A stretch of DNA of 64,000 bases, taken from the NCBI GenBank assembly GCA_038046265.1, contig JBBSWN010000010.1, positions 7,693-71,692 on the forward strand. Reading direction: 5' to 3'. Source of the DNA: Nanobdellota archaeon. GTDB taxonomy: Archaea; Nanobdellota; Nanobdellia; SCGC-AAA011-G17; JACPIM01. This document shows positions 1 to 64,000 of this stretch, in pieces. The notes beneath the pieces were generated by a model that saw nothing but the letters and a program-made list of their open reading frames with translations, was not told the DNA's origin and did not search any database. A program made the translations under genes and the position numbers. How positions within the stretch are numbered: position 1 is the stretch's first letter; every line of letters begins with the position of its first letter.

Positions 1-1827
1 GGCTATCATACTGAACAACCTCTTTATAGTGCCTTTGGTCAAAATACGTATTTAGGAGTTCAGAATTTACAAGGACCAGAATTAGTTAACGCAATGAAAA
101 CAACAAAAATCTTAGACACTTTTGGAGGATATTCTATTAATGGTAATATACCTATAGATCCAAATAACTTACAAATTGTGACAAATCCAAATACTGGAGC
201 ATTACAAGTTCAAGGTGAATTTTTAGTTAATAATGAGGCTGTAACAAAAAGTATAGATCTTACTGCTGAACAATCTTCGGCTTTATTAAATGAAGGAACT
301 AGTAGTGTTTTAGGAGGAATCTTACAAGTAATTAATGTTATAGCCTGGATATATTTAATTTATCAAGTAATAGATATTGTTGGAAAGGAAGACAAGACTG
401 AAACTATAACTGTTTCCTGCAGTGCTTGGGAACCTCCGAAAGGTGGAGATGAATGTGAGAAATGTAATGAAGAAGGCAAGGACTGTTCAGAGTATAGATG
501 CAGAAGTCTTGGAAAATTATGCAGACTACTAAATGAAGGAACAGATGAAGAAAAATGTGTTGCACAAACTCCTTTGGATGTTGCAAGCCCGAAGATAACT
601 GCTGTCAAGCCAAAGAATTTAGAAATTGAAGAAGCAAAGAACCAAGGATTTACAATTAAGACGTTAGTAAAACCATTTACACCAGTTGATTTAAAGATTC
701 AAACAGATGAACCTTCGAGATGCAAGTTTGACACTAATACTTCTGTCAAGTATGAAAATATGAAATTTAATTTTGGAGACAATTTATACAGAACAGAACA
801 TGAGATGTTGTTTTCACTACCTTCTGAATTAGTTCAGGAAGAAGCTATTAGATTAACTAATGGAGGAAGATATTCCTTATATGTAAGATGCACTGATGCA
901 AATGACAATGCAAACAACAGAGATTATTACATTAAATTTGAAATTGACAAAGGACCAGACTTAACTGCTCCAAAGATTGAGTTAACTTCAATAAAGAACA
1001 ATGGATTTGTTGGAGAGAATATATTGGATGTTGGATTAGATGTTTTTGTAAATGAACCAAGTGAATGCAAATGGGATAGAAATGATGTTGATTTTGATAT
1101 AATGAAGAGTTCATTTATTTGCGTAAGAAATGGTTTAGATCAAAGTCCTTTAAGACAGGGATTGTACAGATGTTCAGGATTATTGAATGACATAAAGAAA
1201 GGAAAGAATAATTTCTACTTCAGATGCAAAGACCAGCCTGGAAAAACAGAAGGAAGAAATGTCAACAAGGAAAGTTATTCATTTAGTTTAACAAGAACAG
1301 AAAAATTAGGAATTACAAGCATTGAGCCTAGAGACAGAGTTTTCCAGACAAATCCAAAAGTAACTGTGAAAACAGCAGCAGGAGCACAAAATGGATTAAG
1401 TTTCTGTGGATATTCAACTGACAGAAATGCTGAATTAGACAGAGTAGCTCAATTTGCAATTACAAACTCAAGCACTCATGAACAGCAGTTAAGGAATTTA
1501 AGAAAAGGAAGATACACATTTTATGTAACTTGTTTAGATGTAGCTGGAAACACTGCAAAAGATTCTGTTAATTTTGAGGTAGCTGCTGACACTGGACAAA
1601 GCGTGATAAGCAATGTTTACAAGGATACAAGCAGCAACATACTAGTGATAGGTACTAATGAAGATTCAACATGTTATTATGATTCAAAACAATTCAGCTT
1701 TGGAGAGGGAATTCTAATGACAGACGCTAATTCAAAGAAACATGAAGCTGTTTTACCAACTAAATATTTCTTTGTGTTGTGTAAGGATGTATTTAACAAT
1801 GAAGAAAGTATAATAGTTTATCCATAA
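1..1827 (+). CDS. 5'-truncated secreted/surface protein with four ~100-aa Cys-containing tandem repeat domains
   Basis: Frame 1 is open from base 1 with no stop before the listed Met at 94, so the gene starts upstream of the window. Four repeats share the pattern C[KY][FWY]D..(M/F)..H..L..Y..C.D..GN. The protein is Cys-rich with no C-terminal TM. Confidence 0.5.
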   Translation, partial: GYHTEQPLYSAFGQNTYLGVQNLQGPELVNAMKTTKILDTFGGYSINGNIPIDPNNLQIVTNPNTGALQVQGEFLVNNEAVTKSIDLTAEQSSALLNEGTSSVLGGILQVINVIAWIYLIYQVIDIVGKEDKTETITVSCSAWEPPKGGDECEKCNEEGKDCSEYRCRSLGKLCRLLNEGTDEEKCVAQTPLDVASPKITAVKPKNLEIEEAKNQGFTIKTLVKPFTPVDLKIQTDEPSRCKFDTNTSVKYENMKFNFGDNLYRTEHEMLFSLPSELVQEEAIRLTNGGRYSLYVRCTDANDNANNRDYYIKFEIDKGPDLTAPKIELTSIKNNGFVGENILDVGLDVFVNEPSECKWDRNDVDFDIMKSSFICVRNGLDQSPLRQGLYRCSGLLNDIKKGKNNFYFRCKDQPGKTEGRNVNKESYSFSLTRTEKLGITSIEPRDRVFQTNPKVTVKTAAGAQNGLSFCGYSTDRNAELDRVAQFAITNSSTHEQQLRNLRKGRYTFYVTCLDVAGNTAKDSVNFEVAADTGQSVISNVYKDTSSNILVIGTNEDSTCYYDSKQFSFGEGILMTDANSKKHEAVLPTKYFFVLCKDVFNNEESIIVYP

Positions 1828-1904
1828 TTCTGTTAAGTTTTTCCGAAATATTTATATATAAGTATATATCTATTAAGTATATATTTATCTAAAAAAGGTA
1901 TAAA

Positions 1905-2186
1905 ATGTCTCAATTACAAATTATGAAAAAGGAAAAAATAAGGCATTCTCCCACTCTAAACACTGTTCTTATGGTAGAAGATGTTTTAAAGGAAGAAGGG
2001 AATTTAATAACAATAGCTGATCTAAAAAGAAAACTTCCAAAAAAAGTAATGCATCAAACATTAACACAGATTTTAGATTACTTACAATTGAGCGGGAAGA
2101 TAATAATTGGAACAAAAGGAATTCTTTGGGTATTTGCAGAAAGAAAAGAAATTGAAGAGATGATTAAAAGAGGAACAGAGGTATGA
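1905..2186 (+). CDS. hypothetical small protein (possible winged-helix-like)
   Basis: 93-aa ORF between the surface protein and the pilin-like gene; no recognisable motif. Confidence 0.3.
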   Translation: MSQLQIMKKEKIRHSPTLNTVLMVEDVLKEEGNLITIADLKRKLPKKVMHQTLTQILDYLQLSGKIIIGTKGILWVFAERKEIEEMIKRGTEV

Positions 2187-2224
2187 ATAAACCAATATAA
2201 TAAAAAATTTGGATACAGGAGAAA

Positions 2225-2713
2225 ATGATGAACAATAAAGGACAATTAATGGAGAAGCCGTTTATTTTTATATTTACAGTAGTTGTTGGAGCATTGATTT
2301 TTATTTTTGGTTTTTACTTGATAAATAATTTAATGAAGGCAGGAAACTGCAGCCAGTTAGGAATATTTGTGAATGACTTAAAAAACGAGGTTGAAAGATA
2401 CTATAATTTTGACATTGGAAGTGCTACTGAAGTAAATTTAAAATTACCAAAGAACATAAAGAATGTTTGCTTTTACACCAGAGATGATTATTTAAACAGA
2501 GCTGAATTTGACAAGATTGACAAGGGATTGTTTGATGCTGTGAATAATTTAGACTATAATGTGATATTTCTGCCTTTGAATACTTGCACAAAGGGATTTT
2601 TTAAGGTAATTAATTTTAAACCCAAGGAAAATCCCACTTGTGTTGTAAATAAAGGAAAGGTGAAATTAAATTTAGAAAACAAGGGAGAATATGTAGAGCT
2701 TTCTAAGAATTAG
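2225..2713 (+). CDS. type IV pilin-like protein (archaeal class III signal peptide)
   Basis: N-terminus MMNNKG|QLMEKPFIFIFTVVVGALIFIFGF: a short basic leader ending in KG followed by a ~22-aa hydrophobic segment. Confidence 0.45.
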   Translation: MMNNKGQLMEKPFIFIFTVVVGALIFIFGFYLINNLMKAGNCSQLGIFVNDLKNEVERYYNFDIGSATEVNLKLPKNIKNVCFYTRDDYLNRAEFDKIDKGLFDAVNNLDYNVIFLPLNTCTKGFFKVINFKPKENPTCVVNKGKVKLNLENKGEYVELSKN

Positions 2714-3872
2714 TTTTTAAATGCTTGTCTAGGAACTGGTAAGCTTGCTCGTGATATTCTAGAGGAAATTCATGAGCTTTGTTTGGAATAAGGCCAATTT
2801 TTAAATTTTCTTCTTTTTCCAAAGTCTTGTAAAGATCTGTAATTGGCTTAAATATTTGTTTTTCAATAAAATCTTTGGGAAAGATAGGATCATTTTCTGT
2901 ATAGATTATCATCAAAGGCCTGGGGGAAATTAAAGCCAAGACAGCATCACCATTAGTGTATTTTGCAATTCCAGGAAGAATTGAGAGCCAGGTTTGAGTG
3001 CCTCCGAAAGTTGGCGGTTCTCTAAAGTTCTCAACAGAGCTGGACAAGACAACAGCTTTTATTCTTTCATCTATTGCTGCCAAGTACATGCATCTTACAC
3101 CGCCGTATGAATGACCAATGCAGCCAATGTTGTTTTTGTCTATTTCTGGAAAAGAATTAAGTAAAAAATCCAATGCACGAATGTCCTCATTAATTGTTAT
3201 TCCAATTGGAGAATATCCTAATTCAAATAAGTCTTGCGCAGCTCTATTTTCTCTTACTTCATGAGAGTCATTTATAATGTCCTGCCTCATGCCAAAAGTA
3301 GAAGTGTCCATTGCAAAAACAAAATACCCTCTTTCAGCCAATTCTTTACCGTAAAACATGGTTTCATCTCCAATGTTTCCAATTGCTTCTGCTGAGCCAT
3401 ATTTTGTGTCGCCACGCTGATGCATTGCTATTATTAATGGGGCTGGGAATTTAATGTCTTTAGGTGCTAAAAAATAAACAAGGGTGCCGGAAGAATTTGT
3501 AGTTGCAATTGTCATTTTATTTTCTGAATATTTTCCTTTATCTATAGGTGCTTCATAATTAATGACCATTTTATTTACTGAAATTGGAATTAATGGGGAG
3601 GATAACAAAGATGAGAGCTCTTTTCCAAAGCTTTTGTCGAATTTTTCCTTCTGCTTCCTGGTTTTTATTTCAGAAACATCATACAAGGGCTTGTTTTTTT
3701 CAGCATCCCTGTTTACAGCTGAAAAGGAATTTACGGCAAAAGAAGATAAATATGCTTCTGGATTTTTTATTTCTTCTTTTGGAAGATTTTTGTAAACAAA
3801 TAAAATTAGGAATAAAAGAAGTATAGAAATGTAAAGAATCCTAAATTTATTTTCCTTAAGGTTGAACATCAT
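2703..3872 (-). CDS. membrane-anchored alpha/beta hydrolase (S9/DLH/PAF-AH-like; GHSYGG nucleophile elbow), tandem copy A
   Basis: N-terminal TM anchor; nucleophile elbow CIGHSYGG; Asp in IIYTENDPIF and His in NKAHEFP complete the triad. Nearly identical to the next gene. Confidence 0.7.
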   Translation of the reverse strand: MMFNLKENKFRILYISILLLFLILFVYKNLPKEEIKNPEAYLSSFAVNSFSAVNRDAEKNKPLYDVSEIKTRKQKEKFDKSFGKELSSLLSSPLIPISVNKMVINYEAPIDKGKYSENKMTIATTNSSGTLVYFLAPKDIKFPAPLIIAMHQRGDTKYGSAEAIGNIGDETMFYGKELAERGYFVFAMDTSTFGMRQDIINDSHEVRENRAAQDLFELGYSPIGITINEDIRALDFLLNSFPEIDKNNIGCIGHSYGGVRCMYLAAIDERIKAVVLSSSVENFREPPTFGGTQTWLSILPGIAKYTNGDAVLALISPRPLMIIYTENDPIFPKDFIEKQIFKPITDLYKTLEKEENLKIGLIPNKAHEFPLEYHEQAYQFLDKHLKTNS

Positions 3873-5041
3873 TCTTGTTTTTGCTTTAAATGCTTGTCTA
3901 GGAACTGGTAAGCTTGCTCGTGATATTCTAGAGGAAATTCATGAGCTTTGTTTGGAATAAGGCCAATTTTTAAATTTTCTTCTTTTTCCAAAGTCTTGTA
4001 AAGATCTGTAATTGGCTTAAATATTTGTTTTTCAATAAAATCTTTGGGAAAGATAGGATCATTTTCTGTATAGATTATCATCAAAGGCCTGGGGGAAATT
4101 AAAGCCAAGACAGCATCACCATTAGTGTATTTTGCAATTCCAGGAAGAATTGAGAGCCAGGTTTGAGTGCCTCCGAAAGTTGGCGGTTCTCTAAAGTTCT
4201 CAACAGAGCTGGACAAGACAACAGCTTTTATTCTTTCATCTATTGCTGCCAAGTACATGCATCTTACACCGCCGTATGAATGACCAATGCAGCCAATGTT
4301 GTTTTTGTCTATTTCTGGAAAAGAATTAAGTAAAAAATCCAATGCACGAATGTCCTCATTAATTGTTATTCCAATTGGAGAATATCCTAATTCAAATAAG
4401 TCTTGCGCAGCTCTATTTTCTCTTACTTCATGAGAGTCATTTATAATGTCCTGCCTCATGCCAAAAGTAGAAGTGTCCATTGCAAAAACAAAATACCCTC
4501 TTTCAGCCAATTCTTTACCGTAAAACATGGTTTCATCTCCAATGTTTCCAATTGCTTCTGCTGAGCCATATTTTGTGTCGCCACGCTGATGCATTGCTAT
4601 TATTAATGGGGCTGGGAATTTAATGTCTTTAGGTGCTAAAAAATAAACAAGGGTGCCGGAAGAATTTGTAGTTGCAATTGTCATTTTATTTTCTGAATAT
4701 TTTCCTTTATCTATAGGTGCTTCATAATTAATGACCATTTTATTTACTGAAATTGGAATTAATGGGGAGGATAACAAAGATGAGAGCTCTTTTCCAAAGC
4801 TTTTGTCGAATTTTTCCTTCTGCTTCCTGGTTTTTATTTCAGATATGTCATATAAGGGTTTGTTTTTTTCAGCTTCTTTACTTACAGCAGTAAAGGAGTT
4901 TACATCAATTAAATATATATGTGCTTCTGGATTTTTTATTTCTTCTTTTGGGAGATTTTTGTAAACAAATAAAATTAGGAATAAAAGAAGTATAGAAATG
5001 TAAAATATCTTGAATTTACGTTCTTTAAGGTTGAACATCAA
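3869..5041 (-). CDS. membrane-anchored alpha/beta hydrolase, tandem copy B
   Basis: Protein identical to copy A across the catalytic core; differs only at the N-terminal anchor region and the last 4-5 residues. Confidence 0.7.
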   Translation of the reverse strand: MMFNLKERKFKIFYISILLLFLILFVYKNLPKEEIKNPEAHIYLIDVNSFTAVSKEAEKNKPLYDISEIKTRKQKEKFDKSFGKELSSLLSSPLIPISVNKMVINYEAPIDKGKYSENKMTIATTNSSGTLVYFLAPKDIKFPAPLIIAMHQRGDTKYGSAEAIGNIGDETMFYGKELAERGYFVFAMDTSTFGMRQDIINDSHEVRENRAAQDLFELGYSPIGITINEDIRALDFLLNSFPEIDKNNIGCIGHSYGGVRCMYLAAIDERIKAVVLSSSVENFREPPTFGGTQTWLSILPGIAKYTNGDAVLALISPRPLMIIYTENDPIFPKDFIEKQIFKPITDLYKTLEKEENLKIGLIPNKAHEFPLEYHEQAYQFLDKHLKQKQE

Positions 5042-5088
5042 TCTGCTTTTGCAAAAGTATTTATATTATTTTCTCTTGTTAAAAGTTT

Positions 5089-5958
5089 ATGAATAAAAAA
5101 GGGATGGAAATTACTTTTAATTGGATTTTTGTTATAATTGCTGGGAGTGTTTTATTGATGTTTTTCCTGTTTTTTGCGTGGAAACAGATAGGATTGTTTA
5201 ACAAATTAGGGATTAATGAGGTAGTTTCAAAATTGAACAATGAAATAGATTCTTTTGCTATAGGGGTTTCACTGAACAAGGTTGTTGAACTGCCTAAAGG
5301 TGTTGATATTAGTTTTAAATGCGGGGAGGTTGTTTTTAAAGGGGCAAAAAAAGACACCTTACATTTAATTTATGCTGAAGGGGATTTTAGAGAGAGATTT
5401 AATTTATGGACAAATGCATGGGTATTTCCTTTTAAAGTTGACAATTTATACTATACTACAAATTCTAATGGGAAGATGTTTATTATTGGAAATGAGAATT
5501 TTTTCTTTAATATACCTAATAAATTTCCAAAATCTAATAATTTAAACCAGGAAGTTGGAAAAAACGATGTTATAGTTGATTTTACAAATTCTAATTTACA
5601 AAGAAATTATAGAGAAAATAAGGTATTAGTAATAGACAGCTCAAGAAATATGATAACTTTTTTTCCTGAGAACAAAAAAGAGGAGTTTTATGGGGAGGAA
5701 ATGATTTATGGGGGTATATTTTCTAGTTATACAGAGTATTCCTGCCTAAGGAAAAAGGCTTTAGAAAGACTAAATGTAATTTCCGAGCTATATAAAAAGA
5801 AGGCTGGATTGCTTAAATTAAATTCAAAATGCAACTTTTTGTATAGTGAAATGGAAAAGACATTAGAGCTTTTTAAGAGAGAGCCATTAAAGTTTAAGAA
5901 TGTGTTAATTGAGCAGAATGACAATTTAAAAAGGAGCGGGTGTGCAAGTGTCTTTTAA
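5089..5958 (+). CDS. type IV pilin-like protein (class III signal peptide)
   Basis: MNKKG|MEITFNWIFVIIAGSVLLMFFLFF; a TATA-like tttatattat lies ~25 nt upstream. Confidence 0.45.
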   Translation: MNKKGMEITFNWIFVIIAGSVLLMFFLFFAWKQIGLFNKLGINEVVSKLNNEIDSFAIGVSLNKVVELPKGVDISFKCGEVVFKGAKKDTLHLIYAEGDFRERFNLWTNAWVFPFKVDNLYYTTNSNGKMFIIGNENFFFNIPNKFPKSNNLNQEVGKNDVIVDFTNSNLQRNYRENKVLVIDSSRNMITFFPENKKEEFYGEEMIYGGIFSSYTEYSCLRKKALERLNVISELYKKKAGLLKLNSKCNFLYSEMEKTLELFKREPLKFKNVLIEQNDNLKRSGCASVF

Positions 5959-6526
5959 AACCTTTTTAGGAAAAAGCTTTACCAAAAAGAAGAACAAAGG
6001 TTCTTATCAACTCCTGGGGAGGAGGGGGCAGGCTGAATTGTCAGAGACTCTGCTTGTTTTGCTAATTGTTGTGTTTTTAATTATAGCAGGGATATTTGTT
6101 TATTATTTGTTTTTTTACAGGAGTTTAGGGAGTATAGGGAGTGAGAAGACTGATTTTGAGAACTTGATATTATTATATACCTTAGGTCAGTCTCCTGAAT
6201 TAAAATGCGAGAATGAGGATTGTGTTGATGTTGTAAAGCTGTTTGCTTTTAAGGAATTAGTTAAAGAGAATAAAGGTTATTATGTTGAGAGGTTTGGGAA
6301 AAGAAGGATAATTATAGAGAGTGTTTACCCGAAATTAAATGAAAATATGCAAAAAACAGAGTGCATATTAGAAAAGTACCAACAAAGCAGTTTTCCGAAT
6401 AATTGTGGGTACATTATAGTTTATGATAATTTACAAAACAACAAAGGAGCATTAAGCGTAAGCCTGCCTGTTTCACTAAACTATGGAAATGAGTATAGAA
6501 TAGGGATGTTACGGGTGCAAGTATGA
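5942..6526 (+). CDS. pilin-like or N-terminally anchored protein (start uncertain; alternative TTG at 6038)
   Basis: ...RRG|QAELSETLLVLLIVVFLIIAG matches a class III signal. The called N-terminus, however, translates the dispersed intergenic motif at 5958-5988, and GGAGGAGGGGG precedes an in-frame TTG at 6038. Confidence 0.4.
   Translation: MQVSFKTFLGKSFTKKKNKGSYQLLGRRGQAELSETLLVLLIVVFLIIAGIFVYYLFFYRSLGSIGSEKTDFENLILLYTLGQSPELKCENEDCVDVVKLFAFKELVKENKGYYVERFGKRRIIIESVYPKLNENMQKTECILEKYQQSSFPNNCGYIIVYDNLQNNKGALSVSLPVSLNYGNEYRIGMLRVQV
5958..5988 (+). promoter_or_regulatory. dispersed motif copy (AACCTTTTTAGGAAAAAGCTTTACCAAAAAG)
   Basis: Member of the motif family described in findings. Confidence 0.35.
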
Positions 6527-6999
6527 GAAGCCTTTTTGAAAAAAAGCCTTTAGGGAAAAATTTTGATAAACTGGGGCAGGCTGAAATGATTGGGCTGGCT
6601 ATACTAGTGGTTATTCTTGTTGTAATTTTAGTTATTGCCTTAAATTTTAATTTTAAACCAAATGATGACAAAGCTGATTTAAGAAAAAACTTAATCGCCA
6701 ATAATCTGCTGAATGCCTTAATCAAGCAGCAAGGAAAGGTAAATATAAAGGAGTTAATTGATGAGTGCTATAGCGAGAAGAGAAGAAATGTCAATAATGG
6801 ACAAAATTGCTTGAAATTGGAAAATGAATTAAATAATGTTTTTTTAGCTGTTTTGGTTAATAGAGATTATAAGGTAAATTTAAGGGCAAATGAAGATTCT
6901 TTTTTTTCAGGAGGAAGTTGCAATAGAGGTATAACAAGCACTCTTTATAGATTTAAAGAAAAAGGAACTTTATTTACAGCTAATTTAACCATTTGCTAA
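6523..6999 (+). CDS. pilin-like or N-terminally anchored protein (start uncertain; alternative ATG at 6586)
   Basis: ...KLG|QAEMIGLAILVVILVVILV; the called N-terminus again overlaps a motif copy (6531-6560). The stretch GGGGCAGGCTGAA(A/T)TG is shared with the previous gene. Confidence 0.4.
   Translation: MRSLFEKKPLGKNFDKLGQAEMIGLAILVVILVVILVIALNFNFKPNDDKADLRKNLIANNLLNALIKQQGKVNIKELIDECYSEKRRNVNNGQNCLKLENELNNVFLAVLVNRDYKVNLRANEDSFFSGGSCNRGITSTLYRFKEKGTLFTANLTIC
6531..6560 (+). promoter_or_regulatory. dispersed motif copy (variant CCTTTTTGAAAAAAAGCCTTTAGGGAAAAA)
   Basis: Motif family, read by eye. Confidence 0.3.
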
Positions 7000-7250
7000 A
7001 TACTATTTTTTAGAGGTAACATAAGTTTACAATCTGAAAATTTTTTAAATCAAGATTAATGGTTATAAGGTTCATATGTTCATTAAAATACAAAATCTGG
7101 GTGAAAGTATCTTCTTGAGTGTATAAATATTTATAAATGAAGAATTTCTTTTATTTTTATATAGTTAAATAATCTGAGGGAAAGATTATAAAAAACTAAT
7201 CAAAAAAATAAATAAAAAAAATATTCCTGATTTTCAGGAGAGGATGACAC

Positions 7251-7256
7251 GGAGGT
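7251..7256 (+). promoter_or_regulatory. Shine-Dalgarno-like GGAGGT 7 nt upstream of the S-layer gene start
   Basis: ggaggtgtttaaATG. Confidence 0.4.
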
Positions 7257-7262
7257 GTTTAA

Positions 7263-9584
7263 ATGCAAAGACTAAAACAAGCCATTAGAAGAGTGGCTGC
7301 TTTAGGTGTTGGTGTTGCTATGTTAGGAGCAACAGTTACAGGTGCAATGGCACAAGCAGCAAGTTTAGATTTGGCTAATCTTCCAGAGCCGTTTGTTTCT
7401 AAAGAGGGAGTTTATAATGATGATACAGCTTTAGTTGTAGGAAGCAAAGCAGATGTATCTGATACTTTAGGTATTGCTGACGTATCTGCAAAACTGCAGT
7501 TCTTGTCAAAGCAAGCTGTAAGTACTTCAGGTACAGTAAGTGTAACAGGTGGAGTTACAGAAGATGTTCCTTTAGATCTAGGAATTGCTAATACAACAGC
7601 AGTTGCTTTGGATTTCTCACTAGAGAAAGCAGATATTGGAAGTTTCTTTGATGGAACAATTAATTTCTTAGATGAAGATATTGAAGCACATGATGAATTA
7701 GTGTTTTTAAGAACAAGTCCATCACTTGAAACAAGTTTAACAAGTTCAGATGATGATTATGAAAGCAATGTATTTTTAGAAGCTGCAAAGGGAGCTATGA
7801 AATACTACTATGTATTTGATGATGCTCTTAATGTATCTAAGGCAACATCATCAGACCCATTGGAAATTAAATTCTTGGGGAAGACTTTAAAGATTACATC
7901 AGTAGAAGCTTCACAAAATAAGTTTACTGCAACAGTTGGTACAGAATACTTTATGAAGGTAGGAGACTCTATTACTGTTGAAGGCAAGAAAGTTACATTA
8001 CAGAATGTAGGAAGCAGTGGAGCTGTTTTAGTTGATGTTGATGGAAAAGTAGACACAATTGATGCAGATTCAAGCAAAGTTGTAAACAATGTTGAAATTA
8101 AAAATGATGACACATTTTATGCAACTTCTAAATCTGAAAGAAGTGCAGCTTTAATTGTAGGAAAAAATGCACAAGATACTTTTGCAGATGGAGATCCTTA
8201 TGTTGGAGAGAACAAGAATAATCCTGACTGGACATGGAAGTTAGGAAACTTGGGAGCAAAAACAGCAACAACAGTATCTAGCGGTGCGACTGATCCTACA
8301 GGTCCATTTATTGGAATTCAAAATGACTTTGTAAAAGATGATGATACAGACAACCCAGTAGGTATTGGGGAATGTTATTCATTACCAAACAACTATGCTC
8401 AAGTTTGTTTAGACAGCTTGACAGTACCTGACACAGATTATTTAACAGTAACATTAGAATATCAGAGCAGTGTTGATACAGCAAAGTCAAAATATGACAA
8501 AGGAAGTTCAAGTTCAAGAGTAATACACATTTCAGCACCAGGAACAGACAGATTTGTTATTCCAGCTGGAATAGACCCATTTATTGAAAATGGAACTTTA
8601 AATGACAATGATGTAAAGACAAGCGAAGTATGGATACAAACAGAAGATGTAGATGCACCAACTTCAGGTGGTTTTGCGTTATTCTATAAAGATGAAAACC
8701 AAAACCCAAACATAGTTTACATAGGTAACTTGTCTATTGCCAATATGTCAATTACTAACAAAGGTGGTTTACCTTCTCGTGGTGTTGGTTTTAATTCTAC
8801 AGCAGGAGACTATTTTTTAAAATTGAATTACCTAAAGACAAAAGACACTAATGTAAGGTTTATGTTGGTTCCAACAACATTAAATACTACAAGAGGTTTA
8901 ATTGTAGGTGTTGTAGGAGACTCGACTACAGAATTAGACTCAGGAACAGATGACTTTTACACAAACTGGTCAATTGGAACTGGTAACTGGACTGCGTTAG
9001 GTTTAACAGCAGCAAAAGAAGAAGCAGCAGAGTTAACATGGGCTACATCCAGCGCATCAGCATTTACACAATTAGGTGCAAAAGATGAAGACCATAGATC
9101 AAAATATGGTATTATTTTGAGAGACCCTAAGAGCAATGGTGCTTCTGACAGAGTAGTTTTCGAAGTACCAGGTGATCAAGTACAAGCTAATGTAGTTGTA
9201 AAAGGTTCAGCAACAACAGTATCTGGTGGAGGAGTAACATACATACCAGCAAAGATTACTGTAAACACTTTGAAAGATACTGAAGTAAGTGATCCTAGTG
9301 CATACAACTTAATCTTGGTAGGTGGTCCTTGTGCAGATCCTTTAGTTGAAAGAGTATCTGGCTTGGGTGTAAGTTGTGGTGCATGGCCATTATCTCCTGG
9401 AGAAGCTATGCTTAAATTAGGAGCAAATGGGGACAAAGTAGCATTATTAGTTGCAGGTACAGATGCTGCAGACACAAGAATGGCAGCAAAAGTATTTAGT
9501 GACTTTGAAGACTACAAGTTGAGCGGAACACAAGCAACATTGGCAGGCAGCATTAATGCGCCTACTGTAAAGAGCAGAGCTTAA
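7263..9584 (+). CDS. S-layer-like / major surface glycoprotein
   Basis: N-terminal signal peptide (RRVAALGVGVAMLGATVTGAMAQAAS); 773 aa, rich in Thr/Ser/Asp/Gly/Val; many N-x-S/T sequons; codon usage distinctly GC-richer than the flanks (high expression); strong RBS. Confidence 0.55.
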   Translation: MQRLKQAIRRVAALGVGVAMLGATVTGAMAQAASLDLANLPEPFVSKEGVYNDDTALVVGSKADVSDTLGIADVSAKLQFLSKQAVSTSGTVSVTGGVTEDVPLDLGIANTTAVALDFSLEKADIGSFFDGTINFLDEDIEAHDELVFLRTSPSLETSLTSSDDDYESNVFLEAAKGAMKYYYVFDDALNVSKATSSDPLEIKFLGKTLKITSVEASQNKFTATVGTEYFMKVGDSITVEGKKVTLQNVGSSGAVLVDVDGKVDTIDADSSKVVNNVEIKNDDTFYATSKSERSAALIVGKNAQDTFADGDPYVGENKNNPDWTWKLGNLGAKTATTVSSGATDPTGPFIGIQNDFVKDDDTDNPVGIGECYSLPNNYAQVCLDSLTVPDTDYLTVTLEYQSSVDTAKSKYDKGSSSSRVIHISAPGTDRFVIPAGIDPFIENGTLNDNDVKTSEVWIQTEDVDAPTSGGFALFYKDENQNPNIVYIGNLSIANMSITNKGGLPSRGVGFNSTAGDYFLKLNYLKTKDTNVRFMLVPTTLNTTRGLIVGVVGDSTTELDSGTDDFYTNWSIGTGNWTALGLTAAKEEAAELTWATSSASAFTQLGAKDEDHRSKYGIILRDPKSNGASDRVVFEVPGDQVQANVVVKGSATTVSGGGVTYIPAKITVNTLKDTEVSDPSAYNLILVGGPCADPLVERVSGLGVSCGAWPLSPGEAMLKLGANGDKVALLVAGTDAADTRMAAKVFSDFEDYKLSGTQATLAGSINAPTVKSRA

Positions 9585-9587
9585 GCA

Positions 9588-9640
9588 AAAAAGCAGAAAC
9601 TCTTTTTTATTTCTTTTTTATTTTATCTTTTTTCTTATTT
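9588..9640 (+). terminator. oligo-T tracts after the S-layer gene
   Basis: ctcttttttatttcttttttattttatcttttttc; archaeal termination is known at oligo-T. Confidence 0.3.
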
Positions 9641-9684
9641 ATTAATTTAGAAAACTTTAATAACAAAAACAGAAAGAAAAGTTT

Positions 9685-10830
9685 ATGAAAAAAACTTTAA
9701 TTGTTATTTTTTTGATTATTTTACTGGGGTTTTTTTATTTAAAAGAAAGAGAGTTTAAAATAGAAACTATTGAAAGCATAGGGAAAAGCGAGAATTATTA
9801 TTTTGTATTTCCTTCTATAACAGAACTGCATAAAGATGATGTTTTTGAGTTTAATGTTGATAAAGTAGATAATTTAAGGGAGAAAAAGAAGTTTGACAAA
9901 AAACTAAGATCAAAAGTAATTGAATTGTTAAAAATGCCTGATTACGTTGTTTTAGAGCCAAGAGCTGACATTGTTAAAGATGAGGACAAGGGAAAGTATA
10001 TTGAAAGAAAAATAAGGATATACACTTCTTTTAACACATTATCACATGCTTATTTATTAATTCCAAAGGAGAAAAACAACAAAATAGTAATAGCAATGCA
10101 CCAGCATGGGGGGAATTATGAATATGGAAAAGAGGAAGTTGTTGGCAATTTAGGTGATGAAAATATGTTTTTTGGAAAAGAGTTGGCTGAAAGAGGATAT
10201 TTTGTTTTTGCAATGGATGCCCCTTTATTTGGGGAAAATAACTTGTTTTTTGAAAATTCTACTGGTGTAAAAAGAAATTCTGCTGAAATTGAGGAGCAAT
10301 TTGCAACACAAAGCCTGCTTTTATATGGATATACTCCTTTAGGTGCTATTTTACAGCAAGACATGACTGCCTTGAATTTTTTATTAAGTTTAGAGGGTTT
10401 TGACAAGGAAAATATTGGGTGTATTGGGCATTCTTTTGGGGGAGCAAGATGCATGTACTTGGCAGCAATGGATGAAAGAATAAAAGCTGTTGTTTTGTCT
10501 AATTCTGTTGCAAATTTCAGGAGAGATTATGACAAAAGCATATTACATACTTGGTTAACTTTACTGCCTGGAATAGCTAAATATACTGAGATTAATGGAG
10601 TTTTAGGGTTAATTGCACCAAGACCATTAATGATAGTTTACAGTGAGAATGATCCAATTAATCCAGAAAATGAGGTAAAAGAACAGATTTTGTCTATGGA
10701 AAATTTATATGAAAAGTTAGGCAGAAAAGAAGAATTTAAAAGTTTATATTTAAAAGGAAAAGCGCATGAATTTCCTCTAGAATATCACGAGCAAGCTTAT
10801 GAATTTTTTGACAAAAACCTAAAAAATTAA
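9685..10830 (+). CDS. membrane-anchored alpha/beta hydrolase paralog 3 (GHSFGG)
   Basis: N-terminal TM; motifs AMHQHGGNYEYGKEEVVGN, CIGHSFGGARCMYLAA, SENDPI, GKAHEFP are shared with the other three paralogs. Confidence 0.7.
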   Translation: MKKTLIVIFLIILLGFFYLKEREFKIETIESIGKSENYYFVFPSITELHKDDVFEFNVDKVDNLREKKKFDKKLRSKVIELLKMPDYVVLEPRADIVKDEDKGKYIERKIRIYTSFNTLSHAYLLIPKEKNNKIVIAMHQHGGNYEYGKEEVVGNLGDENMFFGKELAERGYFVFAMDAPLFGENNLFFENSTGVKRNSAEIEEQFATQSLLLYGYTPLGAILQQDMTALNFLLSLEGFDKENIGCIGHSFGGARCMYLAAMDERIKAVVLSNSVANFRRDYDKSILHTWLTLLPGIAKYTEINGVLGLIAPRPLMIVYSENDPINPENEVKEQILSMENLYEKLGRKEEFKSLYLKGKAHEFPLEYHEQAYEFFDKNLKN

Positions 10831-10885
10831 GTTTATAAAATACAGAAAGTTTATTTTTATAATGCCGCGATCGCATAACCTGGTA

Positions 10886-11002
10886 TAAGCTTTTAGAAAA
10901 AGCTTAAGCAAAAACTAAAGCAAAACTAAGAGTTTACAGAATTGCACTGGCCTTGAGATAAGCTTTTAAAAAAGCTTAAGCAAAAAATTAAGCAAAAAAA
11001 AC
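10886..11002 (+). repeat. two tandem ~73-bp units (TAAGCTTTTARAAAAGCTTAAGCAAAAA-TAAAGCAAAA...), degenerate copies of the dispersed motif
   Basis: Direct comparison of 10886-10930 with 10959-11002. Confidence 0.5.
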
Positions 11003-11084
11003 AAGATAGCCAGGCCTCACAAGGGCATCCCGGTTCAAAATAAGGATTGCATCCTTATCAACCCGCAAACTTAAATGAAAGTCC

Positions 11085-11126
11085 GGGTCGCGGCGTAATA
11101 TATTTACAGATAAGTTGTGGCGTAAG
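11085..11126 (+). repeat. GC-rich repeat pair R1 GGGTCGCGGCGTAATAT (11085-11101) and R2 TTGTGGCGTAA (11116-11126), upstream of the TA pair
   Basis: Exact copies recur at 11920-11936 and 11891-11901 downstream of the TA pair in mirrored order; the core GGCGTAAT occurs four times. Confidence 0.5.
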
Positions 11127-11196
11127 TTTAAATATTAGTTAGACTTAATTAGTAAAGTATTTAAATAAGTTAATCTTATTAGTAAGATACACTTAT

Positions 11197-11469
11197 TTGG
11201 AGGAAAAAATGGAAAATGTTGAAGTTACAAGCATAAGCTCACGAGGGCAGGTAGTTATACCACAATCAGTAAGAGAAAAGTTAAAGCTTCATGAAGGAGA
11301 AAAGTTTATAGTTATAGGAGAAGAAGATACTATAGTTTTAAAGAAACTGGAAATGCCTTCATTTAAGGGCTTTGATAAACTACTTAAAAAAACAAGGGAA
11401 TTTGCTAAAAATAAAGGAATTAAGCCTGAAGATGTAAGCGAGGCTGTAAAAAGAGCAAGATCTAAATGA
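11197..11469 (+). CDS. AbrB/SpoVT/MazE-type antitoxin
   Basis: SSRGQVVIPQSVREKLKLHEGEKFIV swapped-hairpin motif; 4-nt overlap with the downstream PIN gene. Confidence 0.6.
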   Translation: MEEKMENVEVTSISSRGQVVIPQSVREKLKLHEGEKFIVIGEEDTIVLKKLEMPSFKGFDKLLKKTREFAKNKGIKPEDVSEAVKRARSK

Positions 11470-11876
11470 TTAAAGTAGTTGTTGACACTAATGTGTTTAT
11501 ATCTGGTATATTTTGGGAAGGAAACTTTTGTTCGCAAATAATAGACTTATGGGGACTTGGGGAAATTACTATTGTCAGTTCATTGGATATAATTGAGGAA
11601 TTAGTAAAAACATTAAGAGATTTTAAAGTTGAAATGCCAGATGACATGATTGAAGAATGGCAAAATAAAATCATTGAAAATGCTGTAATTGTAGAACCTA
11701 AAGAAAGGCTTGATGTTGTCAAGGGTGACTCTAAAGACAATAAATTCTTTGAAGCTGCTTTAGCTGGGAAAGCGGAATATATTGTAAGTCAGGATAAAAA
11801 ACATATTTTAAGCATTAAAGAATACAAAGGAATAAAAACTATCTCGCCTGAAGATTTTTTAGAACTTATCAAATAA
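11466..11876 (+). CDS. PIN-domain (VapC-like) toxin
   Basis: N-terminal VVVDTNVFISG motif typical of PIN domains; acidic residues downstream; translationally coupled to the antitoxin. Confidence 0.6.
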   Translation: MIKVVVDTNVFISGIFWEGNFCSQIIDLWGLGEITIVSSLDIIEELVKTLRDFKVEMPDDMIEEWQNKIIENAVIVEPKERLDVVKGDSKDNKFFEAALAGKAEYIVSQDKKHILSIKEYKGIKTISPEDFLELIK

Positions 11877-11890
11877 ACTTAAGAAATACT

Positions 11891-11936
11891 TTGTGGCGTA
11901 ATAAATTACTTATCACCTCGGGTCGCGGCGTAATAT
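11891..11936 (+). repeat. second copies of R2 (11891-11901) and R1 (11920-11936)
   Basis: Exact matches to the 11085-11126 elements. Confidence 0.5.
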
Positions 11937-11980
11937 CATTTTTGACAAAATATAAAAATATTAAGTATTAGGTATGATTC

Positions 11981-13030
11981 ATGAAAATCGGCTTTGTTAA
12001 TTTGACACCACTTGTTTATGATGTGGAAACACCTCTTAGTTCTCCTTTAGGAGGGTCAGAGTCAGCAATGTGCTATTTGGCTCAGCATTTAAGCACTGCT
12101 GGACATGAAATAACACTTTTTAGAAAGAGCAATGGAGAATTTAATAAGTCAGGAGTTACTCATTTACCAATAAACAAAATTAAGGATGAATTACTAGATT
12201 TTTTGATTATACAGAATACACCATTTTCAGCACCAAAAATCAAAAAAATAATTAGCCGGAAAACGAATATGATTTTTTGGTCGCAGCATGCAGCTGATCA
12301 AAAAGCAGTTGAATCTTTAAAAAATAATGATGTTCTTAAGATTTTTGACAAAATAGTTTTAGTGAGTGAATGGCAAAAAAAGAATTACCTAGAGATGTTT
12401 GGAATAGAGGAAAATAAAATTGAGATAAAACGAAATGCTATTTCTCCTGCATTTGAAAATTTAAAAGGCATAAAAAAAGAATGGTCAATGGCGTATACAA
12501 GCACCCCTTTTAGAGGATTGAATTTACTGCCTGAAATTTTTGAGAAAGCCAGAAAAATAAGACCTGATGCAGCATTATCAGTTTTTTCCAGCATGAAAAT
12601 ATATCAAGCAAATATGCAAGCTGAAAAAGAATTTGAATGGCTTTATAACAAATGCCGAAATACACAGAGTATTGAATATGTGGGTGCTATATCTCAGAGT
12701 GAGCTTGCAAGCAAACTAGCTGAAATTGAAATTTTGGCATATCCCAATACTTTTGCTGAAACTTCCTGCATTTCTGTGATGGAAGCCATGGCTGCTGGGT
12801 GTCAGGTAGTTACAAGTAATTTAGGTGCGCTGCCTGAAACAACTGCAGGATTTGCAAGACTAGTTAATATAGAAGGAAAAGAAAGACAAGATTATATTGA
12901 AGACTTTGTCAAAGCATTGACAATAACAATAGATCAATCAAAAATCAGGAAGCAGGTTGATTTTGTTAATGAAAACTATATTTGGAAGAAAAGGGCAAAA
13001 GAATGGGAAGAGTTTTTATTAAAAATCTGA
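11981..13030 (+). CDS. glycosyltransferase, GT4-like (GT-B fold)
   Basis: C-terminal EAMAAGCQVVTSNLGALPE motif characteristic of GT1/GT4 enzymes. Confidence 0.55.
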   Translation: MKIGFVNLTPLVYDVETPLSSPLGGSESAMCYLAQHLSTAGHEITLFRKSNGEFNKSGVTHLPINKIKDELLDFLIIQNTPFSAPKIKKIISRKTNMIFWSQHAADQKAVESLKNNDVLKIFDKIVLVSEWQKKNYLEMFGIEENKIEIKRNAISPAFENLKGIKKEWSMAYTSTPFRGLNLLPEIFEKARKIRPDAALSVFSSMKIYQANMQAEKEFEWLYNKCRNTQSIEYVGAISQSELASKLAEIEILAYPNTFAETSCISVMEAMAAGCQVVTSNLGALPETTAGFARLVNIEGKERQDYIEDFVKALTITIDQSKIRKQVDFVNENYIWKKRAKEWEEFLLKI

Positions 13031-13067
13031 GAATAGATTTAAAAACATGTTTAAGTTGATTTATTAA

Positions 13068-13874
13068 ATGGTAAATGCCAAAATATTAGTTGGTTGTCCA
13101 ATATATGACAAATCAGAGTATTGTTTTGATGAGTTTTTAAAAGCTGTAAGGGCTTTTGATTATGATAATTTTGACATATTAATAATAGATAATTCAAGAG
13201 ACAAAGATTTTTACAACAGAAAGCTAAAAGATTTAAAAGATGTTACAGCAATTTATTTAAATTTAAAAGAGGAGAAAAACTTAAAGAGGTTAGCATTAAC
13301 AAGAAATGAGATTATTAATTATTTTTTAGGTAAAGATTATGAATATTTACTTATGATGGATTCTGATGTTATTGCCCCTCCTTATATAATAAAAGAACTA
13401 TTATTACAGGACAAGGATATAATTTCTGGGCTTTATTTTAATTACTTTGTTAAAAATGGGAAGAATATTTTACTGCCAGTAGCATGGAGAACTATTGAGG
13501 AAAGAGAATTTGAGATGCTTAAAAAGGCAAACAAAGTTCCTTATGGATGCAGTTCAAAAGAAGATATAAGAGTGCATTTAGATTCTGCAGAATATTCAAG
13601 CAACAGAGTTTTTGAAGTAATAATGCCATCTGCCGGGTGCATGCTTGTAAAAAGAACTGTTTTAGAAAAAGGAATTAGATATGGTGTTTTAAACAAAGAT
13701 GAGATAAGGAATGCGAAAAAATCAACTTCAGATGATGTTTACTTTATGAGGGAAGTTTTTAAAAATGTGTTTAAGGCTTATTGTCATACTGGAATTAAAT
13801 GCAAACATCTGTTACTAGGAAAATATAGAAAAGATGAGGAAAAAAATGAGATGTCACATCCATTATATAAATAA
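13068..13874 (+). CDS. glycosyltransferase, GT2-like
   Basis: N-terminal Rossmann-like region IIDNSRD ... LLMMDSDV (DxD-like). Confidence 0.4.
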   Translation: MVNAKILVGCPIYDKSEYCFDEFLKAVRAFDYDNFDILIIDNSRDKDFYNRKLKDLKDVTAIYLNLKEEKNLKRLALTRNEIINYFLGKDYEYLLMMDSDVIAPPYIIKELLLQDKDIISGLYFNYFVKNGKNILLPVAWRTIEEREFEMLKKANKVPYGCSSKEDIRVHLDSAEYSSNRVFEVIMPSAGCMLVKRTVLEKGIRYGVLNKDEIRNAKKSTSDDVYFMREVFKNVFKAYCHTGIKCKHLLLGKYRKDEEKNEMSHPLYK

Positions 13875-13878
13875 TTTT

Positions 13879-15270
13879 TTATTCTGGTTCTACTTTTCTT
13901 GTTTTTCCTGAAATAACATATCTTATTGTGCCTGAAAATTCCTCGAACATAGCTTTATAAGGTTTTAATGAGCCTCTTCTTATTTGTCTTAAGAAATATT
14001 TAGGGCTTAAGTAATAATTAATATATGTATTTCTGATTTTTTTCCTTACAAAATCATAAGTCAAGGAAGTGTTAATATATTTGTTATACAAATTTTGATC
14101 GTAAAGAGACCAGTTTTCCTGCAAGATGCCTTTGTCTTTGTGCATTTTCCATAATTCAGTACCAACAATAGGGGTTATTGAGAAAATCCACATATAGTCT
14201 GGCATAATTTCATATATCATGTCAATTGTTTCTTGAATACTTTCTTTTGTTTCTTCTGGGGAGCCAAACATAAAAGATGCTTTTGTAGAGATTCCGTGTT
14301 TATGGCATAAATCAAATGCTTTTCTTATCTTGTTTTTTGCTTCAATTTGGTTATCTCCAAGGCCTTTGTCAAGATTCTGCAATATTTTTGCAGAGCCTGA
14401 TTCAACACCAAAATTAACCATATGACAGCCAGAGTCGGCCATTAATTTTGCATTATCTTCTCTTAATGTGTCAACTCTGCTTAAACAACACCAAGACATA
14501 TCAAGGTCTTTCAAGCCTTTACAAATTTTAATTAATCTTTCCTGCTTTAATGGAAAAACATCATCATAAAACAAGATTTCTTTTCTTTTGTATTTTTCCT
14601 TTAGTTCCTGGATTTCACCCAAGACATGTTCAGCACTTCTAAACCTTACTATTCTGTCCCAGGTGATTTTTGATGCACAATAAATGCAGTTTGCAAAACA
14701 GCCTCTTGAGGAAAAAACAGTTGCTGCAGGCTTTAGTCCTTCCCATGTAAAATGTATGTCATATTTATCCATGTCAACAAGGTGCCTAGCTGGATAAGGC
14801 AGAATGTCCAAGTTTTCAATAAAGGGCCTGTCTTGATTATGTATTATTTTATTATTTTCCTTATAAGAAATTCCCAAGATGTTTTTAAGTGGTTTTTCTT
14901 CTGCAATTTCAACTATTGTAAGGTCTGCTTCTTTTTTAGCTACTATGTCTGCATCAATTTCTTTTAAAGCCATTTCCGGAAGAGCTGAAGCATGACTGCC
15001 ACCAATCATTATTTTTGCATTTGGATTATAGGACCTTATGTCTTTTATTATTTCCTTTGTTTTTACAACATTTGGTGTAGAGAAACTTAAACCAATTAAT
15101 TTTGAGTCAAAGAAATTTTTTAGAGGTGTTTTATCAACTGACATGTCAAGGACTTTAACTTTGAAATTATTTTTTTCTAGATTTGCTGCGAGCTGGAGAA
15201 TTCCCAATGGTTCTGGAATGTTTACATAAGTAGAACTTTCAACATTTATCAGACTAATTTCAGAGCTCAT
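13879..15270 (-). CDS. B12-binding-domain radical SAM enzyme
   Basis: N-terminal B12-binding-like region (KIMIGGSHASALPE) followed by the FSSRGCFANCIYC CxxxCxxC motif. Confidence 0.6.
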   Translation of the reverse strand: MSSEISLINVESSTYVNIPEPLGILQLAANLEKNNFKVKVLDMSVDKTPLKNFFDSKLIGLSFSTPNVVKTKEIIKDIRSYNPNAKIMIGGSHASALPEMALKEIDADIVAKKEADLTIVEIAEEKPLKNILGISYKENNKIIHNQDRPFIENLDILPYPARHLVDMDKYDIHFTWEGLKPAATVFSSRGCFANCIYCASKITWDRIVRFRSAEHVLGEIQELKEKYKRKEILFYDDVFPLKQERLIKICKGLKDLDMSWCCLSRVDTLREDNAKLMADSGCHMVNFGVESGSAKILQNLDKGLGDNQIEAKNKIRKAFDLCHKHGISTKASFMFGSPEETKESIQETIDMIYEIMPDYMWIFSITPIVGTELWKMHKDKGILQENWSLYDQNLYNKYINTSLTYDFVRKKIRNTYINYYLSPKYFLRQIRRGSLKPYKAMFEEFSGTIRYVISGKTRKVEPE

Positions 15271-15302
15271 TTTTACTTAATCTTTTTTTGAATATATAAA
15301 GC

Positions 15303-15878
15303 TTATTTTTTTGCTATTCCTAATAAATCCAAGATAAATTTGGTAGAAGCTTTTATTATTTCTTCTTCTGTTTTGCCTTCAACAATAATGCATTCTTCTT
15401 GCTTGAAAACCTTAGATTCTTCCCCAAGCCTTAAAACAATTATAGATTCTGTTGTTGTTACGTCTGAGCAAGTTTTTACAGGGATGTTTTCTTTTTTATA
15501 TGTTAGGGCTGTTTTTACAGGCAGGTTAAACAAAAACTGGTTTCCAATTATTTTTGCTATTTCTGCAGCTGCAATCACGCTTTCAGATGTTAATTCCGGA
15601 GTCAGGGTTATAAAAACTTCTTCTCTTATTACTCTTTCTTTGATGTTTTCCTCTATCTCTATATAATCTAGAGTTCTTGGGTCATATCTTACTGATATGT
15701 AATGGGGATTTTGGTCGTTTTTAAGAAAGACTTCTATGTCATATACAACAGGAGCTGTTTGATAAATTTTATAGCCATTATACTTAAAAACATTGTCTCT
15801 GCTAGAATTATATAAGTAATAAGAACCTAATAACAAAAGAAGTATTACAAGAGATGCTAAAACCTTCTTTTTTGCCAT
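15303..15878 (-). CDS. small N-terminally anchored protein, paralog A (LPVKTC motif)
   Basis: N-terminal TM; shares LP[VI]KTC.D...[IV]IV...C...G..E.I...LL with the next gene. Confidence 0.45.
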   Translation of the reverse strand: MAKKKVLASLVILLLLLGSYYLYNSSRDNVFKYNGYKIYQTAPVVYDIEVFLKNDQNPHYISVRYDPRTLDYIEIEENIKERVIREEVFITLTPELTSESVIAAAEIAKIIGNQFLFNLPVKTALTYKKENIPVKTCSDVTTTESIIVLRLGEESKVFKQEECIIVEGKTEEEIIKASTKFILDLLGIAKK

Positions 15879-15880
15879 TT

Positions 15881-16432
15881 TTATGCTGTGAGAAGAGATA
15901 TTATCAGTTGATCGATGAATTTTATTATTTCTGTTTCATGGCCTTTAATTTCAAGGCAATTATTAATGTATTTTATCTCTTTATTAATTGCTTTTTTTAC
16001 AATTACGACTTTATTTAAATCTTTCGCATCTTGGCATGTTTTAATTGGGAGTTTAGAACATTTTTCACTGTCTTCAAAACAAGAGTTTACTGATTTCGGA
16101 GTTAAAATTTGAGTTAACATGTTTAACTCCTGGTAAATTAAGTTATTAGATTCATTTTGGTCAGAAGAAAAGTAGATTTTTTCAGCTGAATTTAATTGTT
16201 TTGGATTAATTATTTTTTGTTCTTCCAATGATTCAGGATCAAATGACAGGGAAATTGGGTTATTATTTACATAAACAACCCATTTGTTGTTTATGCTGCT
16301 GAATTCAAGGCCTTTGTATTTTTTTATATCTGGGTTGTTTTCTTCTGGAAGAGAAACAAAACCAGCAATACTAGTAATCATTAGAAAAGATATGAACAAG
16401 GCTAAAATCAGTTTCTTTTTCTTAGTGTCCAT
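15881..16432 (-). CDS. small N-terminally anchored protein, paralog B (LPIKTC motif)
   Basis: N-terminal TM; the C-terminal half is alignable to 15303-15878. Confidence 0.45.
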   Translation of the reverse strand: MDTKKKKLILALFISFLMITSIAGFVSLPEENNPDIKKYKGLEFSSINNKWVVYVNNNPISLSFDPESLEEQKIINPKQLNSAEKIYFSSDQNESNNLIYQELNMLTQILTPKSVNSCFEDSEKCSKLPIKTCQDAKDLNKVVIVKKAINKEIKYINNCLEIKGHETEIIKFIDQLIISLLTA

Positions 16433-16470
16433 AAAATTCTTTTTAGATTATTATTTATAAACCTTTTTGA

Positions 16471-16502
16471 ACCCTTTTTAGAAAAAGCGTTAACGGAAAA
16501 AA
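16471..16502 (+). promoter_or_regulatory. dispersed motif copy (ACCCTTTTTAGAAAAAGCGTTAACGGAAAAAA)
   Basis: Motif family; a partial copy lies 10 bp upstream. Confidence 0.35.
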
Positions 16503-16578
16503 CTTATTTTTTATAACTCCTAAAAAGAATTCATGAAAATAATAAAATTTAGAATAAATAAAAAGAAATAAGAAAAAA

Positions 16579-18450
16579 TTAAAATTTAAATTCACTAGAC
16601 AAATCTTTACTAGTGAACCTTATTTCGCCTTTTTTCTTTTTGCCCTTTCCTTTTAATAGGAAGTAAGCTGCAACCACTACTGCCAAAATCAATAAGACTA
16701 CTACGATAACACCAGCTTTTCCTGGTTTTTCTGCTTCTGCAGGTGCTGATGGTTGAGTAGGTGTTTCTTCTACTTTTGGCGGTATTTTTACTGGCTTGAT
16801 CATTACTTTAGCTTCTTCATCTTGTACTGATGTTAACTTTACTACAACATCATTGTCGCCATCGCCATCTAAATCTACTTCTCTTGACTCACCAACATTT
16901 AAGGTTATGTCATTTGGTGTAGATTCAAGCCTTATTGTAGCACTTGTTGCTGTTACTTTAAGGAAAGTCAAAGTGTGTTGTGTTTCTCCATCTAATGTAA
17001 AGGTTGAAGATTCTCCTTGAAGACCAGAAACTTCTCCTTCTGGAGCTGATCCATCAACTGATCTGCTTAAATCAACTTCAGCTACTTTTTGTTCTTCTGC
17101 TTCTTCTTCAACTGAAACTCCTTCATCTCCTTCATAGAATGCTGTGAATTCTTTTTCAGAAGTTGTTGAGAACTGTACTGAGTCTTCAACACTACATTTT
17201 ATCTTGTATTTTCCTGCTTGACCTGTTTCTGTTGCCTTAAATTCAGGTTCAAATTTGAAACCACCTGACTGTGATTTTGTTATTGTTGCACCATTTGGTT
17301 TTGTAAGAGTTACTGTGAATATTACTTTTGATGTGTCATTTGTTTCACATGTTGCAGTAATTGTGTTTTCAACAGCTATTCTTGACTTACTAAGTGAAAG
17401 AACAGATCCTGGGGCTGTACCATCTAAAGTTATGTTGAAACCTCTTCCATTGTTTGATACATTTACTGTGTTGCCTGCTGAGTCATTTGCAACTATCATG
17501 AAGATAATTGATCTACCCTCTGCAAGATCAGTTAAGCTGTCAACCATTCTTACTTCACCTGATCCATTAGCATCTTTTCCAGCAAATCTCAATGAACCGT
17601 TTAATATAGTGTCGTTATTGCTGGTGAAAGGCGAGTGCTGATTATTCATTGTCATGTTGTTTGGATTTGTTGATGACAGTGCACCAGTATCAGCTGCTAA
17701 AGGACTTCCATTGAACAACCAATATATTCTTGCTGAATATAAATGAGGTTCATCTACTGAAATTGAGACTTTTAGATTAGTTCCATTTCTTAAGTAAGCG
17801 TTATTACCAGTTGTTCCATTTAAGTCAACTAATACAACTGTGTTTGTACCATCAGATACATTCAAGGAACTTATTGAGAATACAGGCCTTGCTTTGTCAA
17901 TGGTTATTGTTCTGTTAGCTGAGAAGTTTTTTCTGTGTTGCAGAGTGTAAGATGCATTAGATGTTGCATTTAAACCTGCTTGACAGGCAACGGTGTAGTT
18001 TCCGTCAGCTATAAGAAGATTTCCTGTGTTAGCTCCATTAGCATCATATGTTACTGTACTAGCATTAAATGCCTTGAATCTAATTCTTAGCAAATTAAGA
18101 GTGCCATTTTGCTCGAGAACATGTGTGTAGTTAAAAGGTGATGCTGAAGTGTTTGTTACATTCATTGAAATGTTGTTTGAGCCAGATGCAAATCCATGGA
18201 AATTATGGAATAAGGATATGTTAGCAATTCTCTGGCTAGAAGTAAATACTACTGCACTACAAGTAATATTCAGGTTTCTACCTGTTGTAATATTATAATT
18301 GCTGATGTTAACACCGCCAGATTGTATCTGCGCTACAGTAACTTCTATAGCTCCTTCTGTTGTTGGCGCTACAGCATTAACAAAAACAACGTATAAACTC
18401 AAAAGAACTAATAAATTTATAAGATAAAAGATTAACCTCTTATTATTCAT
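16579..18450 (-). CDS. large sequon-rich surface (glyco)protein with C-terminal TM anchor and Lys-rich tail
   Basis: N-terminal signal/TM; dozens of N-x-S/T sequons (NIS, NIT, NAS, NGT...); Thr/Pro/Glu-rich linker; C-terminus PGKAGVIVVVLLILAVVVAAYFLLKGKGKKKKGE. Confidence 0.55.
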   Translation of the reverse strand: MNNKRLIFYLINLLVLLSLYVVFVNAVAPTTEGAIEVTVAQIQSGGVNISNYNITTGRNLNITCSAVVFTSSQRIANISLFHNFHGFASGSNNISMNVTNTSASPFNYTHVLEQNGTLNLLRIRFKAFNASTVTYDANGANTGNLLIADGNYTVACQAGLNATSNASYTLQHRKNFSANRTITIDKARPVFSISSLNVSDGTNTVVLVDLNGTTGNNAYLRNGTNLKVSISVDEPHLYSARIYWLFNGSPLAADTGALSSTNPNNMTMNNQHSPFTSNNDTILNGSLRFAGKDANGSGEVRMVDSLTDLAEGRSIIFMIVANDSAGNTVNVSNNGRGFNITLDGTAPGSVLSLSKSRIAVENTITATCETNDTSKVIFTVTLTKPNGATITKSQSGGFKFEPEFKATETGQAGKYKIKCSVEDSVQFSTTSEKEFTAFYEGDEGVSVEEEAEEQKVAEVDLSRSVDGSAPEGEVSGLQGESSTFTLDGETQHTLTFLKVTATSATIRLESTPNDITLNVGESREVDLDGDGDNDVVVKLTSVQDEEAKVMIKPVKIPPKVEETPTQPSAPAEAEKPGKAGVIVVVLLILAVVVAAYFLLKGKGKKKKGEIRFTSKDLSSEFKF

Positions 18451-18756
18451 TTATTGCCACCTCTCAATATTTGTTATTTATTCTCTTTTTTTATTTTTTT
18501 TGAATTCTTTAAATTGATATTTGTATATTTAAAGCTATAAACATAAAAGAACACATAGCTTATATATAAAGGTTTTGGTGATTTATATATTATATTCTTA
18601 AAATCTGTTTTTAATGCCTTTTCTGGCAAATTTACTGCATAATAAATAACTAAAATAAAAAGCAACACAAACTTTAATAATTGGAAAATAGTACAAACCT
18701 TTGTAAATTTGTTATAATTATTAGTTAATGGTTAGTCATGTTTAAACAGTGCAAAG

Positions 18757-19908
18757 ATGAAAAAAGGATATATTTTCTGGGGGTTTTTTATTATTTTGTT
18801 GTTAATATTTTCGTTTTTTTATAATTTTGAGGATAATCCCAAAAATAGGGAATTTAATAAACCTGAAAAAGCCTTTATAAACAGTTTTTTTGCACTTAGA
18901 TATAAATACGAAAGTATAAAACCTGATTTTGATGTTAGCAGCATAAAAAATACAAAAGACAAGGAAAAATTTGACAAATCTTTGAAAAAAAAGCTTTTAG
19001 AATTATTGAATATGCCTTTTGATGAAGTTCCTGTTGATAAGCTTTTAAATACTTATACCACCATAGACAAAGGGACTTATACTGAAAATGCGCTTACTTT
19101 ACATACTTCTGAATATTCTTTGGCATCAGCTTATCTTCTTATACCAAAGAATTTGAAAGAAAAGAATCCAGCTATAATAGCAATGCACCAGCATGGTGAA
19201 AATTATGAAAATGGAAAAGAGGAAGTTGTCGGCAATAAAGGAGAACCAGATTTAGCTTATGGAAAAGAGCTAGTTGAAAGAGGGTATGTTGTTTTTGCAA
19301 TGGATGCTCCTTTATTTGGCGAGAGACTTAATTTTGGGGGGGGTTCTGGAGCTGTACAGGAAGTTAATGCTGCACAAGACTTATTTTTATTTGGACACCC
19401 GCCTTTAGGAGTTATAGTTCAAGAAGATTTAGTAAGTTTAGATTATTTATATTCTTTAGATTTTATTGACAAGGATAATATAGGGTGTATTGGGCATTCT
19501 TTTGGTGGTGTAAGGTGCATGTACTTGGCAGCTTTAGATGAAAGAATTAAAGTAACTGTTTTATCAAGTAGCGTAGCTAATATTAAAAAAGAACTAAGCA
19601 GCGGGGCAACTCATACTTGGTTTTCAATTTTACCTGGAATAGCAAGAGTTACTGAAACTAGCGGCATTTTAGCTTTAATTTCTCCAAGACCTTTGATGAT
19701 AGTTCACACTGATAATGATCCAATTTTTCCATCTGATGAAACCCAACAAAACATAGATTCTGTTTATGGACTTTATGGTTTATTGGAAAAAAGAGAGAAT
19801 TTTGATTATTTTTTCATAAAAAATGAGAAGCATACATTTCCGAAAGAAGCTCATAACTTAGTTTATGAGTTTATGGACAAGCACCTTAAAAAACAGCTTT
19901 ACACATAA
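18757..19908 (+). CDS. membrane-anchored alpha/beta hydrolase paralog 4 (GHSFGG)
   Basis: IAMHQHGENYENGKEEVVGN, CIGHSFGGVRCMYLAA, HTDNDPIF and an N-terminal TM. Confidence 0.7.
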   Translation: MKKGYIFWGFFIILLLIFSFFYNFEDNPKNREFNKPEKAFINSFFALRYKYESIKPDFDVSSIKNTKDKEKFDKSLKKKLLELLNMPFDEVPVDKLLNTYTTIDKGTYTENALTLHTSEYSLASAYLLIPKNLKEKNPAIIAMHQHGENYENGKEEVVGNKGEPDLAYGKELVERGYVVFAMDAPLFGERLNFGGGSGAVQEVNAAQDLFLFGHPPLGVIVQEDLVSLDYLYSLDFIDKDNIGCIGHSFGGVRCMYLAALDERIKVTVLSSSVANIKKELSSGATHTWFSILPGIARVTETSGILALISPRPLMIVHTDNDPIFPSDETQQNIDSVYGLYGLLEKRENFDYFFIKNEKHTFPKEAHNLVYEFMDKHLKKQLYT

Positions 19909-20073
19909 TTAATAAAACAATAACTTTATAAGGTAAATTATTAGGTATATTTTATGGAAATGACAAGAGTTGATTGTATTCATTTGTAATCTTTTTTCTA
20001 GTTCAAACTATAAACTTTTAAGTGTTATAAAGCAAATTTTTATTAAGGATTTAATTTCTTTTATTTCTAGAAT

Positions 20074-20189
20074 GGCGGTCGTAGTATACTGGCTTATTAC
20101 AGCTGGCTGTGGCCCGGCTAAAGGGAGTTCGATAAAATCTTTTTGGGAAAAAGCTTTACCAAAAAATTACGAAAATCTCCCCGATCGCC
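20074..20189 (+). tRNA. tRNA-His (GUG) with encoded G-1, C73 and a ~42-nt intron in the T-loop
   Basis: Hand fold: G-1 at 20074; acceptor GCGGTCG/CGATCGC (one G-U pair); D-arm with A14, G18-G19, A21; anticodon stem GCTGG/CCGGC; loop CUGUGGC (U33, GUG, G37); T-stem GGGAG/CTCCC; exons TTCGA+AT rebuild a TTCGAAT T-loop after removing 20133-20174; discriminator C. No CCA encoded. Confidence 0.5.
20139..20166 (+). promoter_or_regulatory. dispersed motif copy inside the tRNA-His intron (CTTTTTGGGAAAAAGCTTTACCAAAAAA)
   Basis: Motif family. Confidence 0.35.
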
Positions 20190-20203
20190 CTAAGCTTTTC
20201 TTA

Positions 20204-20235
20204 AACCTTTTTAGGAAAAAGCTTTACCAAAAAAG
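20204..20235 (+). promoter_or_regulatory. dispersed motif copy upstream of hisS
   Basis: AACCTTTTTAGGAAAAAGCTTTACCAAAAAAG. Confidence 0.35.
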
Positions 20236-20301
20236 AGAAAACCTTGGAAAAGAAAACATTTTTAGGAAAAGTTTGAGTTACTATAATATAAGAGGTGGAA
20301 A

Positions 20302-21567
20302 ATGAAATTAGAAAGAGCCAAGGGTGTCAGGGATTTTCTTCAAAGCGAGAAATTAAAGAGAAACCAGATTATGAATGTAATTAGAGAGGGTTTTGAGTTA
20401 TATGGTTTTTTTGAAATAGAGACACCCATATTAGAAAGATATGATCTTTTATCTGCCAAGTATGCCGGGGGAGCTGAAATATTAAAAGAAACTTTCAAGT
20501 TAAAAGACCAGGGAAACAGGGAATTAGCCTTAAGGTATGATTTAACAGTGCCTTTAGCAAGAGTTATAGGGATGAATCCCCAATTAAAAATGCCATTTAG
20601 AAGATATCAGATTGGGAAAGTTTTTAGGGACGGGCCAATTGGAACAGGAAGAGTGAGGGAGTTTTTTCAGTGCGATGCTGATATTATAGGGTGCGAGAGT
20701 GTTTTAGCTGAAGTTGAGCTTTTAAATTTGGCTAATTATGTTTATACAAAATTAGGATTTAAGTTTAAACTTAAAGTCAACGACAGGAAAATTTTAAATG
20801 CTATTTTAAAGAGTGCTGGGATATTGGAAAATGATTTTGAAAATGTTATTTTAAGCATAGATAAATTGTATAAAATTGGTGTTGAGGGAGTGAGCAAAGA
20901 ACTTCTTGAGAAAAATGTAGATAAAAATGCTACTGAGAAAATAATTAAAATAATCTCTATAAAAGGAAACAACAAGGAAAAATTAAAAGAGATTGAGAAA
21001 TTTATTCCAGAAGAAAGTCTGAAAGAAATAAATGAATTAATTAAGTATAATGTCAAGAATATTGAATTGGATTTTTCACTTGCAAGGGGATTCTCTTATT
21101 ACACTGGAATAATTTTTGAAATTGTTTTAAAGGACAACAAGTTAATCTGCTCTGTAGGAAGCGGGGGGAGATATGACAGTATGATAGGCAGTTTACTAGA
21201 AAATAAGAGAAGTTATCCTGCTGTTGGAATTTCTTTTGGGCTGGACAGAATTTATGATGCTCTTGAAGATAAAGAAGTCAAGAAAAGCTTGACACAGGTT
21301 TTTATTATATCTATTAATGAAGAAAAAAAAGCTATTGAATTGGGTGAAAATTTAAGAAGAAACAATTTTAAAACAGAATTAGATATAAAGAAAAGATCAA
21401 TTTCCTCTAGCTTAGATTATGCTTCTAAAATGGAAATTCCATTTGTTGTTTTTTTAGGCAAGGAAGAAATGAAAAAAAACAAGGTAAAATTAAGGAACAT
21501 GAAGAACGGGAAAGAGAAATTAATGAGTGTAAATCAGTTGTTTAGCACTTTAAAGGGGTTGAAGTAG
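20302..21567 (+). CDS. hisS: histidyl-tRNA synthetase
   Basis: Class II aaRS core with a C-terminal anticodon-binding-like domain; overall resemblance to HisRS; lies next to the tRNA-His gene. Confidence 0.6.
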   Translation: MKLERAKGVRDFLQSEKLKRNQIMNVIREGFELYGFFEIETPILERYDLLSAKYAGGAEILKETFKLKDQGNRELALRYDLTVPLARVIGMNPQLKMPFRRYQIGKVFRDGPIGTGRVREFFQCDADIIGCESVLAEVELLNLANYVYTKLGFKFKLKVNDRKILNAILKSAGILENDFENVILSIDKLYKIGVEGVSKELLEKNVDKNATEKIIKIISIKGNNKEKLKEIEKFIPEESLKEINELIKYNVKNIELDFSLARGFSYYTGIIFEIVLKDNKLICSVGSGGRYDSMIGSLLENKRSYPAVGISFGLDRIYDALEDKEVKKSLTQVFIISINEEKKAIELGENLRRNNFKTELDIKKRSISSSLDYASKMEIPFVVFLGKEEMKKNKVKLRNMKNGKEKLMSVNQLFSTLKGLK

Positions 21568-21707
21568 AGCGTTCAGGACCGATAAGTTTATATATTGCTA
21601 GTTGAAAAAAGAACTGAAAAATGTTATCAAATAATGAAAAGAGAAAACTATTTCTGGTGAATTATTTTTACAATAATTTATTAGGGATAGGAAGGGAGGA
21701 ATAAAAA

Positions 21708-21815
21708 ATGGTTGATGAAGAATTAAAGTTTATGGTGGATGAAGATGAAGATACAGGCGGGGACAGTGATGATGACGATGATGACGATGATGACTGGGAA
21801 GATGATGAAGAGTAA
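21708..21815 (+). CDS. tiny highly acidic ORF (35 aa: MVDEELKFMVDEDEDTGGDSDDDDDDDDDWEDDEE)
   Basis: GGAGG 8 nt upstream of the ATG; oligo-T after the stop; GAT/GAC triplet repeat. Confidence 0.25.
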   Translation: MVDEELKFMVDEDEDTGGDSDDDDDDDDDWEDDEE

Positions 21816-21816
21816 T

Positions 21817-21845
21817 TAGCTCTTCTTTTTTCTTTTTATTTTAAA
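21817..21845 (+). terminator. oligo-T tract
   Basis: ttagctcttcttttttctttttatttt. Confidence 0.25.
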
Positions 21846-22025
21846 ATTCTTTTTCTATAGTTTAATTATTAATATAGTTCTATTAGAATTAGTTTAAAAC
21901 CCTGGGAAGAAAAACTCCGAAGAGCTTTCTTCCTGGGAAAAAAGAGGTGATAGAGTTGGAAGGGGGCAACTAATATATAAATCTTTCGGTTGTTTCTATT
22001 CTAAAATAGTAACAAATTAATAAAT

Positions 22026-22772
22026 ATGGGGTTTTGCTTGTTTTTATGTAAAATGGAAGACAAGATATACAAGATGCTATTAGAGGAAAGTGAAATAACG
22101 TGGCAGTCTATTATATATGACTTAGTAAAGAAAGATCAGATTGATCCGTGGAACATTAACCTTTCTTTGCTGGCAAGCAAGTATAAAGAGAGAATTAAAG
22201 AACTTAAGCAGCATAATTTTTTTATTTCAGGAAAGGTAATTCTTGCTTCTGCTTTATTATTAAGGATAAAGTCACACAAATTTTTAACAGAGCATATACC
22301 TAATTTTGACAATTTTTTATATCCGCCAGAAGATGCTGAGTTAAGCGAGTTACTTGAACAGGATAATAATTTTTACAAAGACCAAAAAATACCAGAGCTA
22401 ATGATAAAGACGCCTGCTGAAAGAAAAAGAAAAATTACTATTAGTGAATTAATGAAGGCTTTGGAGCAGGCATTGGACATTGATTTCAGGAGAGAGGTAA
22501 AGAAAAGAGATTACGCTGTTTTTAGAAAAGTGGAACTGCCTAAAAATGTAATGGACATAAGTGAAGTAATAAAAAATATTTACAACAAGATAATGAGCTT
22601 TTTCAAGAGAAATGAGGAAGTGACGTTTACAAAATTAATTCCAAGCCAGAAAAAAGAAGACAAATTGTATACTTTTTTACCTTTGATATTTTTAGAGAGT
22701 GATGGCAAGATATTATTGGAACAGGAAAAAGCTTTTGGTGAAATAAAAGTTAAAATTCCCAAATCAAGCTAG
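22026..22772 (+). CDS. scpA: segregation and condensation protein A (kleisin) homologue
   Basis: N-terminal WQSIIYDLVKKDQIDPWNINLSLLASKY resembles the ScpA motif (IDPWDIDI). Confidence 0.45.
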   Translation: MGFCLFLCKMEDKIYKMLLEESEITWQSIIYDLVKKDQIDPWNINLSLLASKYKERIKELKQHNFFISGKVILASALLLRIKSHKFLTEHIPNFDNFLYPPEDAELSELLEQDNNFYKDQKIPELMIKTPAERKRKITISELMKALEQALDIDFRREVKKRDYAVFRKVELPKNVMDISEVIKNIYNKIMSFFKRNEEVTFTKLIPSQKKEDKLYTFLPLIFLESDGKILLEQEKAFGEIKVKIPKSS

Positions 22773-22789
22773 GTAATATGTTCCTACGC

Positions 22790-23038
22790 CTAAAAAAGCA
22801 AGGCCACTGCAAGATTGTAAATGCTTAATATTGAAACGTTATGATCTTCAATTTCTGAAACATCTGTTTCTGGTTCATTCCACATTGATCCTGTTCTTGA
22901 AAGGTAATGCAACCAACCATATAAAGGAATAAAGTCAGTTTTTCTTAAGTCTCTAAGTTCAATTAGTTCATCTTCTAAATCCCAAACATCCATTTCATCT
23001 TCACTAGTTTTGCCAAAACTGTCTTCTAAATTTTTCAT
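22790..23038 (-). CDS. hypothetical acidic small protein
   Basis: 82-aa ORF, no recognisable motifs. Confidence 0.25.
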   Translation of the reverse strand: MKNLEDSFGKTSEDEMDVWDLEDELIELRDLRKTDFIPLYGWLHYLSRTGSMWNEPETDVSEIEDHNVSILSIYNLAVALLF

Positions 23039-23076
23039 ATTAAATTAATAATAAAATAAAGATTTGTTTAAAAAGT

Positions 23077-23538
23077 TTATTCTAAGGAATTAACACTACT
23101 GTCAAAAGCATTTTTATTGCCTTTGCAAAATTCTTCTATTAATTTAACAAAATTTTTGGATTTTTGGAAATATTCTTTTAAAGTGTCAATGTTAACGTCG
23201 CCTTCTTCTGTCATTAAAGTTACTCTCTTTCTGTATTCTTCCTTGCTGTCAAACTTGGCATTATAAACGCGCCTCAACAAGAAATAGAATTCTGCATACT
23301 CTTTTATTTTCGGGAGCTTTTCCAATAATTGCTCAAACCTCATTCTTGGAACATCTGAACTGTTTTTTATTTTCAGGTATTCAAGACCCTCCACTACTGC
23401 AAAATCCATTGCCTTGATCAGTCTTTGGATTGTGTTTTTAATTACATCAGCTGTTTTAGTATATTTTAATGTAACATAAATAAGGTGATCTGCTCTTTTA
23501 AGCTCCTCTTCTGCGTTTTCTTCAAAATCTTCGAGCAT
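23077..23538 (-). CDS. hypothetical helical protein, tandem paralog 1
   Basis: N-terminal EE..K.ADHL.Y.T motif shared with the next gene. Confidence 0.4.
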   Translation of the reverse strand: MLEDFEENAEEELKRADHLIYVTLKYTKTADVIKNTIQRLIKAMDFAVVEGLEYLKIKNSSDVPRMRFEQLLEKLPKIKEYAEFYFLLRRVYNAKFDSKEEYRKRVTLMTEEGDVNIDTLKEYFQKSKNFVKLIEEFCKGNKNAFDSSVNSLE

Positions 23539-24004
23539 TCTTTAATATTGAATCTGCTTTATTTACCAATATTTTGGTGGCATTTATGTAGTCTTTTACT
23601 TTTTTTAAGCTTAATGTTTTTGCTCTTGAGAAATCTTCTGTTATTATCACTAATTCTTTTTTCCTAAAAAGCTCCATATCAGAGGTTTTTCTTGATTCTG
23701 CTATTGCCTTTATGTCTTTAATCATGAATATTATTTCTGTGTTGATGTTGTATCTTCTGCAGAGCTCGTTTTTAAAGACTATTATTTTTTCTTCTGGATT
23801 TTCTGGAACTGAAGGAATTCTTTTATAGTATTTATCATAGTTTAGCATAGAATCTATTGTTTTTATTATGGAATTATAGAGGTTTTCTACTATTAAAAGC
23901 ATTAATTTATTGTCCATTATTAATGGATATGTAATATAAGCTAGATGGTCTGCTATTTTCAGGGCTTTTTTAGCTTCTTCTAACTGAGTTTCAAATGGTT
24001 CCAT
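23522..24004 (-). CDS. hypothetical helical protein, tandem paralog 2
   Basis: LEEAKKALKIADHLAYITYP; weak HEPN-like N-terminal helix but no Rx4-6H. Confidence 0.4.
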   Translation of the reverse strand: MEPFETQLEEAKKALKIADHLAYITYPLIMDNKLMLLIVENLYNSIIKTIDSMLNYDKYYKRIPSVPENPEEKIIVFKNELCRRYNINTEIIFMIKDIKAIAESRKTSDMELFRKKELVIITEDFSRAKTLSLKKVKDYINATKILVNKADSILKNARRF

Positions 24005-24079
24005 ATGAAAAATTACAGTTGTCTTAGTATAAAAAAATTTAGCAAAAGCTTTTTATATGTCTGGTACAGTGTTTTTGGA

Positions 24080-24250
24080 ATGGCAGAAGACAACAAAGTG
24101 TATATTCCTGCATCAAGCGGGGGTGTAGTCACTTATTACAAGGATTCTGAGAGCAAGATAAAGATTGATCCTAATTATATTGTAGTGTTAATAGTTATAG
24201 TCCTTATATTAGAATTTATTCTGCATCAAAGCAAGGTTTTCTTATCATGA
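24080..24250 (+). CDS. Sec61-beta / SecG (archaeal preprotein translocase small subunit)
   Basis: MAEDNKVYIPASSGGVVTYYKDSESKIKIDPNYIVVLIVIVLILEFILH matches the archaeal Sec61-beta pattern (P.S.aGl.rYy.e....I.P + TM). Start moved to the internal ATG at 24080. Confidence 0.6.
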   Translation: MAEDNKVYIPASSGGVVTYYKDSESKIKIDPNYIVVLIVIVLILEFILHQSKVFLS

Positions 24251-24573
24251 TGCCTAACGTTAATCCTAGGGAAATGGAAAAGATGATGAAAAAGCTAGGA
24301 ATGAAGCAGGAAAATATTGATGCTGAGGAAGTTATTATTTCATGCAAGCATAAAAAAATCATTGTCAGAAATCCACAAGTTACAAAGATAAACATGATGG
24401 GGCAGGAAAGCTTGCAAATTACAGGGGACTTAGAAGAGCAGGAAATTCAAGGATTTAAAGATGAGGACATTCATATAGTAATGGAACAGACTGGGTGTAC
24501 AAGGGAGAAAGCAAAAGAAGCTCTGGAAAAAGAGAAAGATATTGCTGCTGCTATTATTTATTTAAAAAGTTAG
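24247..24573 (+). CDS. nac: nascent polypeptide-associated complex alpha subunit
   Basis: NAC domain followed by a C-terminal UBA-like VMEQTGCTREKAKEALEKEKDIAAAIIYLK. Confidence 0.6.
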   Translation: MMPNVNPREMEKMMKKLGMKQENIDAEEVIISCKHKKIIVRNPQVTKINMMGQESLQITGDLEEQEIQGFKDEDIHIVMEQTGCTREKAKEALEKEKDIAAAIIYLKS

Positions 24574-24854
24574 ACTTCTTTTAATAATTTTGACAAGGCT
24601 TTGTCTAAGGCATAGAATAAATTTACATCTGAGACTTCTGCATTTATTTCCTTATCTTTTATTTTTAAGTTTGAATTAATGCCTTTTTGGGCATCACTGC
24701 TTTTTAATTCAAGGCTCAGCTCATTTACGCTTGAATTTGTTTTTTCAGAAATCTTTCTTGCATAATTTCCTGTGATTTTTTTAACAACTATTAAAGAAGC
24801 TGCATCTAACTCATTAAATCCAATGAGTTTTATATTGCCCCCTAACTCTATCAT
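24570..24854 (-). CDS. small protein with resemblance to the ribosome hibernation factor (HPF/RaiA/YfiA) family
   Basis: C-terminal NLFYALDKALSKLLKEV compares with HPF DMYAAIDLxxDKLxRQL; length and beta-alpha-beta pattern fit. Tentative. Confidence 0.3.
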   Translation of the reverse strand: MIELGGNIKLIGFNELDAASLIVVKKITGNYARKISEKTNSSVNELSLELKSSDAQKGINSNLKIKDKEINAEVSDVNLFYALDKALSKLLKEV

Positions 24855-24957
24855 TTTCTTGTTGTTACTAAATTATACTATGTTTATTAAGTATTTAAGG
24901 TTTTAGCTTTTTAGATATGAGATTAAAGATGAAAGCAGACCAATAGTCAGAAACAAG

Positions 24958-26019
24958 CTAAACATATTCCCTTAGTTTTTCGAAAAAACCCTTTTCAGTT
25001 TCAGCTTTACTATCTTTTGAAAAGGCTTCCTTAATCAGTTCCAGCTGTTTTTTGGTTAATTTTTCAGGAATTTCGACAACAAACTTAACTAACTGGTCCC
25101 CCCTTTTATCAGAATTTAAGACAGGCATTCCCTGCCCTTTTAATCTGAAAACAATATGGCTCTGAGTTCCAGAAGGAATTTTTACTTTAGCTTTTCCACT
25201 AATTGTAGGTATTTCAACTTCCCCGCCTAAAACAGCAGTTCCTAAATCCAAAACAGTTTTACAAAATAAATTTTCTTCGCTTCTTTCAAATAATTCATGC
25301 CTTAAAACATGAATGACAACATAAACATTTCCGAATTCAAAAGGTATTCTTATGTACTGCTCATTGTCCACGCCCTTAGGAATATCAACTTCTATTTTTT
25401 TTATTTTTTTAACCCTGCCTTCGTCACATTTTCCGCATTGTTTAGCAATTATTTTTCCTTTTCCGTAACATTTTCCACAGGTTGCAACACTAACTACCTG
25501 ACCAAAAAAAGTTCTGTGGATTTTTTTCTGTTGCCCTGTTCCCTCACAATCTCCGCATTTATTTAAAAATCCGTCTTTAGCTCCACTACCTTTGCAAACT
25601 GTACATGAAACAAATTGTGGAACTTCAATGTTTTTCTTCACTCCAGAAAAAGCTTCTTCTAAACTTAGTTCTAAATTAATTCTTATGTCATAATTTTCTT
25701 CTCTTTCTCTCTTATTAAAACCACCAAACAAGTCTTCAAAACCAAAGCTCCTGAAAATATCATTAAAATCAAAACCCTGAGAATATCCTTGACCATTAAA
25801 ATCAGCAGTTCCAAATTGATCATACTGCTGTCTTTTCCCTGGATCATTCAAAACCTGAAAAGCTTCATTTATTTCCTTGAATTTTTCTTCAGCCTGTTTT
25901 TTATCTTGATGAACATCAGGATGCCATTTTCTAGCTAATTGTTTAAATGCTTTCTTAATTTCTTCATGTGAAGCATTTCTATTTACCCCTAAAGTTTCAT
26001 AATAATCTTTTTTTGCCAT
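24958..26019 (-). CDS. dnaJ: chaperone DnaJ
   Basis: J domain (YYETLGV...HPD), Gly/Phe region, four CxxCxGxG zinc-finger repeats. Confidence 0.85.
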   Translation of the reverse strand: MAKKDYYETLGVNRNASHEEIKKAFKQLARKWHPDVHQDKKQAEEKFKEINEAFQVLNDPGKRQQYDQFGTADFNGQGYSQGFDFNDIFRSFGFEDLFGGFNKREREENYDIRINLELSLEEAFSGVKKNIEVPQFVSCTVCKGSGAKDGFLNKCGDCEGTGQQKKIHRTFFGQVVSVATCGKCYGKGKIIAKQCGKCDEGRVKKIKKIEVDIPKGVDNEQYIRIPFEFGNVYVVIHVLRHELFERSEENLFCKTVLDLGTAVLGGEVEIPTISGKAKVKIPSGTQSHIVFRLKGQGMPVLNSDKRGDQLVKFVVEIPEKLTKKQLELIKEAFSKDSKAETEKGFFEKLREYV

Positions 26020-26049
26020 GACATTTGGATGAAGATTTTTTAAAATTGT

Positions 26050-27897
26050 TTAATCTTCAACTTTAAAATCTGCATCAACTACTTTGCTTTTTTTATCTTT
26101 CGGTTTTTCATCTTCTTCACTGTTAACTCCAGTTCCCTGAGTTTTCATCGCATCTGCATAAATTGAACTTCCTGCTTCCTGCAATACTTTCTGGAGTTTA
26201 TCAGTTTCTTTTTTAATTTTCTCTAAGTCATTTGACTCTAAAGAAGATTTTGAAGTTTTCAAAGCATCTTCAATCTTTTCTTTTTGTTCCCTGCTTAATT
26301 TGTCCCCCAGATCAGCCAAAGTTTTTTCTGTAGTGTAAATTAAAGAGTCTGCATTGTTTTTTATTTCTATTTCTTCCTTTCTTTTTCTGTCTTCTTCTTC
26401 ATGTTCTTTAGCTTCTTTAACCATCTTCTCTACTTCTTTGTCATTTAATTTTGTTGAAGCAGTTATAGTCATCTTTTGTTCTTTGTTTGTTCCTAAATCT
26501 TTTGCAGATACATTCAAAATTCCTGAAGCATCTATGTCAAAAGCAACTTCAATTTGAGGAACTCCTCTCGGTGCTGGCGGAATTCCAATTAAATTAAACT
26601 GCCCCAAGCTAGTGTTATCTTTAGCCATAGGTCTTTCTCCCTGCAAAACATGAATTGTAACAGCAGTTTGAGAATCAGCAGCTGTAGTAAATACCTGGCT
26701 TTTCTTTGTGGGTATAGTAGTATTTCTGTCAATTAAAGGCGTTCTAACACTGCCTAAGGTTTCAATACCCAAAGTTAAAGGTGTAACATCCAGCAAAACC
26801 AAGTCTTTTATATCTCCTGATAAAATAGCTCCCTGAATAGCTGCTCCAGAAGCAACACATTCCATTGGATCTACTCCATGCTCTAATTTCTTTCCAACTT
26901 TTTCTTCAATAAATTTCTGTACAGCTGGAATTCTTGTAGGTCCTCCAACTAAAATAACTTTTTTAATGTCATTCTTAGCCAGGTTTGCATCTTTTAAAGC
27001 CTGTTCAACTGGATGTATACATCTGTCAATAATTGGCTGTATTAACTGCTCAAATTTAGCTCTTGACAACTTTAAAGCTAAATGTTTTGGTCCTTCTTTG
27101 TCAGCAGTTACATAAGGCAAATTAATTTCAGTTTCCAAGACTGTTGACAATTCTATTTTAGCTTTTTCAGCAGCTTCTCTGATTCTTTGAGAAGCCATTT
27201 TGTCTTTTGTTAAATCTACTCCTTCCTGCTTTTTGAATTCAGAAACTATCCAGTCAATTACAGCCTTATCCATATCAGTTCCGCCCAGTTGTGTATCTCC
27301 TGATGTTGACAAAACAGTAAATGTTCCATCTCCAAATTCCATTATAGTAACATCCAAAGTTCCCCCACCCAAATCAAAAACAAGAATTTTATGCTCTCCT
27401 TCTTTGTCTAATCCATAAGCCATTGAGGCTGCTGTTGGTTCATTAACTAATCTTACAACATCCAAGCCTGCAATTTTGCCAGCATCTTTAGTTGCTGTTC
27501 TTTGGTTGTCATTAAAATAAGCTGGTACAGTAATAACTGCTTTTTTTATTTCTTCACCTAAAAAAGCTTCAGCATCTTTTTTGATTTTTTGCAAAATAAA
27601 AGCTGAAATTTGCTGGGGTGTATATTCTTTTCCATGAATCTTAAATTTATGATCAGTTCCAATTTTTCTCTTTGCAGCCATAACTGTTCCATCTGGATTG
27701 CTGACTGCCTGCCTTCTTGCAGGTTCTCCAACTAACAGCTGCCCGTCTTTTGTAAATGCAACAACAGAAGGAAACATTTTTCCTGCAACAGTTGCCCCTT
27801 CAGCAGAAGGTATAATTGTAGGTTTTCCACCTAACATAACTGCACCTTCTGAGTTTGATGTGCCAAGATCTATACCTAAAATTTTTTCTTTTGCCAT
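26050..27897 (-). CDS. dnaK: chaperone DnaK (Hsp70)
   Basis: [19 protein letters not shown] and other Hsp70 signatures along 615 aa. Confidence 0.9.
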
Positions 27898-27898
27898 A

Positions 27899-28384
27899 TT
27901 AATTTTCCCCCACTCTATCTTTTGATGTGATTTTTACTTTTGATGGTCTAATAACTTTAGACTTTAGCATGAAACCTTTTTGAAATTCTTCTGTAATAAT
28001 TCCTTCTTCTTTTTCACTAAATTCTTTTGATAAAACTTCATGCAAATTATAATCAAATTTCTTCCCCAAAGCTTCAATAGGCTTTAAACCATGCTTTTCA
28101 AGAATTTTAGACAAATTAGAATAAACTAATTTAAATCCTTCTTTTGTTTTTTCATCTTTAATTTCTTTTAAAGATCTTTCAAAATCTTCCAAAACAATAA
28201 TTAATTCTTTTATCAATTTTTCATCTGCAAATTTAATTACCTCTTCTTTTTCTTTCTCGAATTTTTTCCTGTAATTATCAAAATCTGCCTGTAAATATTT
28301 CAACTGATTTAATCTATCTTCAGCTAATTTAGACTTTTCATTTAATTCTGATTTGGTTTCTGTTGTTTTCTCGCTCATTTTCAA
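27899..28384 (-). CDS. grpE: nucleotide exchange factor GrpE
   Basis: Position immediately upstream of dnaK; coiled-coil N-terminus plus the GrpE C-terminal pattern. Confidence 0.7.
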
Positions 28385-28405
28385 AAGTTTAAAAGTCAGT
28401 GTATT

Positions 28406-28951
28406 TTATTCAATTGTAATTCTTCTTTGATTTCCTTTATTGTTTTCGGCTTTGGGAAGCATTACTTCCAGAATTCCATTTTTATAAAAAGCTTTGGCTT
28501 TTTCAGGAATAATCTTTGAAGGAAGATTCATTGACCTAAAAAAGTTGCTGAAGAATCTTTCAGATCGGATAAAACCGTTGCTTTCATCGGCTATCTTCAT
28601 CTCTGATTTCTTCTCTACTTTTACTTCCAGGCTATTTTCGGAGATGTTTAACTGGATATCTTTCTTATCCACGCCTGGAATTTCTATGGTGGCTATAAAT
28701 GCATTATTAGCTTCTCTTAAATCTGTTAATGGGTTTCTAAAATTCTGTTTTGTTTTTTCTGTATTGAACATTTTATCGCTCATGAAATTATCAAACATTT
28801 TTTCTGTTTCGTCAAAAACATTTTTAATATCAAAATCAATTAATTTTTTTTCCATTAATCTTAAATTTTCAACTATTTCTGTAGGTATTGTAATTACCCA
28901 GCTATTCCCAGATCTCCAGACTTTTCTTTTCATCTTAATAGGTATGTACAT
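28406..28951 (-). CDS. small heat-shock protein (Hsp20/alpha-crystallin) with an AbrB/MazE-like N-terminal segment
   Basis: Alpha-crystallin domain (AFIATIEIPGVDKKDIQLNI...GILEVMLPK) preceded by KRKVWRSGNSWVITIPTEIVENL. Confidence 0.55.
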   Translation of the reverse strand: MYIPIKMKRKVWRSGNSWVITIPTEIVENLRLMEKKLIDFDIKNVFDETEKMFDNFMSDKMFNTEKTKQNFRNPLTDLREANNAFIATIEIPGVDKKDIQLNISENSLEVKVEKKSEMKIADESNGFIRSERFFSNFFRSMNLPSKIIPEKAKAFYKNGILEVMLPKAENNKGNQRRITIE

Positions 28952-28990
28952 ACGTACTTATATTTAAAGGTTTTGTTTTTTAAAAAAATA

Positions 28991-29617
28991 TTAGAATAAT
29001 TTTTCGAGATATCTTTTTGTTTCTGCAAAGACTAATTTCACTGCTTCCTGAACATGATCCCCTTTATCTGTGTCTACTAATACAATTTGTCTTTCTGGAA
29101 ATATTTTAGGCAAATCAAGAAAAAACTTCTGGACTAGTTTTTGAAATTCCAAGTTTGTGTCAAACAAGCTAGTAACTCCTGCTCTTAATCTTCTTCTAAA
29201 TGCAATTTGAGGGTCGCAATAGTAAATAATAGTTAAATCAGGAATTAAAATTCCTTCATGCAACTGCTTAATCTTTTCAAGTTGTATTCCCTGGGCCTGC
29301 TGATATGCATAAGAAGACAGATCATAACGATCTACAAGAACGTGAGTTCCATTTTGAAGGTTTAGTTTTATTATTTTTTCAACATGATGTTTTCTATCTT
29401 CAACAAAAGCTTTCACAAACCAGTCAGCTTCATCATTTACGTTTTTTATTATTTGTAACTTATTTCTTATTTCTCTAAAATATCTTGTAGGTTCAACTCC
29501 TAAATAAATATCATTTCCTTTGAATTTTTCAAGAATGTATTTTGCGATTAAAAGAAACTGGGTGCTTTTGCCACAACCATCAATACCTTCAACTGAAATA
29601 AATTTTCCAGAAGTCAT
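28991..29617 (-). CDS. tmk: thymidylate kinase
   Basis: ISVEGIDGCGKSTQ P-loop and DRY motif; 208 aa. Confidence 0.75.
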   Translation of the reverse strand: MTSGKFISVEGIDGCGKSTQFLLIAKYILEKFKGNDIYLGVEPTRYFREIRNKLQIIKNVNDEADWFVKAFVEDRKHHVEKIIKLNLQNGTHVLVDRYDLSSYAYQQAQGIQLEKIKQLHEGILIPDLTIIYYCDPQIAFRRRLRAGVTSLFDTNLEFQKLVQKFFLDLPKIFPERQIVLVDTDKGDHVQEAVKLVFAETKRYLEKLF

Positions 29618-30228
29618 GATGAACCTCTTAATTTATCACTTAGAAGATCTAAGCAAAAAGGAGCCCAATATTCTATTTTAGAATTTTCTTTCAGTTTTTT
29701 TATTTCTTCTAAACTTTTGAAATCTCCGTCTTTAAGTTTTTTATCTCTGAGGTTTATTTTTGTTAATTTTGTTTGGACAATATAGATTAGACCAAAATGA
29801 ACTCTATTTACGTCTCCAACATCAACATTCACATAACCTGAAAGTTCTGGTTCTGGATTTTCAAAGTCAGTTTCTTCTAAAATTCCTCTTACACAACCAG
29901 AATATAATGGATTTCTATTTACTTCGTCTTTTGGTTCAATGTGCTCCATTATTCCTAGAGTCCAAAAACCATTTAATCTAGAGTCACCACCATTTCTAAA
30001 ATGAGTAAATACTTTTTGCAAGTCTCGATTAAGTATTAAAGCGTAAGAAATAGGCTGCTTGAATCTTTCATTTTTTTCAACATCTTCTCTTTGCCTATAT
30101 TCATAATTTTTGAGTATTAATGATTCATAATCAAATTCACTTAAAGGCAAGAAACCTTCAAAATATCTCTGAGAAAATAGTTTTTCTCTTTCAACAACCA
30201 TCACTAATCTGCTTTTTCTATCTTCCAT
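29614..30228 (-). CDS. hypothetical; divergent Nudix-like hydrolase?
   Basis: GIMEHIE....RGILEETDF loosely matches the Nudix box Gx5E..REUxEExGU, with an insertion; 4-nt overlap with tmk. Confidence 0.25.
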   Translation of the reverse strand: MEDRKSRLVMVVEREKLFSQRYFEGFLPLSEFDYESLILKNYEYRQREDVEKNERFKQPISYALILNRDLQKVFTHFRNGGDSRLNGFWTLGIMEHIEPKDEVNRNPLYSGCVRGILEETDFENPEPELSGYVNVDVGDVNRVHFGLIYIVQTKLTKINLRDKKLKDGDFKSLEEIKKLKENSKIEYWAPFCLDLLSDKLRGSS

Positions 30229-30348
30229 TTATCACCTCTAGCAAACTTTTATAATAGCGTTGTAGAAAACAAAAAGATTTCTTGGAAAAAAGCTACAATA
30301 CTGTTGTAGTTTAGAAATAAATATAAATAATTAAGGATATTTGAACTT

Positions 30349-31221
30349 ATGCTGAGCAAAGAGATTGAAAAGAAGATCCTTCAATTTGTATATAATGAAC
30401 CTAGATCTGTTCAAGATATTTCTAAGTATATTGGCAAAAACTGGAGAACAGCTGAAAGTTACGTGCAAAAGATAATAAAAGAATCAGGAAACTTAGCTAT
30501 TGCTAATTTTAGGGAGGGAACAAGAGCTGCATTAAAAATAGTATATTTTAAACCAATAGAGAACATTAATTCTTCAGAATTTCAGGAATTATTATTGAAA
30601 AGACTGGAAGCTGGAAGAAAAAAAGAAGATTTTTCTCCTTTTGACATTTATAATTTTGTTCCAGAAGACAAGAGAAGCGCTAAATCTGGAAGCTATAATA
30701 TAAGCAATCAATTGTTTAACCAGGATTTAATATCTTTTTTAAGAAGTGCAAAAAAAGAAATCCTAGTATTTACAGGAAACTGCTCTTTTGTAAGCTTAAA
30801 AGAAAATGATATTCCAATAATCAGCATTTTTCAAGAAATTGCTGAAAAAGGCGTTGAAATAAAAGTTTTATCAAGAGTAGACTTTTCTTCATTCAAGAAT
30901 TTACAAAGTTTATTGTCTATAAATTACAGTTTAGGGAAAGAATTAATTGAAGTAAGACATTGCGAGCAGCCATTAAGAGGATTTTTGGTTGACGATACGT
31001 CGTTTAGATTAAAAGAAGACATTGATCCTTACTCTTATGTTCCAGGAGAATTAAGTCCGGACATGAAAGTAGTTCTTTATGATATAAGAGACAAGGAATG
31101 GGTAAGATGGATGAGGGAAATATTTTTTAAATTTTTCAGGACAAGCATTTCAAGCCAAAAAAGAATCAAGGATTTAAGAAGCATCAAGAATCAGGAAGTG
31201 CAGTCTGTTCTAAAGTTCTAA
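30349..31221 (+). CDS. hypothetical protein with N-terminal winged-helix-like region
   Basis: VQDISKYIGKNWRTAESYVQKII. Confidence 0.3.
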   Translation: MLSKEIEKKILQFVYNEPRSVQDISKYIGKNWRTAESYVQKIIKESGNLAIANFREGTRAALKIVYFKPIENINSSEFQELLLKRLEAGRKKEDFSPFDIYNFVPEDKRSAKSGSYNISNQLFNQDLISFLRSAKKEILVFTGNCSFVSLKENDIPIISIFQEIAEKGVEIKVLSRVDFSSFKNLQSLLSINYSLGKELIEVRHCEQPLRGFLVDDTSFRLKEDIDPYSYVPGELSPDMKVVLYDIRDKEWVRWMREIFFKFFRTSISSQKRIKDLRSIKNQEVQSVLKF

Positions 31222-31226
31222 TAACC

Positions 31227-31236
31227 TTTATAAATA
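31227..31236 (+). promoter_or_regulatory. TATA box (TTTATAAATA) for the SRP RNA
   Basis: Lies ~25 nt upstream of the predicted RNA 5' end. Confidence 0.4.
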
Positions 31237-31254
31237 AGTTTTTAGTAAAATATA

Positions 31255-31518
31255 ATGTAGGCTAGGCAGCAGGCTAGTCCTCTGCGATTTCCAAACGGAC
31301 TTCATGGGAAGCTGAAAGCCCAGATAAGAACAAATTAGGTTAATAGTCTTGGTTTGTACGATGAGGCTTTGTCCTAGTGTGTTATTTTATATGAGAACCA
31401 GGTCAGGATGGGAACATAGCAGCCTTAATCATTTAAAGTAAAGTCATTAGGGGTTCAGAGCTAAGGAAGGATCAAGGTAGCTATTAATTTATTTTTTTCT
31501 GAACTGGGAAGCCTACTT
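31255..31518 (+). ncRNA. signal recognition particle RNA (7S/SRP RNA)
   Basis: GC-rich island in an AT-rich spacer; helix-8 signature ACCAGGUCAGGAUG-GGAA-CAUAGCAGCC (compare E. coli 4.5S CCAGGUCAGGUCC-GGAA-GGAAGCAGCC); 5' GUAGGCU pairs with 3' AGCCUAC; ends approximate. Confidence 0.55.
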
Positions 31519-31577
31519 TAAACTTTCTTAACTTTTAGTATAGAATTATTTATATACTGAAGAATATACTTAGTAGC

Positions 31578-31937
31578 ATGAAAAAATATAGCGGACAAAA
31601 AATATATGATGAAATGGAGAAAGTCCCTTTTTTGAATAGGGATATATCTATTAGAGAATCAAGAGATTTAGAGTTAATAGGAAGATGCATTACTTTTTTA
31701 GATGCGAAAACAAGAGGATATGGAGAGGATGCAGTTTTATTACCTTGGATTTCGCATTGTGCTTTGAGTGTTGAAATTTTTGGATACACTGTTTGTAAAA
31801 AATTTAAATACGAAGAAATAACAGAATTAGCCAGGAAAAAGGAAATAAACGGTGATCCATATCCTGCAGTAGCTTTTACTATTTCATTATTAGAAAAAAA
31901 ACTTAAGCTTTTAACTCCGGAACCTATGCCTTGTTAA
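31578..31937 (+). CDS. hypothetical protein
   Basis: 119-aa ORF. Confidence 0.3.
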   Translation: MKKYSGQKIYDEMEKVPFLNRDISIRESRDLELIGRCITFLDAKTRGYGEDAVLLPWISHCALSVEIFGYTVCKKFKYEEITELARKKEINGDPYPAVAFTISLLEKKLKLLTPEPMPC

Positions 31938-32721
31938 CCCAATTATAACATAAGCGATTGGCTAAAATTTCTCTTGAGCAGTATTTTATTTTTTCTGCAT
32001 CTAATTTATCCTTGATTAAAGGTTCTTTTTTATCAATTAAAGTACTGATTTCAGACTGATTTTTTTTGATTATTATTTTTTTAATTCTATCAAAACCATC
32101 CAGATCTGTTCTTCTTTTTGTTGAAACTAAAATAATTGGGACTTCCCAAGCATCGCTTATAGCTTCTTGATTTTCTAATTTTTTTCCTTCTATTTCAATC
32201 AAATTTCCAGAGTTATCAATTTTATATTTATTAGTTATTTTACCAAACAAATTTAATAATTCTTTTAGATCTCTTCCATTAGCTACTTCTATTGCAAGAT
32301 CATATTGTTTTCCTTCGCCTATAATAACTCCCCCGTACAATAAAGCGTCTTGATGATTTAGAGGATTTCCGTGTTCATCGTAAAGTCTAAGATCTTCATT
32401 TAGCCAATCTGTTTTCAGTCGATACATGGCAATTCTTTCAATAACATCTTTATGAACTCTCCTAACTAAATGTGCCAAACCAGATATTTTTATTTTATCA
32501 GTGAGCTCAGCTTTATGATCTTCATCTCTTCCATCTGGTTTTCTTCCTAAATTTGCATGAAGATAATTTACTAAAAAACGAGCTTTTCTTTTATGAACTT
32601 TAGGATAATGATTATAACCGCTTATTGTGCCATTAGCTATTAATGGAAAGAAGATTCGTCTAAATCTTTTTAATTCTCTTCTGCTGAAATTACTTCTTTT
32701 ATTCATATTGGTTTTTAACAA
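31924..32721 (-). CDS. hypothetical protein
   Basis: 265-aa ORF, basic N-terminus, no recognisable motif. Confidence 0.35.
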   Translation of the reverse strand: MLKTNMNKRSNFSRRELKRFRRIFFPLIANGTISGYNHYPKVHKRKARFLVNYLHANLGRKPDGRDEDHKAELTDKIKISGLAHLVRRVHKDVIERIAMYRLKTDWLNEDLRLYDEHGNPLNHQDALLYGGVIIGEGKQYDLAIEVANGRDLKELLNLFGKITNKYKIDNSGNLIEIEGKKLENQEAISDAWEVPIILVSTKRRTDLDGFDRIKKIIIKKNQSEISTLIDKKEPLIKDKLDAEKIKYCSREILANRLCYNWVNKA

Positions 32722-32940
32722 AATGTTATTTATAAATCTTTCTAATTTTAACTACTTAAGAGTAATATAAAAATGAAAGAATTTCAAAAATATCGGAAAG
32801 ATTACGTAAAAATTAAACTTGCTTATTTTTCATTATAAGGCTTATAAACGTCTTTAAATGCATTTAAAGCGGGGAAAAGTATTTAAACTTTGGAACTTTT
32901 TTTTGAATAGAAATTACTAAATTTTGACTAATCTTTTATA

Positions 32941-32960
32941 AAAAGCTTAACCAAAAGGCT
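32941..32960 (+). promoter_or_regulatory. partial dispersed-motif copy (AAAAAGCTTAACCAAAAGG) just upstream of gyrB
   Basis: Matches the right half of the motif. Confidence 0.25.
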
Positions 32961-32962
32961 GA

Positions 32963-36444
<3,482 letters not shown>

Positions 36445-36445
<1 letters not shown>

Positions 36446-36492
36446 AAAGCTTTTTAGAAAAAAGCTTTAGCAAAAAACGAAGCAAAAAAACG
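36445..36492 (+). promoter_or_regulatory. dispersed motif copy (AAAAGCTTTTTAGAAAAAAGCTTTAGCAAAAAACGAAGCAAAAAAACG)
   Basis: Motif family, between gyrB and the next ORF. Confidence 0.3.
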
Positions 36493-36495
36493 AAA

Positions 36496-36759
36496 ATGCA
36501 AGGAAAACGACGAGATACATATCAGGCGAATTTGTTTGGGCTTGTTTCAGAAACTAGTACAGCTATTAAAGGAAGAGATTTAGAGAAAGCTAGAAATAAT
36601 CTAGAAATTCTTTTTCGAGAATTTGAATTAATGCCCCATGAAGGATTTATGGGTGGAAAATCTATGTTTGCTGTAATTTATTTTATTTATAGAGGTCTTA
36701 AAAAAGAATATGATAAACTAATAACCAATGATGAAGAATTTTTGGTAGGGTTAGCATGA
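36496..36759 (+). CDS. small hypothetical protein between gyrB and gyrA
   Basis: 87 aa; its stop overlaps the gyrA start (ATGA). Confidence 0.3.
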   Translation: MQGKRRDTYQANLFGLVSETSTAIKGRDLEKARNNLEILFREFELMPHEGFMGGKSMFAVIYFIYRGLKKEYDKLITNDEEFLVGLA

Positions 36760-39167
36760 CAGAGGAAGTACAAATAAAAAAAGTAATAGTTGAAGACCAG
36801 CTTAAAGAAGCTTACTTAGATTATTCTATGTCTGTTATTGTTGGAAGAGCTTTACCTGATGTTAAAGATGGATTAAAACCAGTACACAGAAGAATTCTTT
36901 ATACAATGCATGAAATGGGTCTTAATAATGCAAAACCTTTTAGAAAAAGCGCGATGATTGTCGGAGCTTGTTTCAAATATCATCCGCATGGTGATGCACC
37001 AATTTACGAATCTTTAGTAAGAATGGTTCAAGATTTCAACATGAGATATCCTTTAGTTCACGGACATGGAAATTTTTCCAGTGTTGATTTACCAACAAGT
37101 TTTGCGCATATGCGTTATACAGAAGCAAAATTACAAAAAATAGCTGAAGAAATGTTATTGGATATTGAAAAAGAAACTGTTGATTTTGTTCCTAATTTTG
37201 ACGGCAGTTTAAAAGAACCGGTAGTATTGCCTTCTAAATTACCTAATCTATTATTGAATGGATCAACTGGAATTGCAGTTGGAATGGCAACAAATATTCC
37301 ACCACATAATGTAACTGAAATTATTGACGGAACTTTATTAATATTGCAAAATCCAAGTGCTGATATTTTGGAATTAATGAAAATTATTAAAGGACCTGAT
37401 TTTCCTACGGGGGCTATAATTAATGGAAGAAAAGGAATTGAAGATTATTATAAGACTGGAAAAGGAAAACTTATTGTAAGAGCCAAGACTGAAATTGAAG
37501 ACAATAAGATAATTATCAAAGAAATTCCTTATCAAGTTAACAAACCCCTAATGATAGAAGCCATAGCAAATTTAGTAAAAGATGGAACAATAGAGGGAAT
37601 AAAGGATATAAGAGATGAGACTGACAAGACAGGAATAAGAATTATAATCCATCTTAAAAAAGATGAAGACCCAAAACTAATTTTGAATCAGCTGTATAAG
37701 CATTCCGGACTACAAAGTACTTTTGGTGTAATTATGCTGGCTTTAGTAAATAATGAGCCAAGAATTTTGAATTTAAAAGAAATAATTGAGAATTATATTT
37801 TACACAGAAAAGACGTTGTAGTAAGAAGAACTAAATTTGACTTAAACAAGGCTTTAGACAAAGAACATACATTAGAAGGCTTGAAAATTGCTTTGTCTAA
37901 TATTGACAAAGTAATTGAGTTAATTAAAAAATCTGAAGACACTGAAAAAGCTAAAACAAATTTAATTTCTAATTTTAAGTTAAGTGAGAAACAAAGTATT
38001 GCTATTTTAGAGATGAGGTTACAGAGATTAACAAGATTAGAGACTGGAAAAATAAATCAGGATTTAATTGAAACTAAAAAACTTATTTTAGAATTAAAAA
38101 GCATTTTAGCTTCTGAACAGAAAGTCATTGAAATTATTAGAAATGAATTAATTGAATTAAAGAATAAATATTCTGACAAGAGAAGAACACAAATAATTGA
38201 AGAAGAAGCTGAAACTTTAGTCAAGGAAGAGTTAATTAAAGAAGAGAATATTGTTGTGACGTTAACTTATTCTGGATATATTAAACAGGTTCCTTTAAGC
38301 ACTTACAGGCAGCAGAGAAGGGGTGGGAAAGGAATTCAAGGAACTTCAACCAAGGATGAAGAGGATATTGTAAAGAATTTACTTGTTACCAGTAATTTGA
38401 ATACCTTAATGTTCTTTACAAACAAAGGAAAAGTATACTGGCTTAAGGGATATGAAATTCCAGAAGTTTCAAGGCAGGCAAAAGGAAAAGCTATTGTGAA
38501 TTTATTACATTTATCTGAAGGTGAAAAAGTAAATTCAATTTTATCATTAAAAGAATTTTCTGATGTAGAGTATTTGGTATTTGCAACTAAAAGAGGTGGA
38601 ATTAAGAAAACTAATTTAATGGAATATGCAAATTTAAGAAAATCCGGCATTATTGCGATTAATTTGAAAGAGAATGACGAGGTTGTTAAAGTTGTGCTGA
38701 CTGATGGAAAAAAAGAACTAATTTTAACTTCAAAGAATGGAAAAGCTATAAGGTTTAATGAGAAAGATGCGAGAGAAATGGGAAGAAATTCTTCTGGAGT
38801 AAGAGGAATTAGATTACAAGACAAGGATGAAGTTATTGGCCTTGAAATTGTTAAAGATACTGATAGCATATTGACTGTTACTGAAAAAGGTTTTGGAAAA
38901 AGAACTAAATTAGAAGAATATGCTTTAATCAGAAGAGGAGGAAAGGGAGTAAGAAATATTAAAGTAAGCGAGAAAAACGGACATGTTGTTTCAACTTCTA
39001 TTGTGAAAGATGATGATGAAATTATTATTATAAGCAAAAAAGGACAGATTATAAGGCTTGATACAAAACAGATTAATGTTATAGGAAGAAACACTTCCGG
39101 TGTAAGGGTAATTAGATTAAATGAAAATGATTCTGTTGCTTCTGTTGCTAAGATTGAGAAGGAATAG
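36756..39167 (+). CDS. gyrA: DNA gyrase subunit A
   Basis: AMSVIVGRALPDVKDGLKPVHRRILY and the catalytic Tyr region; C-terminal beta-pinwheel repeats. Confidence 0.85.
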   Translation: MTEEVQIKKVIVEDQLKEAYLDYSMSVIVGRALPDVKDGLKPVHRRILYTMHEMGLNNAKPFRKSAMIVGACFKYHPHGDAPIYESLVRMVQDFNMRYPLVHGHGNFSSVDLPTSFAHMRYTEAKLQKIAEEMLLDIEKETVDFVPNFDGSLKEPVVLPSKLPNLLLNGSTGIAVGMATNIPPHNVTEIIDGTLLILQNPSADILELMKIIKGPDFPTGAIINGRKGIEDYYKTGKGKLIVRAKTEIEDNKIIIKEIPYQVNKPLMIEAIANLVKDGTIEGIKDIRDETDKTGIRIIIHLKKDEDPKLILNQLYKHSGLQSTFGVIMLALVNNEPRILNLKEIIENYILHRKDVVVRRTKFDLNKALDKEHTLEGLKIALSNIDKVIELIKKSEDTEKAKTNLISNFKLSEKQSIAILEMRLQRLTRLETGKINQDLIETKKLILELKSILASEQKVIEIIRNELIELKNKYSDKRRTQIIEEEAETLVKEELIKEENIVVTLTYSGYIKQVPLSTYRQQRRGGKGIQGTSTKDEEDIVKNLLVTSNLNTLMFFTNKGKVYWLKGYEIPEVSRQAKGKAIVNLLHLSEGEKVNSILSLKEFSDVEYLVFATKRGGIKKTNLMEYANLRKSGIIAINLKENDEVVKVVLTDGKKELILTSKNGKAIRFNEKDAREMGRNSSGVRGIRLQDKDEVIGLEIVKDTDSILTVTEKGFGKRTKLEEYALIRRGGKGVRNIKVSEKNGHVVSTSIVKDDDEIIIISKKGQIIRLDTKQINVIGRNTSGVRVIRLNENDSVASVAKIEKE

Positions 39168-39683
39168 TTATTTTACAAATTCTACATTATTTAGGTTTTC
39201 AAATTCCTTGTCTTTAACTAACCTCTTTTTCATTGTCCAAAAAGTTATCTTTATTTTTTTATTTCCCTTATCCTTAAGAGTTAAATAAGAGTGGGAGGGT
39301 TCACCAATTATAATATAACCTCTATGTTCATAAAATTCCTCCAAATGTTTTTCTTGAATTTCAAAATCAAGATAGCATTCTTTAAAGCCTTTTGATTTTA
39401 CTAATTTCTCTGCATGTTCCAAAATTTTAGTTGCAATACCTTTACCTCTATAATTGCTTCTTACAAAAAGGTCTTCAAAAATGGGTATAATTTTATGTAC
39501 TCTATCTTCTTTATAACGAATAAAGATATGTCCAACAGGTTGCTTATTTAAAAATATAATTAAGTATTTGGCTTTGTTTTTATTCTGCTCTTTTAAACGC
39601 TTAAGATGTAATTTATGTAATTTTTCTCCCCTAATTATATCAAAATATTTCAAATCCTCTTTTATAGCTTCACGAATAATCAT
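39168..39683 (-). CDS. GNAT-family N-acetyltransferase
   Basis: Motif A VRSNYRGKGIATKIL. Confidence 0.55.
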   Translation of the reverse strand: MIIREAIKEDLKYFDIIRGEKLHKLHLKRLKEQNKNKAKYLIIFLNKQPVGHIFIRYKEDRVHKIIPIFEDLFVRSNYRGKGIATKILEHAEKLVKSKGFKECYLDFEIQEKHLEEFYEHRGYIIIGEPSHSYLTLKDKGNKKIKITFWTMKKRLVKDKEFENLNNVEFVK

Positions 39684-41459
39684 TTAACTAACCTCTTTTG
39701 ATTTTTTATGATAGTTTTTCCAGACTTTGTAAAACTTTTTGTTTTTAATTACTTCTTTTAATTGGCCTTCTGCCACTATTTTTCCTTTGTCAAAATAATA
39801 AATATAATCAAAATTTTTCAGTAAATGCAGCCTGTGAATAGAAGAAATAATAGTTTTATTTTTATAATTCCTGAATATTTCTTTGTAAATTAACATTTCA
39901 TTTTTAGTGTCAACAGAACTTGTTGGTTCATCTAAAAGAAGAATATCACTATTTTTAACAGCTAATAATCCACGAGCTAAAGCAAGTCTTTGTTTTTCCC
40001 CACCACTTAAATTAACTCCTTTTTCAGCTATATTTGTGTAAATTCCTTTTCTTAATCTTTTTAAAACAGAGTTAAAAGCAGAAATTTTAATTACCTTATT
40101 TATTTCCTTGTCTGGATAACTTATTCCTAATGTGATATTCTTTTTTATTGTTGTGTTAAATAGTTCTGGTTCTTGGGGAATTAAAGTAACATGTTCACTT
40201 AAATGCTTTAAACCAAATTCCTGAAGTTTATTGTCAACATATAAATCAACAAACTTTACTTGATATAAGCCTCTTAACAAAACTAATAAAGTACTTTTTC
40301 CAGAACCACTTTCACCTACAAATGCGATTTTTTGTCCTTTTGTAAAATTTATGTTGATATTTTCCATATGATAGAATTTATGTTTTTTATGATAACTAAA
40401 ATGCAAATTTTTTAGTTCTATTTTTTCCCAATTTTTAGGCAAATGAACTTCTTGTTTAATTGGAAGCTGATTATAGGCTTCATTTATGGGAGACATTGCT
40501 ATTACTTGAGCGTTTTGCTCCATTAAATTTGAGTAACGCCAGGCAAACTGAAAGAAAGTATTAGATATTTTATCTGCATAACTGTACAGCATGAATAACG
40601 TACCTATTAATACTGTGCCAGTTAAAGTTATTTGATCATATATGTAGACAGCTAGTACAGTGAAAACCATTAAAGATGAAAGTAAACTTGTTAAGAACCA
40701 TTTAAGTTCACCTAAAACTACACTTTTCCTGAAAAGCTCCAAAGGTTTGTACATCCTGGTTAAAATTTCCTTTGAAACCATTTTTTGCAACCTTAATGTT
40801 ATTGTTGTAATTATGTTAGTTATGTAGTCGTGAATGCCAGCAGCTATATAATTGTCATACAAGTAAAGCCTGTCATACTGCTTTGTTAGAATTTTATCAA
40901 ACTTGTATATAATAAAGAAAGACAAAGAGCTGAAAAATATTGCTATAGCTGCTGATTTAAAGCTTATGAAACTTAAGACTATTAAAGAGCCAATTAAGTC
41001 TATTATAGATTCTATGTATGAAAAGATTTCACCTGAAAATCTTCCTAATGAGCCAGAGGATCTATTTATTTTGTCTATTGTGTCGCCTGAATGATGGTCT
41101 CTATGCCATTTTGGCGGGAGATCTAACACTTTGTTAAAAGATTCTATTTTGTAAAATATTTCTACGAAAAAGGCGTTTCTTCTTTCAATGACTCTTGTTG
41201 GTCCATGAAATGCCCAGAAAGCTACTTTTAAAATTACAATAAAACTTAACAAGAATAAAATTTCTTTTAATAAAGTATTTTCTTGTGAAGTTTGAATAAG
41301 ATTGAATACTTTACCAATTACAAATGGAGTGATTAAATCAATTAAGTTTGCTATTAAAAATGAGAGCAATATAAATACGACTATTGGTTTTCGGCCTTTA
41401 GAGTATTTCCAAGTAAGCTTAAATAAATTCAGTATTGGGTTGGGTGTTTTTTCTTCCAT
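39684..41459 (-). CDS. ABC exporter, fused permease and ATP-binding domains
   Basis: Six-TM N-terminus; Walker A GESGSGKST; signature LSGGEKQRLALAR; Walker B ILLLDEP. Confidence 0.8.
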   Translation of the reverse strand: MEEKTPNPILNLFKLTWKYSKGRKPIVVFILLSFLIANLIDLITPFVIGKVFNLIQTSQENTLLKEILFLLSFIVILKVAFWAFHGPTRVIERRNAFFVEIFYKIESFNKVLDLPPKWHRDHHSGDTIDKINRSSGSLGRFSGEIFSYIESIIDLIGSLIVLSFISFKSAAIAIFFSSLSFFIIYKFDKILTKQYDRLYLYDNYIAAGIHDYITNIITTITLRLQKMVSKEILTRMYKPLELFRKSVVLGELKWFLTSLLSSLMVFTVLAVYIYDQITLTGTVLIGTLFMLYSYADKISNTFFQFAWRYSNLMEQNAQVIAMSPINEAYNQLPIKQEVHLPKNWEKIELKNLHFSYHKKHKFYHMENININFTKGQKIAFVGESGSGKSTLLVLLRGLYQVKFVDLYVDNKLQEFGLKHLSEHVTLIPQEPELFNTTIKKNITLGISYPDKEINKVIKISAFNSVLKRLRKGIYTNIAEKGVNLSGGEKQRLALARGLLAVKNSDILLLDEPTSSVDTKNEMLIYKEIFRNYKNKTIISSIHRLHLLKNFDYIYYFDKGKIVAEGQLKEVIKNKKFYKVWKNYHKKSKEVS

Positions 41460-41544
41460 TATAACCTCTTTTTATAATATTTATAGAATTATTGTGTTTA
41501 AAAAATTATTTAATAATTTAATTAGTAATTTATGATTATTTAAT

Positions 41545-42858
41545 TTATTTATCTATTATTTCTGCGTAGCCAATCAATCTCCATCTGTCACCAAATCTTC
41601 TTGATATTGTAACTCTATCTGTTTTTGAGCAACATACAGAGAGTTTTAAGTTAACATGAGCAAGGCCTTTTTTCAAGTCATCTATAATACCAACTGTCAC
41701 ACTAGAATTAATGTTTAACATTAAAGGTTCAAGCTTTCTTAACGGGTCTACGTTTAGTTCTTCTTTTGTTCCAACCACTCTTTTTAACAAGAATGGCTTT
41801 AAAGTGAAGGAATTCCAGACATCTGGAAGCTTTCCTTTTAATCCAAGGACGTTTCCAGACAACTGGTCTGCTTTTACTATTGAAGGATCAAGCATTGTTA
41901 AAATTCCTACTGAACCACCTGGCTTTATTTCCTTTACTTCATCACCACCTGATTTCAAGGAAATTATTTTTGCTGATATTGGTTTATATGTTAATTTGCC
42001 TTCTTTCTCTATTTTTAGGCCTGGCTTTATTTCAATTTCATCATTTAGTTTTAAAATTCCTTTTTTTAAACCGCCGCCAAGAACACCACCTTTCAAGCTT
42101 TCAATTTTGGAGCCTGGCTTATTTATATCAAAGCTTCTTACAATAAACATTAAAGGATTATCTTTTTCATTTCTTACAGGAGTTTTTATTGCTTCTTCTA
42201 TTGCCTGTATTAATGCATCTATGTTTGTGTTGTGCTGGGCTGAAATTGGGATTATTAAAGCTGATTCTGCTATTGTTCCTTTTATGAATTCTTTTATTTG
42301 CTTGTAATTTTCTAGAGCTTCTTCATCACTAACTAAATCTATTTTATTCTGGGCTATTACAATATTTTTTATTCCTGAAATTTCCAGTGCCATTAAATGC
42401 TCTCTTGTCTGGGGTTGAGGGCATTTTTCATTTGCAGCTATCAGTAAAATAGCACCATCCATTATAGCTGCTCCTGAAAGCATTGTTGCCATTAAAGTTT
42501 CATGACCAGGAGCATCAACAAAAGAAACTTTTCTCAAGAATTTAGTTTCTTTTGATTTACAAAAAGGACATACTGGAGAATTTGTATATTTTTTGCATTT
42601 CAAGCACTGATAAAAAGATGCGTCTGCATAACCAATCCTAATTGTAATTCCTTTTTTTAATTCTTCTGAATGGGTGTCTGTCCATTTTCCTGTAAGAGTT
42701 TTAACTAATGTGGTTTTGCCGTTGTCAACTTGACCCACGGTGCCAATATTAACTTCTGGCTGGACAAATTCCTGTTTGTGAACTGATTTTTCTTCTACTT
42801 TAGTTTTCTTTATTTCTATTGTTTTTACTTCTTCTGTTTGTTTCTTAGGTCTGGGCAT
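41545..42858 (-). CDS. eif2g: translation initiation factor aIF-2 gamma subunit
   Basis: GTPase G1 NIGTVGQVDNGKTTL, zinc ribbon CLKCKK...CPFCKS, beta-barrel domains. Confidence 0.8.
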   Translation of the reverse strand: MPRPKKQTEEVKTIEIKKTKVEEKSVHKQEFVQPEVNIGTVGQVDNGKTTLVKTLTGKWTDTHSEELKKGITIRIGYADASFYQCLKCKKYTNSPVCPFCKSKETKFLRKVSFVDAPGHETLMATMLSGAAIMDGAILLIAANEKCPQPQTREHLMALEISGIKNIVIAQNKIDLVSDEEALENYKQIKEFIKGTIAESALIIPISAQHNTNIDALIQAIEEAIKTPVRNEKDNPLMFIVRSFDINKPGSKIESLKGGVLGGGLKKGILKLNDEIEIKPGLKIEKEGKLTYKPISAKIISLKSGGDEVKEIKPGGSVGILTMLDPSIVKADQLSGNVLGLKGKLPDVWNSFTLKPFLLKRVVGTKEELNVDPLRKLEPLMLNINSSVTVGIIDDLKKGLAHVNLKLSVCCSKTDRVTISRRFGDRWRLIGYAEIIDK

Positions 42859-42903
42859 TTTTCAATAGAATTTCAAAATTTTTGGTATTTAATACTTTCT
42901 GAG

Positions 42904-42967
42904 AACCCTTTTAAGAAAAGCGTTCACGGAAAAAGAACCCTTTTAAGAAAAAGCTTCACCAAAAATG
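42904..42967 (+). promoter_or_regulatory. two tandem dispersed-motif copies (AACCCTTTTAAGAAAAGCGTTCACGGAAAAAG / AACCCTTTTAAGAAAAAGCTTCACCAAAAATG)
   Basis: Motif family; lies in the divergent region between aIF2-gamma and the four-gene operon. Confidence 0.4.
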
Positions 42968-43024
42968 AGTTTGATTTTTTTTGAATAATAAGGTTTAAAA
43001 AGAAAGATTTTAAAGAAAATACTC

Positions 43025-43357
43025 ATGTTTTCAGAAGTAAATGTTACAGGAATTCCGGAATATGGTGTTTATGGAGAATATTTTCTTAGAGTAGATAGGA
43101 TTTTAGTCAATCCTGAAAATCCTAAAGATGAAAAATATGTTAGAGATTCTGGATTGAGAGCTATTGATGGACATTTTCGTGCACGTTTAGGCAATATAGA
43201 AGTTGAAACTTTGGAAGGAGTTATTTATTTTCAAACAGGAGATAATTTGGCTGATTTTAAAGGGAAGTTCAAAATTACAAAAAAGAGCAGGAAAAGTGAC
43301 AATTTAGATTTAGCTTTGTGTTGGGAAGGTTGCCATCAAGGAAGTAAAAATGTTTGA
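43025..43357 (+). CDS. hypothetical small protein (operon gene 1 of 4)
   Basis: 110 aa; 8-nt overlap with the next gene. Confidence 0.4.
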   Translation: MFSEVNVTGIPEYGVYGEYFLRVDRILVNPENPKDEKYVRDSGLRAIDGHFRARLGNIEVETLEGVIYFQTGDNLADFKGKFKITKKSRKSDNLDLALCWEGCHQGSKNV

Positions 43358-43655
43358 GACTCAGGAAAATTTATTGAAAGGAATAAAAGTGGAGGAAAGA
43401 AGGGAAAAAGCAGATATGCTAGAGGGTAAAGTAGATATTCCCTTTAATGGAAATCCTAAGACTGTTGTGGATTTAGTTGAATTAAAATTAAGGGAAAAAC
43501 ATAAAGATGGAGTTTTAGGGTATGAAGTTTTTGGTTTAAGAGCTAATTCTGATAATGGTGAAAGAAGAGTGACTTTTACTTACAGGTTATTTTTAAGAGA
43601 GAGTGATTCTTGTTATGTTGAAATTGATGGAGAGAAAATTTTAATTGATATTTAA
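43350..43655 (+). CDS. hypothetical small protein (operon gene 2 of 4)
   Basis: 101 aa; 11-nt overlap with the next gene. Confidence 0.4.
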   Translation: MFETQENLLKGIKVEERREKADMLEGKVDIPFNGNPKTVVDLVELKLREKHKDGVLGYEVFGLRANSDNGERRVTFTYRLFLRESDSCYVEIDGEKILIDI

Positions 43656-44028
43656 AATGGCTTTAGGAAAAAATAAATTGGAAGAGTTAGCAAGAGAAGG
43701 GAATATTGTTAATGTGAGACTTAGCTTAGCTAATGTTGGAATATTTTCTTTTGAACTTCCTAGGAGAGAAGAAAGAGAGAATTTTACACTAGGACAGCTG
43801 AAAGAACACAGAACAGGAGCCAAGGCTTTTAAGGAAATAGAAAAAGCTGCTGAAGCATTTCTTAAGAAAGAATATAATGGAAGGTATGTTGAGTTAAAAG
43901 CTGATTTAGGTCAAGCTGTTATATTAGAAGATTCTGGCAATGATGACAGATCTGAACTTTATGATGTTGTTTGTTCATACAAAGTTGTTTTGAAACCTAA
44001 AAAACAAGAAGTTGGATTTGGAGATTAA
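43645..44028 (+). CDS. hypothetical small protein (operon gene 3 of 4)
   Basis: 127 aa; 2-nt gap to the next gene. Confidence 0.4.
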   Translation: MIFKMALGKNKLEELAREGNIVNVRLSLANVGIFSFELPRREERENFTLGQLKEHRTGAKAFKEIEKAAEAFLKKEYNGRYVELKADLGQAVILEDSGNDDRSELYDVVCSYKVVLKPKKQEVGFGD

Positions 44029-44030
44029 AT

Positions 44031-44348
44031 ATGAAAGGAAAGTTTTCAGCAGGAGAAGTTTTTATTGACAGAATTAAAGTTGAAACAGTTGAAAGAATAG
44101 AGTACAGGGCCAGACTAGCAAGAGTTAGGCTTTCAGAAGGACTTCCAAGAAGCGGAGAAGATTTTTTACAGCTACAGAGGCATTTGAGACTAAAATTGGA
44201 TGAACAAGTGATGAGAGAATATAAAGAGAGAGTGATTTCTGTTGACCCTCCTTTAGGAATAATTCTTAGCTGCAAAGAAAATGAATTACATAAAGGAGAG
44301 TATGATATAAGCGCGACTTATTTTGTTTCTGTTGAAAAGAAGAAATAA
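44031..44348 (+). CDS. hypothetical small protein (operon gene 4 of 4)
   Basis: 105 aa, Arg-rich. Confidence 0.4.
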   Translation: MKGKFSAGEVFIDRIKVETVERIEYRARLARVRLSEGLPRSGEDFLQLQRHLRLKLDEQVMREYKERVISVDPPLGIILSCKENELHKGEYDISATYFVSVEKKK

Positions 44349-44352
44349 CTTT

Positions 44353-45000
44353 TTAGAAACCGTATTTTCCTTTTAAAGGAACAAAAACAAACTGCCCCAA
44401 GTTTTCTTTTTTAATTTCGTTTTTTAATTTCGTTATTTTTATCATACTTTGTTCATACAAGCTTCCAATTGGAGCAATCAAGATGCCGTTGTTTTTTAAC
44501 TGCTTAATTAGATCATAGGGAATTTTAGAGCAGGCTGCTGTCACTATGATTTTGTTATAAGGACTTTCTTTTTTGTAACCTTTGTTGCCGTCTGCTATAA
44601 TTATTTTTACGTTTTTAATTTCTGCTTTTTTTAAATTTGATTTTGCAAATTTTGCTAGTTCTTTGTCAAATTCTACTGAGAAGACTTTTGTTTTTGTTAT
44701 ATTTTGGATTAGGGCTGAGTTCCATCCTGAACCAGAGCCTATTTCAAGGACTTTATCTTTTTCTTTTAAGTTTAAGTTTTGGAGCATAAAAGCAACTGTG
44801 TATGGCTGAGATATGGATTGGGAGAGAATTGGGAGGGCCTGGTCTTCATAAGCTAGATTTTTTAGTTCTTCTGGGACAAAAAGATGCCTAGGTATGTTCT
44901 TTATAGCTTCCAGCACTTTTTTATCTGTAATTCCTTTGATTTCAAGGTCTTCAAGCATATGAATTAAAGTCATTTTTATAACTACTAAAGATAATAACAC
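44353..45000 (-). CDS. pcm: protein-L-isoaspartate O-methyltransferase
   Basis: SQPYTVAFMLQ ... VLEIGSGSGWNSAL SAM-binding motif. Confidence 0.7.
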   Translation of the reverse strand: MLLSLVVIKMTLIHMLEDLEIKGITDKKVLEAIKNIPRHLFVPEELKNLAYEDQALPILSQSISQPYTVAFMLQNLNLKEKDKVLEIGSGSGWNSALIQNITKTKVFSVEFDKELAKFAKSNLKKAEIKNVKIIIADGNKGYKKESPYNKIIVTAACSKIPYDLIKQLKNNGILIAPIGSLYEQSMIKITKLKNEIKKENLGQFVFVPLKGKYGF

Positions 45001-45046
45001 AATGTTTATATATTTTTTATTGTTTTAGATGAGGTGAGGGGAATTA

Positions 45047-47191
45047 ATGAATAATATTTTTTGGTTTAATGAGATTTCTGACAGTGATCTAGAGAAAGTA
45101 GGAAGAAAAGCAGTAAACATCAGCAAGGTTTTCAACAAAAATCTGCCTGTGCCTAATGGTTTCTGCATTTCAAAAGATTTTTTCAACAAGTTTCAGGAAG
45201 AGACAAAAATAAAGGAGAGAATTATAGAATTATTGGGAAAATTAAATTTAAGTGATTTAAATTCCTTGTATAGTGTTTCTGAGAAAATACAGGAAATAAT
45301 TGTAAACACAAACATGCCTAGTTACTTAAGGTATGAAATAATAAATGCTTATGAAAACATGAGTGTCAATATTGATGTTTACAGGACAGCAAGCAAACAG
45401 GCATTGGAAATAATAAAAGCTGGAAGAGAAACTCCAGTTGTTGTGATAAGGCCTTCCTTGATTAATGAATCTGTAAACCACCAGCCGAATATATTGAATG
45501 TAAAAGGAAAAGAAGAATTGGTAAAGGCTGTGCAAAAGTGCTGGGCTTTTTTGTTTACTCCAAATTCATTAAACTTAAAAATAAAAAACAAGGTGGCTTT
45601 GGATTTTTGCGAAATATGCGTTGTTGTTCAAAAAATGGTTGACTGCGAGAAGTCTGGAATTATTTACACTTCTAATTTAGAGAAAAGAGACAAGGATGAA
45701 ATTGTAATAGAAGCCTGCTTTGGGCAGAGCGAAGTTTTGAGCACAGGATCTATTATTCCAGATAAGTATGTTGTTGAAAAAAATTCATTTGAGATAAAGG
45801 AAAAAAATCTTAATTCTCAGGCATTTATGCTAGTAAAAGATGAGAACATAGGAAGAAATGTAAAAAGAAGCTTGTTTAATGCAAATGAGCAAAAGTTAAA
45901 TGATGAAGAAATCAAGAAAATAAGCGCTTTTGCTTTAGATATTGAAGGATTGTATAATGAACCCCAGGAAATTGAATTTGCTCTGGCAAAGGACAAGATA
46001 TTTATCTTGCAGGCTAAGCCTTTGTTATTTTTTAAAGAAGAGGTTGACCAGCTAGAAGAGGAATTAAAAGAAGAAAATGTTTTAGTCAGGGGATTAAATG
46101 CAAGCTTAGGTGTAGGAAAAGGATATGTTAACATAATAAATGATGAAAATGAATTAGGGAATATACAGGAAAACCAAGTGTTAGTTTTAAGGTCAAGCGA
46201 GTTAGTGAATTTAAATTTAATTGATACTGAACAGCTTAGAAAAGTTTCTGGGATTATTACAGACAATGACACAATTGACAGCTATCTTGCAAAACTTTCA
46301 AGAGAATTTGGAATTCCGTGCATTGTGAGCGCGGCAAATTCAACAAGTGTTTTAAAACAAAACCAGTTTGTAACTATAGATGCAAACACTGGAATAGTTT
46401 ATGAGGATAATTTAGCAGAGAAAAAACCAAGCAAGACAATTGATTATTATGACACAGCAACTGAAGTAAAGGTTTTTATAGATGATATTGAAAAAATTAA
46501 ACCAGATTCTGATAGAAATTACGGGGTTGGATTATTGAAAATTAATTTTAGTAATTATGATAATGATTCAATTAATTATTTGGAGAATGAAATTTTGGCA
46601 AGGATAAATTATTTCAAGGAAAAACCAGTGTGGTATTATGCGGATTTTTCAGATTTGGATTTATTAAAAACACAGTTTGAATGCATTAAGAGATTACAAG
46701 ACAAGAGAATTACTAATATAGGTGTGGCTTTGGGAAATGTAACTGAGGTTTCTGCCTTAAAAAGAGCAAAGGAATTATTCAAAGAAATTAATTTAGAGCC
46801 TTTGGAGGAAATTGAATTTGGGGTTGTTATTGATACGCCTGCTTCTTCTATTTTAATAAAAGAAATATGCGAAGAGGGAGTGGATTTTGTTATAGTTGAT
46901 TTAGAGAAATTAAGCAAGATGACTTTAGGCAATGATAATGAATATCATCCTGCTGTTTTAAGACAGATTACAAATATAGTAAAAACATGCAGAAAAAATG
47001 ACACTGAGACTAGTATTTTTGGGAGGATGACTTCTGAGCCTGAATTTATTGAGCTTTTGATTAAAAACGGAATAGACAGCATTATTTGTGATGTGAACAA
47101 GGTTAATGAGACAAAGGGGAAAATAGCTAAAACAGAGAGAAAGTTGATTTTAAACAAGGTTAGGGAAGAGTATCATAGCCAGCAACTATAA
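45047..47191 (+). CDS. PEP synthase / pyruvate-phosphate-dikinase-like protein lacking the phospho-carrier His
   Basis: N-terminal PPDK_N-like ATP-grasp region; central mobile-domain-like GIITDNDTIDSYLAKLSREFGIPCIVS where the consensus is GGRTSHAAIIARELGIPAVVG. Confidence 0.5.
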   Translation: MNNIFWFNEISDSDLEKVGRKAVNISKVFNKNLPVPNGFCISKDFFNKFQEETKIKERIIELLGKLNLSDLNSLYSVSEKIQEIIVNTNMPSYLRYEIINAYENMSVNIDVYRTASKQALEIIKAGRETPVVVIRPSLINESVNHQPNILNVKGKEELVKAVQKCWAFLFTPNSLNLKIKNKVALDFCEICVVVQKMVDCEKSGIIYTSNLEKRDKDEIVIEACFGQSEVLSTGSIIPDKYVVEKNSFEIKEKNLNSQAFMLVKDENIGRNVKRSLFNANEQKLNDEEIKKISAFALDIEGLYNEPQEIEFALAKDKIFILQAKPLLFFKEEVDQLEEELKEENVLVRGLNASLGVGKGYVNIINDENELGNIQENQVLVLRSSELVNLNLIDTEQLRKVSGIITDNDTIDSYLAKLSREFGIPCIVSAANSTSVLKQNQFVTIDANTGIVYEDNLAEKKPSKTIDYYDTATEVKVFIDDIEKIKPDSDRNYGVGLLKINFSNYDNDSINYLENEILARINYFKEKPVWYYADFSDLDLLKTQFECIKRLQDKRITNIGVALGNVTEVSALKRAKELFKEINLEPLEEIEFGVVIDTPASSILIKEICEEGVDFVIVDLEKLSKMTLGNDNEYHPAVLRQITNIVKTCRKNDTETSIFGRMTSEPEFIELLIKNGIDSIICDVNKVNETKGKIAKTERKLILNKVREEYHSQQL

Positions 47192-47225
47192 TGTTACCAC
47201 TTTAAAGTATTGACATAACGAAAGG

Positions 47226-47235
47226 TTTATAAATA
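47226..47235 (+). promoter_or_regulatory. TATA box TTTATAAATA; GGAGG RBS lies at 47280-47284
   Basis: Canonical archaeal promoter spacing ahead of the 47295 gene. Confidence 0.35.
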
Positions 47236-47294
47236 GAGAATTCTACTTAAATCTAATTATAATTAAAATAAAATTAATGGAGGAATAAAAGAAA

Positions 47295-47678
47295 ATGCCA
47301 CCAGCAGCAGGACCAACTCCTGCAGAACAAAGAATAAATTTAGGCCGATTATTGAAGAAAATAGAGAAATCTAAACAATTTGTAGACTTTTCTTCAAGAA
47401 TTGAAGAGGCAGTTACTGAAAATGTACTAACTCCTGGACAAGCAGATGCTTTTAGAGATTTGTTATCTGAAGCTTATGGCCAAAGTTCTTTTGAAGATCA
47501 AGCAGAACTTTTGGGTAGGTTAGGTAATGGTATTAAGACAGAGATTTGTTATGAACTTTCTAGGAGAGGAAAGTTAGTAACTATTGATCCAGCAGATTTA
47601 GATGCTGTAGCAGTCAGAAGAGATACTTATGTCTCTGCAGGCAGAAAGTGGTACAGCAAGAACAAAGAAAGTCTTTAG
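47295..47678 (+). CDS. hypothetical protein, GC-richer codon usage
   Basis: 127 aa; TATA and SD upstream; composition unlike the flanks. Confidence 0.4.
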   Translation: MPPAAGPTPAEQRINLGRLLKKIEKSKQFVDFSSRIEEAVTENVLTPGQADAFRDLLSEAYGQSSFEDQAELLGRLGNGIKTEICYELSRRGKLVTIDPADLDAVAVRRDTYVSAGRKWYSKNKESL

Positions 47679-47709
47679 ATTTTTCTTTCTTATTTTTTAT
47701 TTTTTTAAA

Positions 47710-48054
47710 ATGAGCCTAGTTAGTTTAGCAACATCTGGGACAGGAGATCCTGAGGTGGACAGAGCTATTTCTTTATGGAGAAAAGTGAAAGAAGACCATA
47801 AAAATTTAGCTGATATTGATGCACCAAATATTTTGACACAAGGCAGGAGAGATGATTATTTAGCGAGATTCATGAGTGCACAAGCAGTAGGCGAGGAAGT
47901 TAGGAGATGCCAGGAAATTCTGAGTGTATATGATGAATTGGAAAATGAATTTGCAGGTTATATAGCAGATAGAGTTGCTAGATCTATAAAGAATTTAAGA
48001 AGAAAAACTTATGTTGAGATTGGAAAAGTCTTATTAAAAGAAAAGGGAGTTTAG
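47710..48054 (+). CDS. hypothetical protein, GC-richer (start moved to the ATG at 47710)
   Basis: The listed 47629 start would translate an oligo-T tract; the internal ATG follows the T-rich spacer. Confidence 0.4.
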   Translation: MSLVSLATSGTGDPEVDRAISLWRKVKEDHKNLADIDAPNILTQGRRDDYLARFMSAQAVGEEVRRCQEILSVYDELENEFAGYIADRVARSIKNLRRKTYVEIGKVLLKEKGV

Positions 48055-48857
48055 TATTCTTCAATGTATTTCTGCATTCCTTTTACAAAAGCTTGGGTTA
48101 ATTCATGATAATGATCGTATTCTTTTCCTGAAATTTCTTTAATGTCTCTATGGACAATTTTCTTGAATAATGAATATAATTGGCGCATTACATCTGCATA
48201 TTTTTTGTTTATGTGGCCGTCCCTGACTAATTTTCTTTCCAGCAAGTCTGCAACATGTTCTGGACTTGGGGGGATTTCTCCTGACTTCATGAGAGCTGCA
48301 TGAGCTGCATCTATTGCTGCCCAATACAAGTCAACTGTTGCTGTAAGCAAATGCTGCTGAGATCTGTTTAAAGAAGCTGGAGCCATTGTGAAATAAGTGA
48401 AAATTGATTCTTCACTTGGCCTTATTCTTCCCTGCTCTAATAAAACCTGCAACGGATCAAAAAAACCAGTGTCAATTAATGCTACTCCTGACCTAAGAAT
48501 ATTTATTGCGACTGGGTCTCCTGCCCTTACATATTCCCAGAAAGAAGAAAATTTCATTGACTGAATATGAAGTCTTTGAGGGTCTACATTTGCAACTACT
48601 TTTTCTGTAATAATTCTGTAAGTTTCTATTAATTCTCTTGAAAATTTAACACGAACATCATCTAAGATTATTAAAATATCAATGTCTTTTTTGGGTGAAG
48701 AAGGAGTTTTAGTTGTTGAGCCAAACAGAACTAGGCCACGAATAAAGTTACCAAATTCGCTATACATTAAGCGGGCAAATTTTCTTGCTGTTTCTATGTC
48801 TTTAGAATAATATTTTTCTACGTTTCTCTGCTCTCTTTTTTCTACTTCGAATTTCAT
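48051..48857 (-). CDS. minimal nucleotidyltransferase fused to a HEPN-like C-terminal domain (KNTase-like architecture)
   Basis: LFGSTTKTPSSPKKDIDILIILDD (GS...DxD) NTase motif; C-terminal helical region ERKLVRDGH (Rx6H-like). Confidence 0.45.
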   Translation of the reverse strand: MKFEVEKREQRNVEKYYSKDIETARKFARLMYSEFGNFIRGLVLFGSTTKTPSSPKKDIDILIILDDVRVKFSRELIETYRIITEKVVANVDPQRLHIQSMKFSSFWEYVRAGDPVAINILRSGVALIDTGFFDPLQVLLEQGRIRPSEESIFTYFTMAPASLNRSQQHLLTATVDLYWAAIDAAHAALMKSGEIPPSPEHVADLLERKLVRDGHINKKYADVMRQLYSLFKKIVHRDIKEISGKEYDHYHELTQAFVKGMQKYIEEY

Positions 48858-48908
48858 ATTTACCTCTTTTTATTTAATAAAATATTGTATGTTTTTAAAT
48901 ATTACTTA

Positions 48909-50750
48909 TTATTCTAATTGGGTTTCTGACCATAATGTCCAATCTTTTGAAGGGGCAAGGTCGCCTACAAGATAAGACGGAGAGCCTGTTCTTCCGAAAT
49001 AGCTTCCTGATATGTCTGTCCATGAACTTCCAACTGAGTCTATTCTATAAATTGGTGAGCCAAGTGTTTTCCAGGCATGAGACAAGACACTTTCATCTTC
49101 TCTTTGACCCCCTGCCTCGACAACCATTTTTCCTTTAAAACCAGCTTTTGATATTTTATCTACAAATTCTTTAATAGGAGCATTTCCCTGGCCAGGAGCA
49201 ATGTGAATATCTTCATAACCAAAGTTGTCATTTATATGAACGTGGCCGATTATTTTGTCTTTTACTAATTCGTCAACTTCTTTCATCACCCATTTATTGA
49301 ATTTTTCTCCTGTTGGGTCATCTTCCTTAAACCATTTTCTCCATACATTAACGTGGCCAATGTCGAATGTTGCCTTTATTCTTTCTTCTGCTATTTTATC
49401 TGCTTCAACTTTTAAAATGTTTTTTTCCTTTACTAATTTTTGTGAGAAAGCCTGCCTGGATTTTGTAATTATATTTTTTAACTCTTTTGGATGGCCCCCA
49501 TAATATTCTGTCCAAACATTTTCTGGACAAATTACAATTGGCTTCATATCTTTAACTCCTTCTTTTTTCATCTGAGTTTCTTTATTATAACCAAACATTG
49601 CTGCTCGAGCAACTGCATCTGATGTTTTCCCCAGAGCAAATTCTTCTATTGGTTTAATATCACCTAATTTTTTCTGAGTGTCTTCAATTTTTAATTTTGC
49701 TTGGTCTGCTGCTTCAAAAGCCTGTTCTTTGATTCGTTTTGTTCTTTCTTCTATTTCTTCTACATATTTTATTGGATTTTTTAGATATTCTTTAAATTCT
49801 GGAGTTCCATATCTAGGAGCCAGAACTTCACGGGTAGATTGTTCTAATTCCCTTACAAATTCCATGGCCCTATCATGAGCTTTTTCTGGGTCTGATTTTT
49901 CCTGCTGTCTTAACTCTTTTCTTGTATTTTCCAGATATGCTGCTTCTCTTTCTATTTTTTTTGCCTGTGCTGCTTGATGACGGGCTTCGATTTCTGCAAA
50001 TTCAAGATCTTTTTGATAAATTTCCTTGAATATATATTGAGCGACGTTTTTTTCTCCTTTTTTTAATGCTTCTTCTTCGAATTCAGAAATTTTTTTCTTC
50101 TCCCATTTTTCTACAAAGCCTTCTTTTGTTCTTTTTGGGTTTTGGAAACCCCCTTCAGGAACTGATATCTCATGATCACGAGGAAGAGCTTCTATTGCGC
50201 CTGTTTTTTGATTGACAAAATAAATCGGGGCTTTTTCTTTTTCTTCAGGAAAAGCTTCAAATTCTTTTCCAGCTTCAAATGCTGCTCTTGGAAATTCCTG
50301 GGTATGAACTGCTATTGGACCGCCTCTTGCAACATCTGCTGCAAATTCAATTGTTCTTTTTAATTCTTTCAAGCTTGCTTCCTGAACTTCTTGTGAGAAA
50401 CCACGTTCTGAGAAACCTGACAAGCCAGGAGCATTTGCAGGGCTATGAGTTGTAAGTTCAATGTCATTTACTTTTGCCAACTGCCTTAATTCTTCTCTTT
50501 CTGCTTTTCCATATTGTTCTGGCGTCGGGCCTTGTGATCTTGGAGATTTTCCAGTTGCTATAAAACTTATTTCAACATTTTTTACACCTGAAAATATTTT
50601 TGCTTTTAATTCCTGCAGCTGTTCTTTGAAAGGATGAGTGGAAGTACTAATAAAATCTGTGCTAATTCCTAATGCCTGGGCGTCTTTAGGTTTGTCCAAA
50701 GAATGCCAGTAATCTGATTCCCAGTAGTTCATTTTAACCTTTTTTAACAA
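48909..50750 (-). CDS. xylose-isomerase-like TIM-barrel (AP-endonuclease-2 family) protein with a ~230-aa Glu/Lys-rich coiled-coil insertion
   Basis: N-terminal barrel strands (NVEISF, ELTTHSP, IAVHTQ); C-terminal FDIGHVNVW, GHVHINDNFG...DIHIAPGQG metal-ligand-like motifs; charged helical region in between. Confidence 0.4.
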   Translation of the reverse strand: MLKKVKMNYWESDYWHSLDKPKDAQALGISTDFISTSTHPFKEQLQELKAKIFSGVKNVEISFIATGKSPRSQGPTPEQYGKAEREELRQLAKVNDIELTTHSPANAPGLSGFSERGFSQEVQEASLKELKRTIEFAADVARGGPIAVHTQEFPRAAFEAGKEFEAFPEEKEKAPIYFVNQKTGAIEALPRDHEISVPEGGFQNPKRTKEGFVEKWEKKKISEFEEEALKKGEKNVAQYIFKEIYQKDLEFAEIEARHQAAQAKKIEREAAYLENTRKELRQQEKSDPEKAHDRAMEFVRELEQSTREVLAPRYGTPEFKEYLKNPIKYVEEIEERTKRIKEQAFEAADQAKLKIEDTQKKLGDIKPIEEFALGKTSDAVARAAMFGYNKETQMKKEGVKDMKPIVICPENVWTEYYGGHPKELKNIITKSRQAFSQKLVKEKNILKVEADKIAEERIKATFDIGHVNVWRKWFKEDDPTGEKFNKWVMKEVDELVKDKIIGHVHINDNFGYEDIHIAPGQGNAPIKEFVDKISKAGFKGKMVVEAGGQREDESVLSHAWKTLGSPIYRIDSVGSSWTDISGSYFGRTGSPSYLVGDLAPSKDWTLWSETQLE

Positions 50751-50755
50751 AAAGC

Positions 50756-51241
50756 TTAATGCTCGTGCTTCTCCTGCTTTTTTTTCATATATAGTTCTGT
50801 TGTCTTTTTAATGCTTTCTTCTGTAGAGCCTGGTGTAAATTGGGGTGTATTTGTTGGGGTGGTGCTCTGGAGCTCTATTTTTAATTCTTCTTTATGCTCT
50901 GCATATGTTGTGTAAGTCTGGTATTCTTTGCCATGATGCTCTTCTAATTTAATGCCGTATAATTTTCCTATTTTTACCTTTTCCTTTTTTTCTTCTTCTA
51001 AATTTTCTGCTTCTTTTTTTACTAGAGTGTCAAGTTCTTTAGGTTCTTCTGTTTTTTTTGGCTCTTTTTTCGAGGATTCAAGATGTTCCTGCTCCAGCTC
51101 TGCTTTTTCTATCTGCTCTGTAATTATTCTTAAAAATTTCTTGTTTTTATTTTCCAGAAGGAGCTTTCTTAATTCTTTTTCCCTCTGCAAAGGATGCAAT
51201 TGTTCTATTCTCTTTATAGAGGGCTTTTTAGGTTTAGGCAT
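50756..51241 (-). CDS. hypothetical Lys/Glu-rich protein
   Basis: 161 aa, low complexity. Confidence 0.3.
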   Translation of the reverse strand: MPKPKKPSIKRIEQLHPLQREKELRKLLLENKNKKFLRIITEQIEKAELEQEHLESSKKEPKKTEEPKELDTLVKKEAENLEEEKKEKVKIGKLYGIKLEEHHGKEYQTYTTYAEHKEELKIELQSTTPTNTPQFTPGSTEESIKKTTELYMKKKQEKHEH

Positions 51242-51285
51242 AAATAAGGCATAGCTTTAGAATATATAAACTCTTTTGGAATAGT

Positions 51286-51633
51286 TTACACTAAATTTAC
51301 AAATTCTTTCTTTATTTCTTCAAAAGTTACTGTGTTTATTTTTCCTATACTTTTTCTAACGATGCTTTTGTCCAAAGTAAAAAGTTTGTCCACTTTTACC
51401 CTGCTTGTAACCGGAATCTGGCCTTTTGATAGATTTTTGTTTTCTAATATAACTGAGTTTTCTGAATCTTTTAAGTTTGAGGTAATCCCACAAGTTATTA
51501 TATCTTCTGTCCGGCTATTATATTCCTTTTTAGATAAGACGACAACTGGTCTTTGTTTTATAGAGCTTAAATCGGAAAATGGAAAAGGAACTATTAATAT
51601 TTCCCCCCGTTCATATATTGTTCCAAATGTCAT
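51286..51633 (-). CDS. mazF: MazF/PemK-family toxin
   Basis: RGEILIVPFPFSD....KQRPVVVLS....CGITSN pattern. Confidence 0.65.
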   Translation of the reverse strand: MTFGTIYERGEILIVPFPFSDLSSIKQRPVVVLSKKEYNSRTEDIITCGITSNLKDSENSVILENKNLSKGQIPVTSRVKVDKLFTLDKSIVRKSIGKINTVTFEEIKKEFVNLV

Positions 51634-51844
51634 CTTCTTTGTTGCTCCATAATTTTTCAGCTACTTTTTCAGAATGCTTTAATAAATCCCTAAAATCAGA
51701 TTCCTTAACTTTTTCCAATAAAATTACTCTTCCTTTTTTTATTAAAACTAGTTCATCTCCCTTTTTTATGCCTGCTGACTCCCGAAAACTAACAGGCAAG
51801 GAGATTTGTCCTTTATCTGAAACTTTTACTATTTTTGTTTCCAT
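51611..51844 (-). CDS. mazE: MazE/AbrB-type antitoxin
   Basis: KVSDKGQISLPVSFRESAGIKKGDEL swapped hairpin; overlaps the toxin gene by 23 nt. Confidence 0.6.
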   Translation of the reverse strand: METKIVKVSDKGQISLPVSFRESAGIKKGDELVLIKKGRVILLEKVKESDFRDLLKHSEKVAEKLWSNKEDDIWNNI

Positions 51845-51889
51845 AAGTATGTAAGAATTTCCTTACTTATATATTTTTTGATTATATAA

Positions 51890-53485
51890 TTATAATGGTG
51901 TAATATATCCGTGGGATTTTTTGTAAACATCATACAAGATCCAGGCCATGCTTCCAGCTTCTGACTTCGCCTTGTCTTTTTCAGATTCTTCTTCTGCTTT
52001 TTTTAACGGGAGCTTGTCTTTCTTTTTTTCAGATTTAATGTTCAGAATTTCTTTAAAACCATCAAAAATAGACTTAAATGGATCTAGGAAACCTTCCTGC
52101 GGTTTTTGCTCTTTTATATGGAGAATTGCTCCATCTACTGTGCCTGCTTTTTTTAATGCTTCAACTGCTTTTTCTTTTTTTACACCTGTTTTTTCCATGA
52201 CCTCAATTACCTCTTCTTTTAGAACAGGGATGTTTTTTTCATTTGACTCATTCAGGTATTTTGTGATTTCATCTTTCATTGACATTAAAGATGACTCCAA
52301 GGAAGTCATTATTGCAATGTCATCTTCTTCTATTTTCTTTTTATAATCTTCAATCTGCTGCATTGTTGAAACATAGCCCTTGACATAAATTTCTGTTCTT
52401 CCTAGATGGACAGCTCCTCTTTGATATTCTTTCTGGTAAGCCATTTCAGGAAGAGCAATAAATTTTATTCTAATGTGTATGCAAGGGAAGTATTTTTTGA
52501 ATTCTCTTTCAATCTCAAATCCATTTGGGGTAGTTTCTGTGTAATTTTTTCTTATTCCTAATAATTCAACTTCAATTTTATTTGTTTCAAAAGTACTCAA
52601 CAAATGAGGGTCTTCAGTTTCACGGGACATTTCCAACTGCTTAATGTTTCTTAAGTAAGGCTTGACCCAGCTAATGTACATTCTTATTGTGTTAAAATGC
52701 TGCCTTAAATAAGCCAAGACAAAATTTCTTCTGTCTGCAATTTCTTTTTCTGTTTTTTCCTTCCAGTCAATAAACTGGTATAATTTCCTTGCCAATACTT
52801 CACGGACTTTTACATTAATCCCATCTTTACTTAAACCAGTAACTAAAAGGTCAACATCTTTTACATCTTTTGGGTGAATTCTGTAAAACAAGTCTGGAAG
52901 AATTACAAAACCAACTTGAGATGCAAGGCCTGTAACTGAGCCGGGATTTTTTGCCCCTCCTTCAACTAAGTCAACCCAAACTGATTTTAGAGCTACACTT
53001 GCTGAATGACTTTTATCATTATAGCCTTTATAATAAGCAAGCCTTTCATCAAGAATTCTTAATTCCCTGATTATTTGGAACATGTCTTTTGTCATTTTTC
53101 CAACTGTTGCAAGGTATGTAGATACTTTTTCCTGCTGGATTGCTTTTCTTTGCTCTATTGAACCCCACATGCTTGATGCTTCGCCTGCTGCAAACATGTC
53201 TTTTAATTTTAAAACCTGGCCTGTTTTTCCTGACAACTTCAAGCCAAAGTCTTCTTTTGTTTCCATAAACCTAAGAATCCAGTAATAATTAGCTTCAACA
53301 CCGCCTTTTAATTCATCAATAATTAGCCTGCAGCCTTCTTTTGGGCAGTATTTTGGCTTTACTTCATCACCTAACTTAACTTCTTTTTTTTCCTCTTCTG
53401 GCTTTTTAGCACCAAATAAACCTTCTAGAAGTTTTTCCCTGAATGAAGAATGTTCTTCTTTTTTTTCCTCTACTTCCTGAACCAT
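51890..53485 (-). CDS. hypothetical 531-aa protein with a UBA-like segment
   Basis: VMEKTGVKKEKAVEALKKAGTVDGAILHIK resembles the NAC-alpha UBA tail; no other motif recognised. Confidence 0.35.
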   Translation of the reverse strand: MVQEVEEKKEEHSSFREKLLEGLFGAKKPEEEKKEVKLGDEVKPKYCPKEGCRLIIDELKGGVEANYYWILRFMETKEDFGLKLSGKTGQVLKLKDMFAAGEASSMWGSIEQRKAIQQEKVSTYLATVGKMTKDMFQIIRELRILDERLAYYKGYNDKSHSASVALKSVWVDLVEGGAKNPGSVTGLASQVGFVILPDLFYRIHPKDVKDVDLLVTGLSKDGINVKVREVLARKLYQFIDWKEKTEKEIADRRNFVLAYLRQHFNTIRMYISWVKPYLRNIKQLEMSRETEDPHLLSTFETNKIEVELLGIRKNYTETTPNGFEIEREFKKYFPCIHIRIKFIALPEMAYQKEYQRGAVHLGRTEIYVKGYVSTMQQIEDYKKKIEEDDIAIMTSLESSLMSMKDEITKYLNESNEKNIPVLKEEVIEVMEKTGVKKEKAVEALKKAGTVDGAILHIKEQKPQEGFLDPFKSIFDGFKEILNIKSEKKKDKLPLKKAEEESEKDKAKSEAGSMAWILYDVYKKSHGYITPL

Positions 53486-53555
53486 TAATTCACCTTTTTA
53501 CAAATAATTTATATACTGCCTGGCTTTTAAATTTATCTAAAGAAAAAGAAGTAAA

Positions 53556-53993
53556 ATGGACAAGAAATACTTAAGCATAGTATTATTAGTGATTTTAGTT
53601 GATTATGTATTAAAGATTACATCACAAGACAAAGTAAGGAATTACGGAGCTGCTTTTAATTTACTGGAAGATTATGGTTTTTTACTGATTTTTATTTCTG
53701 TTTTTGCTTTAGCCTTGTTTTTTTATTTGTTTTACAAGCATGAAGAATATAGACTGGGGCTGAGTTTTTTAATTGGCGGGACTTTGAGCAATTTGCTGGA
53801 CAGGGTTTTATTGGGGTATGTTGTTGATTATATATTTTTTTCAGATTTTTTTACATCTAATTTAGGTGATTTAGCTAATGTTATAGGGATAGTGATAATA
53901 TTTTTTTCATTTTTTAAAAGTCCAATAAAGAAAGAAGAAGAGCACAAAGTTTTGAAAAAAGATGTAAGAAAAAGATACGGGAATAGAGTTTAA
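53556..53993 (+). CDS. lspA: lipoprotein signal peptidase (signal peptidase II)
   Basis: NYGAAFNLL (N.GaAF), GGTLSNLLDRV (GGalgNliDR), GYVVDY (VVDf), NLGDLANVIG (FNlAD) boxes; four TMs. Confidence 0.6.
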   Translation: MDKKYLSIVLLVILVDYVLKITSQDKVRNYGAAFNLLEDYGFLLIFISVFALALFFYLFYKHEEYRLGLSFLIGGTLSNLLDRVLLGYVVDYIFFSDFFTSNLGDLANVIGIVIIFFSFFKSPIKKEEEHKVLKKDVRKRYGNRV

Positions 53994-54409
53994 TGCTTAG
54001 GTAGAAAATTTTGAATAATGCTGTTTTTGCAGAAACCACAACCAAGGAAATTGTTTTTGTTTTTTATAATGAACCAGCCTTTTAATTCTTTGTTCCAAGG
54101 CAAGTTTTTTCCGTTTAACCAGTCTTCTGTGTTTTCAATTTCCAGGATGTTTTTGCTTGAGTGTTTTCCTATTAACTGAGAGCCTGACAAACTTAGTCTC
54201 AAGCCTGTTTTTTCTATTTCTCCAAAGTATAATCCGAAAGAGTTTACCCTAAACTTACTTAAGTCCAGTTTTTTTATATCTTTTGACATCAAGAAAATTT
54301 TATTTTCTTTATTTAAGTAGAACAAATAGTCTAGTTTTTCAGAAAAACCAAACTGCTCTTTAAGTTTATTGTGAATTTCCTTTACTTCCTTGTTATTTAG
54401 GGGTTTCAT
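53990..54409 (-). CDS. hypothetical; possible Nip7/PUA-like RNA-binding protein
   Basis: FGLYFGEIEKTGLRLSLSGSQLIG resembles the Nip7 G.YFGkf.K.GkfRL segment. Confidence 0.3.
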   Translation of the reverse strand: MKPLNNKEVKEIHNKLKEQFGFSEKLDYLFYLNKENKIFLMSKDIKKLDLSKFRVNSFGLYFGEIEKTGLRLSLSGSQLIGKHSSKNILEIENTEDWLNGKNLPWNKELKGWFIIKNKNNFLGCGFCKNSIIQNFLPKH

Positions 54410-54410
54410 T

Positions 54411-54671
54411 TTAATGTTTATTTTTATATATTTTCTTTCTATTATCTATTACCTGGATTCTTAGGATTTTGTTAGAGAAGTCAATATCAACTAACGCACG
54501 AAATTCCCCAATTCTATATTTGTAATAATCTTCCCCCTCAAAATGCTCTAAAAAATGAAATGGGTTTTCTGTTTTAAGCTTTTCAAGACCTTTTCTTAAT
54601 CTTTCAGAGATGGAATTATCTTGCTTTCTTAAAAATTTTTGAACATCTTGAGACAATAAAACACGCCACAT
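54411..54671 (-). CDS. relE: RelE/ParE-family toxin
   Basis: YYKYRIGEFRALVDIDFSNKILRIQVIDNRKKIY matches the yRlRvGdyRiiy...i.il.i.hRk.iY C-terminal core. Confidence 0.6.
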   Translation of the reverse strand: MWRVLLSQDVQKFLRKQDNSISERLRKGLEKLKTENPFHFLEHFEGEDYYKYRIGEFRALVDIDFSNKILRIQVIDNRKKIYKNKH

Positions 54672-54838
54672 TATAATTCAATATATTCTGATTCAGAAGA
54701 GTTTCTTGCTTCCTTTAGTCTTTTTTTTGCTTCTTCAGTTAATTCGCCTTCTTCAGAGAGTATGTGCTTAATTACAGAAATGTCTTTCTTCAATGTTTTT
54801 ATATCCTTGTAAATTTGCTCTAAATTCGGCTGTTTCAT
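54671..54838 (-). CDS. cognate antitoxin (56 aa, helical); start moved to the internal ATG
   Basis: MKQPNLEQIYKDIKTLKKD...; stop overlaps the relE start; the listed longer ORF adds an implausible N-terminal extension. Confidence 0.45.
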   Translation of the reverse strand: MKQPNLEQIYKDIKTLKKDISVIKHILSEEGELTEEAKKRLKEARNSSESEYIEL

Positions 54839-54920
54839 ATGTTTATTGTAGTTTTTTTGTTTATATCTTTTTCTATTAAAATAAGTTAACTTTAAAAATT
54901 CTTCAGTTTTACTTTGGAAT

Positions 54921-56564
54921 ATGAAAGAGGTTATATTAAAGTATGCTCTGCAGAATGCTGTAAAATATGATGGAAAGGCAAATTTGGGAGCTGTTATAGG
55001 AAAGGTTTTTTCTGAGCTTAAAGATGCTGACAAAAACAAAGTTATAGAAGAGGCTAAAAAAGCAGTTAATGAAGTGAATTCTTTAAAATTAAGTGAGCAA
55101 TTAAAAAAACTTCAGGAAATAGCGCCTGAATTATTAGAAGAAAAGAAAGTTGAGCAAAAAAGAGAGATTCCTGATTTAGAAAATGCTGAAAAAGGGAAAG
55201 TTGTGATGAGGTTTGCTCCAAATCCAAATGGACCTTTATCTTTAGGAAGAACAAGACCTGCTTTTTGGAATTATATCTTTGCTCAAAAATATAAGGGTAA
55301 ATTTTTGTTGAGAGCGGATGATACAGATCCAAAAGTAAAAGTTCCGATGAAAGAAGCTTACAAATGGATTTTAGATGACTTAAAATTTTTGGGAATAAAA
55401 CCAGACAAAACAATAATTCAGTCAAAAAGACTGAAAATTTATTATAAATATGCTGAAAAATTAGTTAAAGAGGATAAGGCCTATGTATGCATTTGTGATG
55501 TTGAAGAGTGGAGAAAGTTAATTCAAAAGTCAATGGAGTGCAAATGCAGATCTTTACCTGTTAATGAGCAAGTAAAAAGATGGAAATTTATGTTTACAAA
55601 GTACAAAGAAGGAGAGGCAGTATTTAGGATAAAGACAGATATTGATGCTCCAAATCCAGCTTTACGAGACTGGCCTGCATTTAGAATTGTAGCTAAATCA
55701 AGACATCCATTAAATAAAAAAGCAAGAGTATGGCCATTATTGAATTTTGCTTCTGCTATAGATGATTATGAATTAGGAGTTACTCACATACTCCGAGGGA
55801 TTGACTTAAAAATTTCAGATGAAAGGCAAGGATATATTTACAAGTATTTTGGGTGGAAATATCCAGAGACAATGTATCATGGAAAGTTATTGGTAAAAGG
55901 TATTAAGAGCACTTCACAATCTAAGAAATTAATCCAGGAAGGAAAATTAAATGGGTGGGATGATCCAAGATTAGGGACAATTCAGTCTTTGAAAAGAAGA
56001 GGATTTAAGGCTGATGCAATTAAAAGACTTCACTTGGAAATTGGGCTGGGAAAATCAGATATTCACGTTTCTTTAGATACTTTAAGTTCATTTAACAAGG
56101 AAATTATTGACAAGGAGACAAACAGGTATTTTTTCACTGAAAATCCGAAGAAAATAAAGATTAAGAATGCTCCTAAATTAAAAACGAAAATAGAGCTTCA
56201 TCCTGACTTTCCCAAGAAGGGGTTTAGGAATTTTGAGACTAGTGATGAGTTTTATGCTGAAGAAAACTTTGAGAAAGACAAATATTACAGATTTATGCAC
56301 TTGTTTAATTTTAAAGACAATGAATTTTATTCTGTTGAGTTAAACAAGGATTTAAATGCAAAATTAATCCATTGGCTTCCTGTTTCAAAAGATTTAGTTA
56401 ATGTAGAAGTAGTTATGGATGATGCTTCTATTGTCAAAGGTTTAGGTGAGAAGGATTTAAAAAAAGTCAAAGTTGGGCAGATAGTGCAGTTTGAGAGGAA
56501 ATATTTTGTGAAATGCGACAAAAAGGAGAAAGATAAAATAACTTTTTATTTTTTACATCGATGA
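54921..56564 (+). CDS. gltX: archaeal-type glutamyl-tRNA synthetase homologue with degenerate HIGH motif
   Basis: RFAPNPNGPLSLGRTRPAF...LLRADDTDP aligns to archaeal GluRS RFAPNPSGPLHLGHARAA...LRIEDTDP; VTHILRGIDL against THV(I/L)RGxDH. Confidence 0.6.
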   Translation: MKEVILKYALQNAVKYDGKANLGAVIGKVFSELKDADKNKVIEEAKKAVNEVNSLKLSEQLKKLQEIAPELLEEKKVEQKREIPDLENAEKGKVVMRFAPNPNGPLSLGRTRPAFWNYIFAQKYKGKFLLRADDTDPKVKVPMKEAYKWILDDLKFLGIKPDKTIIQSKRLKIYYKYAEKLVKEDKAYVCICDVEEWRKLIQKSMECKCRSLPVNEQVKRWKFMFTKYKEGEAVFRIKTDIDAPNPALRDWPAFRIVAKSRHPLNKKARVWPLLNFASAIDDYELGVTHILRGIDLKISDERQGYIYKYFGWKYPETMYHGKLLVKGIKSTSQSKKLIQEGKLNGWDDPRLGTIQSLKRRGFKADAIKRLHLEIGLGKSDIHVSLDTLSSFNKEIIDKETNRYFFTENPKKIKIKNAPKLKTKIELHPDFPKKGFRNFETSDEFYAEENFEKDKYYRFMHLFNFKDNEFYSVELNKDLNAKLIHWLPVSKDLVNVEVVMDDASIVKGLGEKDLKKVKVGQIVQFERKYFVKCDKKEKDKITFYFLHR

Positions 56565-57151
56565 TAGACTTACAATCTTTTATTTTGAATTACATCAATG
56601 ATTTTTCATATTTTGGAGTATTTTTATTAGCAATGATTATTTCTTTAATACCGTTGCCAGAGGAACTATTTTTGCTGCTTGCAGGATATTTTTCAGGGAA
56701 GGGTTTTGCAGAACTTGACAAAGTAATTTTGACAGCTTATTTGGGGATTTTGGCAGGAGACAATATCTTGTTTTTTTTATACAAGAGAACAAGCTATTTG
56801 CATAAGTCTTATACAAGATATATAAAGTTCAGGCTTAAAAAATGGAAAAAATTTATGAAAGAGCATCATGGAAAGAGCATTTTTTTATTAAGGTTTATTT
56901 TGGGAGTGAGGTTTGTAGGGCCTTTAATGGCGGCAACTATGAAAATTAAATGGAGCACTTTCCAGATTTATAATTTTTTTGCTGTCTCTGTTCTTGTTCC
57001 TTTGTATATTTTAATAGGATATTTTTCAAGCAATTTTTTTGCTGTTGTAATAAGGGATGTTTTGATTGCAAAATATATTTTACTAAGTTTGATTGGATTA
57101 ATTATCATATTACCTTATTTATTTTTCCTGAAAAGATTTTTTAAGAATTAG
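56561..57151 (+). CDS. DedA-family membrane protein
   Basis: Re-entrant-helix region ...LAGYFSGKG...GILAGDNILFFL typical of DedA/SNARE-associated proteins. Confidence 0.5.
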   Translation: MIDLQSFILNYINDFSYFGVFLLAMIISLIPLPEELFLLLAGYFSGKGFAELDKVILTAYLGILAGDNILFFLYKRTSYLHKSYTRYIKFRLKKWKKFMKEHHGKSIFLLRFILGVRFVGPLMAATMKIKWSTFQIYNFFAVSVLVPLYILIGYFSSNFFAVVIRDVLIAKYILLSLIGLIIILPYLFFLKRFFKN

Positions 57152-57576
57152 AACTTTTTTCTAAGTTCCAGACCAGCACAAATAAATGACATCTGCATCA
57201 AAATCTGAAATAATTCTTTTGACGCTTCAAGAACTTCCCCTATATTTTTACTGTTTTTTATTTTGTAAAAGTATGTATTGCAGGAGTTGAGCAAATTTGG
57301 TAAATTTCTTATTCCTAGACCCTTGGCTACCAGATCCTTTACTTTATTTCTGTTTATTCCTGTACACTCAGAAATATCCTTTATAGCTTTCGTAATTGCT
57401 TCATCTAGGTTTCTCAAGAACACGAAATCGTAAGGAGCAAGATCTTTTTTTCCTGTTGTTTCGGAATCTCTATACCTTTCAGTTAATTCAACAGCAGCAA
57501 TATTTATTTTTTTCATTGATTTTGTAAGAAGATCAATCAATAATTCATCTTTTTCTTCTTCCATATTGCTCACCAT
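57148..57576 (-). CDS. hypothetical protein
   Basis: 142-aa ORF. Confidence 0.3.
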   Translation of the reverse strand: MVSNMEEEKDELLIDLLTKSMKKINIAAVELTERYRDSETTGKKDLAPYDFVFLRNLDEAITKAIKDISECTGINRNKVKDLVAKGLGIRNLPNLLNSCNTYFYKIKNSKNIGEVLEASKELFQILMQMSFICAGLELRKKF

Positions 57577-57610
57577 TCAAATAATTTGTAATTTTTTTGT
57601 TTATAAAGAT

Positions 57611-58213
57611 TTATATCAGGAAGATTTTGAATCCTGTCCTGAACAAGTAAATTACAGTGCCAGCAACTAGAGGGACTATGAAATTATCATCTATGTCTGA
57701 GACTCCAATTTTAAACCCTGCTCCCTCTACTATCATTGCAAACAAACTTGCAAAAAAGCCTTCTGTTAGATTTACGAATACTATAGAGCCAAGAAAAGCA
57801 AATAGCATTCCTGCCAAGATACCCTCCAGTTTTTTTAAGCCATTGAATGCTAATTTTGTTTTTCCCAGAAACTGGCCGACTAAATAAGAAACTGAGTCTC
57901 CAAATGTCAAGATCATTATAGATGCCAGGGCTATATCTTCTGGAAACAACTTTATTGCCAACAAAGCGCCTCCTAAAAAAAAGATCATTCCTTTAAACGG
58001 GAATTTTTTAATGTATTTTTCTCTCTCAAAGTTTTTTAATAAGAAATTTGCTATGGGCAACTTGAATTTCATGCTTATTAAAGATATTATTCCAAAGAAA
58101 ATTATAAGGAAGAAAATGTATTTTTGTGTCAAGATTCCATAGTTATATGCAATTACTATAAACAAGCCTGTAAATAAATGAGCTATTTTTCTCTTGACTT
58201 CTAAATTATCCAT
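57611..58213 (-). CDS. CTP-dependent polyprenol (dolichol) kinase / CdsA-family-like membrane protein
   Basis: Polytopic; LTFGDSVSYLVGQFLGKTK resembles the DolK/CdsA-family GDs.aS.vGr..G motif. Confidence 0.45.
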   Translation of the reverse strand: MDNLEVKRKIAHLFTGLFIVIAYNYGILTQKYIFFLIIFFGIISLISMKFKLPIANFLLKNFEREKYIKKFPFKGMIFFLGGALLAIKLFPEDIALASIMILTFGDSVSYLVGQFLGKTKLAFNGLKKLEGILAGMLFAFLGSIVFVNLTEGFFASLFAMIVEGAGFKIGVSDIDDNFIVPLVAGTVIYLFRTGFKIFLI

Positions 58214-58224
58214 CTTGATTTATA

Positions 58225-58752
58225 TTAAAAAAGCCTTATTATATTCTTTCCTATTATCAGGCCTAGTATAATTCCCCCAATTATGTCAGACAAGTAATGC
58301 ACCCCCAAATATATTCTTGAAAAGGCAACCAACAATGAAAGGAAAAGCCAGATGTGTTTTATTTCCTTAAATTCCTTATAAATTATCGGGAGCAGGGCAA
58401 ACATTATTATTGTGTGGCCTGAGGGAAAAGATGATGATGCTGTTTCTATTAAGTTTATTAAAGGCCTAGGTCTTTGAATTATTAGTTTTAGGATGTAAAC
58501 CAGAAAACCAGCTGACAAAAAAGACAACCATAGTTTTGCAAGGTTTTTTAGTTTATTGCTTTTGAATAAAGGTATTATAATTATTATTAGTGCTAGAAGA
58601 TAATAATTAAAGTATTTTGAGAAAAAAATAAAAAAAGAGTTTAAGATATCAATTCTAATAAATTTAATTAAATCAATAATAAACTTATCTATATAAAAAC
58701 TTACGATTAAAGACATTAGCAATACTGATATTAGTTTTAAGGATATTTTCAT
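58225..58752 (-). CDS. PAP2-family phosphatase (polyprenyl-pyrophosphate phosphatase-like)
   Basis: KxxxxxxRP (IIQRPRP), PSGH (SFPSGHT) and SRxxxxxHxxxD (SRIYLGVHYLSD) motifs. Confidence 0.65.
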   Translation of the reverse strand: MKISLKLISVLLMSLIVSFYIDKFIIDLIKFIRIDILNSFFIFFSKYFNYYLLALIIIIIPLFKSNKLKNLAKLWLSFLSAGFLVYILKLIIQRPRPLINLIETASSSFPSGHTIIMFALLPIIYKEFKEIKHIWLFLSLLVAFSRIYLGVHYLSDIIGGIILGLIIGKNIIRLF

Positions 58753-58793
58753 TCCTTAGAAAGCATTATAAATTTTTATAAACTTAACTCTTT

Positions 58794-59315
58794 TTGATGA
58801 TATATTTAAAGGTTCTTGGGATTAGACTTTTTGGTGCTTTATTTGCAGCTATTTTTGGAACTTACATAGTTTACTTTTTAATGACTCTGCCTACTTTTTA
58901 TGCTTCTTATTTAAGCCTGATTTTTTATGAACCAATGATTTTTGGGAATTTTTTGATTATTAATGACATTAAGATGGAGTTTATTCCTGCTTGCATTGCT
59001 GCTTCTGCATATGTTTTATTTGCTATCTTAATTTTACTGACAAAGGATATTAAATTTTATAAAGGACTGAAAATGCTTTTACTTGGAAGTTTAATTTTAT
59101 TTTTTGTCAACATTATAAGGATATTTATATTGGCTGTTGCCTTGATTGAATTTGACAAGAGGTGGTTTGACACTTTGCATTTGTTTTTTTGGCAGATTTT
59201 CTCAACTATTTTTGTTGTTTTGACATGGATTTATTTAACTAAGAAATTTAAAGTGAAGACAATTCCTGTTTATTCTGACTTTATGCATTTAAGGAAGATT
59301 ATCGAGGTTAAATGA
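58794..59315 (+). CDS. small polytopic membrane protein (5 TM), function unknown
   Basis: Hydrophobic profile; the Cys(IPACIAAS)...Arg(VNIIRIF) spacing is faintly exosortase/archaeosortase-like. Confidence 0.35.
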   Translation: MMIYLKVLGIRLFGALFAAIFGTYIVYFLMTLPTFYASYLSLIFYEPMIFGNFLIINDIKMEFIPACIAASAYVLFAILILLTKDIKFYKGLKMLLLGSLILFFVNIIRIFILAVALIEFDKRWFDTLHLFFWQIFSTIFVVLTWIYLTKKFKVKTIPVYSDFMHLRKIIEVK

Positions 59316-59367
59316 TTTAATAAAATGTTATCGAAAATTTAATAAATATAAGGAGATAATATTGTTT

Positions 59368-59499
59368 ATGATAGAGATAGTCCAATTATCACAGTTATTG
59401 TTAAGTATAAGTTTGGCAATTACAGCATTGAAGAAAGATTTTACTGTTGCAACTATAATTATGATTCTTCTATTTGTTGTTTTATATTTAGTAAGATAA
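59368..59499 (+). CDS. possible 43-aa hydrophobic micro-protein
   Basis: AAGGAG 7 nt upstream of the ATG; MIEIVQLSQLLLSISLAITALKKDFTVATIIMILLFVVLYLVR. Confidence 0.2.
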   Translation: MIEIVQLSQLLLSISLAITALKKDFTVATIIMILLFVVLYLVR

Positions 59500-59570
59500 A
59501 GGAAAATCAAATTTGCCTAATTATAGTTTTTAGGAAAAGATTTATATATTACTTGGTATTACTAGGTAAT

Positions 59571-59828
59571 ATGGAGACTGTGAGTTTAAAACTAGATGGG
59601 AAGTTTGCTAAGAACATGGAGAGGGTTATGAAAGAAAATAATTATACTACCAAAACTGAGTTTATAAGAGAAGCTGTTAGAGATAAGATTAAGAAACTTG
59701 AGATAGAACAAGCTTTAGAAAGAGCAAGAAAGTTATTTGGTGCGTCTAGATTAAAAACTACAGATGAAAAAAGACATAAAGCTGGAGAGATGGCTGTTTT
59801 GGAATTAGAAAAGGAATTCGGTTTATAA
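59571..59828 (+). CDS. ribbon-helix-helix (CopG/Arc/MetJ-like) regulator
   Basis: METVSLKLDGKFAKNMERVMKENNYTTKTEFIREAVRDKI beta-strand plus two helices; the listed TTG at 59553 is a possible alternative start. Confidence 0.45.
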   Translation: METVSLKLDGKFAKNMERVMKENNYTTKTEFIREAVRDKIKKLEIEQALERARKLFGASRLKTTDEKRHKAGEMAVLELEKEFGL

Positions 59829-59863
59829 CTCTTCTGTAAAATCTTACGGAAATTTCGGAAGAT

Positions 59864-60508
59864 TTACAATTTGCCTGGTTTTTTAATATAGTGAATGTAA
59901 ATTTCTTTTAACAGAGGAATAAATGAAATAATTATTATCAATATTATGATCACGTTGAAATTATTTTGAACAAAAGGAATGTTTCCGAAAAAATAACCAC
60001 CAAAAATAAAAATAGTGCACCACAACAAAGCTCCAAGAACATTGTATGCTAGGAATATAGGGTAGGACATTTTGCCAATCCCTGCTACAAATGGAGCAAA
60101 AGTTCTTATTATTGGAATAAATCTGGCAAGAATAATTGTTTTTTTGCCGTGTTTTTCATAGAACTGCTGTGCTCTTGTTAAATGTTCTTTATGGAAGAAG
60201 ATGGAGTTCTCTTTGCTGAATATTTTTGGGCCGATGAATTTTCCAATATGGTAATTTACAGTATCACCAAGAACAGCTGCAAGCAGGATTACAAAGAGTG
60301 AAATTTTTATATTTAATGAATTTACAGCTGACAATGCTCCAACTGTAAACAAAAGAGAGTCGCCAGGAAGAAATGGAGCTACAACAAAGCCGGTTTCTGT
60401 AAAAAAAATTAGGAATAGAAAAAGGTAAGTTAGTGTAGGATACTCCTGGATTACAATCTGAAGATATTTGTCCAGATGAAAAAGAATGTCTATTAATTTT
60501 ACTCCCAT
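59864..60508 (-). CDS. DedA-family membrane protein (second copy)
   Basis: FTETGFVVAPFLPGDSLLFTVGAL...VLGDTVNYHIGKFIG. Confidence 0.55.
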   Translation of the reverse strand: MGVKLIDILFHLDKYLQIVIQEYPTLTYLFLFLIFFTETGFVVAPFLPGDSLLFTVGALSAVNSLNIKISLFVILLAAVLGDTVNYHIGKFIGPKIFSKENSIFFHKEHLTRAQQFYEKHGKKTIILARFIPIIRTFAPFVAGIGKMSYPIFLAYNVLGALLWCTIFIFGGYFFGNIPFVQNNFNVIIILIIIISFIPLLKEIYIHYIKKPGKL

Positions 60509-60514
60509 ATTAAG

Positions 60515-61381
60515 CTAATGCTCGTTCTTAAACTTTCCCTGCATTACAATAAGATCTTCTGTTGTTAATTTTCCCTTAGTTCTTAGTTTTTCTTCCACCA
60601 GCCTTGATTTTTCTTCAATGATTTTTTCCTCAATTTTCTTTCTTTCTTCTTTTCTATTGCTTTCAATTAAAGACGGATTTATTTTGCTCATTTCTGTAAG
60701 TTTTAAATTTAATTCAGTTGTTATTGCTTCAGAACTTTTATCCATTTCGTCTAATTCTTTCTGCTTGTCTTCCTGTATTTTTCTTAACTTGTCAAGCTGC
60801 TTGAACAAATCACGGAACTGCTTGTTTTCTTCTTTGTTTAAATTTAGAATTTCTTTTACCTGATTGTGGAAAGAGTTTGCTTTTTCTCTTTCTTCTTTTA
60901 TGTTTTTTGATATTTTTTCCTCTTTTTCACTTATTGAGAATAAGGAACCTGAGTTCTTAAAATCAGCTTTAAGCTTTCTTATTTCACCCATTAATTTTTT
61001 CTCTTTTTCAAATGATATTACATCTGTTTGAATTTTAGTTTCCAGCTGATCAATTTTCTCTTTTATCGCCAATGGATTAAGTTTTATCTTGAATTTCTTT
61101 TCTATTTCCTTTTTTTCAGTATTTAGATCTTTTAGAGAGAGGATTAAATCATGCACGTTTTTATTATGCAGTTCCCTTTGTTTTTTTAATTCTTCTAGAG
61201 TATTTGTAAAAGAGGATTTTTTGCTTTTGAACTCCTTTACTTTGTTTAATGTGTTTCTGATGTCTGATCTTGTTTTCTGGAGGTCTTTTATTTTTTCTCT
61301 TTTTGTTATACTAGAACTGTTTAATTTACTTCTAAGTAGATTAATCTCTTTCTTTAATCTAATTATGTCAGCTTTCTCCAT
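60515..61381 (-). CDS. Lys/Glu-rich coiled-coil protein
   Basis: 288 aa with heptad-like periodicity. Confidence 0.35.
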   Translation of the reverse strand: MEKADIIRLKKEINLLRSKLNSSSITKREKIKDLQKTRSDIRNTLNKVKEFKSKKSSFTNTLEELKKQRELHNKNVHDLILSLKDLNTEKKEIEKKFKIKLNPLAIKEKIDQLETKIQTDVISFEKEKKLMGEIRKLKADFKNSGSLFSISEKEEKISKNIKEEREKANSFHNQVKEILNLNKEENKQFRDLFKQLDKLRKIQEDKQKELDEMDKSSEAITTELNLKLTEMSKINPSLIESNRKEERKKIEEKIIEEKSRLVEEKLRTKGKLTTEDLIVMQGKFKNEH

Positions 61382-61434
61382 ATTAAAAAATGAACTGAGG
61401 CCATCAGCTTAAGGTTAAATGTAATTGCTTATAG

Positions 61435-61734
61435 TTAACCAAAGAGCGCACCGAGGCCCGCTGCTGCGGCTTCTTCAGCTTTCTTTTCTTCTTCAGCTGA
61501 TTTCTTTTCGTCTTTCTTTGTTTCTGCTTTTGCTTCTGTTACTGGAGCTGCGACTGGCATTGCTGCCTGCTTTACAACCTCGTCAATATTAACTCCGTCA
61601 AGAGCTGCCAACAAGGCCTTAGCTTTCATTTCATCTGAATGACCGCCGGCAGATTCAATTACTTTTTTTACTCTGTCAGCTGTCAATTCTGCTCCTAGTT
61701 TGTGGATCAGCAAAGCTGAATATACATATTCCAT
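61435..61734 (-). CDS. rpl12: ribosomal stalk protein P1 (L12e)
   Basis: MEYVYSALLIHKLGAE...; acidic Ala/Glu-rich hinge; C-terminal GLGALFG. Confidence 0.8.
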   Translation of the reverse strand: MEYVYSALLIHKLGAELTADRVKKVIESAGGHSDEMKAKALLAALDGVNIDEVVKQAAMPVAAPVTEAKAETKKDEKKSAEEEKKAEEAAAAGLGALFG

Positions 61735-61749
61735 ATATTTTTCCTCCTA

Positions 61750-62817
61750 TTATATTTCTCCTCTAATTTTTTTATCAGTAAGCTGCCTTAAAAGATCTGC
61801 TGCTCTCTGCATTTCATCTTTTTCAGCATTTACTGGTTTTGCTTCTATTTTATCGTGATGTTTAAGTTCTTCTTTTAACTCTTTTTCTGCTTCTTTCTTT
61901 TCATTGATTTTTTCTTCTTTTATGCTTTCTGTCTTTTCTTCTTCCTTTATTTCTTCTGGTTTTTCTTCCTTTGTTTCAGAAACTTCTTTAGTCTCTTCTT
62001 TTTTAGTTTCTGGTTCACTTGAAGAAATTGAATCTAGATTTGGAATTTTTGTTTCCAAGGCCATTGCTTCTAACTGGGCTTTTTTCAACACAATTTCTAT
62101 AGTTTCCTTTGTCAAGTATGAAGTGTTTACTGCAAGATTAATTGCTTCGTGATATGCCTGCACTAAGGAATCAAGGAATTCTTTTTCATCAATATCCAAA
62201 ACTTCTTTTGTCAGTATTTCCCCGTTTTTAAAAGTCAATATAAGATTTAAGCCAATTTCCATTGGCTCAATGCCTAATTTGCTTAGAATACTTGCTGTTT
62301 TTTGATTTATTTCTTCACCTTCTTTAACTAATAATTTATTTTCTTTAATATGGATTTTTCCCTCCAAGACTTGGGTTTTAATGCCTAATTGTCCGAATTC
62401 ACCAATCATAGGACCGGGAGTAAATTGTGTAGGGCCTGCTGCTATTTCTATGTCTTTATTTGCTGTCTGGCCTGGTTTTGCAAACGCGCTTGACTTATTT
62501 TTGTTTAATGTTTTTTGGAGCTTAAATTCATCTTCATTAGTCATTAACAAGGCTGGTGAGCCTTTAATCATTTCATTTAATTTTGTTATTCCTGGTTTTT
62601 CTTTTTCTAACTGCGAGAAAGCTATTTTTATCAGCCTTTTTTTAGTTGTTCTTATTTTTACTTTACCAGTCAACTTGTGCTTGATTTTTATAAACTGGTC
62701 TGCTGGAAGATTTTCCAAGTTAAGGATGCCAAGGACATTATAGTTTCTAACTAAATCTTTTATATTTTCAACTTCCTGCTTTTTCTTTTCACTTACACGA
62801 GCTACTTGTACTTGCAT
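61750..62817 (-). CDS. rplP0: ribosomal protein P0 (L10)
   Basis: L10 N-terminal domain; acidic EE/KK-rich C-terminal region; sits between L1 and P1. Confidence 0.75.
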   Translation of the reverse strand: MQVQVARVSEKKKQEVENIKDLVRNYNVLGILNLENLPADQFIKIKHKLTGKVKIRTTKKRLIKIAFSQLEKEKPGITKLNEMIKGSPALLMTNEDEFKLQKTLNKNKSSAFAKPGQTANKDIEIAAGPTQFTPGPMIGEFGQLGIKTQVLEGKIHIKENKLLVKEGEEINQKTASILSKLGIEPMEIGLNLILTFKNGEILTKEVLDIDEKEFLDSLVQAYHEAINLAVNTSYLTKETIEIVLKKAQLEAMALETKIPNLDSISSSEPETKKEETKEVSETKEEKPEEIKEEEKTESIKEEKINEKKEAEKELKEELKHHDKIEAKPVNAEKDEMQRAADLLRQLTDKKIRGEI

Positions 62818-62819
62818 TT

Positions 62820-62852
62820 AACCCTTTTCACAAAAGCGTTAACGGAAAACGC
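62820..62852 (+). promoter_or_regulatory. dispersed motif copy in the 35-bp L1-P0 spacer (AACCCTTTTCACAAAAGCGTTAACGGAAAACGC)
   Basis: Motif family; contains the hairpin AGCGTT-aacggaa-AACGCT. Confidence 0.35.
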
Positions 62853-63577
62853 TATTGCTCCTCCTTGGTTTTAACTTTTGGTTTTTGAATTAATAGTGAT
62901 AATTCTTCCTGCTTGTATTCTTTTTCTAAATTAATTGGGGAACCCATTGACATTTTTATTATAACACTTTTTACGTTATTTTTTTCCTGAGGCAAGGAAT
63001 GCAGGACTGAGTTGTAAACATGAAGGAAATTGTCTGCTATTTCTTCATCTTTCATTGTTTCATTTCCTATTGATGCTTTTACTGTTGGCTCATTTTTAGT
63101 TTGTAATCTTATTGTGTTTCTTAATTTATCTGTTAATGGCTTTAATGATTGAATTGATCCTGGAACTACTGCTCCTATTTTTGGATTTGGCATTTTTCCC
63201 AAAGGACCAAGAATTCTACCAAATAATGTAGCTATTTTTGGCATTATGTCTGCTTGGGCTATGAAGAAATCATATTGTCTTGCTATTTTCTTTAATTCTT
63301 TTTTCTTGTTTTCATATTTTGGAAAATTTTCCTTTAAAATTATATTTTCTGTTGTTTCTTTAGATTGCTTTTCTAGGTCATAATCAATTAAAGCACATAT
63401 TTTTACTTTTTTTCCTGTTTGATTGGGTAATTGCAGGAATAAGTCTATGTTTTCTTCTGGTTTTTTTAAGTTAATATTTTTTAAGTTTATGACTAGGTCA
63501 AAACCCTGCTTAAAATTTCTTTTCTTAGAAACTTCCTTTGCTAATTTTATTGCTTCTAAAACTTCTTTCTTGTCCAA
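62852..63577 (-). CDS. rpl1: ribosomal protein L1
   Basis: L1 fold motifs; TTG start with GGAGGG 7 nt upstream. Confidence 0.75.
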   Translation of the reverse strand: MDKKEVLEAIKLAKEVSKKRNFKQGFDLVINLKNINLKKPEENIDLFLQLPNQTGKKVKICALIDYDLEKQSKETTENIILKENFPKYENKKKELKKIARQYDFFIAQADIMPKIATLFGRILGPLGKMPNPKIGAVVPGSIQSLKPLTDKLRNTIRLQTKNEPTVKASIGNETMKDEEIADNFLHVYNSVLHSLPQEKNNVKSVIIKMSMGSPINLEKEYKQEELSLLIQKPKVKTKEEQ

Positions 63578-63595
63578 TTTTAAGGCCCTCCTACG

Positions 63596-63640
63596 AACCT
63601 TTTGGGAAAAAGCTTCACCAAAAATGCTTTACGGAAACCC
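63596..63640 (+). promoter_or_regulatory. dispersed motif copy (AACCTTTTGGGAAAAAGCTTCACCAAAAATGCTTTACGGAAACCCG)
   Basis: Motif family. Confidence 0.35.
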
Positions 63641-63725
63641 GTATAGTAGTTCAAATGGGTTAGAGTTTTGAGAAATTAAGGATTTATAAGCTTTATGTAG
63701 AAAATTATATAAGGCCTTTTTGAAT

Positions 63726-64000
63726 TAAAAATTAGATGAATTTTAGAATATTTCAGATAAAAACTTTGGATAAAGATTTTGATGAAGAACTTTATGTAGC
63801 TCCAAATGCTGAAATGGCTGAAAGCGCTTATAGAAGACATTTTAGTGGTTTAGGCCCAGAAGTTAGGTTAGATGTAAGACATGTAGGAAATTTGGATTTT
63901 GATGCTTCAGATTCTTTGACAAGAAAAATTTGTGAATTATTGGTTGTTGGAAAAATAGATCCTTTTAGGATAAACCTTCCAGATAAAGAAACGATAAAGA
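63726..64000 (+). CDS. 3'-truncated hypothetical ORF running off the window
   Basis: ATG at 63726; 91 codons with no stop to the window end; the minus strand has no long ORF here. Confidence 0.3.

Follow-up and report, generated by a model that had tools for sequence, protein, structure and literature searches.

The pectin methylesterase BT1017 of Bacteroides thetaiotaomicron (PDB 6GOC) has been reported as the founding member of a new family; mutagenesis confirmed its catalytic triad of S282, D352 and H388, and His201 forms part of its oxyanion hole (PMC7939467). Two further Bacteroides proteins, BF1801 (PDB 3NUZ) and BVU_4111 (PDB 3G8Y), are uncharacterised structural-genomics entries that have been named SusD/RagB-associated or putative xylan esterases. 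Among surface proteins, type IV pilin-like proteins of archaea have in common a short basic leader ending in Gly; Gln or a hydrophobic residue comes next, with a Glu soon after and a run of ~20 hydrophobic residues. In bacteria, minor-pilin operons can adjoin a large adhesin such as PilY1. We analysed a single 64 kb stretch of DNA (hereafter, the window), whose host organism is a groundwater Woesearchaeota-type (DPANN) archaeon.

An earlier note on this DNA had described four paralogous hydrolases, and all four open reading frames are present. H1 (2703-3872, minus strand; 389 aa), a signal-anchored Abhydrolase_7-type serine esterase, and H2 (3869-5041, minus strand; 390 aa, TTG start) are tandem copies 1 and 2 at a position between pilin-like genes that we term slot A, H3 (9685-10830, plus strand; 381 aa) occupies slot B directly 3′ of an S-layer gene, and H4 (18757-19908, plus strand; 383 aa), named in NCBI ‘alpha/beta hydrolase family protein [Nanoarchaeota archaeon]’, occupies slot C, next after a surface glycoprotein gene. 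No fifth copy was found by tblastn across the 64 kb window. H1 and H2 are 96% identical in amino acids and 97% identical in nucleotides across 1169 bp; codons 67–385 of H2 are nucleotide-identical to H1, and the anchor/linker region diverges by ~16%. The tandem duplication finds support in two other, independent assemblies that also contain the pair: in L002 a scaffold gap falls within H1, and L096, from a different well, is gap-free. H3 and H4 share 44–52% identity with the other copies. Four motifs had been reported as common to all copies, which is true of AMHQ(H/R)G and GHS[FY]GG (4/4), whereas ENDPI and KAHEFP are confined to H1-H3 and H4 carries DNDPI and EKHTFP instead. The Ser, Asp and His of the triad are nonetheless invariant in the alignment of H1-H4. 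All 122 homologues compared have Ser250, and conservation of at least 90% is seen at D323, H361 and H139 (H3 numbering).

We found that all four hydrolases match the Pfam family Abhydrolase_7 (PF12715) above its cut-off (H1, E = 2e-10 and 40.9 bits, cut-off 21; H3 and H4, each E = 3e-12). A search with a profile built from 122 homologues returned 3NUZ (E = 2.8e-30), 3G8Y (1e-28), BT1017 (1.6e-19) and CE15 enzymes (1e-15 to 1e-18, best 4.6e-18). Likewise, 3G8Y and 3NUZ led a Foldseek search with an AF2 model of H3 (pLDDT 92.6; TM 0.67–0.68), followed by glucuronoyl esterases, BT1017 and CE7 acetyl xylan esterase/cephalosporin C deacetylase, with E values of 1e-12 to 1e-15 for the CE15 and CE7 entries. 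Identity to any characterised esterase is just 14–20%, and the Pfam GCE_fung and AXE1 scores lie under their cut-offs. H1-H4 are thus members of the Abhydrolase_7 family whose nearest characterised relatives are the carbohydrate esterases BT1017, CE15 and CE7; the enzymes are of an ordinary kind, and it is their genomic setting that is unusual.

The earlier proposal of a fold like that of S9 peptidases, dienelactone hydrolases (DLH) and PAF acetylhydrolases (PAF-AH) survives in its general part, since the H3 model and the profile alignment uphold an alpha/beta-hydrolase fold with a Ser-Asp-His triad, and this fold, with its nucleophile-acid-His order, is what the hydrolases share with those three families. 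The closer assignment does not hold: the best match is Abhydrolase_7, the S9 and DLH matches are marginal, beginning shortly before the nucleophile elbow and reaching the C-terminus at most, and PAF-AH stays below threshold. Membership of PAF-AH is not supported (Pfam, 13.3 bits against a cut-off of 20, in H3 alone). Could the proteins instead be serine peptidases of the cell surface (S9/S15/S33-like), which liberate amino acids or peptides or process envelope proteins such as the S-layer or pilin-like proteins? H3 and H4 do pass the Peptidase_S9 cut-off (PF00326; 27.4 and 34.6 bits against 22.6), there are weak matches to NCBIfam Dpp5, and the profile search retrieves DPP4/S9 peptidases, at E values of only ~1e-7 to 1e-9. 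However, H1 and H2 fall under the S9 cut-off, the S9 match in H1 covers residues 231–289 alone (in H2-H4 it extends to the C-terminus), and esterase relatives outscore the peptidases by 10 to 20 orders of magnitude. Moreover, the hydrolases lack a beta-propeller and any other N-terminal domain of the S9 type; their N-terminal extension aligns with the Abhydrolase_7 structures. We therefore regard a peptidase role as very improbable.

We favour instead an esterase of the Abhydrolase_7 lineage. In H3, Ser250 of the GHSFGG nucleophile elbow would be activated by His361 (AHEFP) together with Asp323 (ENDPI), the latter two assigned from the profile alignment and the model, and the conserved H139-Q-H141-G142 loop would form the oxyanion hole. 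In the profile alignment, the Ser, Asp and His columns land on S288, D358 and H394 of the BT1017 chain, which are the published S282, D352 and H388. The Pfam, profile and Foldseek comparisons gave no pointer to lipase or peptidase activity.

Each hydrolase has one hydrophobic segment, at the N-terminus. Across the family the net charge is +2.45 on the N-terminal flank and -0.87 on the C-terminal flank, with the bias present in 38/38 members, which predicts an N-in/C-out topology, so that the catalytic domain would lie outside the membrane; the N-terminal anchor and outward-facing domain of the earlier note were upheld in this predicted form. Two relatives, P0016 and P0023, carry lipobox-like sequences (FLTGC and INSC). 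Residues ~21–40 of the H3 model, immediately after the anchor, are of low confidence. H1-H4 would accordingly be single-pass, anchored serine carboxyl-ester hydrolases with a short flexible stretch after the anchor, which would have them working between the membrane and the S-layer and not far out.

Tethered enzymes predicted to face outward could also be lipases or phospholipases that supply an archaeon unable to make its own lipids with lipids or fatty acids released from a host or its surroundings. The common view of DPANN archaea is that they rely on hosts for lipids, many alpha/beta hydrolases are lipases, and two lipase entries (8yzo and 8yzn) appear low in the profile list at E ~1e-7. 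Yet the top neighbours in sequence and structure are all carbohydrate or small-ester esterases, no lipase family scores well, and the sub-threshold PAF-AH score weighs in the same direction. Archaeal membrane lipids are ether-linked and contain no carboxyl-ester bond, therefore such enzymes would be usable on bacterial lipids only, and genes for lipid-related enzymes occur in the window itself (PAP2, plus a faint match to CTP_transf_1). A lipase role is, in our judgement, improbable.

We then examined the neighbouring genes. Four open reading frames on the plus strand carry class-III-type signals: pilin-like A (2225-2713; 162 aa, 4 Cys), with NKKG followed by QLMEKPFIFIF... and a motif kept in four lineages; pilin-like B (5089-5958; 289 aa), with NKKG followed by MEITFNWIFVII; pilin-like C (5942-6526; 194 aa from a GTG start), with RRG followed by QAELSETLLVLL; and pilin-like D (6523-6999; 158 aa), with KLG followed by QAEMIGLAILVV (KKGQ in orthologues). 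The GTG start of pilin-like C is uncertain and implies an unusually long leader of ~28 aa. All four signals consist of [KR]x?G with Q or M next, an acidic residue no more than four positions on and ~20 hydrophobic residues, and the motif is kept in orthologues. Among six-frame open reading frames in the window that reach 70 aa, a loose class-III pattern matched precisely these four, a selection that is therefore far from chance. In a distant relative, the pilin-like leaders have A or S in place of the final G. Pilin-like B is predicted to start with a helix of 55 residues, followed by a beta sheet and, at the C-terminus, a helical bundle (AF2, pLDDT 81; 1/5 models good), and the long helix and sheet resemble a type IV pilin; its homologues number just 17 in a set of 5.8 billion proteins. 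On the other hand, a structure search of the PDB with pilin-like B gave no match, solved pilins included, none of these open reading frames matched a pilin family of Pfam or NCBIfam, and pilin-like A matched no family of either. The 64 kb window contains no prepilin peptidase, assembly ATPase or platform gene, and no candidate major pilin was identified. What remains of the earlier pilin assignment is the signals on four genes.

The S-layer-like protein of the earlier note (7263-9584, plus strand; 773 aa) proved a genuine S-layer family member (S_layer_C, PF05124; E = 1.4e-12, 48 bits, cut-off 23.9), with a Sec signal, nine N-glycosylation sequons and no C-terminal anchor, and its gene is among the most conserved of the cluster (72–84% identity to orthologues). 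Oligo-T runs after its stop codon and a TTTAATAA box ~25 nt before the H3 ATG, both in the intergenic stretch 9585-9684 (plus strand), suggest that H3 has its own promoter. Between the H2 and pilin-like B starts lie 47 bp of AT-rich divergent sequence (5042-5088), possibly a shared promoter region, and every hydrolase appears to have a separate promoter region. The left edge of the window cuts into the gene for a large surface protein rich in Cys, of which the C-terminal part is included (94-1827, plus strand), with Ig-like/Y_Y_Y-like repeats and weak Ig-like Pfam matches; the gene begins upstream of the window start (open frame in L002), the full-length protein has 1253 aa in L096, and L004 and L008 have orthologues of 1245–1290 aa at the corresponding position. 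A small conserved protein of 93 aa (1905-2186, plus strand), which has no family match, travels with the cluster, and its orthologue lies within the L009 cassette. Downstream of H3 are a MazE-like antitoxin and PIN toxin pair (11197-11876, plus strand; precomputed Pfam), outside surface function, and two glycosyltransferases (11981-13874, plus strand; GT4-type, 349 aa, and GT2-type, 268 aa) that are missing at the matching position in L004. On the minus strand follow a B12-binding radical SAM protein (13879-15270; 463 aa, 92% identical to its L004 orthologue), two small conserved proteins of no known family with N-terminal hydrophobic segments (15303-16432; 191 and 183 aa) and the surface glycoprotein (16579-18450; 623 aa), which starts with a signal, bears 27 N-glycosylation sequons, ends in a TM segment with a basic tail and has orthologues in L004, L008, L012 and L013.

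Gene order in this cluster is kept in related Woesearchaeota genomes, with three variable hydrolase slots. Slot A holds 0–2 copies and is empty in one of four related lineages, slot B is filled directly 3′ of the S-layer gene in all four lineages readable there, down to ~50% protein identity, and slot C is also filled after the glycoprotein in L013 and empty in L004 and L012. The proposed linkage of pilin-like genes and hydrolases is therefore borne out within a narrow clade, with the slot A absence and, in the distant relative, a four-gene pilin-like cassette and giant surface protein adjoining neither a hydrolase nor an S-layer gene as exceptions. These same exceptions would be expected if the co-localisation were functionally meaningless, the genes having been acquired horizontally and spread by duplication and recombination through a fast-evolving surface region, with unrelated substrates. 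The differing occupancy of slots A and C among close relatives, a frameshifted copy in L014, interspersed toxin-antitoxin pairs and other variable genes, and a paralogue elsewhere in GCA_964513145.1, beside a phosphodiesterase-family gene and glycosyltransferases, point the same way. Against this, the slot B arrangement is constant, and all hydrolase copies in these genomes adjoin surface or glycosylation genes; we consider a meaningless association rather unlikely, though deserving of more weight than either a lipase or a peptidase role. The link between the hydrolases and the neighbouring surface genes is positional only.

Copies with at least 45% identity occur in four Woesearchaeota MAGs only, among 185,579 species genomes, and the next best matches are bacterial (25–32%); bacterial homologues do not have the anchor. 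The archaeal type makes up ~5 full-length 50%-identity clusters against 510 clusters at E ≤ 1e-30. This distribution fits a minor offshoot, specific to Woesearchaeota, of an esterase family that is large and chiefly bacterial; horizontal acquisition from bacteria is probable, being the simplest explanation. The neighbours of a Paenibacillus homologue are the genes for a GFO/IDH/MocA oxidoreductase and for an AraC-type regulator, and that for glucuronate isomerase (UxaC) lies two genes off; this neighbourhood lends weak support to a sugar-related role. The reading we favour, and hold to be reasonably probable, is of anchored serine esterases of the Abhydrolase_7 lineage, horizontally acquired, that sit in an envelope cluster and act on sugar or small esters. 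The offshoot would have settled among the genes for the large surface protein, the four pilin-like proteins, the S-layer protein and the glycoprotein, and there the hydrolases multiply and recombine, giving three slots and, in this genome, a tandem pair. Substrates may be ester groups on sugars (O-acetyl, or methyl and other uronic acid esters) or small soluble esters; they could belong to envelope glycans of the cell itself or to fragments of glycans taken from its surroundings or from a host surface. Substrate specificity of alpha/beta hydrolases is not readable from the fold, and we suggest only speculatively that a glycan or small ester is a likelier substrate than a lipid or peptide.

How, then, does the locus compare with known systems? 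By analogy with bacterial minor-pilin/PilY1 operons, four differently sized genes stand in a row here beside a very large surface protein. 3NUZ and 3G8Y match the archaeal hydrolases over nearly the full length, N-terminal extension included, at ~19–20% identity, and have the same conserved (A/S)PRP(L/I) segment after an extra loop; unlike them, the archaeal proteins carry a signal-anchor, and the H-Q-H/R-G loop stands where 3NUZ has G-S-G-G. BT1017, the nearest characterised relative (17% identity), has the GxSxGG nucleophile motif in common, and the hydrolase His in the loop that follows strand 3 aligns close to its His201, with Arg there in H1 and H2; a DUF3826 domain and a zinc site are additional features of BT1017, and its substrate, the plant pectin rhamnogalacturonan-II, is an unlikely one for the archaeal enzymes. 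The CE15 glucuronoyl esterases, such as OtCE15A and SuCE15, and the CE7 family lie in the same fold neighbourhood (14–17% identity); the archaeal hydrolases give no evidence of the hexameric architecture of CE7, and their GHSFGG motif replaces the signature Arg that CE15 enzymes have next to the nucleophile.

All ORFs named in the earlier note were present in their places, and the four hydrolases, H1 (2703-3872, - strand), H2 (3869-5041, -), H3 (9685-10830, +) and H4 (18757-19908, +), proved to be true paralogues, as it had held: H1 and H2 are 96% identical, and H3 and H4 are 44-52% identical to the others. A tblastn search within the 64 kb window found no fifth copy. The catalytic motifs quoted for the hydrolases were present in the copies, except that H4 deviates with DNDPI and EKHTFP. 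The nucleophile elbow G-x-S-x-G is satisfied by GHS[FY]GG (4/4 copies), and the nucleophile Ser and its flanking Gly residues are invariant among 122 homologues. H1-H4 belong to the alpha/beta-hydrolase superfamily and to Pfam Abhydrolase_7 (PF12715), which was the best Pfam family for each of them (40.7-46.9 bits vs a 21-bit gathering threshold); NCBI already names H4 'alpha/beta hydrolase family protein', and an NCBIfam scan of the hydrolases returned sub-threshold noise only.

We then searched the PDB with a homologue profile built from 122 sequences. The strongest matches were two Bacteroides structural-genomics entries of unknown function, 3NUZ (E 2.8e-30) and 3G8Y (E 1e-28), whose alignment takes in the N-terminal extension, from about residue 25-60 on. 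These were followed by a metagenomic MHETase (E 3e-21), the Bacteroides thetaiotaomicron pectin methylesterase BT1017 (6GOC; E 1.6e-19) and CE15 glucuronoyl esterases (E about 1e-15 to 1e-18), with S9 peptidases such as DPP4 reaching only about 1e-7 to 1e-9. An AlphaFold2 (AF2) model of H3 (pLDDT 92.6) is consistent with a central beta sheet flanked by helices and had 889 matches in the PDB at E<=0.001, of which the 50 best were all alpha/beta-hydrolase esterases; Foldseek placed 3G8Y and 3NUZ first (TM 0.67-0.68), then CE15, BT1017 and CE7 acetyl xylan esterase / cephalosporin C deacetylase. The triad columns of the profile alignment (S250, D323 and H361 of H3) fall on S282, D352 and H388 of BT1017, a triad confirmed by mutagenesis in a study that also gives 3NUZ as the closest structure to BT1017 (PMC7939467). 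A conserved His-x-His/Arg-Gly loop (H139-Q-H141-G142 in H3) aligns beside the BT1017 oxyanion-hole residue His201, in a register uncertain by two residues. Together, the Pfam, profile, structure and triad results bear out the earlier proposal of a Ser-Asp-His triad on an alpha/beta fold. The closest neighbours, however, are carbohydrate or small-ester esterases instead of lipases, PAF acetylhydrolases or S9 peptidases.

Several neighbouring families were weighed. Membership of CE15 was rejected, with PF22244 scoring 13.7-18.7 bits vs a cut-off of 27 and a motif here of G-H-S-F/Y-G-G. The CE15 nucleophile motif is G-C-S-R-x-G, with Arg directly after Ser; PDB entry 7b7h names R268 of OtCE15A. 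For PF00326 (cut-off 22.6 bits), H3 (27.4) and H4 (34.6) pass and H1 and H2 (21.6 and 21.8) fall below. We rejected membership of Peptidase S9 and regard a peptidase role as unlikely, because the proteins, at ~385 aa, have an Abhydrolase_7-type N-terminal region and no N-terminal beta-propeller, and the similarity to S9 begins just ahead of the nucleophile elbow, reaching the C-terminus at most. PAF-AH (PF03403) was likewise rejected: H3 alone matches, at 13.3 bits vs 20 (E 0.03), over 32 residues round the nucleophile. DLH (PF01738) is a marginal match at 21.2-26.5 bits, at or just over its 21-bit cut-off and far under Abhydrolase_7, and the AXE1, GCE_fung and PETase Pfam scores of the hydrolases are all below cut-off.

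Each of the archaeal-subfamily members (38/38) carries, close to the N-terminus, a single hydrophobic stretch of 16-23 residues. This stretch has a purely basic N-terminal flank (mean net charge +2.45; n = 38 members) and a neutral to acidic C-terminal one (-0.87). From these flank charges and the positive-inside rule, we infer an N-in/C-out orientation that would place the catalytic domain outside. The H3 model is of low confidence over residues 21-40, which points to a short flexible segment just behind the anchor; the catalytic domain would in that case lie close to the membrane, beneath the S-layer or inside it. Bacterial homologues at ~30% identity (e.g. P0046, P0047) had no signal of any kind. 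In two relatives, the hydrolase paralogues P0016 and P0023 have lipobox-like signals instead (FLTGC, INSC), and a 145-aa ORF of the window (53556-53993, +) has a Pfam match to Peptidase_A8 (lipoprotein signal peptidase II, LspA-like). An LspA-like signal peptidase II is unusual for an archaeon. The lipobox-like signals and the Peptidase_A8 ORF together indicate that a bacterial-type lipoprotein pathway may exist in the window's clade.

We next compared the gene neighbourhood with that of related loci. Gene order is conserved in L004/L005 (H3 orthologue 69%), L008 (50%) and L009 (52%), and runs from a large surface protein, (a small 93-aa protein), pilin-like A, an opposite-strand hydrolase and pilin-like B/C/D, through the S-layer gene, a hydrolase, toxin-antitoxin pairs, (a radical SAM gene) and two small membrane proteins, to a heavily N-glycosylatable 623-aa protein, a hydrolase and HisRS. 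The three hydrolase positions are unequally filled. Slot A, between pilin-like A and B, holds no copy in L009, one in L004, L008 and L015, and two in the window (H1 and H2) and L014; slot B, after the S-layer gene (H3), is occupied in all four related lineages with a readable position (L004/L012, L008, L009); slot C, after the glycoprotein gene (H4), is occupied in the window and L013 and empty in L004 and L012. In L014 (2081-4508; the NC_groundwater_568 Woesearchaeota MAG), one copy of the slot A pair seems to carry a frameshift, with two HSPs that overlap in different frames, and the pair presumably arose by a separate duplication, or reflects decay, at this position. A further paralogue, in GCA_964513145.1, adjoins a phosphodiesterase-family gene, DUF362 and glycosyl/mannosyl-transferases.

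Toxin-antitoxin pairs (MazE/PIN, VapB/PIN, MazE/PemK, HicAB) are dispersed in the surface-gene cluster, in the window at 11197-11876 and about 51286-51890 and also in L004, L008 and L009; their type and number vary between relatives, marking the surface-gene region as variable. The gene at 16579-18450 (-) encodes a 623-aa secreted protein, a candidate second major envelope glycoprotein, in which 27 N-x-S/T sequons were counted (4.3 per 100 residues) and whose C-terminal TM segment bears a basic tail; it is kept in relatives, with hydrolase slot C next to it. Oligo-T runs follow the S-layer stop, a TTTAATAA box lies ~25 nt ahead of the H3 start, and 47 bp of AT-rich sequence separate the start of H2 from that of pilin-like B on the opposite strand. 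On these features, the hydrolases look like separate transcription units, not part of a pilin or S-layer operon.

The four class-III-type signals reported previously were upheld for pilin-like A (2225-2713), B (5089-5958), C (5942-6526) and D (6523-6999), all on the + strand. Each ORF has a short basic leader to Gly, then Q (M in B), Glu within four residues and ~20 hydrophobic residues, features kept in the orthologues of three other lineages, and a deliberately loose class-III pattern run over every six-frame window ORF of at least 70 aa matched exactly these four. No pilin or class-III-signal family was found at E<=0.1 in Pfam or NCBIfam for any of them, the returns being single sub-threshold matches to unrelated families, and the genes of the 64 kb window include no prepilin peptidase, pilus assembly ATPase or platform protein. 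A model of pilin-like B, which has 17 homologues among 5.8 billion proteins, opens with a 55-residue N-terminal helix, after which come a sheet and a helical bundle, and has no match to any solved pilin; the term 'pilin-like' therefore rests on the signal motif, and the four genes are an orphan family. The neighbouring S-layer-like glycoprotein of the earlier note (7263-9584, +) is a bona fide member of the S-layer family PF05124 (48.1 bits vs a cut-off of 23.9), with an N-terminal Sec-type signal read from sequence. Identity to orthologues is 72-84% for the S-layer protein, 50-69% for the hydrolases, 92% for the radical SAM protein and, by lineage, 45% to 84% for the pilin-like proteins. Since the S-layer protein has no C-terminal membrane anchor, something else must hold the S-layer to the cell, and it is speculation on our part that its class-III-signal neighbours do so.

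A distant DPANN relative at 25% identity (L092, 3983-12007; GCA_964354685.1) encodes an 1824-aa surface protein directly before four pilin-like genes of 166, 333, 159 and 175 aa. Three of these carry [KR][AS]Q-type signals, and the 333-aa protein has a homologous hydrophobic start (ESQFNWIFV) in an ORF called too late to show a leader. Neither a hydrolase nor an S-layer gene lies beside this cassette. From this distant cassette, the ancestral unit seems to be the giant surface protein plus the four pilin-like proteins, an apparently ancient combination of a giant adhesin with four minor-pilin-like proteins, and the hydrolases and the S-layer adjacency seem specific to the window's clade. The conserved four-gene cassette by a giant surface protein may be part of an attachment apparatus. 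The linkage of pilin-like genes and hydrolases put forward in the earlier note thus stands in part: the order is kept in L004/L005, L008 and L009, but slot A is empty in L009 and the linkage is absent in the distant cassette. The differing copy numbers in slots A and C and the distant cassette without hydrolases argue that any functional link to the pilin-like proteins is loose, although the constant adjacency of S-layer gene and hydrolase argues that the arrangement is not purely accidental.

The hydrolases are probably extracytoplasmic, membrane-tethered serine carboxylesterases, most likely acting on ester decorations of glycans, in their own envelope or in host or environmental material. 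We hold the family, fold, triad and anchor part of this explanation to be highly probable. The sequence and fold neighbours all act on acetyl or methyl/alkyl sugar esters or on small aromatic esters and the genes are placed among S-layer, glycoprotein and glycosyltransferase genes, so that glycan esters are the likeliest substrates, a part we put forward tentatively. The explanation as worded, anchored esterases with glycan-ester substrates, is on the whole somewhat favoured. The alternative that the enzymes are lipases is weakened, as no lipase-family signal of any kind was found and archaeal lipids are ether-linked, without a carboxyl-ester bond. The hypothesis accordingly shifts from the scavenging of lipids or peptides first proposed to glycan ester groups. 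DPANN archaea live attached to other cells, and to our knowledge very little is known of the enzymes on their surface; our search of the literature on DPANN/Woesearchaeota hydrolases, esterases, S-layers and pilins found nothing on this gene cluster. The soluble domains (~320 aa, with a confident model) are candidates that are cheap to test biochemically.

The source of the window is a DPANN (Woesearchaeota-type) archaeon, as indicated by archaeal informational genes (eIF2-gamma, ribosomal proteins L10/L1/L12-type, Sec61-beta and NAC), by groundwater matches and by Candidatus Woesearchaeota MAGs as its nearest genome relatives. Proteins identical to those of the window, recorded at NCBI as 'Nanoarchaeota archaeon', also lie on contigs of the 'Hain_H41' and 'Hain_H51' groundwater metagenomes (0.1-micrometre filter fractions), whose names we take to denote Hainich groundwater wells. 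The G+C content of the 64 kb is ~31%, a search across the window found no tRNA, and the sole match in an Rfam scan was an SRP RNA (31257-31516, +), for which the bacterial large SRP model gave the top score (74.6 bits), ahead of the clan's archaeal model. The DNA gyrase B gene (32969-36445, +) is split by an intein that includes a LAGLIDADG homing-endonuclease domain, and gyrase A is next (36756-39167). Among 185,579 species (one genome per species), hydrolase copies at least 45% identical were found in only four Woesearchaeota MAGs, two of them with two copies each; the next matches, at 25-32% identity, came from Omnitrophota, Planctomycetota, Chloroflexota, Paenibacillus and others. A library of 1.84 billion representatives held ~five archaeal-type full-length clusters at 50% identity, beyond which scores drop steeply into a family of 510 clusters (E<=1e-30) and 4165 clusters (E<=1e-10). 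The simplest reading would be that the family is bacterial and that a single small branch of it in archaea acquired a signal-anchor.

The copies also bear possible marks of exchange. Codons 67 to 385 of H1 and H2 (~957 nt) match without a single nucleotide difference, an exactness that is not secure because the collapse of a repeat in short-read assembly gives the same pattern as gene conversion, and the two genes differ at 33 of the first ~210 nt (anchor and linker, ~16%) and in the last few codons. Both tandem copies are also present in a scaffolded assembly (L002) and in the gap-free L096 from another well; we rejected the duplication as an assembly artefact, the unique 5' regions and the junctions of both copies being found in three assemblies. 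The two copies of L096 (1148-3486) are mutually identical over the same stretch and both differ from those of the window by the same 12 substitutions (nt 805-863), a shared patch that reflects either gene conversion or collapse of the 957-nt repeat in short-read assembly. In L004, the inverted slot A (4132-5292, -) and slot B (10001-11152, +) genes have in common a perfect repeat of 93 nt that spans the active-site region, against a background of ~60% nucleotide identity. On one contig from another sample (L094, 1-3868) the pilin-like B-C-D and S-layer block is inverted, and its hydrolase, P0005, is chimeric: the N-terminal two-thirds come from the slot B gene and the C-terminal third from that of slot A. 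The database also contains the reciprocal chimera (P0020). Four other assemblies keep the canonical order, and the one contig recovered when metagenomes were scanned for the 50-nt core of the inverted repeat was canonical too. The L094 arrangement reflects a true inversion polymorphism or else an assembly misjoin at the repeat.

Given the 93-nt inverted repeat, the inverted block on the L094 contig, with just those reciprocal chimeras that a crossover in the repeat would be expected to leave, and the H1/H2 identity over 957 nt beside divergent anchor/linker regions, the paralogues could be recombination substrates that remodel the surface-gene cluster, more than passengers in it, a reading we consider improbable. 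If true, a homologous-recombination switch would shuffle the C-terminal third of the enzymes (catalytic Asp, catalytic His and substrate-facing loops) and would also flip the S-layer/pilin block, providing a DPANN archaeon with surface-variation machinery linked to envelope-glycan esterases with a part in host contact.

In one clade of groundwater Woesearchaeota, the S-layer gene thus keeps company with a few anchored esterases particular to that lineage. The novelty comes down to three things: a signal-anchored branch of an Abhydrolase_7-type family in archaea, the constant position of this branch next to the S-layer gene within a single Woesearchaeota clade, and the local multiplication and recombination of its genes. 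Enzymes of this family are common among bacteria, and current knowledge is not overturned. With the BT1017-type pectin methylesterases (CAZy CE19) we claim no shared family membership, the likeness being one of remote homology at 17% identity.

Follow-up and report, generated by a model that had tools for sequence, protein, structure and literature searches.

The closest described counterpart of the gene considered here is the pre-tRNA-Cys(GCA) of ARMAN-2 (Ca. Micrarchaeum acidiphilum), which has a 13-nt intron of the hBH type at position 59/60 that is cut in vitro by an epsilon2 splicing endonuclease, and the tRNA-Pro of the same organism has two T-loop introns (Fujishima et al. 2011, PMC3239211). 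A survey of DPANN archaea by Kaneta et al., which included a Woesearchaeote, showed that splicing endonucleases (EndAs) with an L3 loop go with more tRNA disruption; for many DPANN an EndA of the alpha4 type with such a loop, not epsilon2, is suggested, and predicted DPANN tRNA sets are incomplete, which points to disrupted genes that have gone undetected (PMC5829648). A further point of reference is provided by the Thermoproteales, for which multiple-intron tRNAs and large-scale intron transposition are recounted (Sugahara 2008; Fujishima 2010; as summarized in PMC4033280 and PMC4090602).

The DNA analysed, here called the window, is a stretch of 64,000 nt. At 20074-20189 of its forward strand is a tRNA-His(GTG) gene, 113 nt upstream of hisS, whose T-loop is split by 42 nt. 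Comparison with relatives and modelling of the fold indicate that it is very probably a functional gene, with an intron at T-loop position 59/60 that a splicing endonuclease would remove. Its parts, and hisS, are as follows.

20074..20133, + strand: tRNA-His exon 1, comprising G-1, the acceptor 5' strand, D arm, anticodon arm, T-stem 5' strand and T-loop nucleotides 54-59
Landmarks within exon 1, + strand: G-1 at 20074; GTG at 20108-20110; GGGAG at 20123-20127; TTCGAT at 20128-20133
20134..20175, + strand: tRNA-His intron of 42 nt at position 59/60, placed by RNAfold, a BHB scan and the consensus over seven variants
20176..20189, + strand: tRNA-His exon 2, comprising T60, CTCCC (T-stem 3' strand), CGATCGC (acceptor 3' strand) and discriminator C73
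20302..21567, + strand: hisS, histidyl-tRNA synthetase (HisRS) of 421 aa, from Pfam and homologues

The anatomy of the gene can be read directly from the letters. G-1 (20074) lies opposite C73 (20189) and the anticodon GUG is set in the loop CTGTGGC, as befits tRNA-His; the acceptor stem, GCGGTCG/CGATCGC, has a single G4:U69 pair and is followed by TA before a D arm with A14, G18G19 and A21; the anticodon arm, GCTGG-CTGTGGC-CCGGC, is followed by TAAA before the T stem, and CCA is not encoded. The departure from the ordinary is in the T stem, GGGAG/CTCCC, whose strands are 49 nt apart instead of 7. With such a gap the gene escapes standard detection: ARAGORN, which models introns in the anticodon loop only, reports no tRNA in the whole 64 kb unspliced and has no match at the intact locus even with its intron options, while Rfam gives no tRNA at its gathering threshold or at E<=10 in 10800-20300, and none at E<=5 in the whole window. 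Once 20133-20174 is deleted, or equally 20134-20175, ARAGORN calls tRNA-His(gtg), and removal of the insert likewise restores a canonical cloverleaf in seven relatives. In the public record the gene is overlain by a protein gene, an ORF of 111 aa at 19970-20305 without a Pfam match. The sequence-only reading with which this work began had named the tRNA-His hallmarks (G-1:C73, one G-U in a 7-bp acceptor stem, A14/G18G19/A21 and CTGTGGC), the position directly upstream of hisS and the masking of the gene by a spurious ORF, and had proposed ARAGORN as a check; the hallmarks read as it described, Pfam and homologues put hisS where it was said to be, the ORF is indeed there, and ARAGORN was silent on the intact locus and positive once the insert was gone. 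An altogether different type of intron, of the self-splicing group I, was rejected. Group I ribozyme cores exceed 200 nt and their usual site in tRNA is the anticodon loop; this insert is only 42 nt, is in the T-loop and has no Rfam match.

Loci of relatives were obtained by exact look-up of HisRS homologues and of a 31-nt word from the 5' exon in JGI metagenomes, the latter yielding two loci; a search of genome contigs by HisRS alignment, in which the matches listed were all at <=51% identity and many were bacterial, informs synteny across DPANN. The window's hisS (20302-21567) is found verbatim in a Hainich groundwater metagenome, on a contig of 84.9 kb, the closest named relatives of its HisRS are Candidatus Woesearchaeota, and further genes of the window (an S-layer-like protein, DnaK/GrpE and an intein-bearing gyrase) are consistent with DPANN, so that, judged from its genes, the host is a Woesearchaeota (DPANN) archaeon. 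tRNA-His lies immediately upstream of hisS in many DPANN and in some other archaeal genomes.

Eight distinct sequences (the window, L097, L003, L004, L005, L013, L006 and L096) share not only this arrangement but also an insert at one and the same T-loop site. Pairwise identity among them is 95-100% for the tRNA exons, 66-86% for the first 1200 nt of hisS and 25-98% for the inserts, whose lengths are 15 nt (L096), 36, 39, 42 and 51 nt; the one difference in the acceptor stem, G4:U69 versus G4:C69, keeps the pairing. Selection on the exons is here a matter of observation, and frozen exons beside free-running insert interiors argue for a functional intron-containing gene rather than a pseudogene. 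More distant loci illustrate the other forms the gene can take: L011/L012, with HisRS 57% identical, have an ordinary intron-less tRNA-His before hisS, and in L009/L100 tRNA-His has a 12-nt intron at the canonical 37/38 position with a clean BHB. When all fetched loci were screened by T arm and acceptor for more T-loop introns, nothing came up beyond the tRNA-His set, some GC-rich false positives and a case from a Micrarchaeota MAG (L023, JAZDHP010000053.1), in which a tRNA-His at 2264-2396, again upstream of hisS, has a 60-nt T-loop insert with a weaker core helix, TTCA/GGAA (3/4 pairs). It is an independent occurrence, within DPANN, of a T-loop intron in tRNA-His.

How would such an insert be recognized and removed? 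The minimum free energy (MFE) fold of 20074-20190 is a cloverleaf in which the T stem is continued by a UUCG/CGAA helix and a 3-nt bulge (RNAfold; z = -2.5). The last six nucleotides of the intron are CGAA (20170-20173), which pairs with TTCG (20128-20131), and AA; the latter are the first two of the bulge, AAU (20174-20176), that abuts the 3' strand of the T stem. Over seven variants RNAalifold retained just nine pairs, those of the T stem and of the 4-bp TTCG/CGAA helix, together with the 3-nt bulge, and a compensatory change is present in this same core, the T-loop intron of a tRNA-Ser in the window (see below) having TTCA/TGAA and the bulge AGU. The 5' splice site is less regular, with a 1-nt bulge and a weak 3-bp UAA/UUA helix in the window's MFE fold, or alternatively a 3x1 internal loop, and with an open loop in L006 and L096. 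The strict hBHBh' motif, two helix-flanked 3-nt bulges exactly 4 bp apart, was not found at the tRNA-His intron, which does have the AAU bulge on the 3' side, a helix of 4 bp and an outer one of 5 bp, with an inner helix that is not contiguous. Since the 5' site is without a clean 3-nt bulge the intron is assigned to the relaxed hBH/BHL class, whose bulge, 4-bp helix and outer helix it has.

Introns at 37/38 are cut after the second nucleotide of the bulge, and the first four nucleotides of the loop pair with intron positions -6 to -3. Because the placement of AAU and of TTCG/CGAA matches this rule, the cuts are predicted between 20133 and 20134 and between 20175 and 20176, i.e. at 59/60. A scan for BHB geometry (an outer helix, 4 bp, and bulges each made of two exon/intron nucleotides plus one) yielded only one solution whose outer helix has 5 bp; in it exon 1 ends at 20133 and the intron at 20175. 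The alternative of 58/59, with the T-loop TTCGAAT, would be of the same length and would also give a legal tRNA but needs a cut after the first bulge nucleotide. In the intron-less orthologue, L011/L012, the T-loop upstream of hisS is TTCGATT, identical to that of the predicted product, and the modelled junctions, taken with this orthologue, favour 59/60 (20134-20175) over 58/59. The sequence-only reading was right that the T arm closes on removal of 42 nt and that a relaxed BHB-type substrate is involved, the junctions folding as an hBH of T stem, TTCG/CGAA and 3-nt bulge, and it was led astray as to the site and loop, which it gave as 58/59 and TTCGAAT where structure and L011 give 59/60 and TTCGATT. 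A T5 run inside the intron (20140-20144) could be an archaeal termination signal, which counts against the reading as a spliced intron.

On the scheme that we consider best fitting, the T stem GGGAG/CTCCC of the precursor would be lengthened by pairing of UUCG, T-loop nucleotides 54-57, with CGAA, leaving an AAU bulge between the 4-bp helix and the 3' strand of the T stem; this would be the geometry of 37/38 introns moved to the T arm. Being a relaxed hBH, it would presumably call for a splicing endonuclease of broad specificity (Pfam gave no tRNA_int_endo domain in the 20 ORFs of EndA-like size in the window). Cleavage after U59 and before U60, followed by ligation of the RtcB type, would join GGGAGUUCGAU to UCUCCCCGAUCGCC, the predicted exon-exon junction then reading ...GGGAGUUCGAU followed by UCUCCC..., and would yield a 74-nt tRNA-His with the T-loop UUCGAUU, a genome-encoded G-1 paired with C73 and CCA presumably added post-transcriptionally. 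The rest of the intron would be a hairpin free to evolve, occupied in the window by a copy of an A/T-tract repeat.

The intron shares with that of ARMAN-2 tRNA-Cys its 59/60 T-loop position, its relaxed hBH type and a DPANN host, and with its 15 nt the L096 version also comes close in size to the 13 nt of ARMAN-2; it differs in being in tRNA-His of Woesearchaeota and in having, in the window, 42 nt with a dispersed repeat in its distal part. Like canonical 37/38 BHB introns it has a stem of 5 bp, pairs loop nucleotides 1-4 with intron positions -6 to -3 in a helix of 4 bp and has its 3' site in a 3-nt bulge; unlike them it is in the T arm and its 5' bulge is relaxed. The expectation from the sequence-only reading, that this is an intron at a non-canonical site of the kind known in archaeal lineages including DPANN, is thus borne out by the T-loop site, the Woesearchaeota host and the ARMAN-2 precedent (PMC3239211). 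The type itself is already documented there, and tRNA-His adds another example of it.

The repeat occupying the distal part of the intron is not confined to it. With <=3 mismatches allowed, the motif GGAAAAAGCTTTACCAAAAAA matches the window six times where 0.04 would be expected, always on the + strand, and there are several looser copies; one of the six is at 20146-20166, within the insert, in accord with the earlier claim that the intron carries a copy. At the locus there are two copies.

20139..20166, + strand: motif copy CTTTTTGGGAAAAAGCTTTACCAAAAAA, forming the distal intron hairpin TTTTTGG/CCAAAAA of tRNA-His
20206..20235, + strand: second motif copy, in the tRNA-His/hisS spacer

The TTTTTGG/CCAAAAA arms had been put forward as the intron helix; they do pair, as the distal hairpin, but the helix at the splice sites is TTCG/CGAA. 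L097 and L006 keep a hairpin by paired changes, AACTTTTG/CAAAAGTT and GCTTTTTGC/GCAAAAAG. L004 and L096 have splice-site cores identical to the window's with no motif in the intron, L004 having an unrelated hairpin and L096 its mere 15 nt, and the motif hairpin is for that reason considered dispensable. The spacer copy is part of a stretch of about 85 nt that is missing in L003, L005, L006 and L097. Outside tRNA genes there are copies, all on the + strand, at 5960-5989, 32938-32956, 36451-36490, 42905-42966 and 63598-63625; two of them directly follow stop codons (those of ORF 5089-5958 and of gyrB) and the remainder precede + strand genes in divergent intergenic regions. Around these non-tRNA copies no convincing BHB motif was found, the scan being very noisy in A/T-rich DNA. 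The notion of the motif as a general promoter was discarded given its inconsistent distances to start codons, its poor match to TATA and the location of all window copies on one strand. The gyrB gene (32969-36445, + strand) is interrupted by an intein, in which Pfam recognizes Intein_splicing and, as homing endonuclease of the LAGLIDADG kind, LAGLIDADG_3; an ORF of 87 aa (36496-36759) occupies the gyrB-gyrA gap. The SRP RNA at 31257-31516 (+ strand) has as its best Rfam model the bacterial large SRP (74.6 bits), not an archaeal one.

The window holds a second hidden tRNA gene, and here the motif recurs.

10864..11095, + strand: tRNA-Ser(UGA) with three introns, unseen by ARAGORN and Rfam when unspliced
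About 10886-10940, + strand: tRNA-Ser D-loop intron, carrying the dispersed motif
10958-11007, + strand: tRNA-Ser anticodon-loop intron, a strict BHB with CTTG/CAAG, carrying the dispersed motif
11040-11081, + strand: tRNA-Ser T-loop 59/60 intron, with the core TTCA/TGAA

The gene has the acceptor stem GCCGCGA/TCGCGGC, a discriminator G and a long variable arm, its anticodon is UGA (Ser) since the strict BHB fixes the anticodon-loop junctions, and ARAGORN calls tRNA-Ser once the three inserts are removed. The BHB scan found no strict BHB for the D-loop intron, whose junctions are approximate. Sharing of modules between introns is evident from direct alignment: the D-loop and anticodon-loop introns are identical at 38/40 positions, the D-loop intron and the T-loop intron of L013 tRNA-His at 37/39, and the hairpin of the tRNA-Ser T-loop intron is similar to the L004 tRNA-His intron, with all of these alignments scoring above every one of 300 shuffles. 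Highly similar introns thus occupy different tRNA species and different positions, and to judge from the alignments this resembles the intron transposition of Thermoproteales, where too there are multiple introns per tRNA (up to three here, in tRNA-Ser) and near-identical introns across tRNAs and positions. Unlike the Thermoproteales case the host is a DPANN archaeon and not a Crenarchaeote, what the introns share is a low-complexity element of A/T tracts that intergenic spacers have too, and this element is limited to the distal intron while the splice core is tRNA-specific.

Could the tRNA-His locus nevertheless be a pseudogene, a mobile short repeat having inserted in its T-loop with a working tRNA-His elsewhere? 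In favour, a single copy of a repeat also found in intergenic DNA makes up most of the insert, the extra copy just downstream was inserted in the window's lineage only, and neither ARAGORN nor Rfam detects the gene. Yet a dead gene would not be expected to keep exons at 95-100% where hisS DNA has drifted to 66-86%, nor an invariant site, TTCG/CGAA helix and 3-nt bulge while all else in the insert is replaced or reduced to 15 nt; moreover the tRNA-Ser of the window is arranged alike, and synteny with hisS is as in the intron-less orthologue. With exons and splice core conserved from lineage to lineage, a pseudogene is very unlikely. Extremely unlikely, and a shade more so, is a tRNA-like mimic in the hisS leader that would bind HisRS for autoregulation instead of decoding. 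Its appeal comes from the adjacency of tRNA-His and hisS, which many DPANN genomes and some of other archaea have conserved, but the spliced sequence has every normal tRNA-His feature and is called as such, the orthologous loci are ordinary intron-less tRNA-His genes, and mimicry has no need of a complete, perfectly conserved cloverleaf plus splice core. The two roles are in any event compatible with each other.

A proposal of another kind leaves splicing in place and has the intron kept partly as a carrier, the motif within it serving hisS, for instance as internal promoter or as a site of regulation. We regard it as improbable, despite a suggestive pattern: motif-bearing introns (L003, L097, L005/L013, L006) go with a tRNA that abuts hisS, across spacers of 22-25 nt that hold a Shine-Dalgarno sequence and have no space for a promoter, the motif-free introns (L004, L096) go with longer spacers and TATA-like boxes, and the motif opens A-rich and continues with CTTTA, loosely like BRE/TATA. 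The correlation, however, comes from few, non-independent lineages and co-transcription of tRNA and hisS accounts equally well for the short spacers. Furthermore at TATA positions 5-6 the motif reads C/G, in contrast to this lineage's clear TTTAAATA boxes, the distance from a copy to the next start codon downstream varies from 22 to 290 nt, the motif is present in two introns of tRNA-Ser, whose downstream gene owns TTTAAATA boxes, and the copy in the L096 spacer is on the opposite strand. A spliced 59/60 intron in a functional tRNA-His gene is the reading preferred here.

Upstream of tRNA-His there is a further conserved element.

19924-19931, + strand: TATA-like box CTTTATAA, with the mini-ORF starting 22 nt downstream
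19954..19989, + strand: mini-ORF MEMTRVDCIHL*, leaderless by position, with its His codon at 19981-19983
19992..20015, + strand: T6 run (19992-19997) and conserved block CTAGTTCAAACTATAAAC, after the mini-ORF

The stretch CA[A/C]GAGTTG[A/G]TTnn[A/T]TTCAT is conserved upstream of tRNA-His in close relatives and in more distant loci. Besides the window, the loci compared were L003, L004, L005, L006, L009, L011, L013, L021, L024, L031, L040, L096 and L097, with L021 and L031 being MAGs labelled Methanosarcinales. In 13/13 it is inside an ATG-initiated ORF, of 8-19 codons in 12/13; for L031 the furthest in-frame ATG gives 34 codons and an ATG placed as in the others gives 10. Length variants preserve the frame, the end is ...[V/A][D/G]x[I/F]H with an invariant His codon, which L021 and L031 double, and with the stop 0-2 codons later, and an oligo-T run and second conserved block come downstream. 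Since the ATGs are 22-30 nt past a TATA-like box, mostly TTTAAATA, the mini-ORF would be leaderless, and since in L004, L005 and L006 a promoter belonging to the tRNA alone would not fit, a shared transcript of mini-ORF, tRNA-His and hisS seems likely. Neither conserved RNA structure, alternative hairpins nor C/D box motifs were found in the mini-ORF region, and an interpretation of the upstream element as a C/D-box sRNA or structured RNA was dropped, both the box motifs and a conserved structure being missing. Full-text literature searches found no description of the element. Two observations concern its surroundings. In L009 (2052-3000) and L100 an ORF of about 850 nt with a faint LAGLIDADG match lies between mini-ORF and tRNA-His; and in two Woesearchaeota MAGs the roughly 2 kb before hisS hold a pair of tRNA-His genes (1706-1777 and 2392-2463 in L024; 201-273 and 2383-2455 in L040), the mini-ORF preceding only the hisS-proximal copy.

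The hisL leader of E. coli is a ribosome-mediated leader-peptide attenuator, and in mycobacteria leaderless poly-Cys short ORFs are ribosome-mediated attenuators (bioRxiv 10.1101/834739). With these the mini-ORF has in common a short ORF, the cognate codon near its end, a U-run and genes of the same amino-acid system downstream, and with the mycobacterial ORFs its leaderless nature. It departs from both in its archaeal host, its one or two His codons, its having no alternative hairpins and in the genes that follow, a tRNA and its synthetase. The mini-ORF may be a His-responsive leader, which is an attractive idea. The most expansive proposal would have a one-promoter His unit of mini-ORF (8-19 aa), oligo-T, intron-bearing tRNA-His and hisS, in which stalling at the His codon(s) controls read-through, together with an A/T-tract repeat that is an active mini-element colonizing both intergenic spacers and tRNA introns, the latter at whatever position. 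Taken as a whole it is speculative and rather unlikely. If true, Archaea would have a leader-peptide attenuator, with a tRNA gene under its control; the arrangement of mini-ORF, tRNA-His and hisS is a candidate case of archaeal amino-acid-responsive regulation that lends itself to testing.

Both tRNA genes of the 64-kb window are invisible to ARAGORN and Rfam, with one of them overwritten by a bogus 111-aa ORF, and those DPANN genomes that are seemingly short of tRNAs (PMC5829648) may hide them behind T-loop or multiple introns. For intron evolution, the one locus followed across relatives keeps its splice core unchanged while the distal part has been swapped, has grown (51 nt) or has nearly been lost (15 nt), and recurrence of a 40-nt module in other tRNAs and at other positions extends to Woesearchaeota the picture of intron mobility drawn for Thermoproteales.

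Follow-up and report, generated by a model that had tools for sequence, protein, structure and literature searches.

Short extragenic palindromes of the REP/BIME type are mobilised in bacteria by REP-associated tyrosine transposases and are thought to be handled as single-stranded hairpins. Elements of the IS200/IS605 family insert with the active strand on the lagging-strand template, and their miniature derivatives behave likewise. Among archaea, intron transposition at the RNA level has been proposed for Thermoproteales, and the lineage of the host studied here is known for broad-specificity splicing. In REP families, one end is marked by a conserved tetranucleotide, GTAG or CGTC (PMC3733652). 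Single-strand origins are hairpins specific to one orientation (PMC4595007), and ssoA-type origins contain the conserved boxes RSB TTATGCCGAGAAAATTT and CS-6 TAGCGT (PMC4598088). The motif described here was found in a nanoarchaeal stretch of 64,000 nt, referred to as the window, and it represents a genuine repeat family, strongly non-random and, it appears, undescribed. The GTAG and CGTC tags are absent from its copies, so the motif is not a member of the REP families defined by them.

The window has a GC content of 31% and a gene set typical of a small DPANN archaeon, with ribosomal proteins, gyrase, aminoacyl-tRNA synthetases and toxin-antitoxin pairs, and it matched contigs of the 0.1 µm fraction of Hainich groundwater metagenomes. 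An earlier note on this DNA had claimed a dispersed family of ~30-nt motifs, and every copy that it listed was located, 13 of 13 on the + strand, with about none expected by chance. A profile built from the 13 copies recovered all 13 in the window (E = 4e-8 to 5e-4), the next match being at E = 0.04; all 13 matches were on the + strand, and matches on the - strand were only mirror readings of identical hairpins. The exact pattern CTTTTN{2,5}AAAAGCTTHAVCAAAA gave nine matches in the window, all on the + strand, and the expectation for the same pattern was 0.00 in 100 dinucleotide-preserving shuffles. Two of its entries were revised: 32941-32960, listed as partial, is a full-length copy that starts at 32929, and 10886-11002, listed as two degenerate tandem intergenic units, lies within two introns of an unannotated tRNA-Ser(UGA).

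The window was also extended with flanking sequence of the same genome, 8.1 kb to the left (L378) and 8.8 kb to the right (L244), giving a segment of 80.9 kb. A structure-only search of this segment for a T-run/A-run hairpin with 5-bp arms and an A-run tail found 15 copies on the + strand and no independent copy on the - strand, compared with 0.02 per strand in shuffles. With the copies that this strict search misses, namely 42936 and the nested and composite ones past the window end, the joined segment of ~81 kb holds about 19 copies at 17 loci, in one orientation throughout, which corresponds to about one copy every 4 kb on the chromosome.

Each unit reads x-AA[G/C]C(C)-T4-6, a loop of 1-3 nt and A4-7-GC(G)TT-y, followed by a tail of A-N-C/G and A4-8, and the copies end with (T)TAA on the 5' side and A-N-C-AAAA on the 3' side. 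The palindrome AAAGCTTT and the phased A-tracts that had been described earlier are present, but they are merely pieces of the hairpin arms. Co-variation was analysed in 346 distinct copies collected with patterns in which nothing but T-run, 3' arm and tail was fixed and the 5' arm was left free. Position-anchored counts were used, as a MAFFT alignment of 21 copies had set the variable run lengths out of register. In low-GC loci, the two 5'-arm positions facing TT, which the pattern did not constrain, were A, A in 89%, and the closing pair x:y was T:A in 65, A:T in 34, G:C in 10 and C:G in 3 (chi-square p = 4e-14); in high-GC loci it was G:C in 95. The exceptions G·T and A·C were equally frequent.

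Compensatory changes in the arms distinguish the sub-families, which are A (5' AAGC, 3' GCTT, fully paired, tail AGC or ACC), B (5' AACC, 3' GCTT, with a conserved C·C mismatch, tail ACC), C (5' AACCC, 3' GCGTT, with an extra C:G pair, tail ACGG), D (5' AAGCC, 3' GCCTT, with an extra G:C pair, tail AGGG) and E (5' AAAC, 3' GTTT, fully paired, tail ATC), showing that the hairpin is kept by compensatory change. Sub-family B has a competing second pairing, of the T-run and GG with CC and the A-run of the tail. The tail sequence co-varies with the stem sub-family. Folding of the window copies is weak, with -2 to -8 kcal/mol as DNA and z-scores of +0.4 to -3.3 (10 of 13 weaker than -2), and because these energies are small the case for structure rests on co-variation and not on stability. 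A tRNA-like minihelix with an ACCA end was considered and rejected as not general: many copies have ACC as the tail, and the rest have AGC, ATC, ACGG or AGGG there. A triple-helix tail, comparable to the elements that clamp poly(A) in some long RNAs, was considered as well, but its base rules suit only some sub-families. The copies and the associated features in the window are listed in Table 1.

Table 1. Motif copies, associated repeat units and intron-containing tRNA genes in the 64,000-nt window.
Feature	Coordinates	Strand	Sub-family or sequence	Context
Copy	5958-5988	+	B (AACC..GCTT..ACC)	begins on stop codon of upstream + gene
Second, associated repeat	5989-6015	+	hairpin AAGAAC-N4-GTTCTT, tail ATCAACTCC	
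Copy	6528-6560	+	D (AAGCC..GCCTT..AGGG)	2 nt past stop codon of upstream ORF
tRNA-Ser(UGA)	10864-11095	+		unannotated, three introns; missed by ARAGORN and Rfam
tRNA-Ser intron 1	10886-10940	+		D-loop
Copy	10886-10915	+	A (TAAGC..GCTTA..AGC)	5' end of tRNA-Ser intron 1
tRNA-Ser intron 2	10958-11007	+		position 37/38
Copy	10959-10989	+	A	5' end of tRNA-Ser intron 2
tRNA-Ser intron 3	11040-11081	+		T-loop
Unit related to second repeat	11041-11066			in tRNA-Ser intron 3
Copy	16470-16501	+	C (AACCC..GCGTT..ACGG)	between two - genes, antisense to both
tRNA-His(GTG)	20074-20190	+		~42-nt T-loop insert at ~20133-20174
Copy	20135-20166	+	alternative hairpin TTTTTGG / CCAAAAA	in tRNA-His T-loop intron
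Copy	20203-20235	+	B	13 nt past tRNA-His 3' end, 67 nt before hisS
Copy	32929-32958	+	TAATC..GCTTA..ACC	divergent spacer; ends 10 nt before gyrB start
Copy	36446-36477	+	A	starts at gyrB stop codon
Copy	42904-42935	+	C	first of head-to-tail pair, divergent spacer
Copy	42936-42966	+	AACCC..GCTTC..ACC	second of head-to-tail pair
Copy	62820-62850	+	C	constitutes entire 34-nt L1-P0 spacer, antisense to operon
Copy	63595-63625	+	B	spacer upstream of L1 (- strand)

Other elements were observed next to some of these copies. The second repeat type comes right after the copy at 5958, the copy at 16470 adjoins the TATA box of gene 16432, and an extra tail-like unit, CGAAGCAAAAAAA, follows the copy at 36446. 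A canonical promoter-like box, aaggTTTAAAAA, lies at 42989-43000, downstream of the copy at 42936 and ahead of gene 43025, and the reverse complement of the copy at 62820 puts AAAAGGGTTAA immediately ahead of the P0 start codon. Just beyond the window, the loop of the second repeat (AAGAAC..GTTCTT-ATCAACTCC) encloses a sub-family C copy of the main motif, and the composite formed in this way occurs twice.

In the 81 kb, all copies are in non-coding sequence, which comprises short spacers, tRNA-intron loops and the loop of the second hairpin repeat, and several spacers, such as that between L1 and P0, are the motif and nothing else; the occupied sites are places where insertion is harmless. Genes are evenly divided between the strands of the window (35 + vs 37 -; 29.1 kb of coding sequence on + vs 29.2 kb on -), and despite the 37 - genes no copy of - orientation was found there. 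About six loci lie between two + genes, three in divergent spacers and at least five between two - genes, antisense to both, and the remainder lie inside or beside tRNAs; this split tracks the amount of intergenic DNA in each class. The antisense loci are 16470 and L1-P0 and, beyond the window end, the L30-L15, L34e-prefoldin and ATP-cone spacers. The strand lock together with the antisense loci excludes a promoter, 5'UTR or operator role, and an orientation that is independent of genes argues against any function needing one transcript orientation.

Several statements of the earlier note bear on this placement. Its observation of two copies between - genes was correct, and more antisense copies lie past the window end in the ribosomal-protein operon. 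That most copies are upstream of + genes is true but carries no meaning, since placement follows the intergenic DNA available per type. The motif is, as had been said, no canonical BRE/TATA, and ordinary TATA boxes occur elsewhere: promoters in the window read aaNN-TTTATAAATA, such boxes stand upstream of the SRP RNA and many genes, and the motif adjoins them and is not within them. In a core-promoter test, the motif neither matched this consensus of the genome nor was oriented with the genes. Among the roles that had been offered, a UTR element is contradicted by an orientation that ignores genes and by four window copies inside or directly after tRNA genes. A miniature selfish repeat is closest to the evidence, with co-variation, strand lock and turnover fitting it, and the emphasis that had been laid on the uniform orientation and on the copy in a tRNA intron also fits this reading.

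The orientation was compared with the compositional strand, skew being taken as a proxy for replication direction. At four-fold sites, + genes have G over C (+0.36) and - genes C over G (-0.39), and the strand component of the four-fold-site GC skew is +0.37 in the window and +0.34 in the 81 kb. Since this component is positive, it is the G-rich strand that carries the motif in the order hairpin, tail; this strand is usually taken as the lagging-strand template and as the strand that is single-stranded longest. Among other contigs, the comparison was made on multi-copy contigs only, single copies, chance matches and tRNA-bound copies being too noisy. The motif was on the G-rich strand in L138, L155, L177 and L156 and in the syntenic relatives L374-L376, was mixed in L150 and was on the opposite strand in L139.

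The reading that we favour, tentatively and at a little less than an even chance, is a REP-like, non-autonomous hairpin element for which single-stranded DNA at the replication fork would be the place of insertion or maintenance, and which is sometimes co-opted. The G-rich strand would, judging from the skew, be the lagging-strand template that is left single-stranded, and insertion, copying or correction would happen at the fork while this strand is single-stranded and the hairpin can form, a behaviour for which IS200/IS605 elements and REP sequences are the precedents. Some copies may later have been put to use: read in reverse, a copy could place a ribosome-binding-like box (AAGGGTT / AAGGTT) ahead of a start codon, and others could form the inner helix in the splice motif of a tRNA or provide T-runs behind stop codons. 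It is in the search for an enzyme that this reading is weakest: no Y1 or OrfB transposase was found among the window genes with Pfam marks, no tyrosine transposase was found in the 81 kb or in 3 Mb of motif-bearing loci, and a signature of IS200-type TnpA was likewise missing from these 3 Mb. The copies showed no recognisable target-site duplication or terminal inverted repeat, and no cleavage tetranucleotide could be defined for them. Further points that count against the fork model are the weak hairpins, the opposite strand in L139, the mixed orientation in L150 and the unexplained co-variation of tail and stem.

The syntenic ribosomal-protein region was compared in four relatives, with P0 identities of 78, 75, 71 and 57%. 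The three closer relatives have 3-5 copies each, in an orientation identical to that of this genome. The L34e-prefoldin spacer has a copy in four of four close genomes, of sub-family C in two and B in two. The L1-P0 spacer has sub-family C here, E in two relatives and a degenerate copy in one, and the L30-L15 spacer has a composite here, a single copy in L375 and none in L374. The most distant relative, L377, has no copy in the 21 kb of its syntenic region and shows abutting or overlapping genes where the closer relatives have motif-only spacers. Filled and empty sites (L375/L374 for L30-L15; the window vs L207 and L377 for the tRNAs) showed no duplication and no terminal repeats. A MITE was rejected, as terminal inverted repeats and target-site duplications are lacking at the compared sites, and a piggyBac-like TTAA target duplication breaks down at copies closed by A:T or G:C. 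Gain, loss and replacement, as seen in these comparisons, fit an insertion element, possibly with conversion between copies, better than they fit a regulatory site that is fixed; the persistence of copies at some sites leaves room for co-option. Occupation of the same spacer in the same orientation in four related genomes could equally mean functional selection.

Beyond these relatives, a pattern scan of a genome collection gave matches that include Woese-, Pace-, Aenigmat- and Altiarchaeota MAGs, and many of these archaeal matches are D-loop, anticodon or T-loop tRNA introns or stand right after tRNAs; the module is present in other DPANN archaea too. A metagenome scan also returned many tRNA-intron copies and, in addition, head-to-tail arrays with periods of 28, 35 and 39 nt. 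In a viral collection, 114 stretches matched vs 13 for a permuted-tail control, many of them on contigs labelled as giant-virus MAGs. Large families were found in Komagataeibacter, Novacetimonas and Acetobacter (GAAGCTTTTTGAAAAAAGCTTCACCAAAAAC) and also in Rikenellaceae. Orientation is mixed in the acetic-acid bacteria, Rikenellaceae and low-GC viral contigs, and the copies are concentrated in convergent and downstream spacers; this placement suggests a 3'-end hairpin role in those bacteria and viral contigs. At the gathering threshold, Rfam gave no match over any window copy or in 35 motif-bearing loci, and at permissive thresholds it gave nothing of relevance; literature searches by motif string and by topic found no description of the module.

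These observations bear on a second explanation, in which the motif is a functional RNA hairpin in transcripts. Its T-runs would make it a terminator or 3'-end signal, or it would stabilise transcripts or direct their processing between cistrons, or it would act in translation by hiding or presenting a ribosome-binding box. We consider this explanation unlikely. In its favour, four genomes agree in the position and orientation of the copies at L34e-prefoldin and L1-P0, where compensatory changes have preserved the hairpin and the reverse-read arm sets AAGGGTT / AAGGTT 3-5 nt ahead of the start codon. Read in reverse, the arm gives AAAAGGGTT or AAAAAGGTT at this distance from the start codons of P0, prefoldin and L15, which resembles the GAGGT-type ribosome-binding boxes of the genome. 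Copies often start on or beside a stop codon, and runs of T4-T7 are present on both strands. The spacers are mainly convergent or downstream in acetic-acid bacteria (+- 31, ++ 21, -- 14, -+ 4) and on low-GC viral contigs (+- 12, ++ 5, -- 2, -+ 1). An RNA hairpin should, however, track transcription, and here about six loci are sense, at least five antisense and three divergent. Long T-runs within the L30-L15-SecY operon would terminate the operon, no Rfam family matches, and the equal frequency of G·T and A·C closing-pair exceptions shows no preference for either strand as RNA.

A further explanation, which we judge quite unlikely, is a signal of the host or replicon that is active only as single-stranded DNA in one orientation, as the single-strand origins and initiation signals of rolling-circle plasmids are. 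It would serve the replication fork on the lagging-strand template, for example in priming, restart or handling. It would account for an orientation that is locked to the G-rich strand over 81 kb and on several other contigs. The module is also present in the non-coding part of small Clostridium perfringens plasmids of 3-4 kb, where sub-families A and E interchange, a compensatory change, within otherwise conserved flanks, and a contig that encodes a Mob_Pre relaxase carries the module ~50 nt away from a pMV158-like transfer origin. Against this, neither the RSB box nor the loop TAGCGT occurs in the copies or in the plasmid module, the plasmid region bears no functional annotation, the orientation in L139 is opposite, and relatives are without copies at many sites, with none in the 21 kb of L377, which would be odd for an essential signal.

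Of the window copies, three occupy tRNA introns and a further one stands just after tRNA-His. The tRNA-Ser and tRNA-His(GTG) genes, both missed by ARAGORN and Rfam, are called by ARAGORN once the inserts are removed in silico; the T-loop insert of tRNA-His, in which a copy had been noted earlier, is therefore real. Introns 1 and 2 of tRNA-Ser begin with the motif, and intron 3 holds a different hairpin-plus-tail unit. The exon-pairing helices, CTTG:CAAG in tRNA-Ser and TTCG:CGAA in tRNA-His, are formed by locus-specific bases outside the motif. In a test for bulge-helix-bulge introns, the motif itself was without the two bulges and central helix and gave the inner hairpin only, and the alternative hairpin of the copy at 20135 is the inner helix of the splice motif. 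The syntenic tRNA-Ser ortholog in L207 has the 37/38 intron only, introns 1 and 3 being absent, and the tRNA-His ortholog in L377 has a 14-nt T-loop mini-intron at the same place, without the 3' arm and tail. From this comparison, the motif in tRNA-His looks like an addition to a pre-existing mini-intron. An intronic promoter for split or adjacent tRNA halves was rejected, as the predicted start would land past the 3' exon.

It is from these genes that another explanation arises, which we hold to be improbable: the motif would be a mobile tRNA intron spreading as RNA, and the intergenic copies would be by-products. The tRNA-associated window copies speak for it, as do the modules at D-loop, anticodon and T-loop introns of many DPANN contigs, always sense to the tRNA, and the number of introns, which varies between orthologous tRNA-Ser genes. 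The bases that pair with the exons, however, are external to the motif and differ by locus, the intergenic copies are without a splice motif, antisense copies cannot derive from reverse splicing into those RNAs, and in tRNA-His the motif appears added onto an existing mini-intron.

A promoter variant or transcription-factor operator of a regulon, the latter put forward in the earlier note, is very improbable indeed: the motif is AT-rich with TATA-like boxes (TTTTTAGG / TTTTATAA), and nine window copies lie ahead of + genes, that at 32929 at promoter distance from gyrB, but there are 0 - copies for 37 - genes, at least five loci are antisense to co-directional neighbours, copies occur antisense within operons, in tRNA introns and nested in the second repeat, the canonical aaNN-TTTATAAATA promoters are beside the motif and not inside it, all four Watson-Crick closing pairs are used, which indicates nucleic-acid pairing and not protein read-out, and when distances to start codons and the TATA boxes of the genome itself were compared, orientation ruled the promoter out.

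A broader form of the favoured REP-like reading would have one 30-nt module common to DPANN archaea, giant viruses, Firmicutes plasmids, acetic-acid bacteria and Bacteroidales, which in nanoarchaea would be strand-locked, fork-coupled and transposase-free, would seek hairpin loops and short spacers, and would build or enlarge tRNA introns, with the co-variation of tail and stem being part of recognition or copying; this extension is speculative and we think it doubtful. If the favoured REP-like reading itself is right, the motif would give the archaea a clear example of a dispersed repeat oriented by replication-type strand and not by genes, and it would provide a simple sequence marker of replication direction for DPANN genomes, which are mostly fragmentary. 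A spacer-filling element would then also enlarge tRNA introns, with the result that standard tools miss tRNA-Ser and tRNA-His, and masking the motif would let annotation pipelines recover tRNAs in these genomes. Its occurrence across domains would suggest horizontal spread or a general, undescribed single-strand or hairpin mechanism.

Compared with known systems, the motif shares features with several. Like 3'-end hairpins (intrinsic terminators and the mimivirus 'hairpin rule'), it is an AT-rich palindrome in spacers downstream of genes, and the module is enriched in convergent spacers of giant-virus contigs and acetic-acid bacteria; unlike them, it has an A-run tail where a terminator has a U-run, and its archaeal orientation ignores transcription. 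Elements of the sso/ssi type are likewise orientation-specific and active only as folded single-stranded DNA, and the module lies beside a transfer origin in Firmicutes plasmids, but they are 150-300 nt long with multiple hairpins and boxes of their own, and there are one or two per replicon, whereas the motif is dispersed. Archaeal non-canonical tRNA introns also have very similar sequences at different positions of different tRNAs and are gained and lost between relatives. They, and the proposed intron transposition, differ in that most motif copies here are intergenic, that motif orientation tracks the chromosome strand and that the exon-pairing part is external to the motif.

The IS200/IS605 elements and their miniature derivatives are hairpin-dependent, are found in archaea and bacteria and move as single-stranded DNA with an orientation tied to replication; the motif, uniformly oriented on the G-rich strand, may resemble them in this. 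They have two different end hairpins, cleavage and target tetranucleotides and a length of at least 100 nt, whereas the motif is a single 30-nt hairpin with a tail, with no second end and no TnpA/TnpB nearby. With bacterial REP/BIME sequences, the motif has in common that it is a short (20-40 nt) imperfect palindrome in many copies, extragenic only, with a conserved mismatch in the hairpin, a short conserved single-stranded end and a copy number that varies between relatives. It differs from them in having a single uniform orientation where REP sequences form alternating pairs, AT-rich stems where theirs are GC-rich, an archaeal host and copies in tRNA introns. What is unusual about the motif is how strictly it is locked to one strand, that it occupies tRNA introns and that it is spread across domains.

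The second hairpin-plus-tail repeat was on one strand for every copy, and its sites were spacers and one tRNA intron. In some cases its loop held a nested copy of the main motif. Its tail ATCAACTCC showed a likeness to the 3' end of 16S rRNA. At positions 6001-6030 of the window, the repeat was followed by GGGGAGGAGGGGG, indicating that the repeat could mask a ribosome-binding site there.

The coordinates of the features are collected in the table below, where L-handles denote the sequence loci compared with the window.

Module copies, second repeats, genes and RNAs in the window and the compared loci
Feature	Location	Details
Second repeat	window 5989-6015, 11041-11066; L244 (right flanking contig) 740-860, 8090-8220	AAGAAC-N4-GTTCTT, then tail ATCAACTCC
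Module arrays, giant-virus-labelled contigs	L157 7081-7380; L129, L174, L222	head-to-tail
Single module copies, Thermococcus MAGs	L079 4900-5820; L065 300-1100	
Conserved structured non-coding block, small Firmicutes plasmids	L164 4085-4125, 4148-4230; L380 2500-2600	
tRNA-Ser(UGA)	window 10864-11095	unannotated; three introns: D-loop, 37/38, T-loop
Toxin-antitoxin pair	window 11209-11876	MazE-type antitoxin, PIN toxin
Toxin-antitoxin pair	window 51286-51854	MazE, PemK
Alpha/beta-hydrolase genes	window 2703-3872, 3869-5041	two tandem paralogs, offset 1169 nt
GyrB gene	window 32969-36445	1158 aa; intein with LAGLIDADG-type endonuclease domain (recorded Pfam marks)
SRP RNA	window 31257-31516	bacterial large SRP model, 74.6 bits; one overlapping same-clan match of lower score omitted

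ARAGORN and Rfam gave zero tRNA calls across the 64-kb window, yet at least two tRNAs exist there. Directly downstream of the intron-rich tRNA-Ser was the toxin-antitoxin pair of MazE-type antitoxin and PIN toxin. A canonical TTTATAAATA box was found about 30 nt upstream of the SRP RNA. Gyrase genes in an archaeon are notable in themselves. In L243, one assembly from the same population, a single alpha/beta-hydrolase copy was present compared to two in the window, and the difference therefore means either that the repeat was collapsed or that its copy number varies.

G-C skew at four-fold degenerate sites over the whole window was +0.36 in plus-strand genes and -0.39 in minus-strand genes, a very strong asymmetry that is unusually high for archaea, and no skew switch was observed within the 81 kb of the window joined to its flanking contigs.

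The module was also observed on other replicons. On giant-virus-labelled contigs, arrays of 8-10 units without interruption, with periods of 28-39 nt, were located in spacers, and one of them was immediately upstream of a GIY-YIG-like ORF. The Thermococcus copies were within long non-coding stretches flanking tRNA genes, and these stretches could be remnants of integrated elements. On small Firmicutes plasmids, one of which encoded a small protein that weakly matched the PriA 3' DNA-binding domain, the motif was placed between GGGCTTTGCCCTCACT..CACCCA and ATATGTCT..ACGG, in that order, in a non-coding block adjoining a pMV158-like transfer origin.

Follow-up and report, generated by a model that had tools for sequence, protein, structure and literature searches.

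Organization of the gene cluster

Four successive small genes lie on the + strand of the window (the whole 64,000-nt stretch of DNA analyzed), as an earlier note on this sequence had claimed. We refer to them as gene A (43025-43357, 110 aa), gene B (43350-43655, 101 aa), gene C (43657-44028, 123 aa, starting at the ATG at 43657), and gene D (44031-44348, 105 aa), the last being the best-conserved member. The aIF2-gamma gene (41545-42858, − strand) is their divergent neighbor, an orientation that was also borne out, and a PCMT methyltransferase gene (44353-45000, − strand) is their convergent neighbor. The same four genes were called by independent gene callers in six assemblies. Contigs identical to the window came from 0.1-µm filtered Hainich groundwater metagenomes, and the genomes closest to it are Woesearchaeota MAGs.

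The start of B overlaps the stop of A within ATGTTTGA, giving the 8-nt overlap previously described, and the 2-nt gap between C and D was likewise found. The proposed 11-nt overlap between B and C was not: it needs a TTG start at 43645, whereas orthologue alignments and gene callers back the ATG at 43657, which leaves a 1-nt gap after the B stop codon and makes C 123 aa long instead of 127 aa. The ATGTTTGA overlap before B is kept in two related loci, L091 and L093, in which the gene preceding B encodes another C-terminal end. Since start and stop codons overlap or abut along the cluster, it is likely that all four products are synthesized jointly from a single mRNA. The suggestion that the cluster is GC-richer than its flanks had to be dropped, its GC content being 32.6%, compared with 33.4% for aIF2-gamma, 31.6% for PCMT, and 31.35% for the window.

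Upstream of A we found a putative archaeal BRE/TATA element, AAGGTTTAAAAAG (42990-43002, + strand), recognized by the archaeal promoter consensus and by its conservation in relatives: the TTTAAAAAG element is kept in L011, L091, and L093 at a comparable spacing to the first ATG. We regard it as the putative cluster promoter. Its TATA portion ends 23 nt ahead of the start codon of A, a distance that points to a leaderless or near-leaderless mRNA.

The divergent intergenic region also contains a 32-nt tandem direct repeat, with two copies that are 84% identical (42902-42965, + strand). It is an insertion in the divergent spacer specific to this genome and was not found in the orthologous intergenic regions of L011, L091, and L093. 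The earlier note had described it as a double copy of a dispersed motif; the two copies are there, and the dispersal barely is. The window holds at most one further good copy, and six matches to the motif at ≤3 mismatches were counted against 1.96 expected, a number reached in 2 of 100 shuffles. Weak copies of GAACCCTTTTAAGAAAA (1-3 mismatches) were noticed on the + strand at 5958, 16469, 20203, and 62819, in each case apparently close to a gene boundary. Their number is only marginally above chance, and they may simply be BRE/TATA-like promoter sequence.

The D stop codon is directly followed by a run of five T (44350-44354, + strand), a plausible archaeal oligo-T terminator that shares bases with the stop codon of PCMT, the convergent gene. 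A scan of the region for bacterial-type terminators found none, and an Rfam scan of the same region gave no match.

The four genes are under purifying selection and match no described family

By BLASTP, A-D are 46-63% identical to their orthologues in L011, D sharing 63% with D11 in the local alignment. The dN/dS values against L011 were 0.34 for A, 0.44 for B, 0.41 for C, and 0.20 for D, with dS near saturation, and those of the flanking genes were 0.057 for aIF2-gamma and 0.077 for PCMT, so that the cluster evolves at 3-8 times the ratio of its neighbors. The existence of orthologues together with dN/dS values of 0.20-0.44 indicates that A-D truly encode proteins and are under purifying, though clearly relaxed, selection.

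The four proteins had been described as belonging to no recognizable family, which agrees with what we found: A-D gave no match in Pfam, NCBIfam, PHROGs (best E-value 0.083), PADLOC, or the PDB sequences, in Pfam and PADLOC even at E up to 10. A Pfam search with 12 superfamily members at E up to 5 gave no hit either, and a word-index protein search with C recovered C itself and nothing else. No relatives of the cluster proteins were obtained by pattern scans of JGI metagenomes (with the D and the B alignments) or of IMG/VR, and tblastn against phage genomes gave no match. Foldseek against BFVD gave no meaningful match, with a best E-value of 8.8e-3 and a TM of 0.31. The GRAVY value is about −0.5 for all four proteins, and neither signal peptides nor hydrophobic segments are evident in their sequences.

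Relatives are few and share one locus

In an aIF2-gamma-anchored scan of GTDB species representatives, the cluster turned up in the nearest genomes and in no others. Searching 5.8 billion proteins with a B profile returned only a handful of relatives, and an exhaustive HMMER search of 1.84 billion representatives returned 11 hits, seven of them credible. The four others are repeat proteins that we treated as spurious: P0023 and P0024, eukaryote-like tandem-repeat proteins, match only a short 'G-x-K-V-E' stretch, P0027 matches a different stretch, and P0026 was set aside with them. The B orthologues P0002, P0003, and P0005 are 45-48% identical to B, and orthologues of C occur in L011, L093, L095, and L096.

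The cluster occupies the same aIF2-gamma/PCMT locus in about eight other Woesearchaeota contigs. Relatives sit between these two genes wherever the flanking sequence suffices; the two short contigs with P0020 and P0022, which do not include both flanks, are consistent with this locus. The aIF2-gamma proteins of cluster-bearing genomes are 74-90% identical to that of the window (89% in L011), and the cluster is absent from Woesearchaeota whose aIF2-gamma is ≤67% identical. The whole region from gyrB to PPDK is collinear among the relatives.

Some assemblies called for caution. L012 (RIFCSPHIGHO2_02_FULL_29_19), with an aIF2-gamma 88% identical to that of the window, was considered as a close relative free of the cluster and set aside as uninformative, because its contig ends 564 nt upstream, the upstream sequence is unrelated, and aIF2-gamma is damaged. 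In L012 1-720, about 45 codons are missing close to the 5' end of aIF2-gamma, which is not in frame, and the 480 nt preceding it resemble none of the other loci, probably through an error in scaffolding or assembly. In L091/L092, the orthologue of C (L091 8323-8690, + strand) has a frameshift near its 3' end, with the C-terminal part in another frame, which reflects either pseudogenization or faulty assembly. The NCBI assembly concerned, GCA_964457785.1, has the whole locus in two divergent copies, one on contig 2 and the other on contig 17, which points to a bin of mixed strains.

The cluster is built from paralogous modules with shuffled tails

B, C, D, and an additional module of the relatives, X, were shown by sequence comparison to form one paralogous superfamily derived from one domain of about 70-100 aa. 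C and D are similar in pairwise comparison (E 1.5e-4), and the D-like protein of L093 (C93) bridges B (6e-6) and D (1e-8). With hhalign of the enlarged families, X and B matched at 81% probability, B and D at 79%, and C and D at 90% (E 1.8e-6). Invariant residues of the joint superfamily alignment include a Pro that follows the first strand and a Tyr within the last one. A, though conserved, had no sequence link to the other families in hhalign; from its pattern of hydrophobic and charged segments, we infer that it may share their topology.

The genes further consist of a core and, except for D, a short C-terminal tail. Gene B is a B-family beta-alpha-beta-beta core with tail 2 (YVEIDGEKILIDI; consensus [VI]E[IL]DG..[IL].[IV][DE]I), and gene C is a C-family core with the conserved tail 3, ...F[GA]D (here VGFGD; consensus F-[GA]-D), all C orthologues ending in a charged linker followed by this motif. 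Gene A is an A-family core (residues 1 to about 92, of which residues 1-91 are 49% identical to A11 of L011) with the tail 1 motif CWEGCHQGSKNV (consensus C-x-E-G-C). We also considered the tail as a CxxxCH haem-c site and rejected this, because the His is replaced by T in L011 and by Q in L096 and the proteins seem to be cytoplasmic.

Tail 1 is found in relatives at the end of module X or B, and tails 1-3 as a whole ride different cores in different genomes. The window has A with tail 1, B with tail 2, C with tail 3, and D. L011 and L091 have A, X with tail 1, B with tail 2, C with tail 3, and D; L093 has X, B with tail 1, a D-like gene with tail 2, and C with tail 3, so that C and D are swapped in order; L095 has A, C with tail 3, and an X-B fusion with tail 1; L096 has a C-like gene with tail 3, an X-B fusion with tail 1, and D; L097 has an A-like gene, an X-B fusion, and a D-like gene; and L013 has a single B-like gene (S13). 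A cluster may thus hold one, three, four, or five genes, depending on the genome. X and B make up one protein of 175-194 aa in P0020, P0021, P0022, and P0025, which are the more distant relatives. Conservation of gene order in other genomes, which the earlier note had set as a test, was seen in the nearest relatives; beyond them, both order and number vary.

Module X is present in the closest relatives and missing from the window, which lacks about 270 nt of the X core compared with L011 and L091. The window's gene A consists of the A core and the last ~18 residues of X, and its C-terminal end matches the end of X11 at the DNA level (TGTTGGGAAGGTTGCCA and TGTTGGGAAGGCTGCAC). The deletion of X in the window accordingly accounts for the fusion of the A core to the X tail.

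Predicted fold and comparison with known systems

We modeled B with AF2 from a four-sequence alignment and D from a 12-sequence superfamily alignment, two alignments that differ but overlap, the four B sequences being in both. The B model was weak (pLDDT 58.5), with a strand at 23-31, a helix at 36-51, and strands at 55-68 and 71-82. The D model (pLDDT 81.6, pTM 0.65) has a disordered N-terminus of about 20 residues before a beta-alpha-beta-beta core, with a strand at 20-33, a helix at 42-67, and strands at 68-72, 79-83, and 90-102.

Foldseek against the PDB gave nothing at E ≤ 1e-3 for either model. The top of the list for D consisted almost entirely of dodecins, the best being 3onr (E 0.02, TM 0.77 by target and 0.51 by query length), after which the Thermus thermophilus and Halobacterium salinarum dodecins ranked; dodecins were also among the best PDB matches of the B model. 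From these models, the superfamily domain is predicted to have a beta-alpha-beta-beta core of the dodecin/SHS2 type. As this is a simple topology, the likeness to dodecin could arise by convergence. Weak structure hits to eS24, Rpb7, lambda gpU, and TON_0450, none of them significant, were not adopted.

Dodecins are proteins of about 8 kDa with a beta-alpha-beta-beta fold in which the sheet partly enwraps the helix; they form homo-dodecamers of 23 symmetry, with flavin dimers stacked between symmetry-related Trp residues, and are already in use as scaffolds (PMC7414021). The family (PF07311) includes the proteins of H. salinarum (2cc6/1mog), T. thermophilus (TTHA1431), and Mycobacterium tuberculosis (Rv1498A, and the 'calcium dodecin' Rv0379, 3onr). 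Like dodecins, the cluster proteins are small and soluble, with a three-stranded antiparallel sheet predicted to wrap one helix, and the TM of the D model against dodecin chains, normalized to the dodecin, was 0.53-0.77. Unlike dodecins, they begin with a disordered stretch of about 20 residues, their helix is longer and their second strand broken, each family has C-terminal tails of its own, and at 100-125 aa and 12-14 kDa, they are 50-80% longer than a dodecin (~68 aa, ~8 kDa). A dodecin is one gene for a homo-dodecamer, whereas the cluster comprises three to five different paralogues per operon or X-B tandem fusions. The flavin-stacking Trp has no counterpart in B, C, or D, none of which contains Trp; A has one Trp, within its tail motif. 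Comparison of the superfamily alignment with H. salinarum dodecin by hhalign gave a probability of 0.1%, and a profile search of the PDB sequences recovered no dodecin. Given the lack of profile similarity, the absence of Trp from B, C, and D, and the greater length, we speak of a dodecin-like fold and not of a dodecin. Sensitive searches, proposed earlier as a way of overturning the novelty of the cluster, assigned its proteins to no well-known family by sequence, and the likeness to dodecin is at the level of the fold.

The beta-alpha-beta-beta arrangement is also common to SHS2 domains such as the N-terminal domain of Rpb7 (RpoE) and to eS24, which were recurrent weak Foldseek hits of both models (E-values 0.04-0.3, with large RMSDs), a likeness of simple topology only. 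For the Rpb7/RpoE N-terminal domain, the match was not significant (E 0.06-0.22; 8hyj_G, 3h0g_G, and 9ja1_G), and unlike Rpb7, the cluster proteins have neither an S1 domain nor sequence similarity to it. YbjQ/DUF74 proteins (3qkb, 'dodecin subunit-like' fold) are oligomer-forming beta-alpha-beta-beta proteins of small size, with a function that is unknown or lies in metal binding; Foldseek matched 3qkb at an E of 0.12 with a TM of only 0.34-0.37, and there was no Pfam hit.

A probable set of co-translated dodecin-like paralogues

We consider the cluster to represent a family, so far undescribed and confined to a narrow clade of Woesearchaeota, that probably has a dodecin-like fold and has expanded by tandem duplication at one locus. 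The best explanation of its role, to which we give about an even chance, is a lineage-specific, co-translated set of small soluble paralogues of dodecin-like fold that probably assemble together as a binding or scaffold particle. The single promoter-like element 23 nt upstream of A would drive the whole cluster, and the paralogues would associate into a soluble hetero-oligomer. The X-B fusion in relatives, by Rosetta-stone logic, suggests that at least some members physically act together. The short C-terminal tails 1 (CxEGC), 2 (vEIDGxxilIdI), and 3 (F-G/A-D) may serve as detachable connector or docking peptides. By analogy with other dodecin-fold oligomers, the assembly would most likely be a small binding or scaffold particle; we favor this over an enzyme because no catalytic motif is conserved in the cluster proteins.

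The earlier note had seen in the four genes a compact, apparently co-transcribed, and translationally coupled unit outside described families. Our analysis supports this, and the unit recurs at the same locus elsewhere. The accompanying idea of four different subunits in a fixed stoichiometric machine did not hold up, since one small domain underlies B, C, and D, which are paralogues, and the variation in gene number and order, together with the loss of X in the window, speaks against a fixed, obligate four-subunit complex.

The same variability favors the main alternative, which we rate as less probable and yet a serious contender: a tandem array of independent paralogues, each forming its own homo-oligomer with diversified specificity, so that co-transcription would be a relic of duplication. 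Copy number ranges from one (S13 alone, in L013) to five (L011 and L091), gene order is loose, as the C/D swap in L093 illustrates, X is dispensable in the window, and known dodecins are homo-dodecamers (PMC7414021). However, X and B are fused in four relatives, which indicates that two or more of the modules function next to each other, the tight start/stop coupling is conserved, and the members are old, each kept as a distinct orthologous group.

It is unlikely that the cluster is a fast-evolving conflict cassette (defense, anti-defense, toxin-immunity, or symbiont-host) whose swappable C-terminal tips result from an arms race. Such a role would fit the elevated dN/dS, 3-8 times that of the neighbors, the reshuffling of gene content and tails among close relatives, the very narrow phyletic range (seven credible hits of 11 in 1.84 billion representatives), and the toxin-antitoxin genes in the wider neighborhood. 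Yet the dN/dS values are well below 1, and the locus keeps a stable synteny, flanked by housekeeping genes; in most loci, neither an integrase nor a mobility gene adjoins the cluster. Neither PADLOC nor PHROGs gave a match, relatives were absent from IMG/VR and the phage genomes searched, and the proteins, with a GRAVY of about −0.5, have no evident signal peptides or hydrophobic segments.

Ribosomal stalk tails bind translational GTPases, and the proteins could in principle be translation accessory factors, the stalk-like ...VGFGD end of C docking onto a translational GTPase such as the adjacent aIF2-gamma. The cluster is divergently paired with aIF2-gamma in the cluster-bearing genomes where the flanks suffice, the linker and F-[GA]-D ending is common to all C orthologues, and the window's stalk protein P1 ends in GLGALFG. 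We judge this role very improbable, however: the likeness to the archaeal stalk tail, GLxxLFG after an acidic/Ala-rich linker, spans 3-5 residues and the motif differs from the organism's own stalk tail, the adjacency to aIF2-gamma is explained by the general collinearity of the gyrB to PPDK region, and the eS24 and Rpb7 Foldseek hits are weak and not significant.

That the ORFs are spurious, long chance ORFs (several on opposite strands here) being common in an AT-rich genome, or that they are split pieces of a well-known enzyme, can practically be dismissed, in view of orthologues with dN/dS <0.45, reading frames kept in at least six independent assemblies, a confident AF2 model of D, and HMMER searches of Pfam, NCBIfam, and the PDB that matched nothing known.

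To return to the co-assembling paralogues that we prefer, a bolder version can be formulated, which we regard as speculative and doubtful: in an ultra-small symbiotic archaeon, the cluster might specify a heteromeric relative of the dodecin cage, the first to be known from nature. Its diverged, co-translated paralogues, some fused in tandem, would be locked together by their exchangeable tails, a Cys-x3-Cys tail could serve as a metal clasp between subunits, and the role of the particle would be to buffer a cofactor or metal obtained by scavenging, or else to dock on the translation apparatus.

DPANN archaea have many orphan genes, few of which are structurally or evolutionarily annotated. Here, four 'hypothetical proteins' become one defined family with a probable fold, an aIF2-gamma/PCMT address, and a history of tandem duplication, X-B fission or fusion, and tail shuffling. 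Should the members co-assemble, the result would be a dodecin-type particle that is heteromeric by nature, of interest to the engineering of protein assemblies and scaffolds, and possibly a sign that ultra-small archaea have adapted in cofactor handling or in a translation-linked function. Otherwise, the cluster would be an ordinary lineage-specific expansion of paralogues.

Other features of the window and related loci

A P1-like stalk ORF of 103 aa (61435-61746, − strand) ends in ...EEKKAEEAAAAGLGALFG (GLGALFG). Just after the PPDK-like gene lie two overlapping small ORFs (47295-47678 and 47629-48054, + strand; 127 and 141 aa) without Pfam domains, which were not hit by the A, X, B, C, or D profiles; similar-sized gene pairs are also present at this position in L091, L093, and L095. 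About 7 kb downstream of the cluster, we found a MazE/PemK (MazF-like) toxin-antitoxin pair (~51240-51890, − strand; L001 17256-17814), and L093 carries PIN/MazE and AbiEii genes upstream of aIF2-gamma. GyrB (32969-36445, + strand) is 1158 aa long in the window, where Pfam hits mark an intein with a LAGLIDADG homing-endonuclease domain; in L097, GyrB is 638 aa long and the intein hits are absent.
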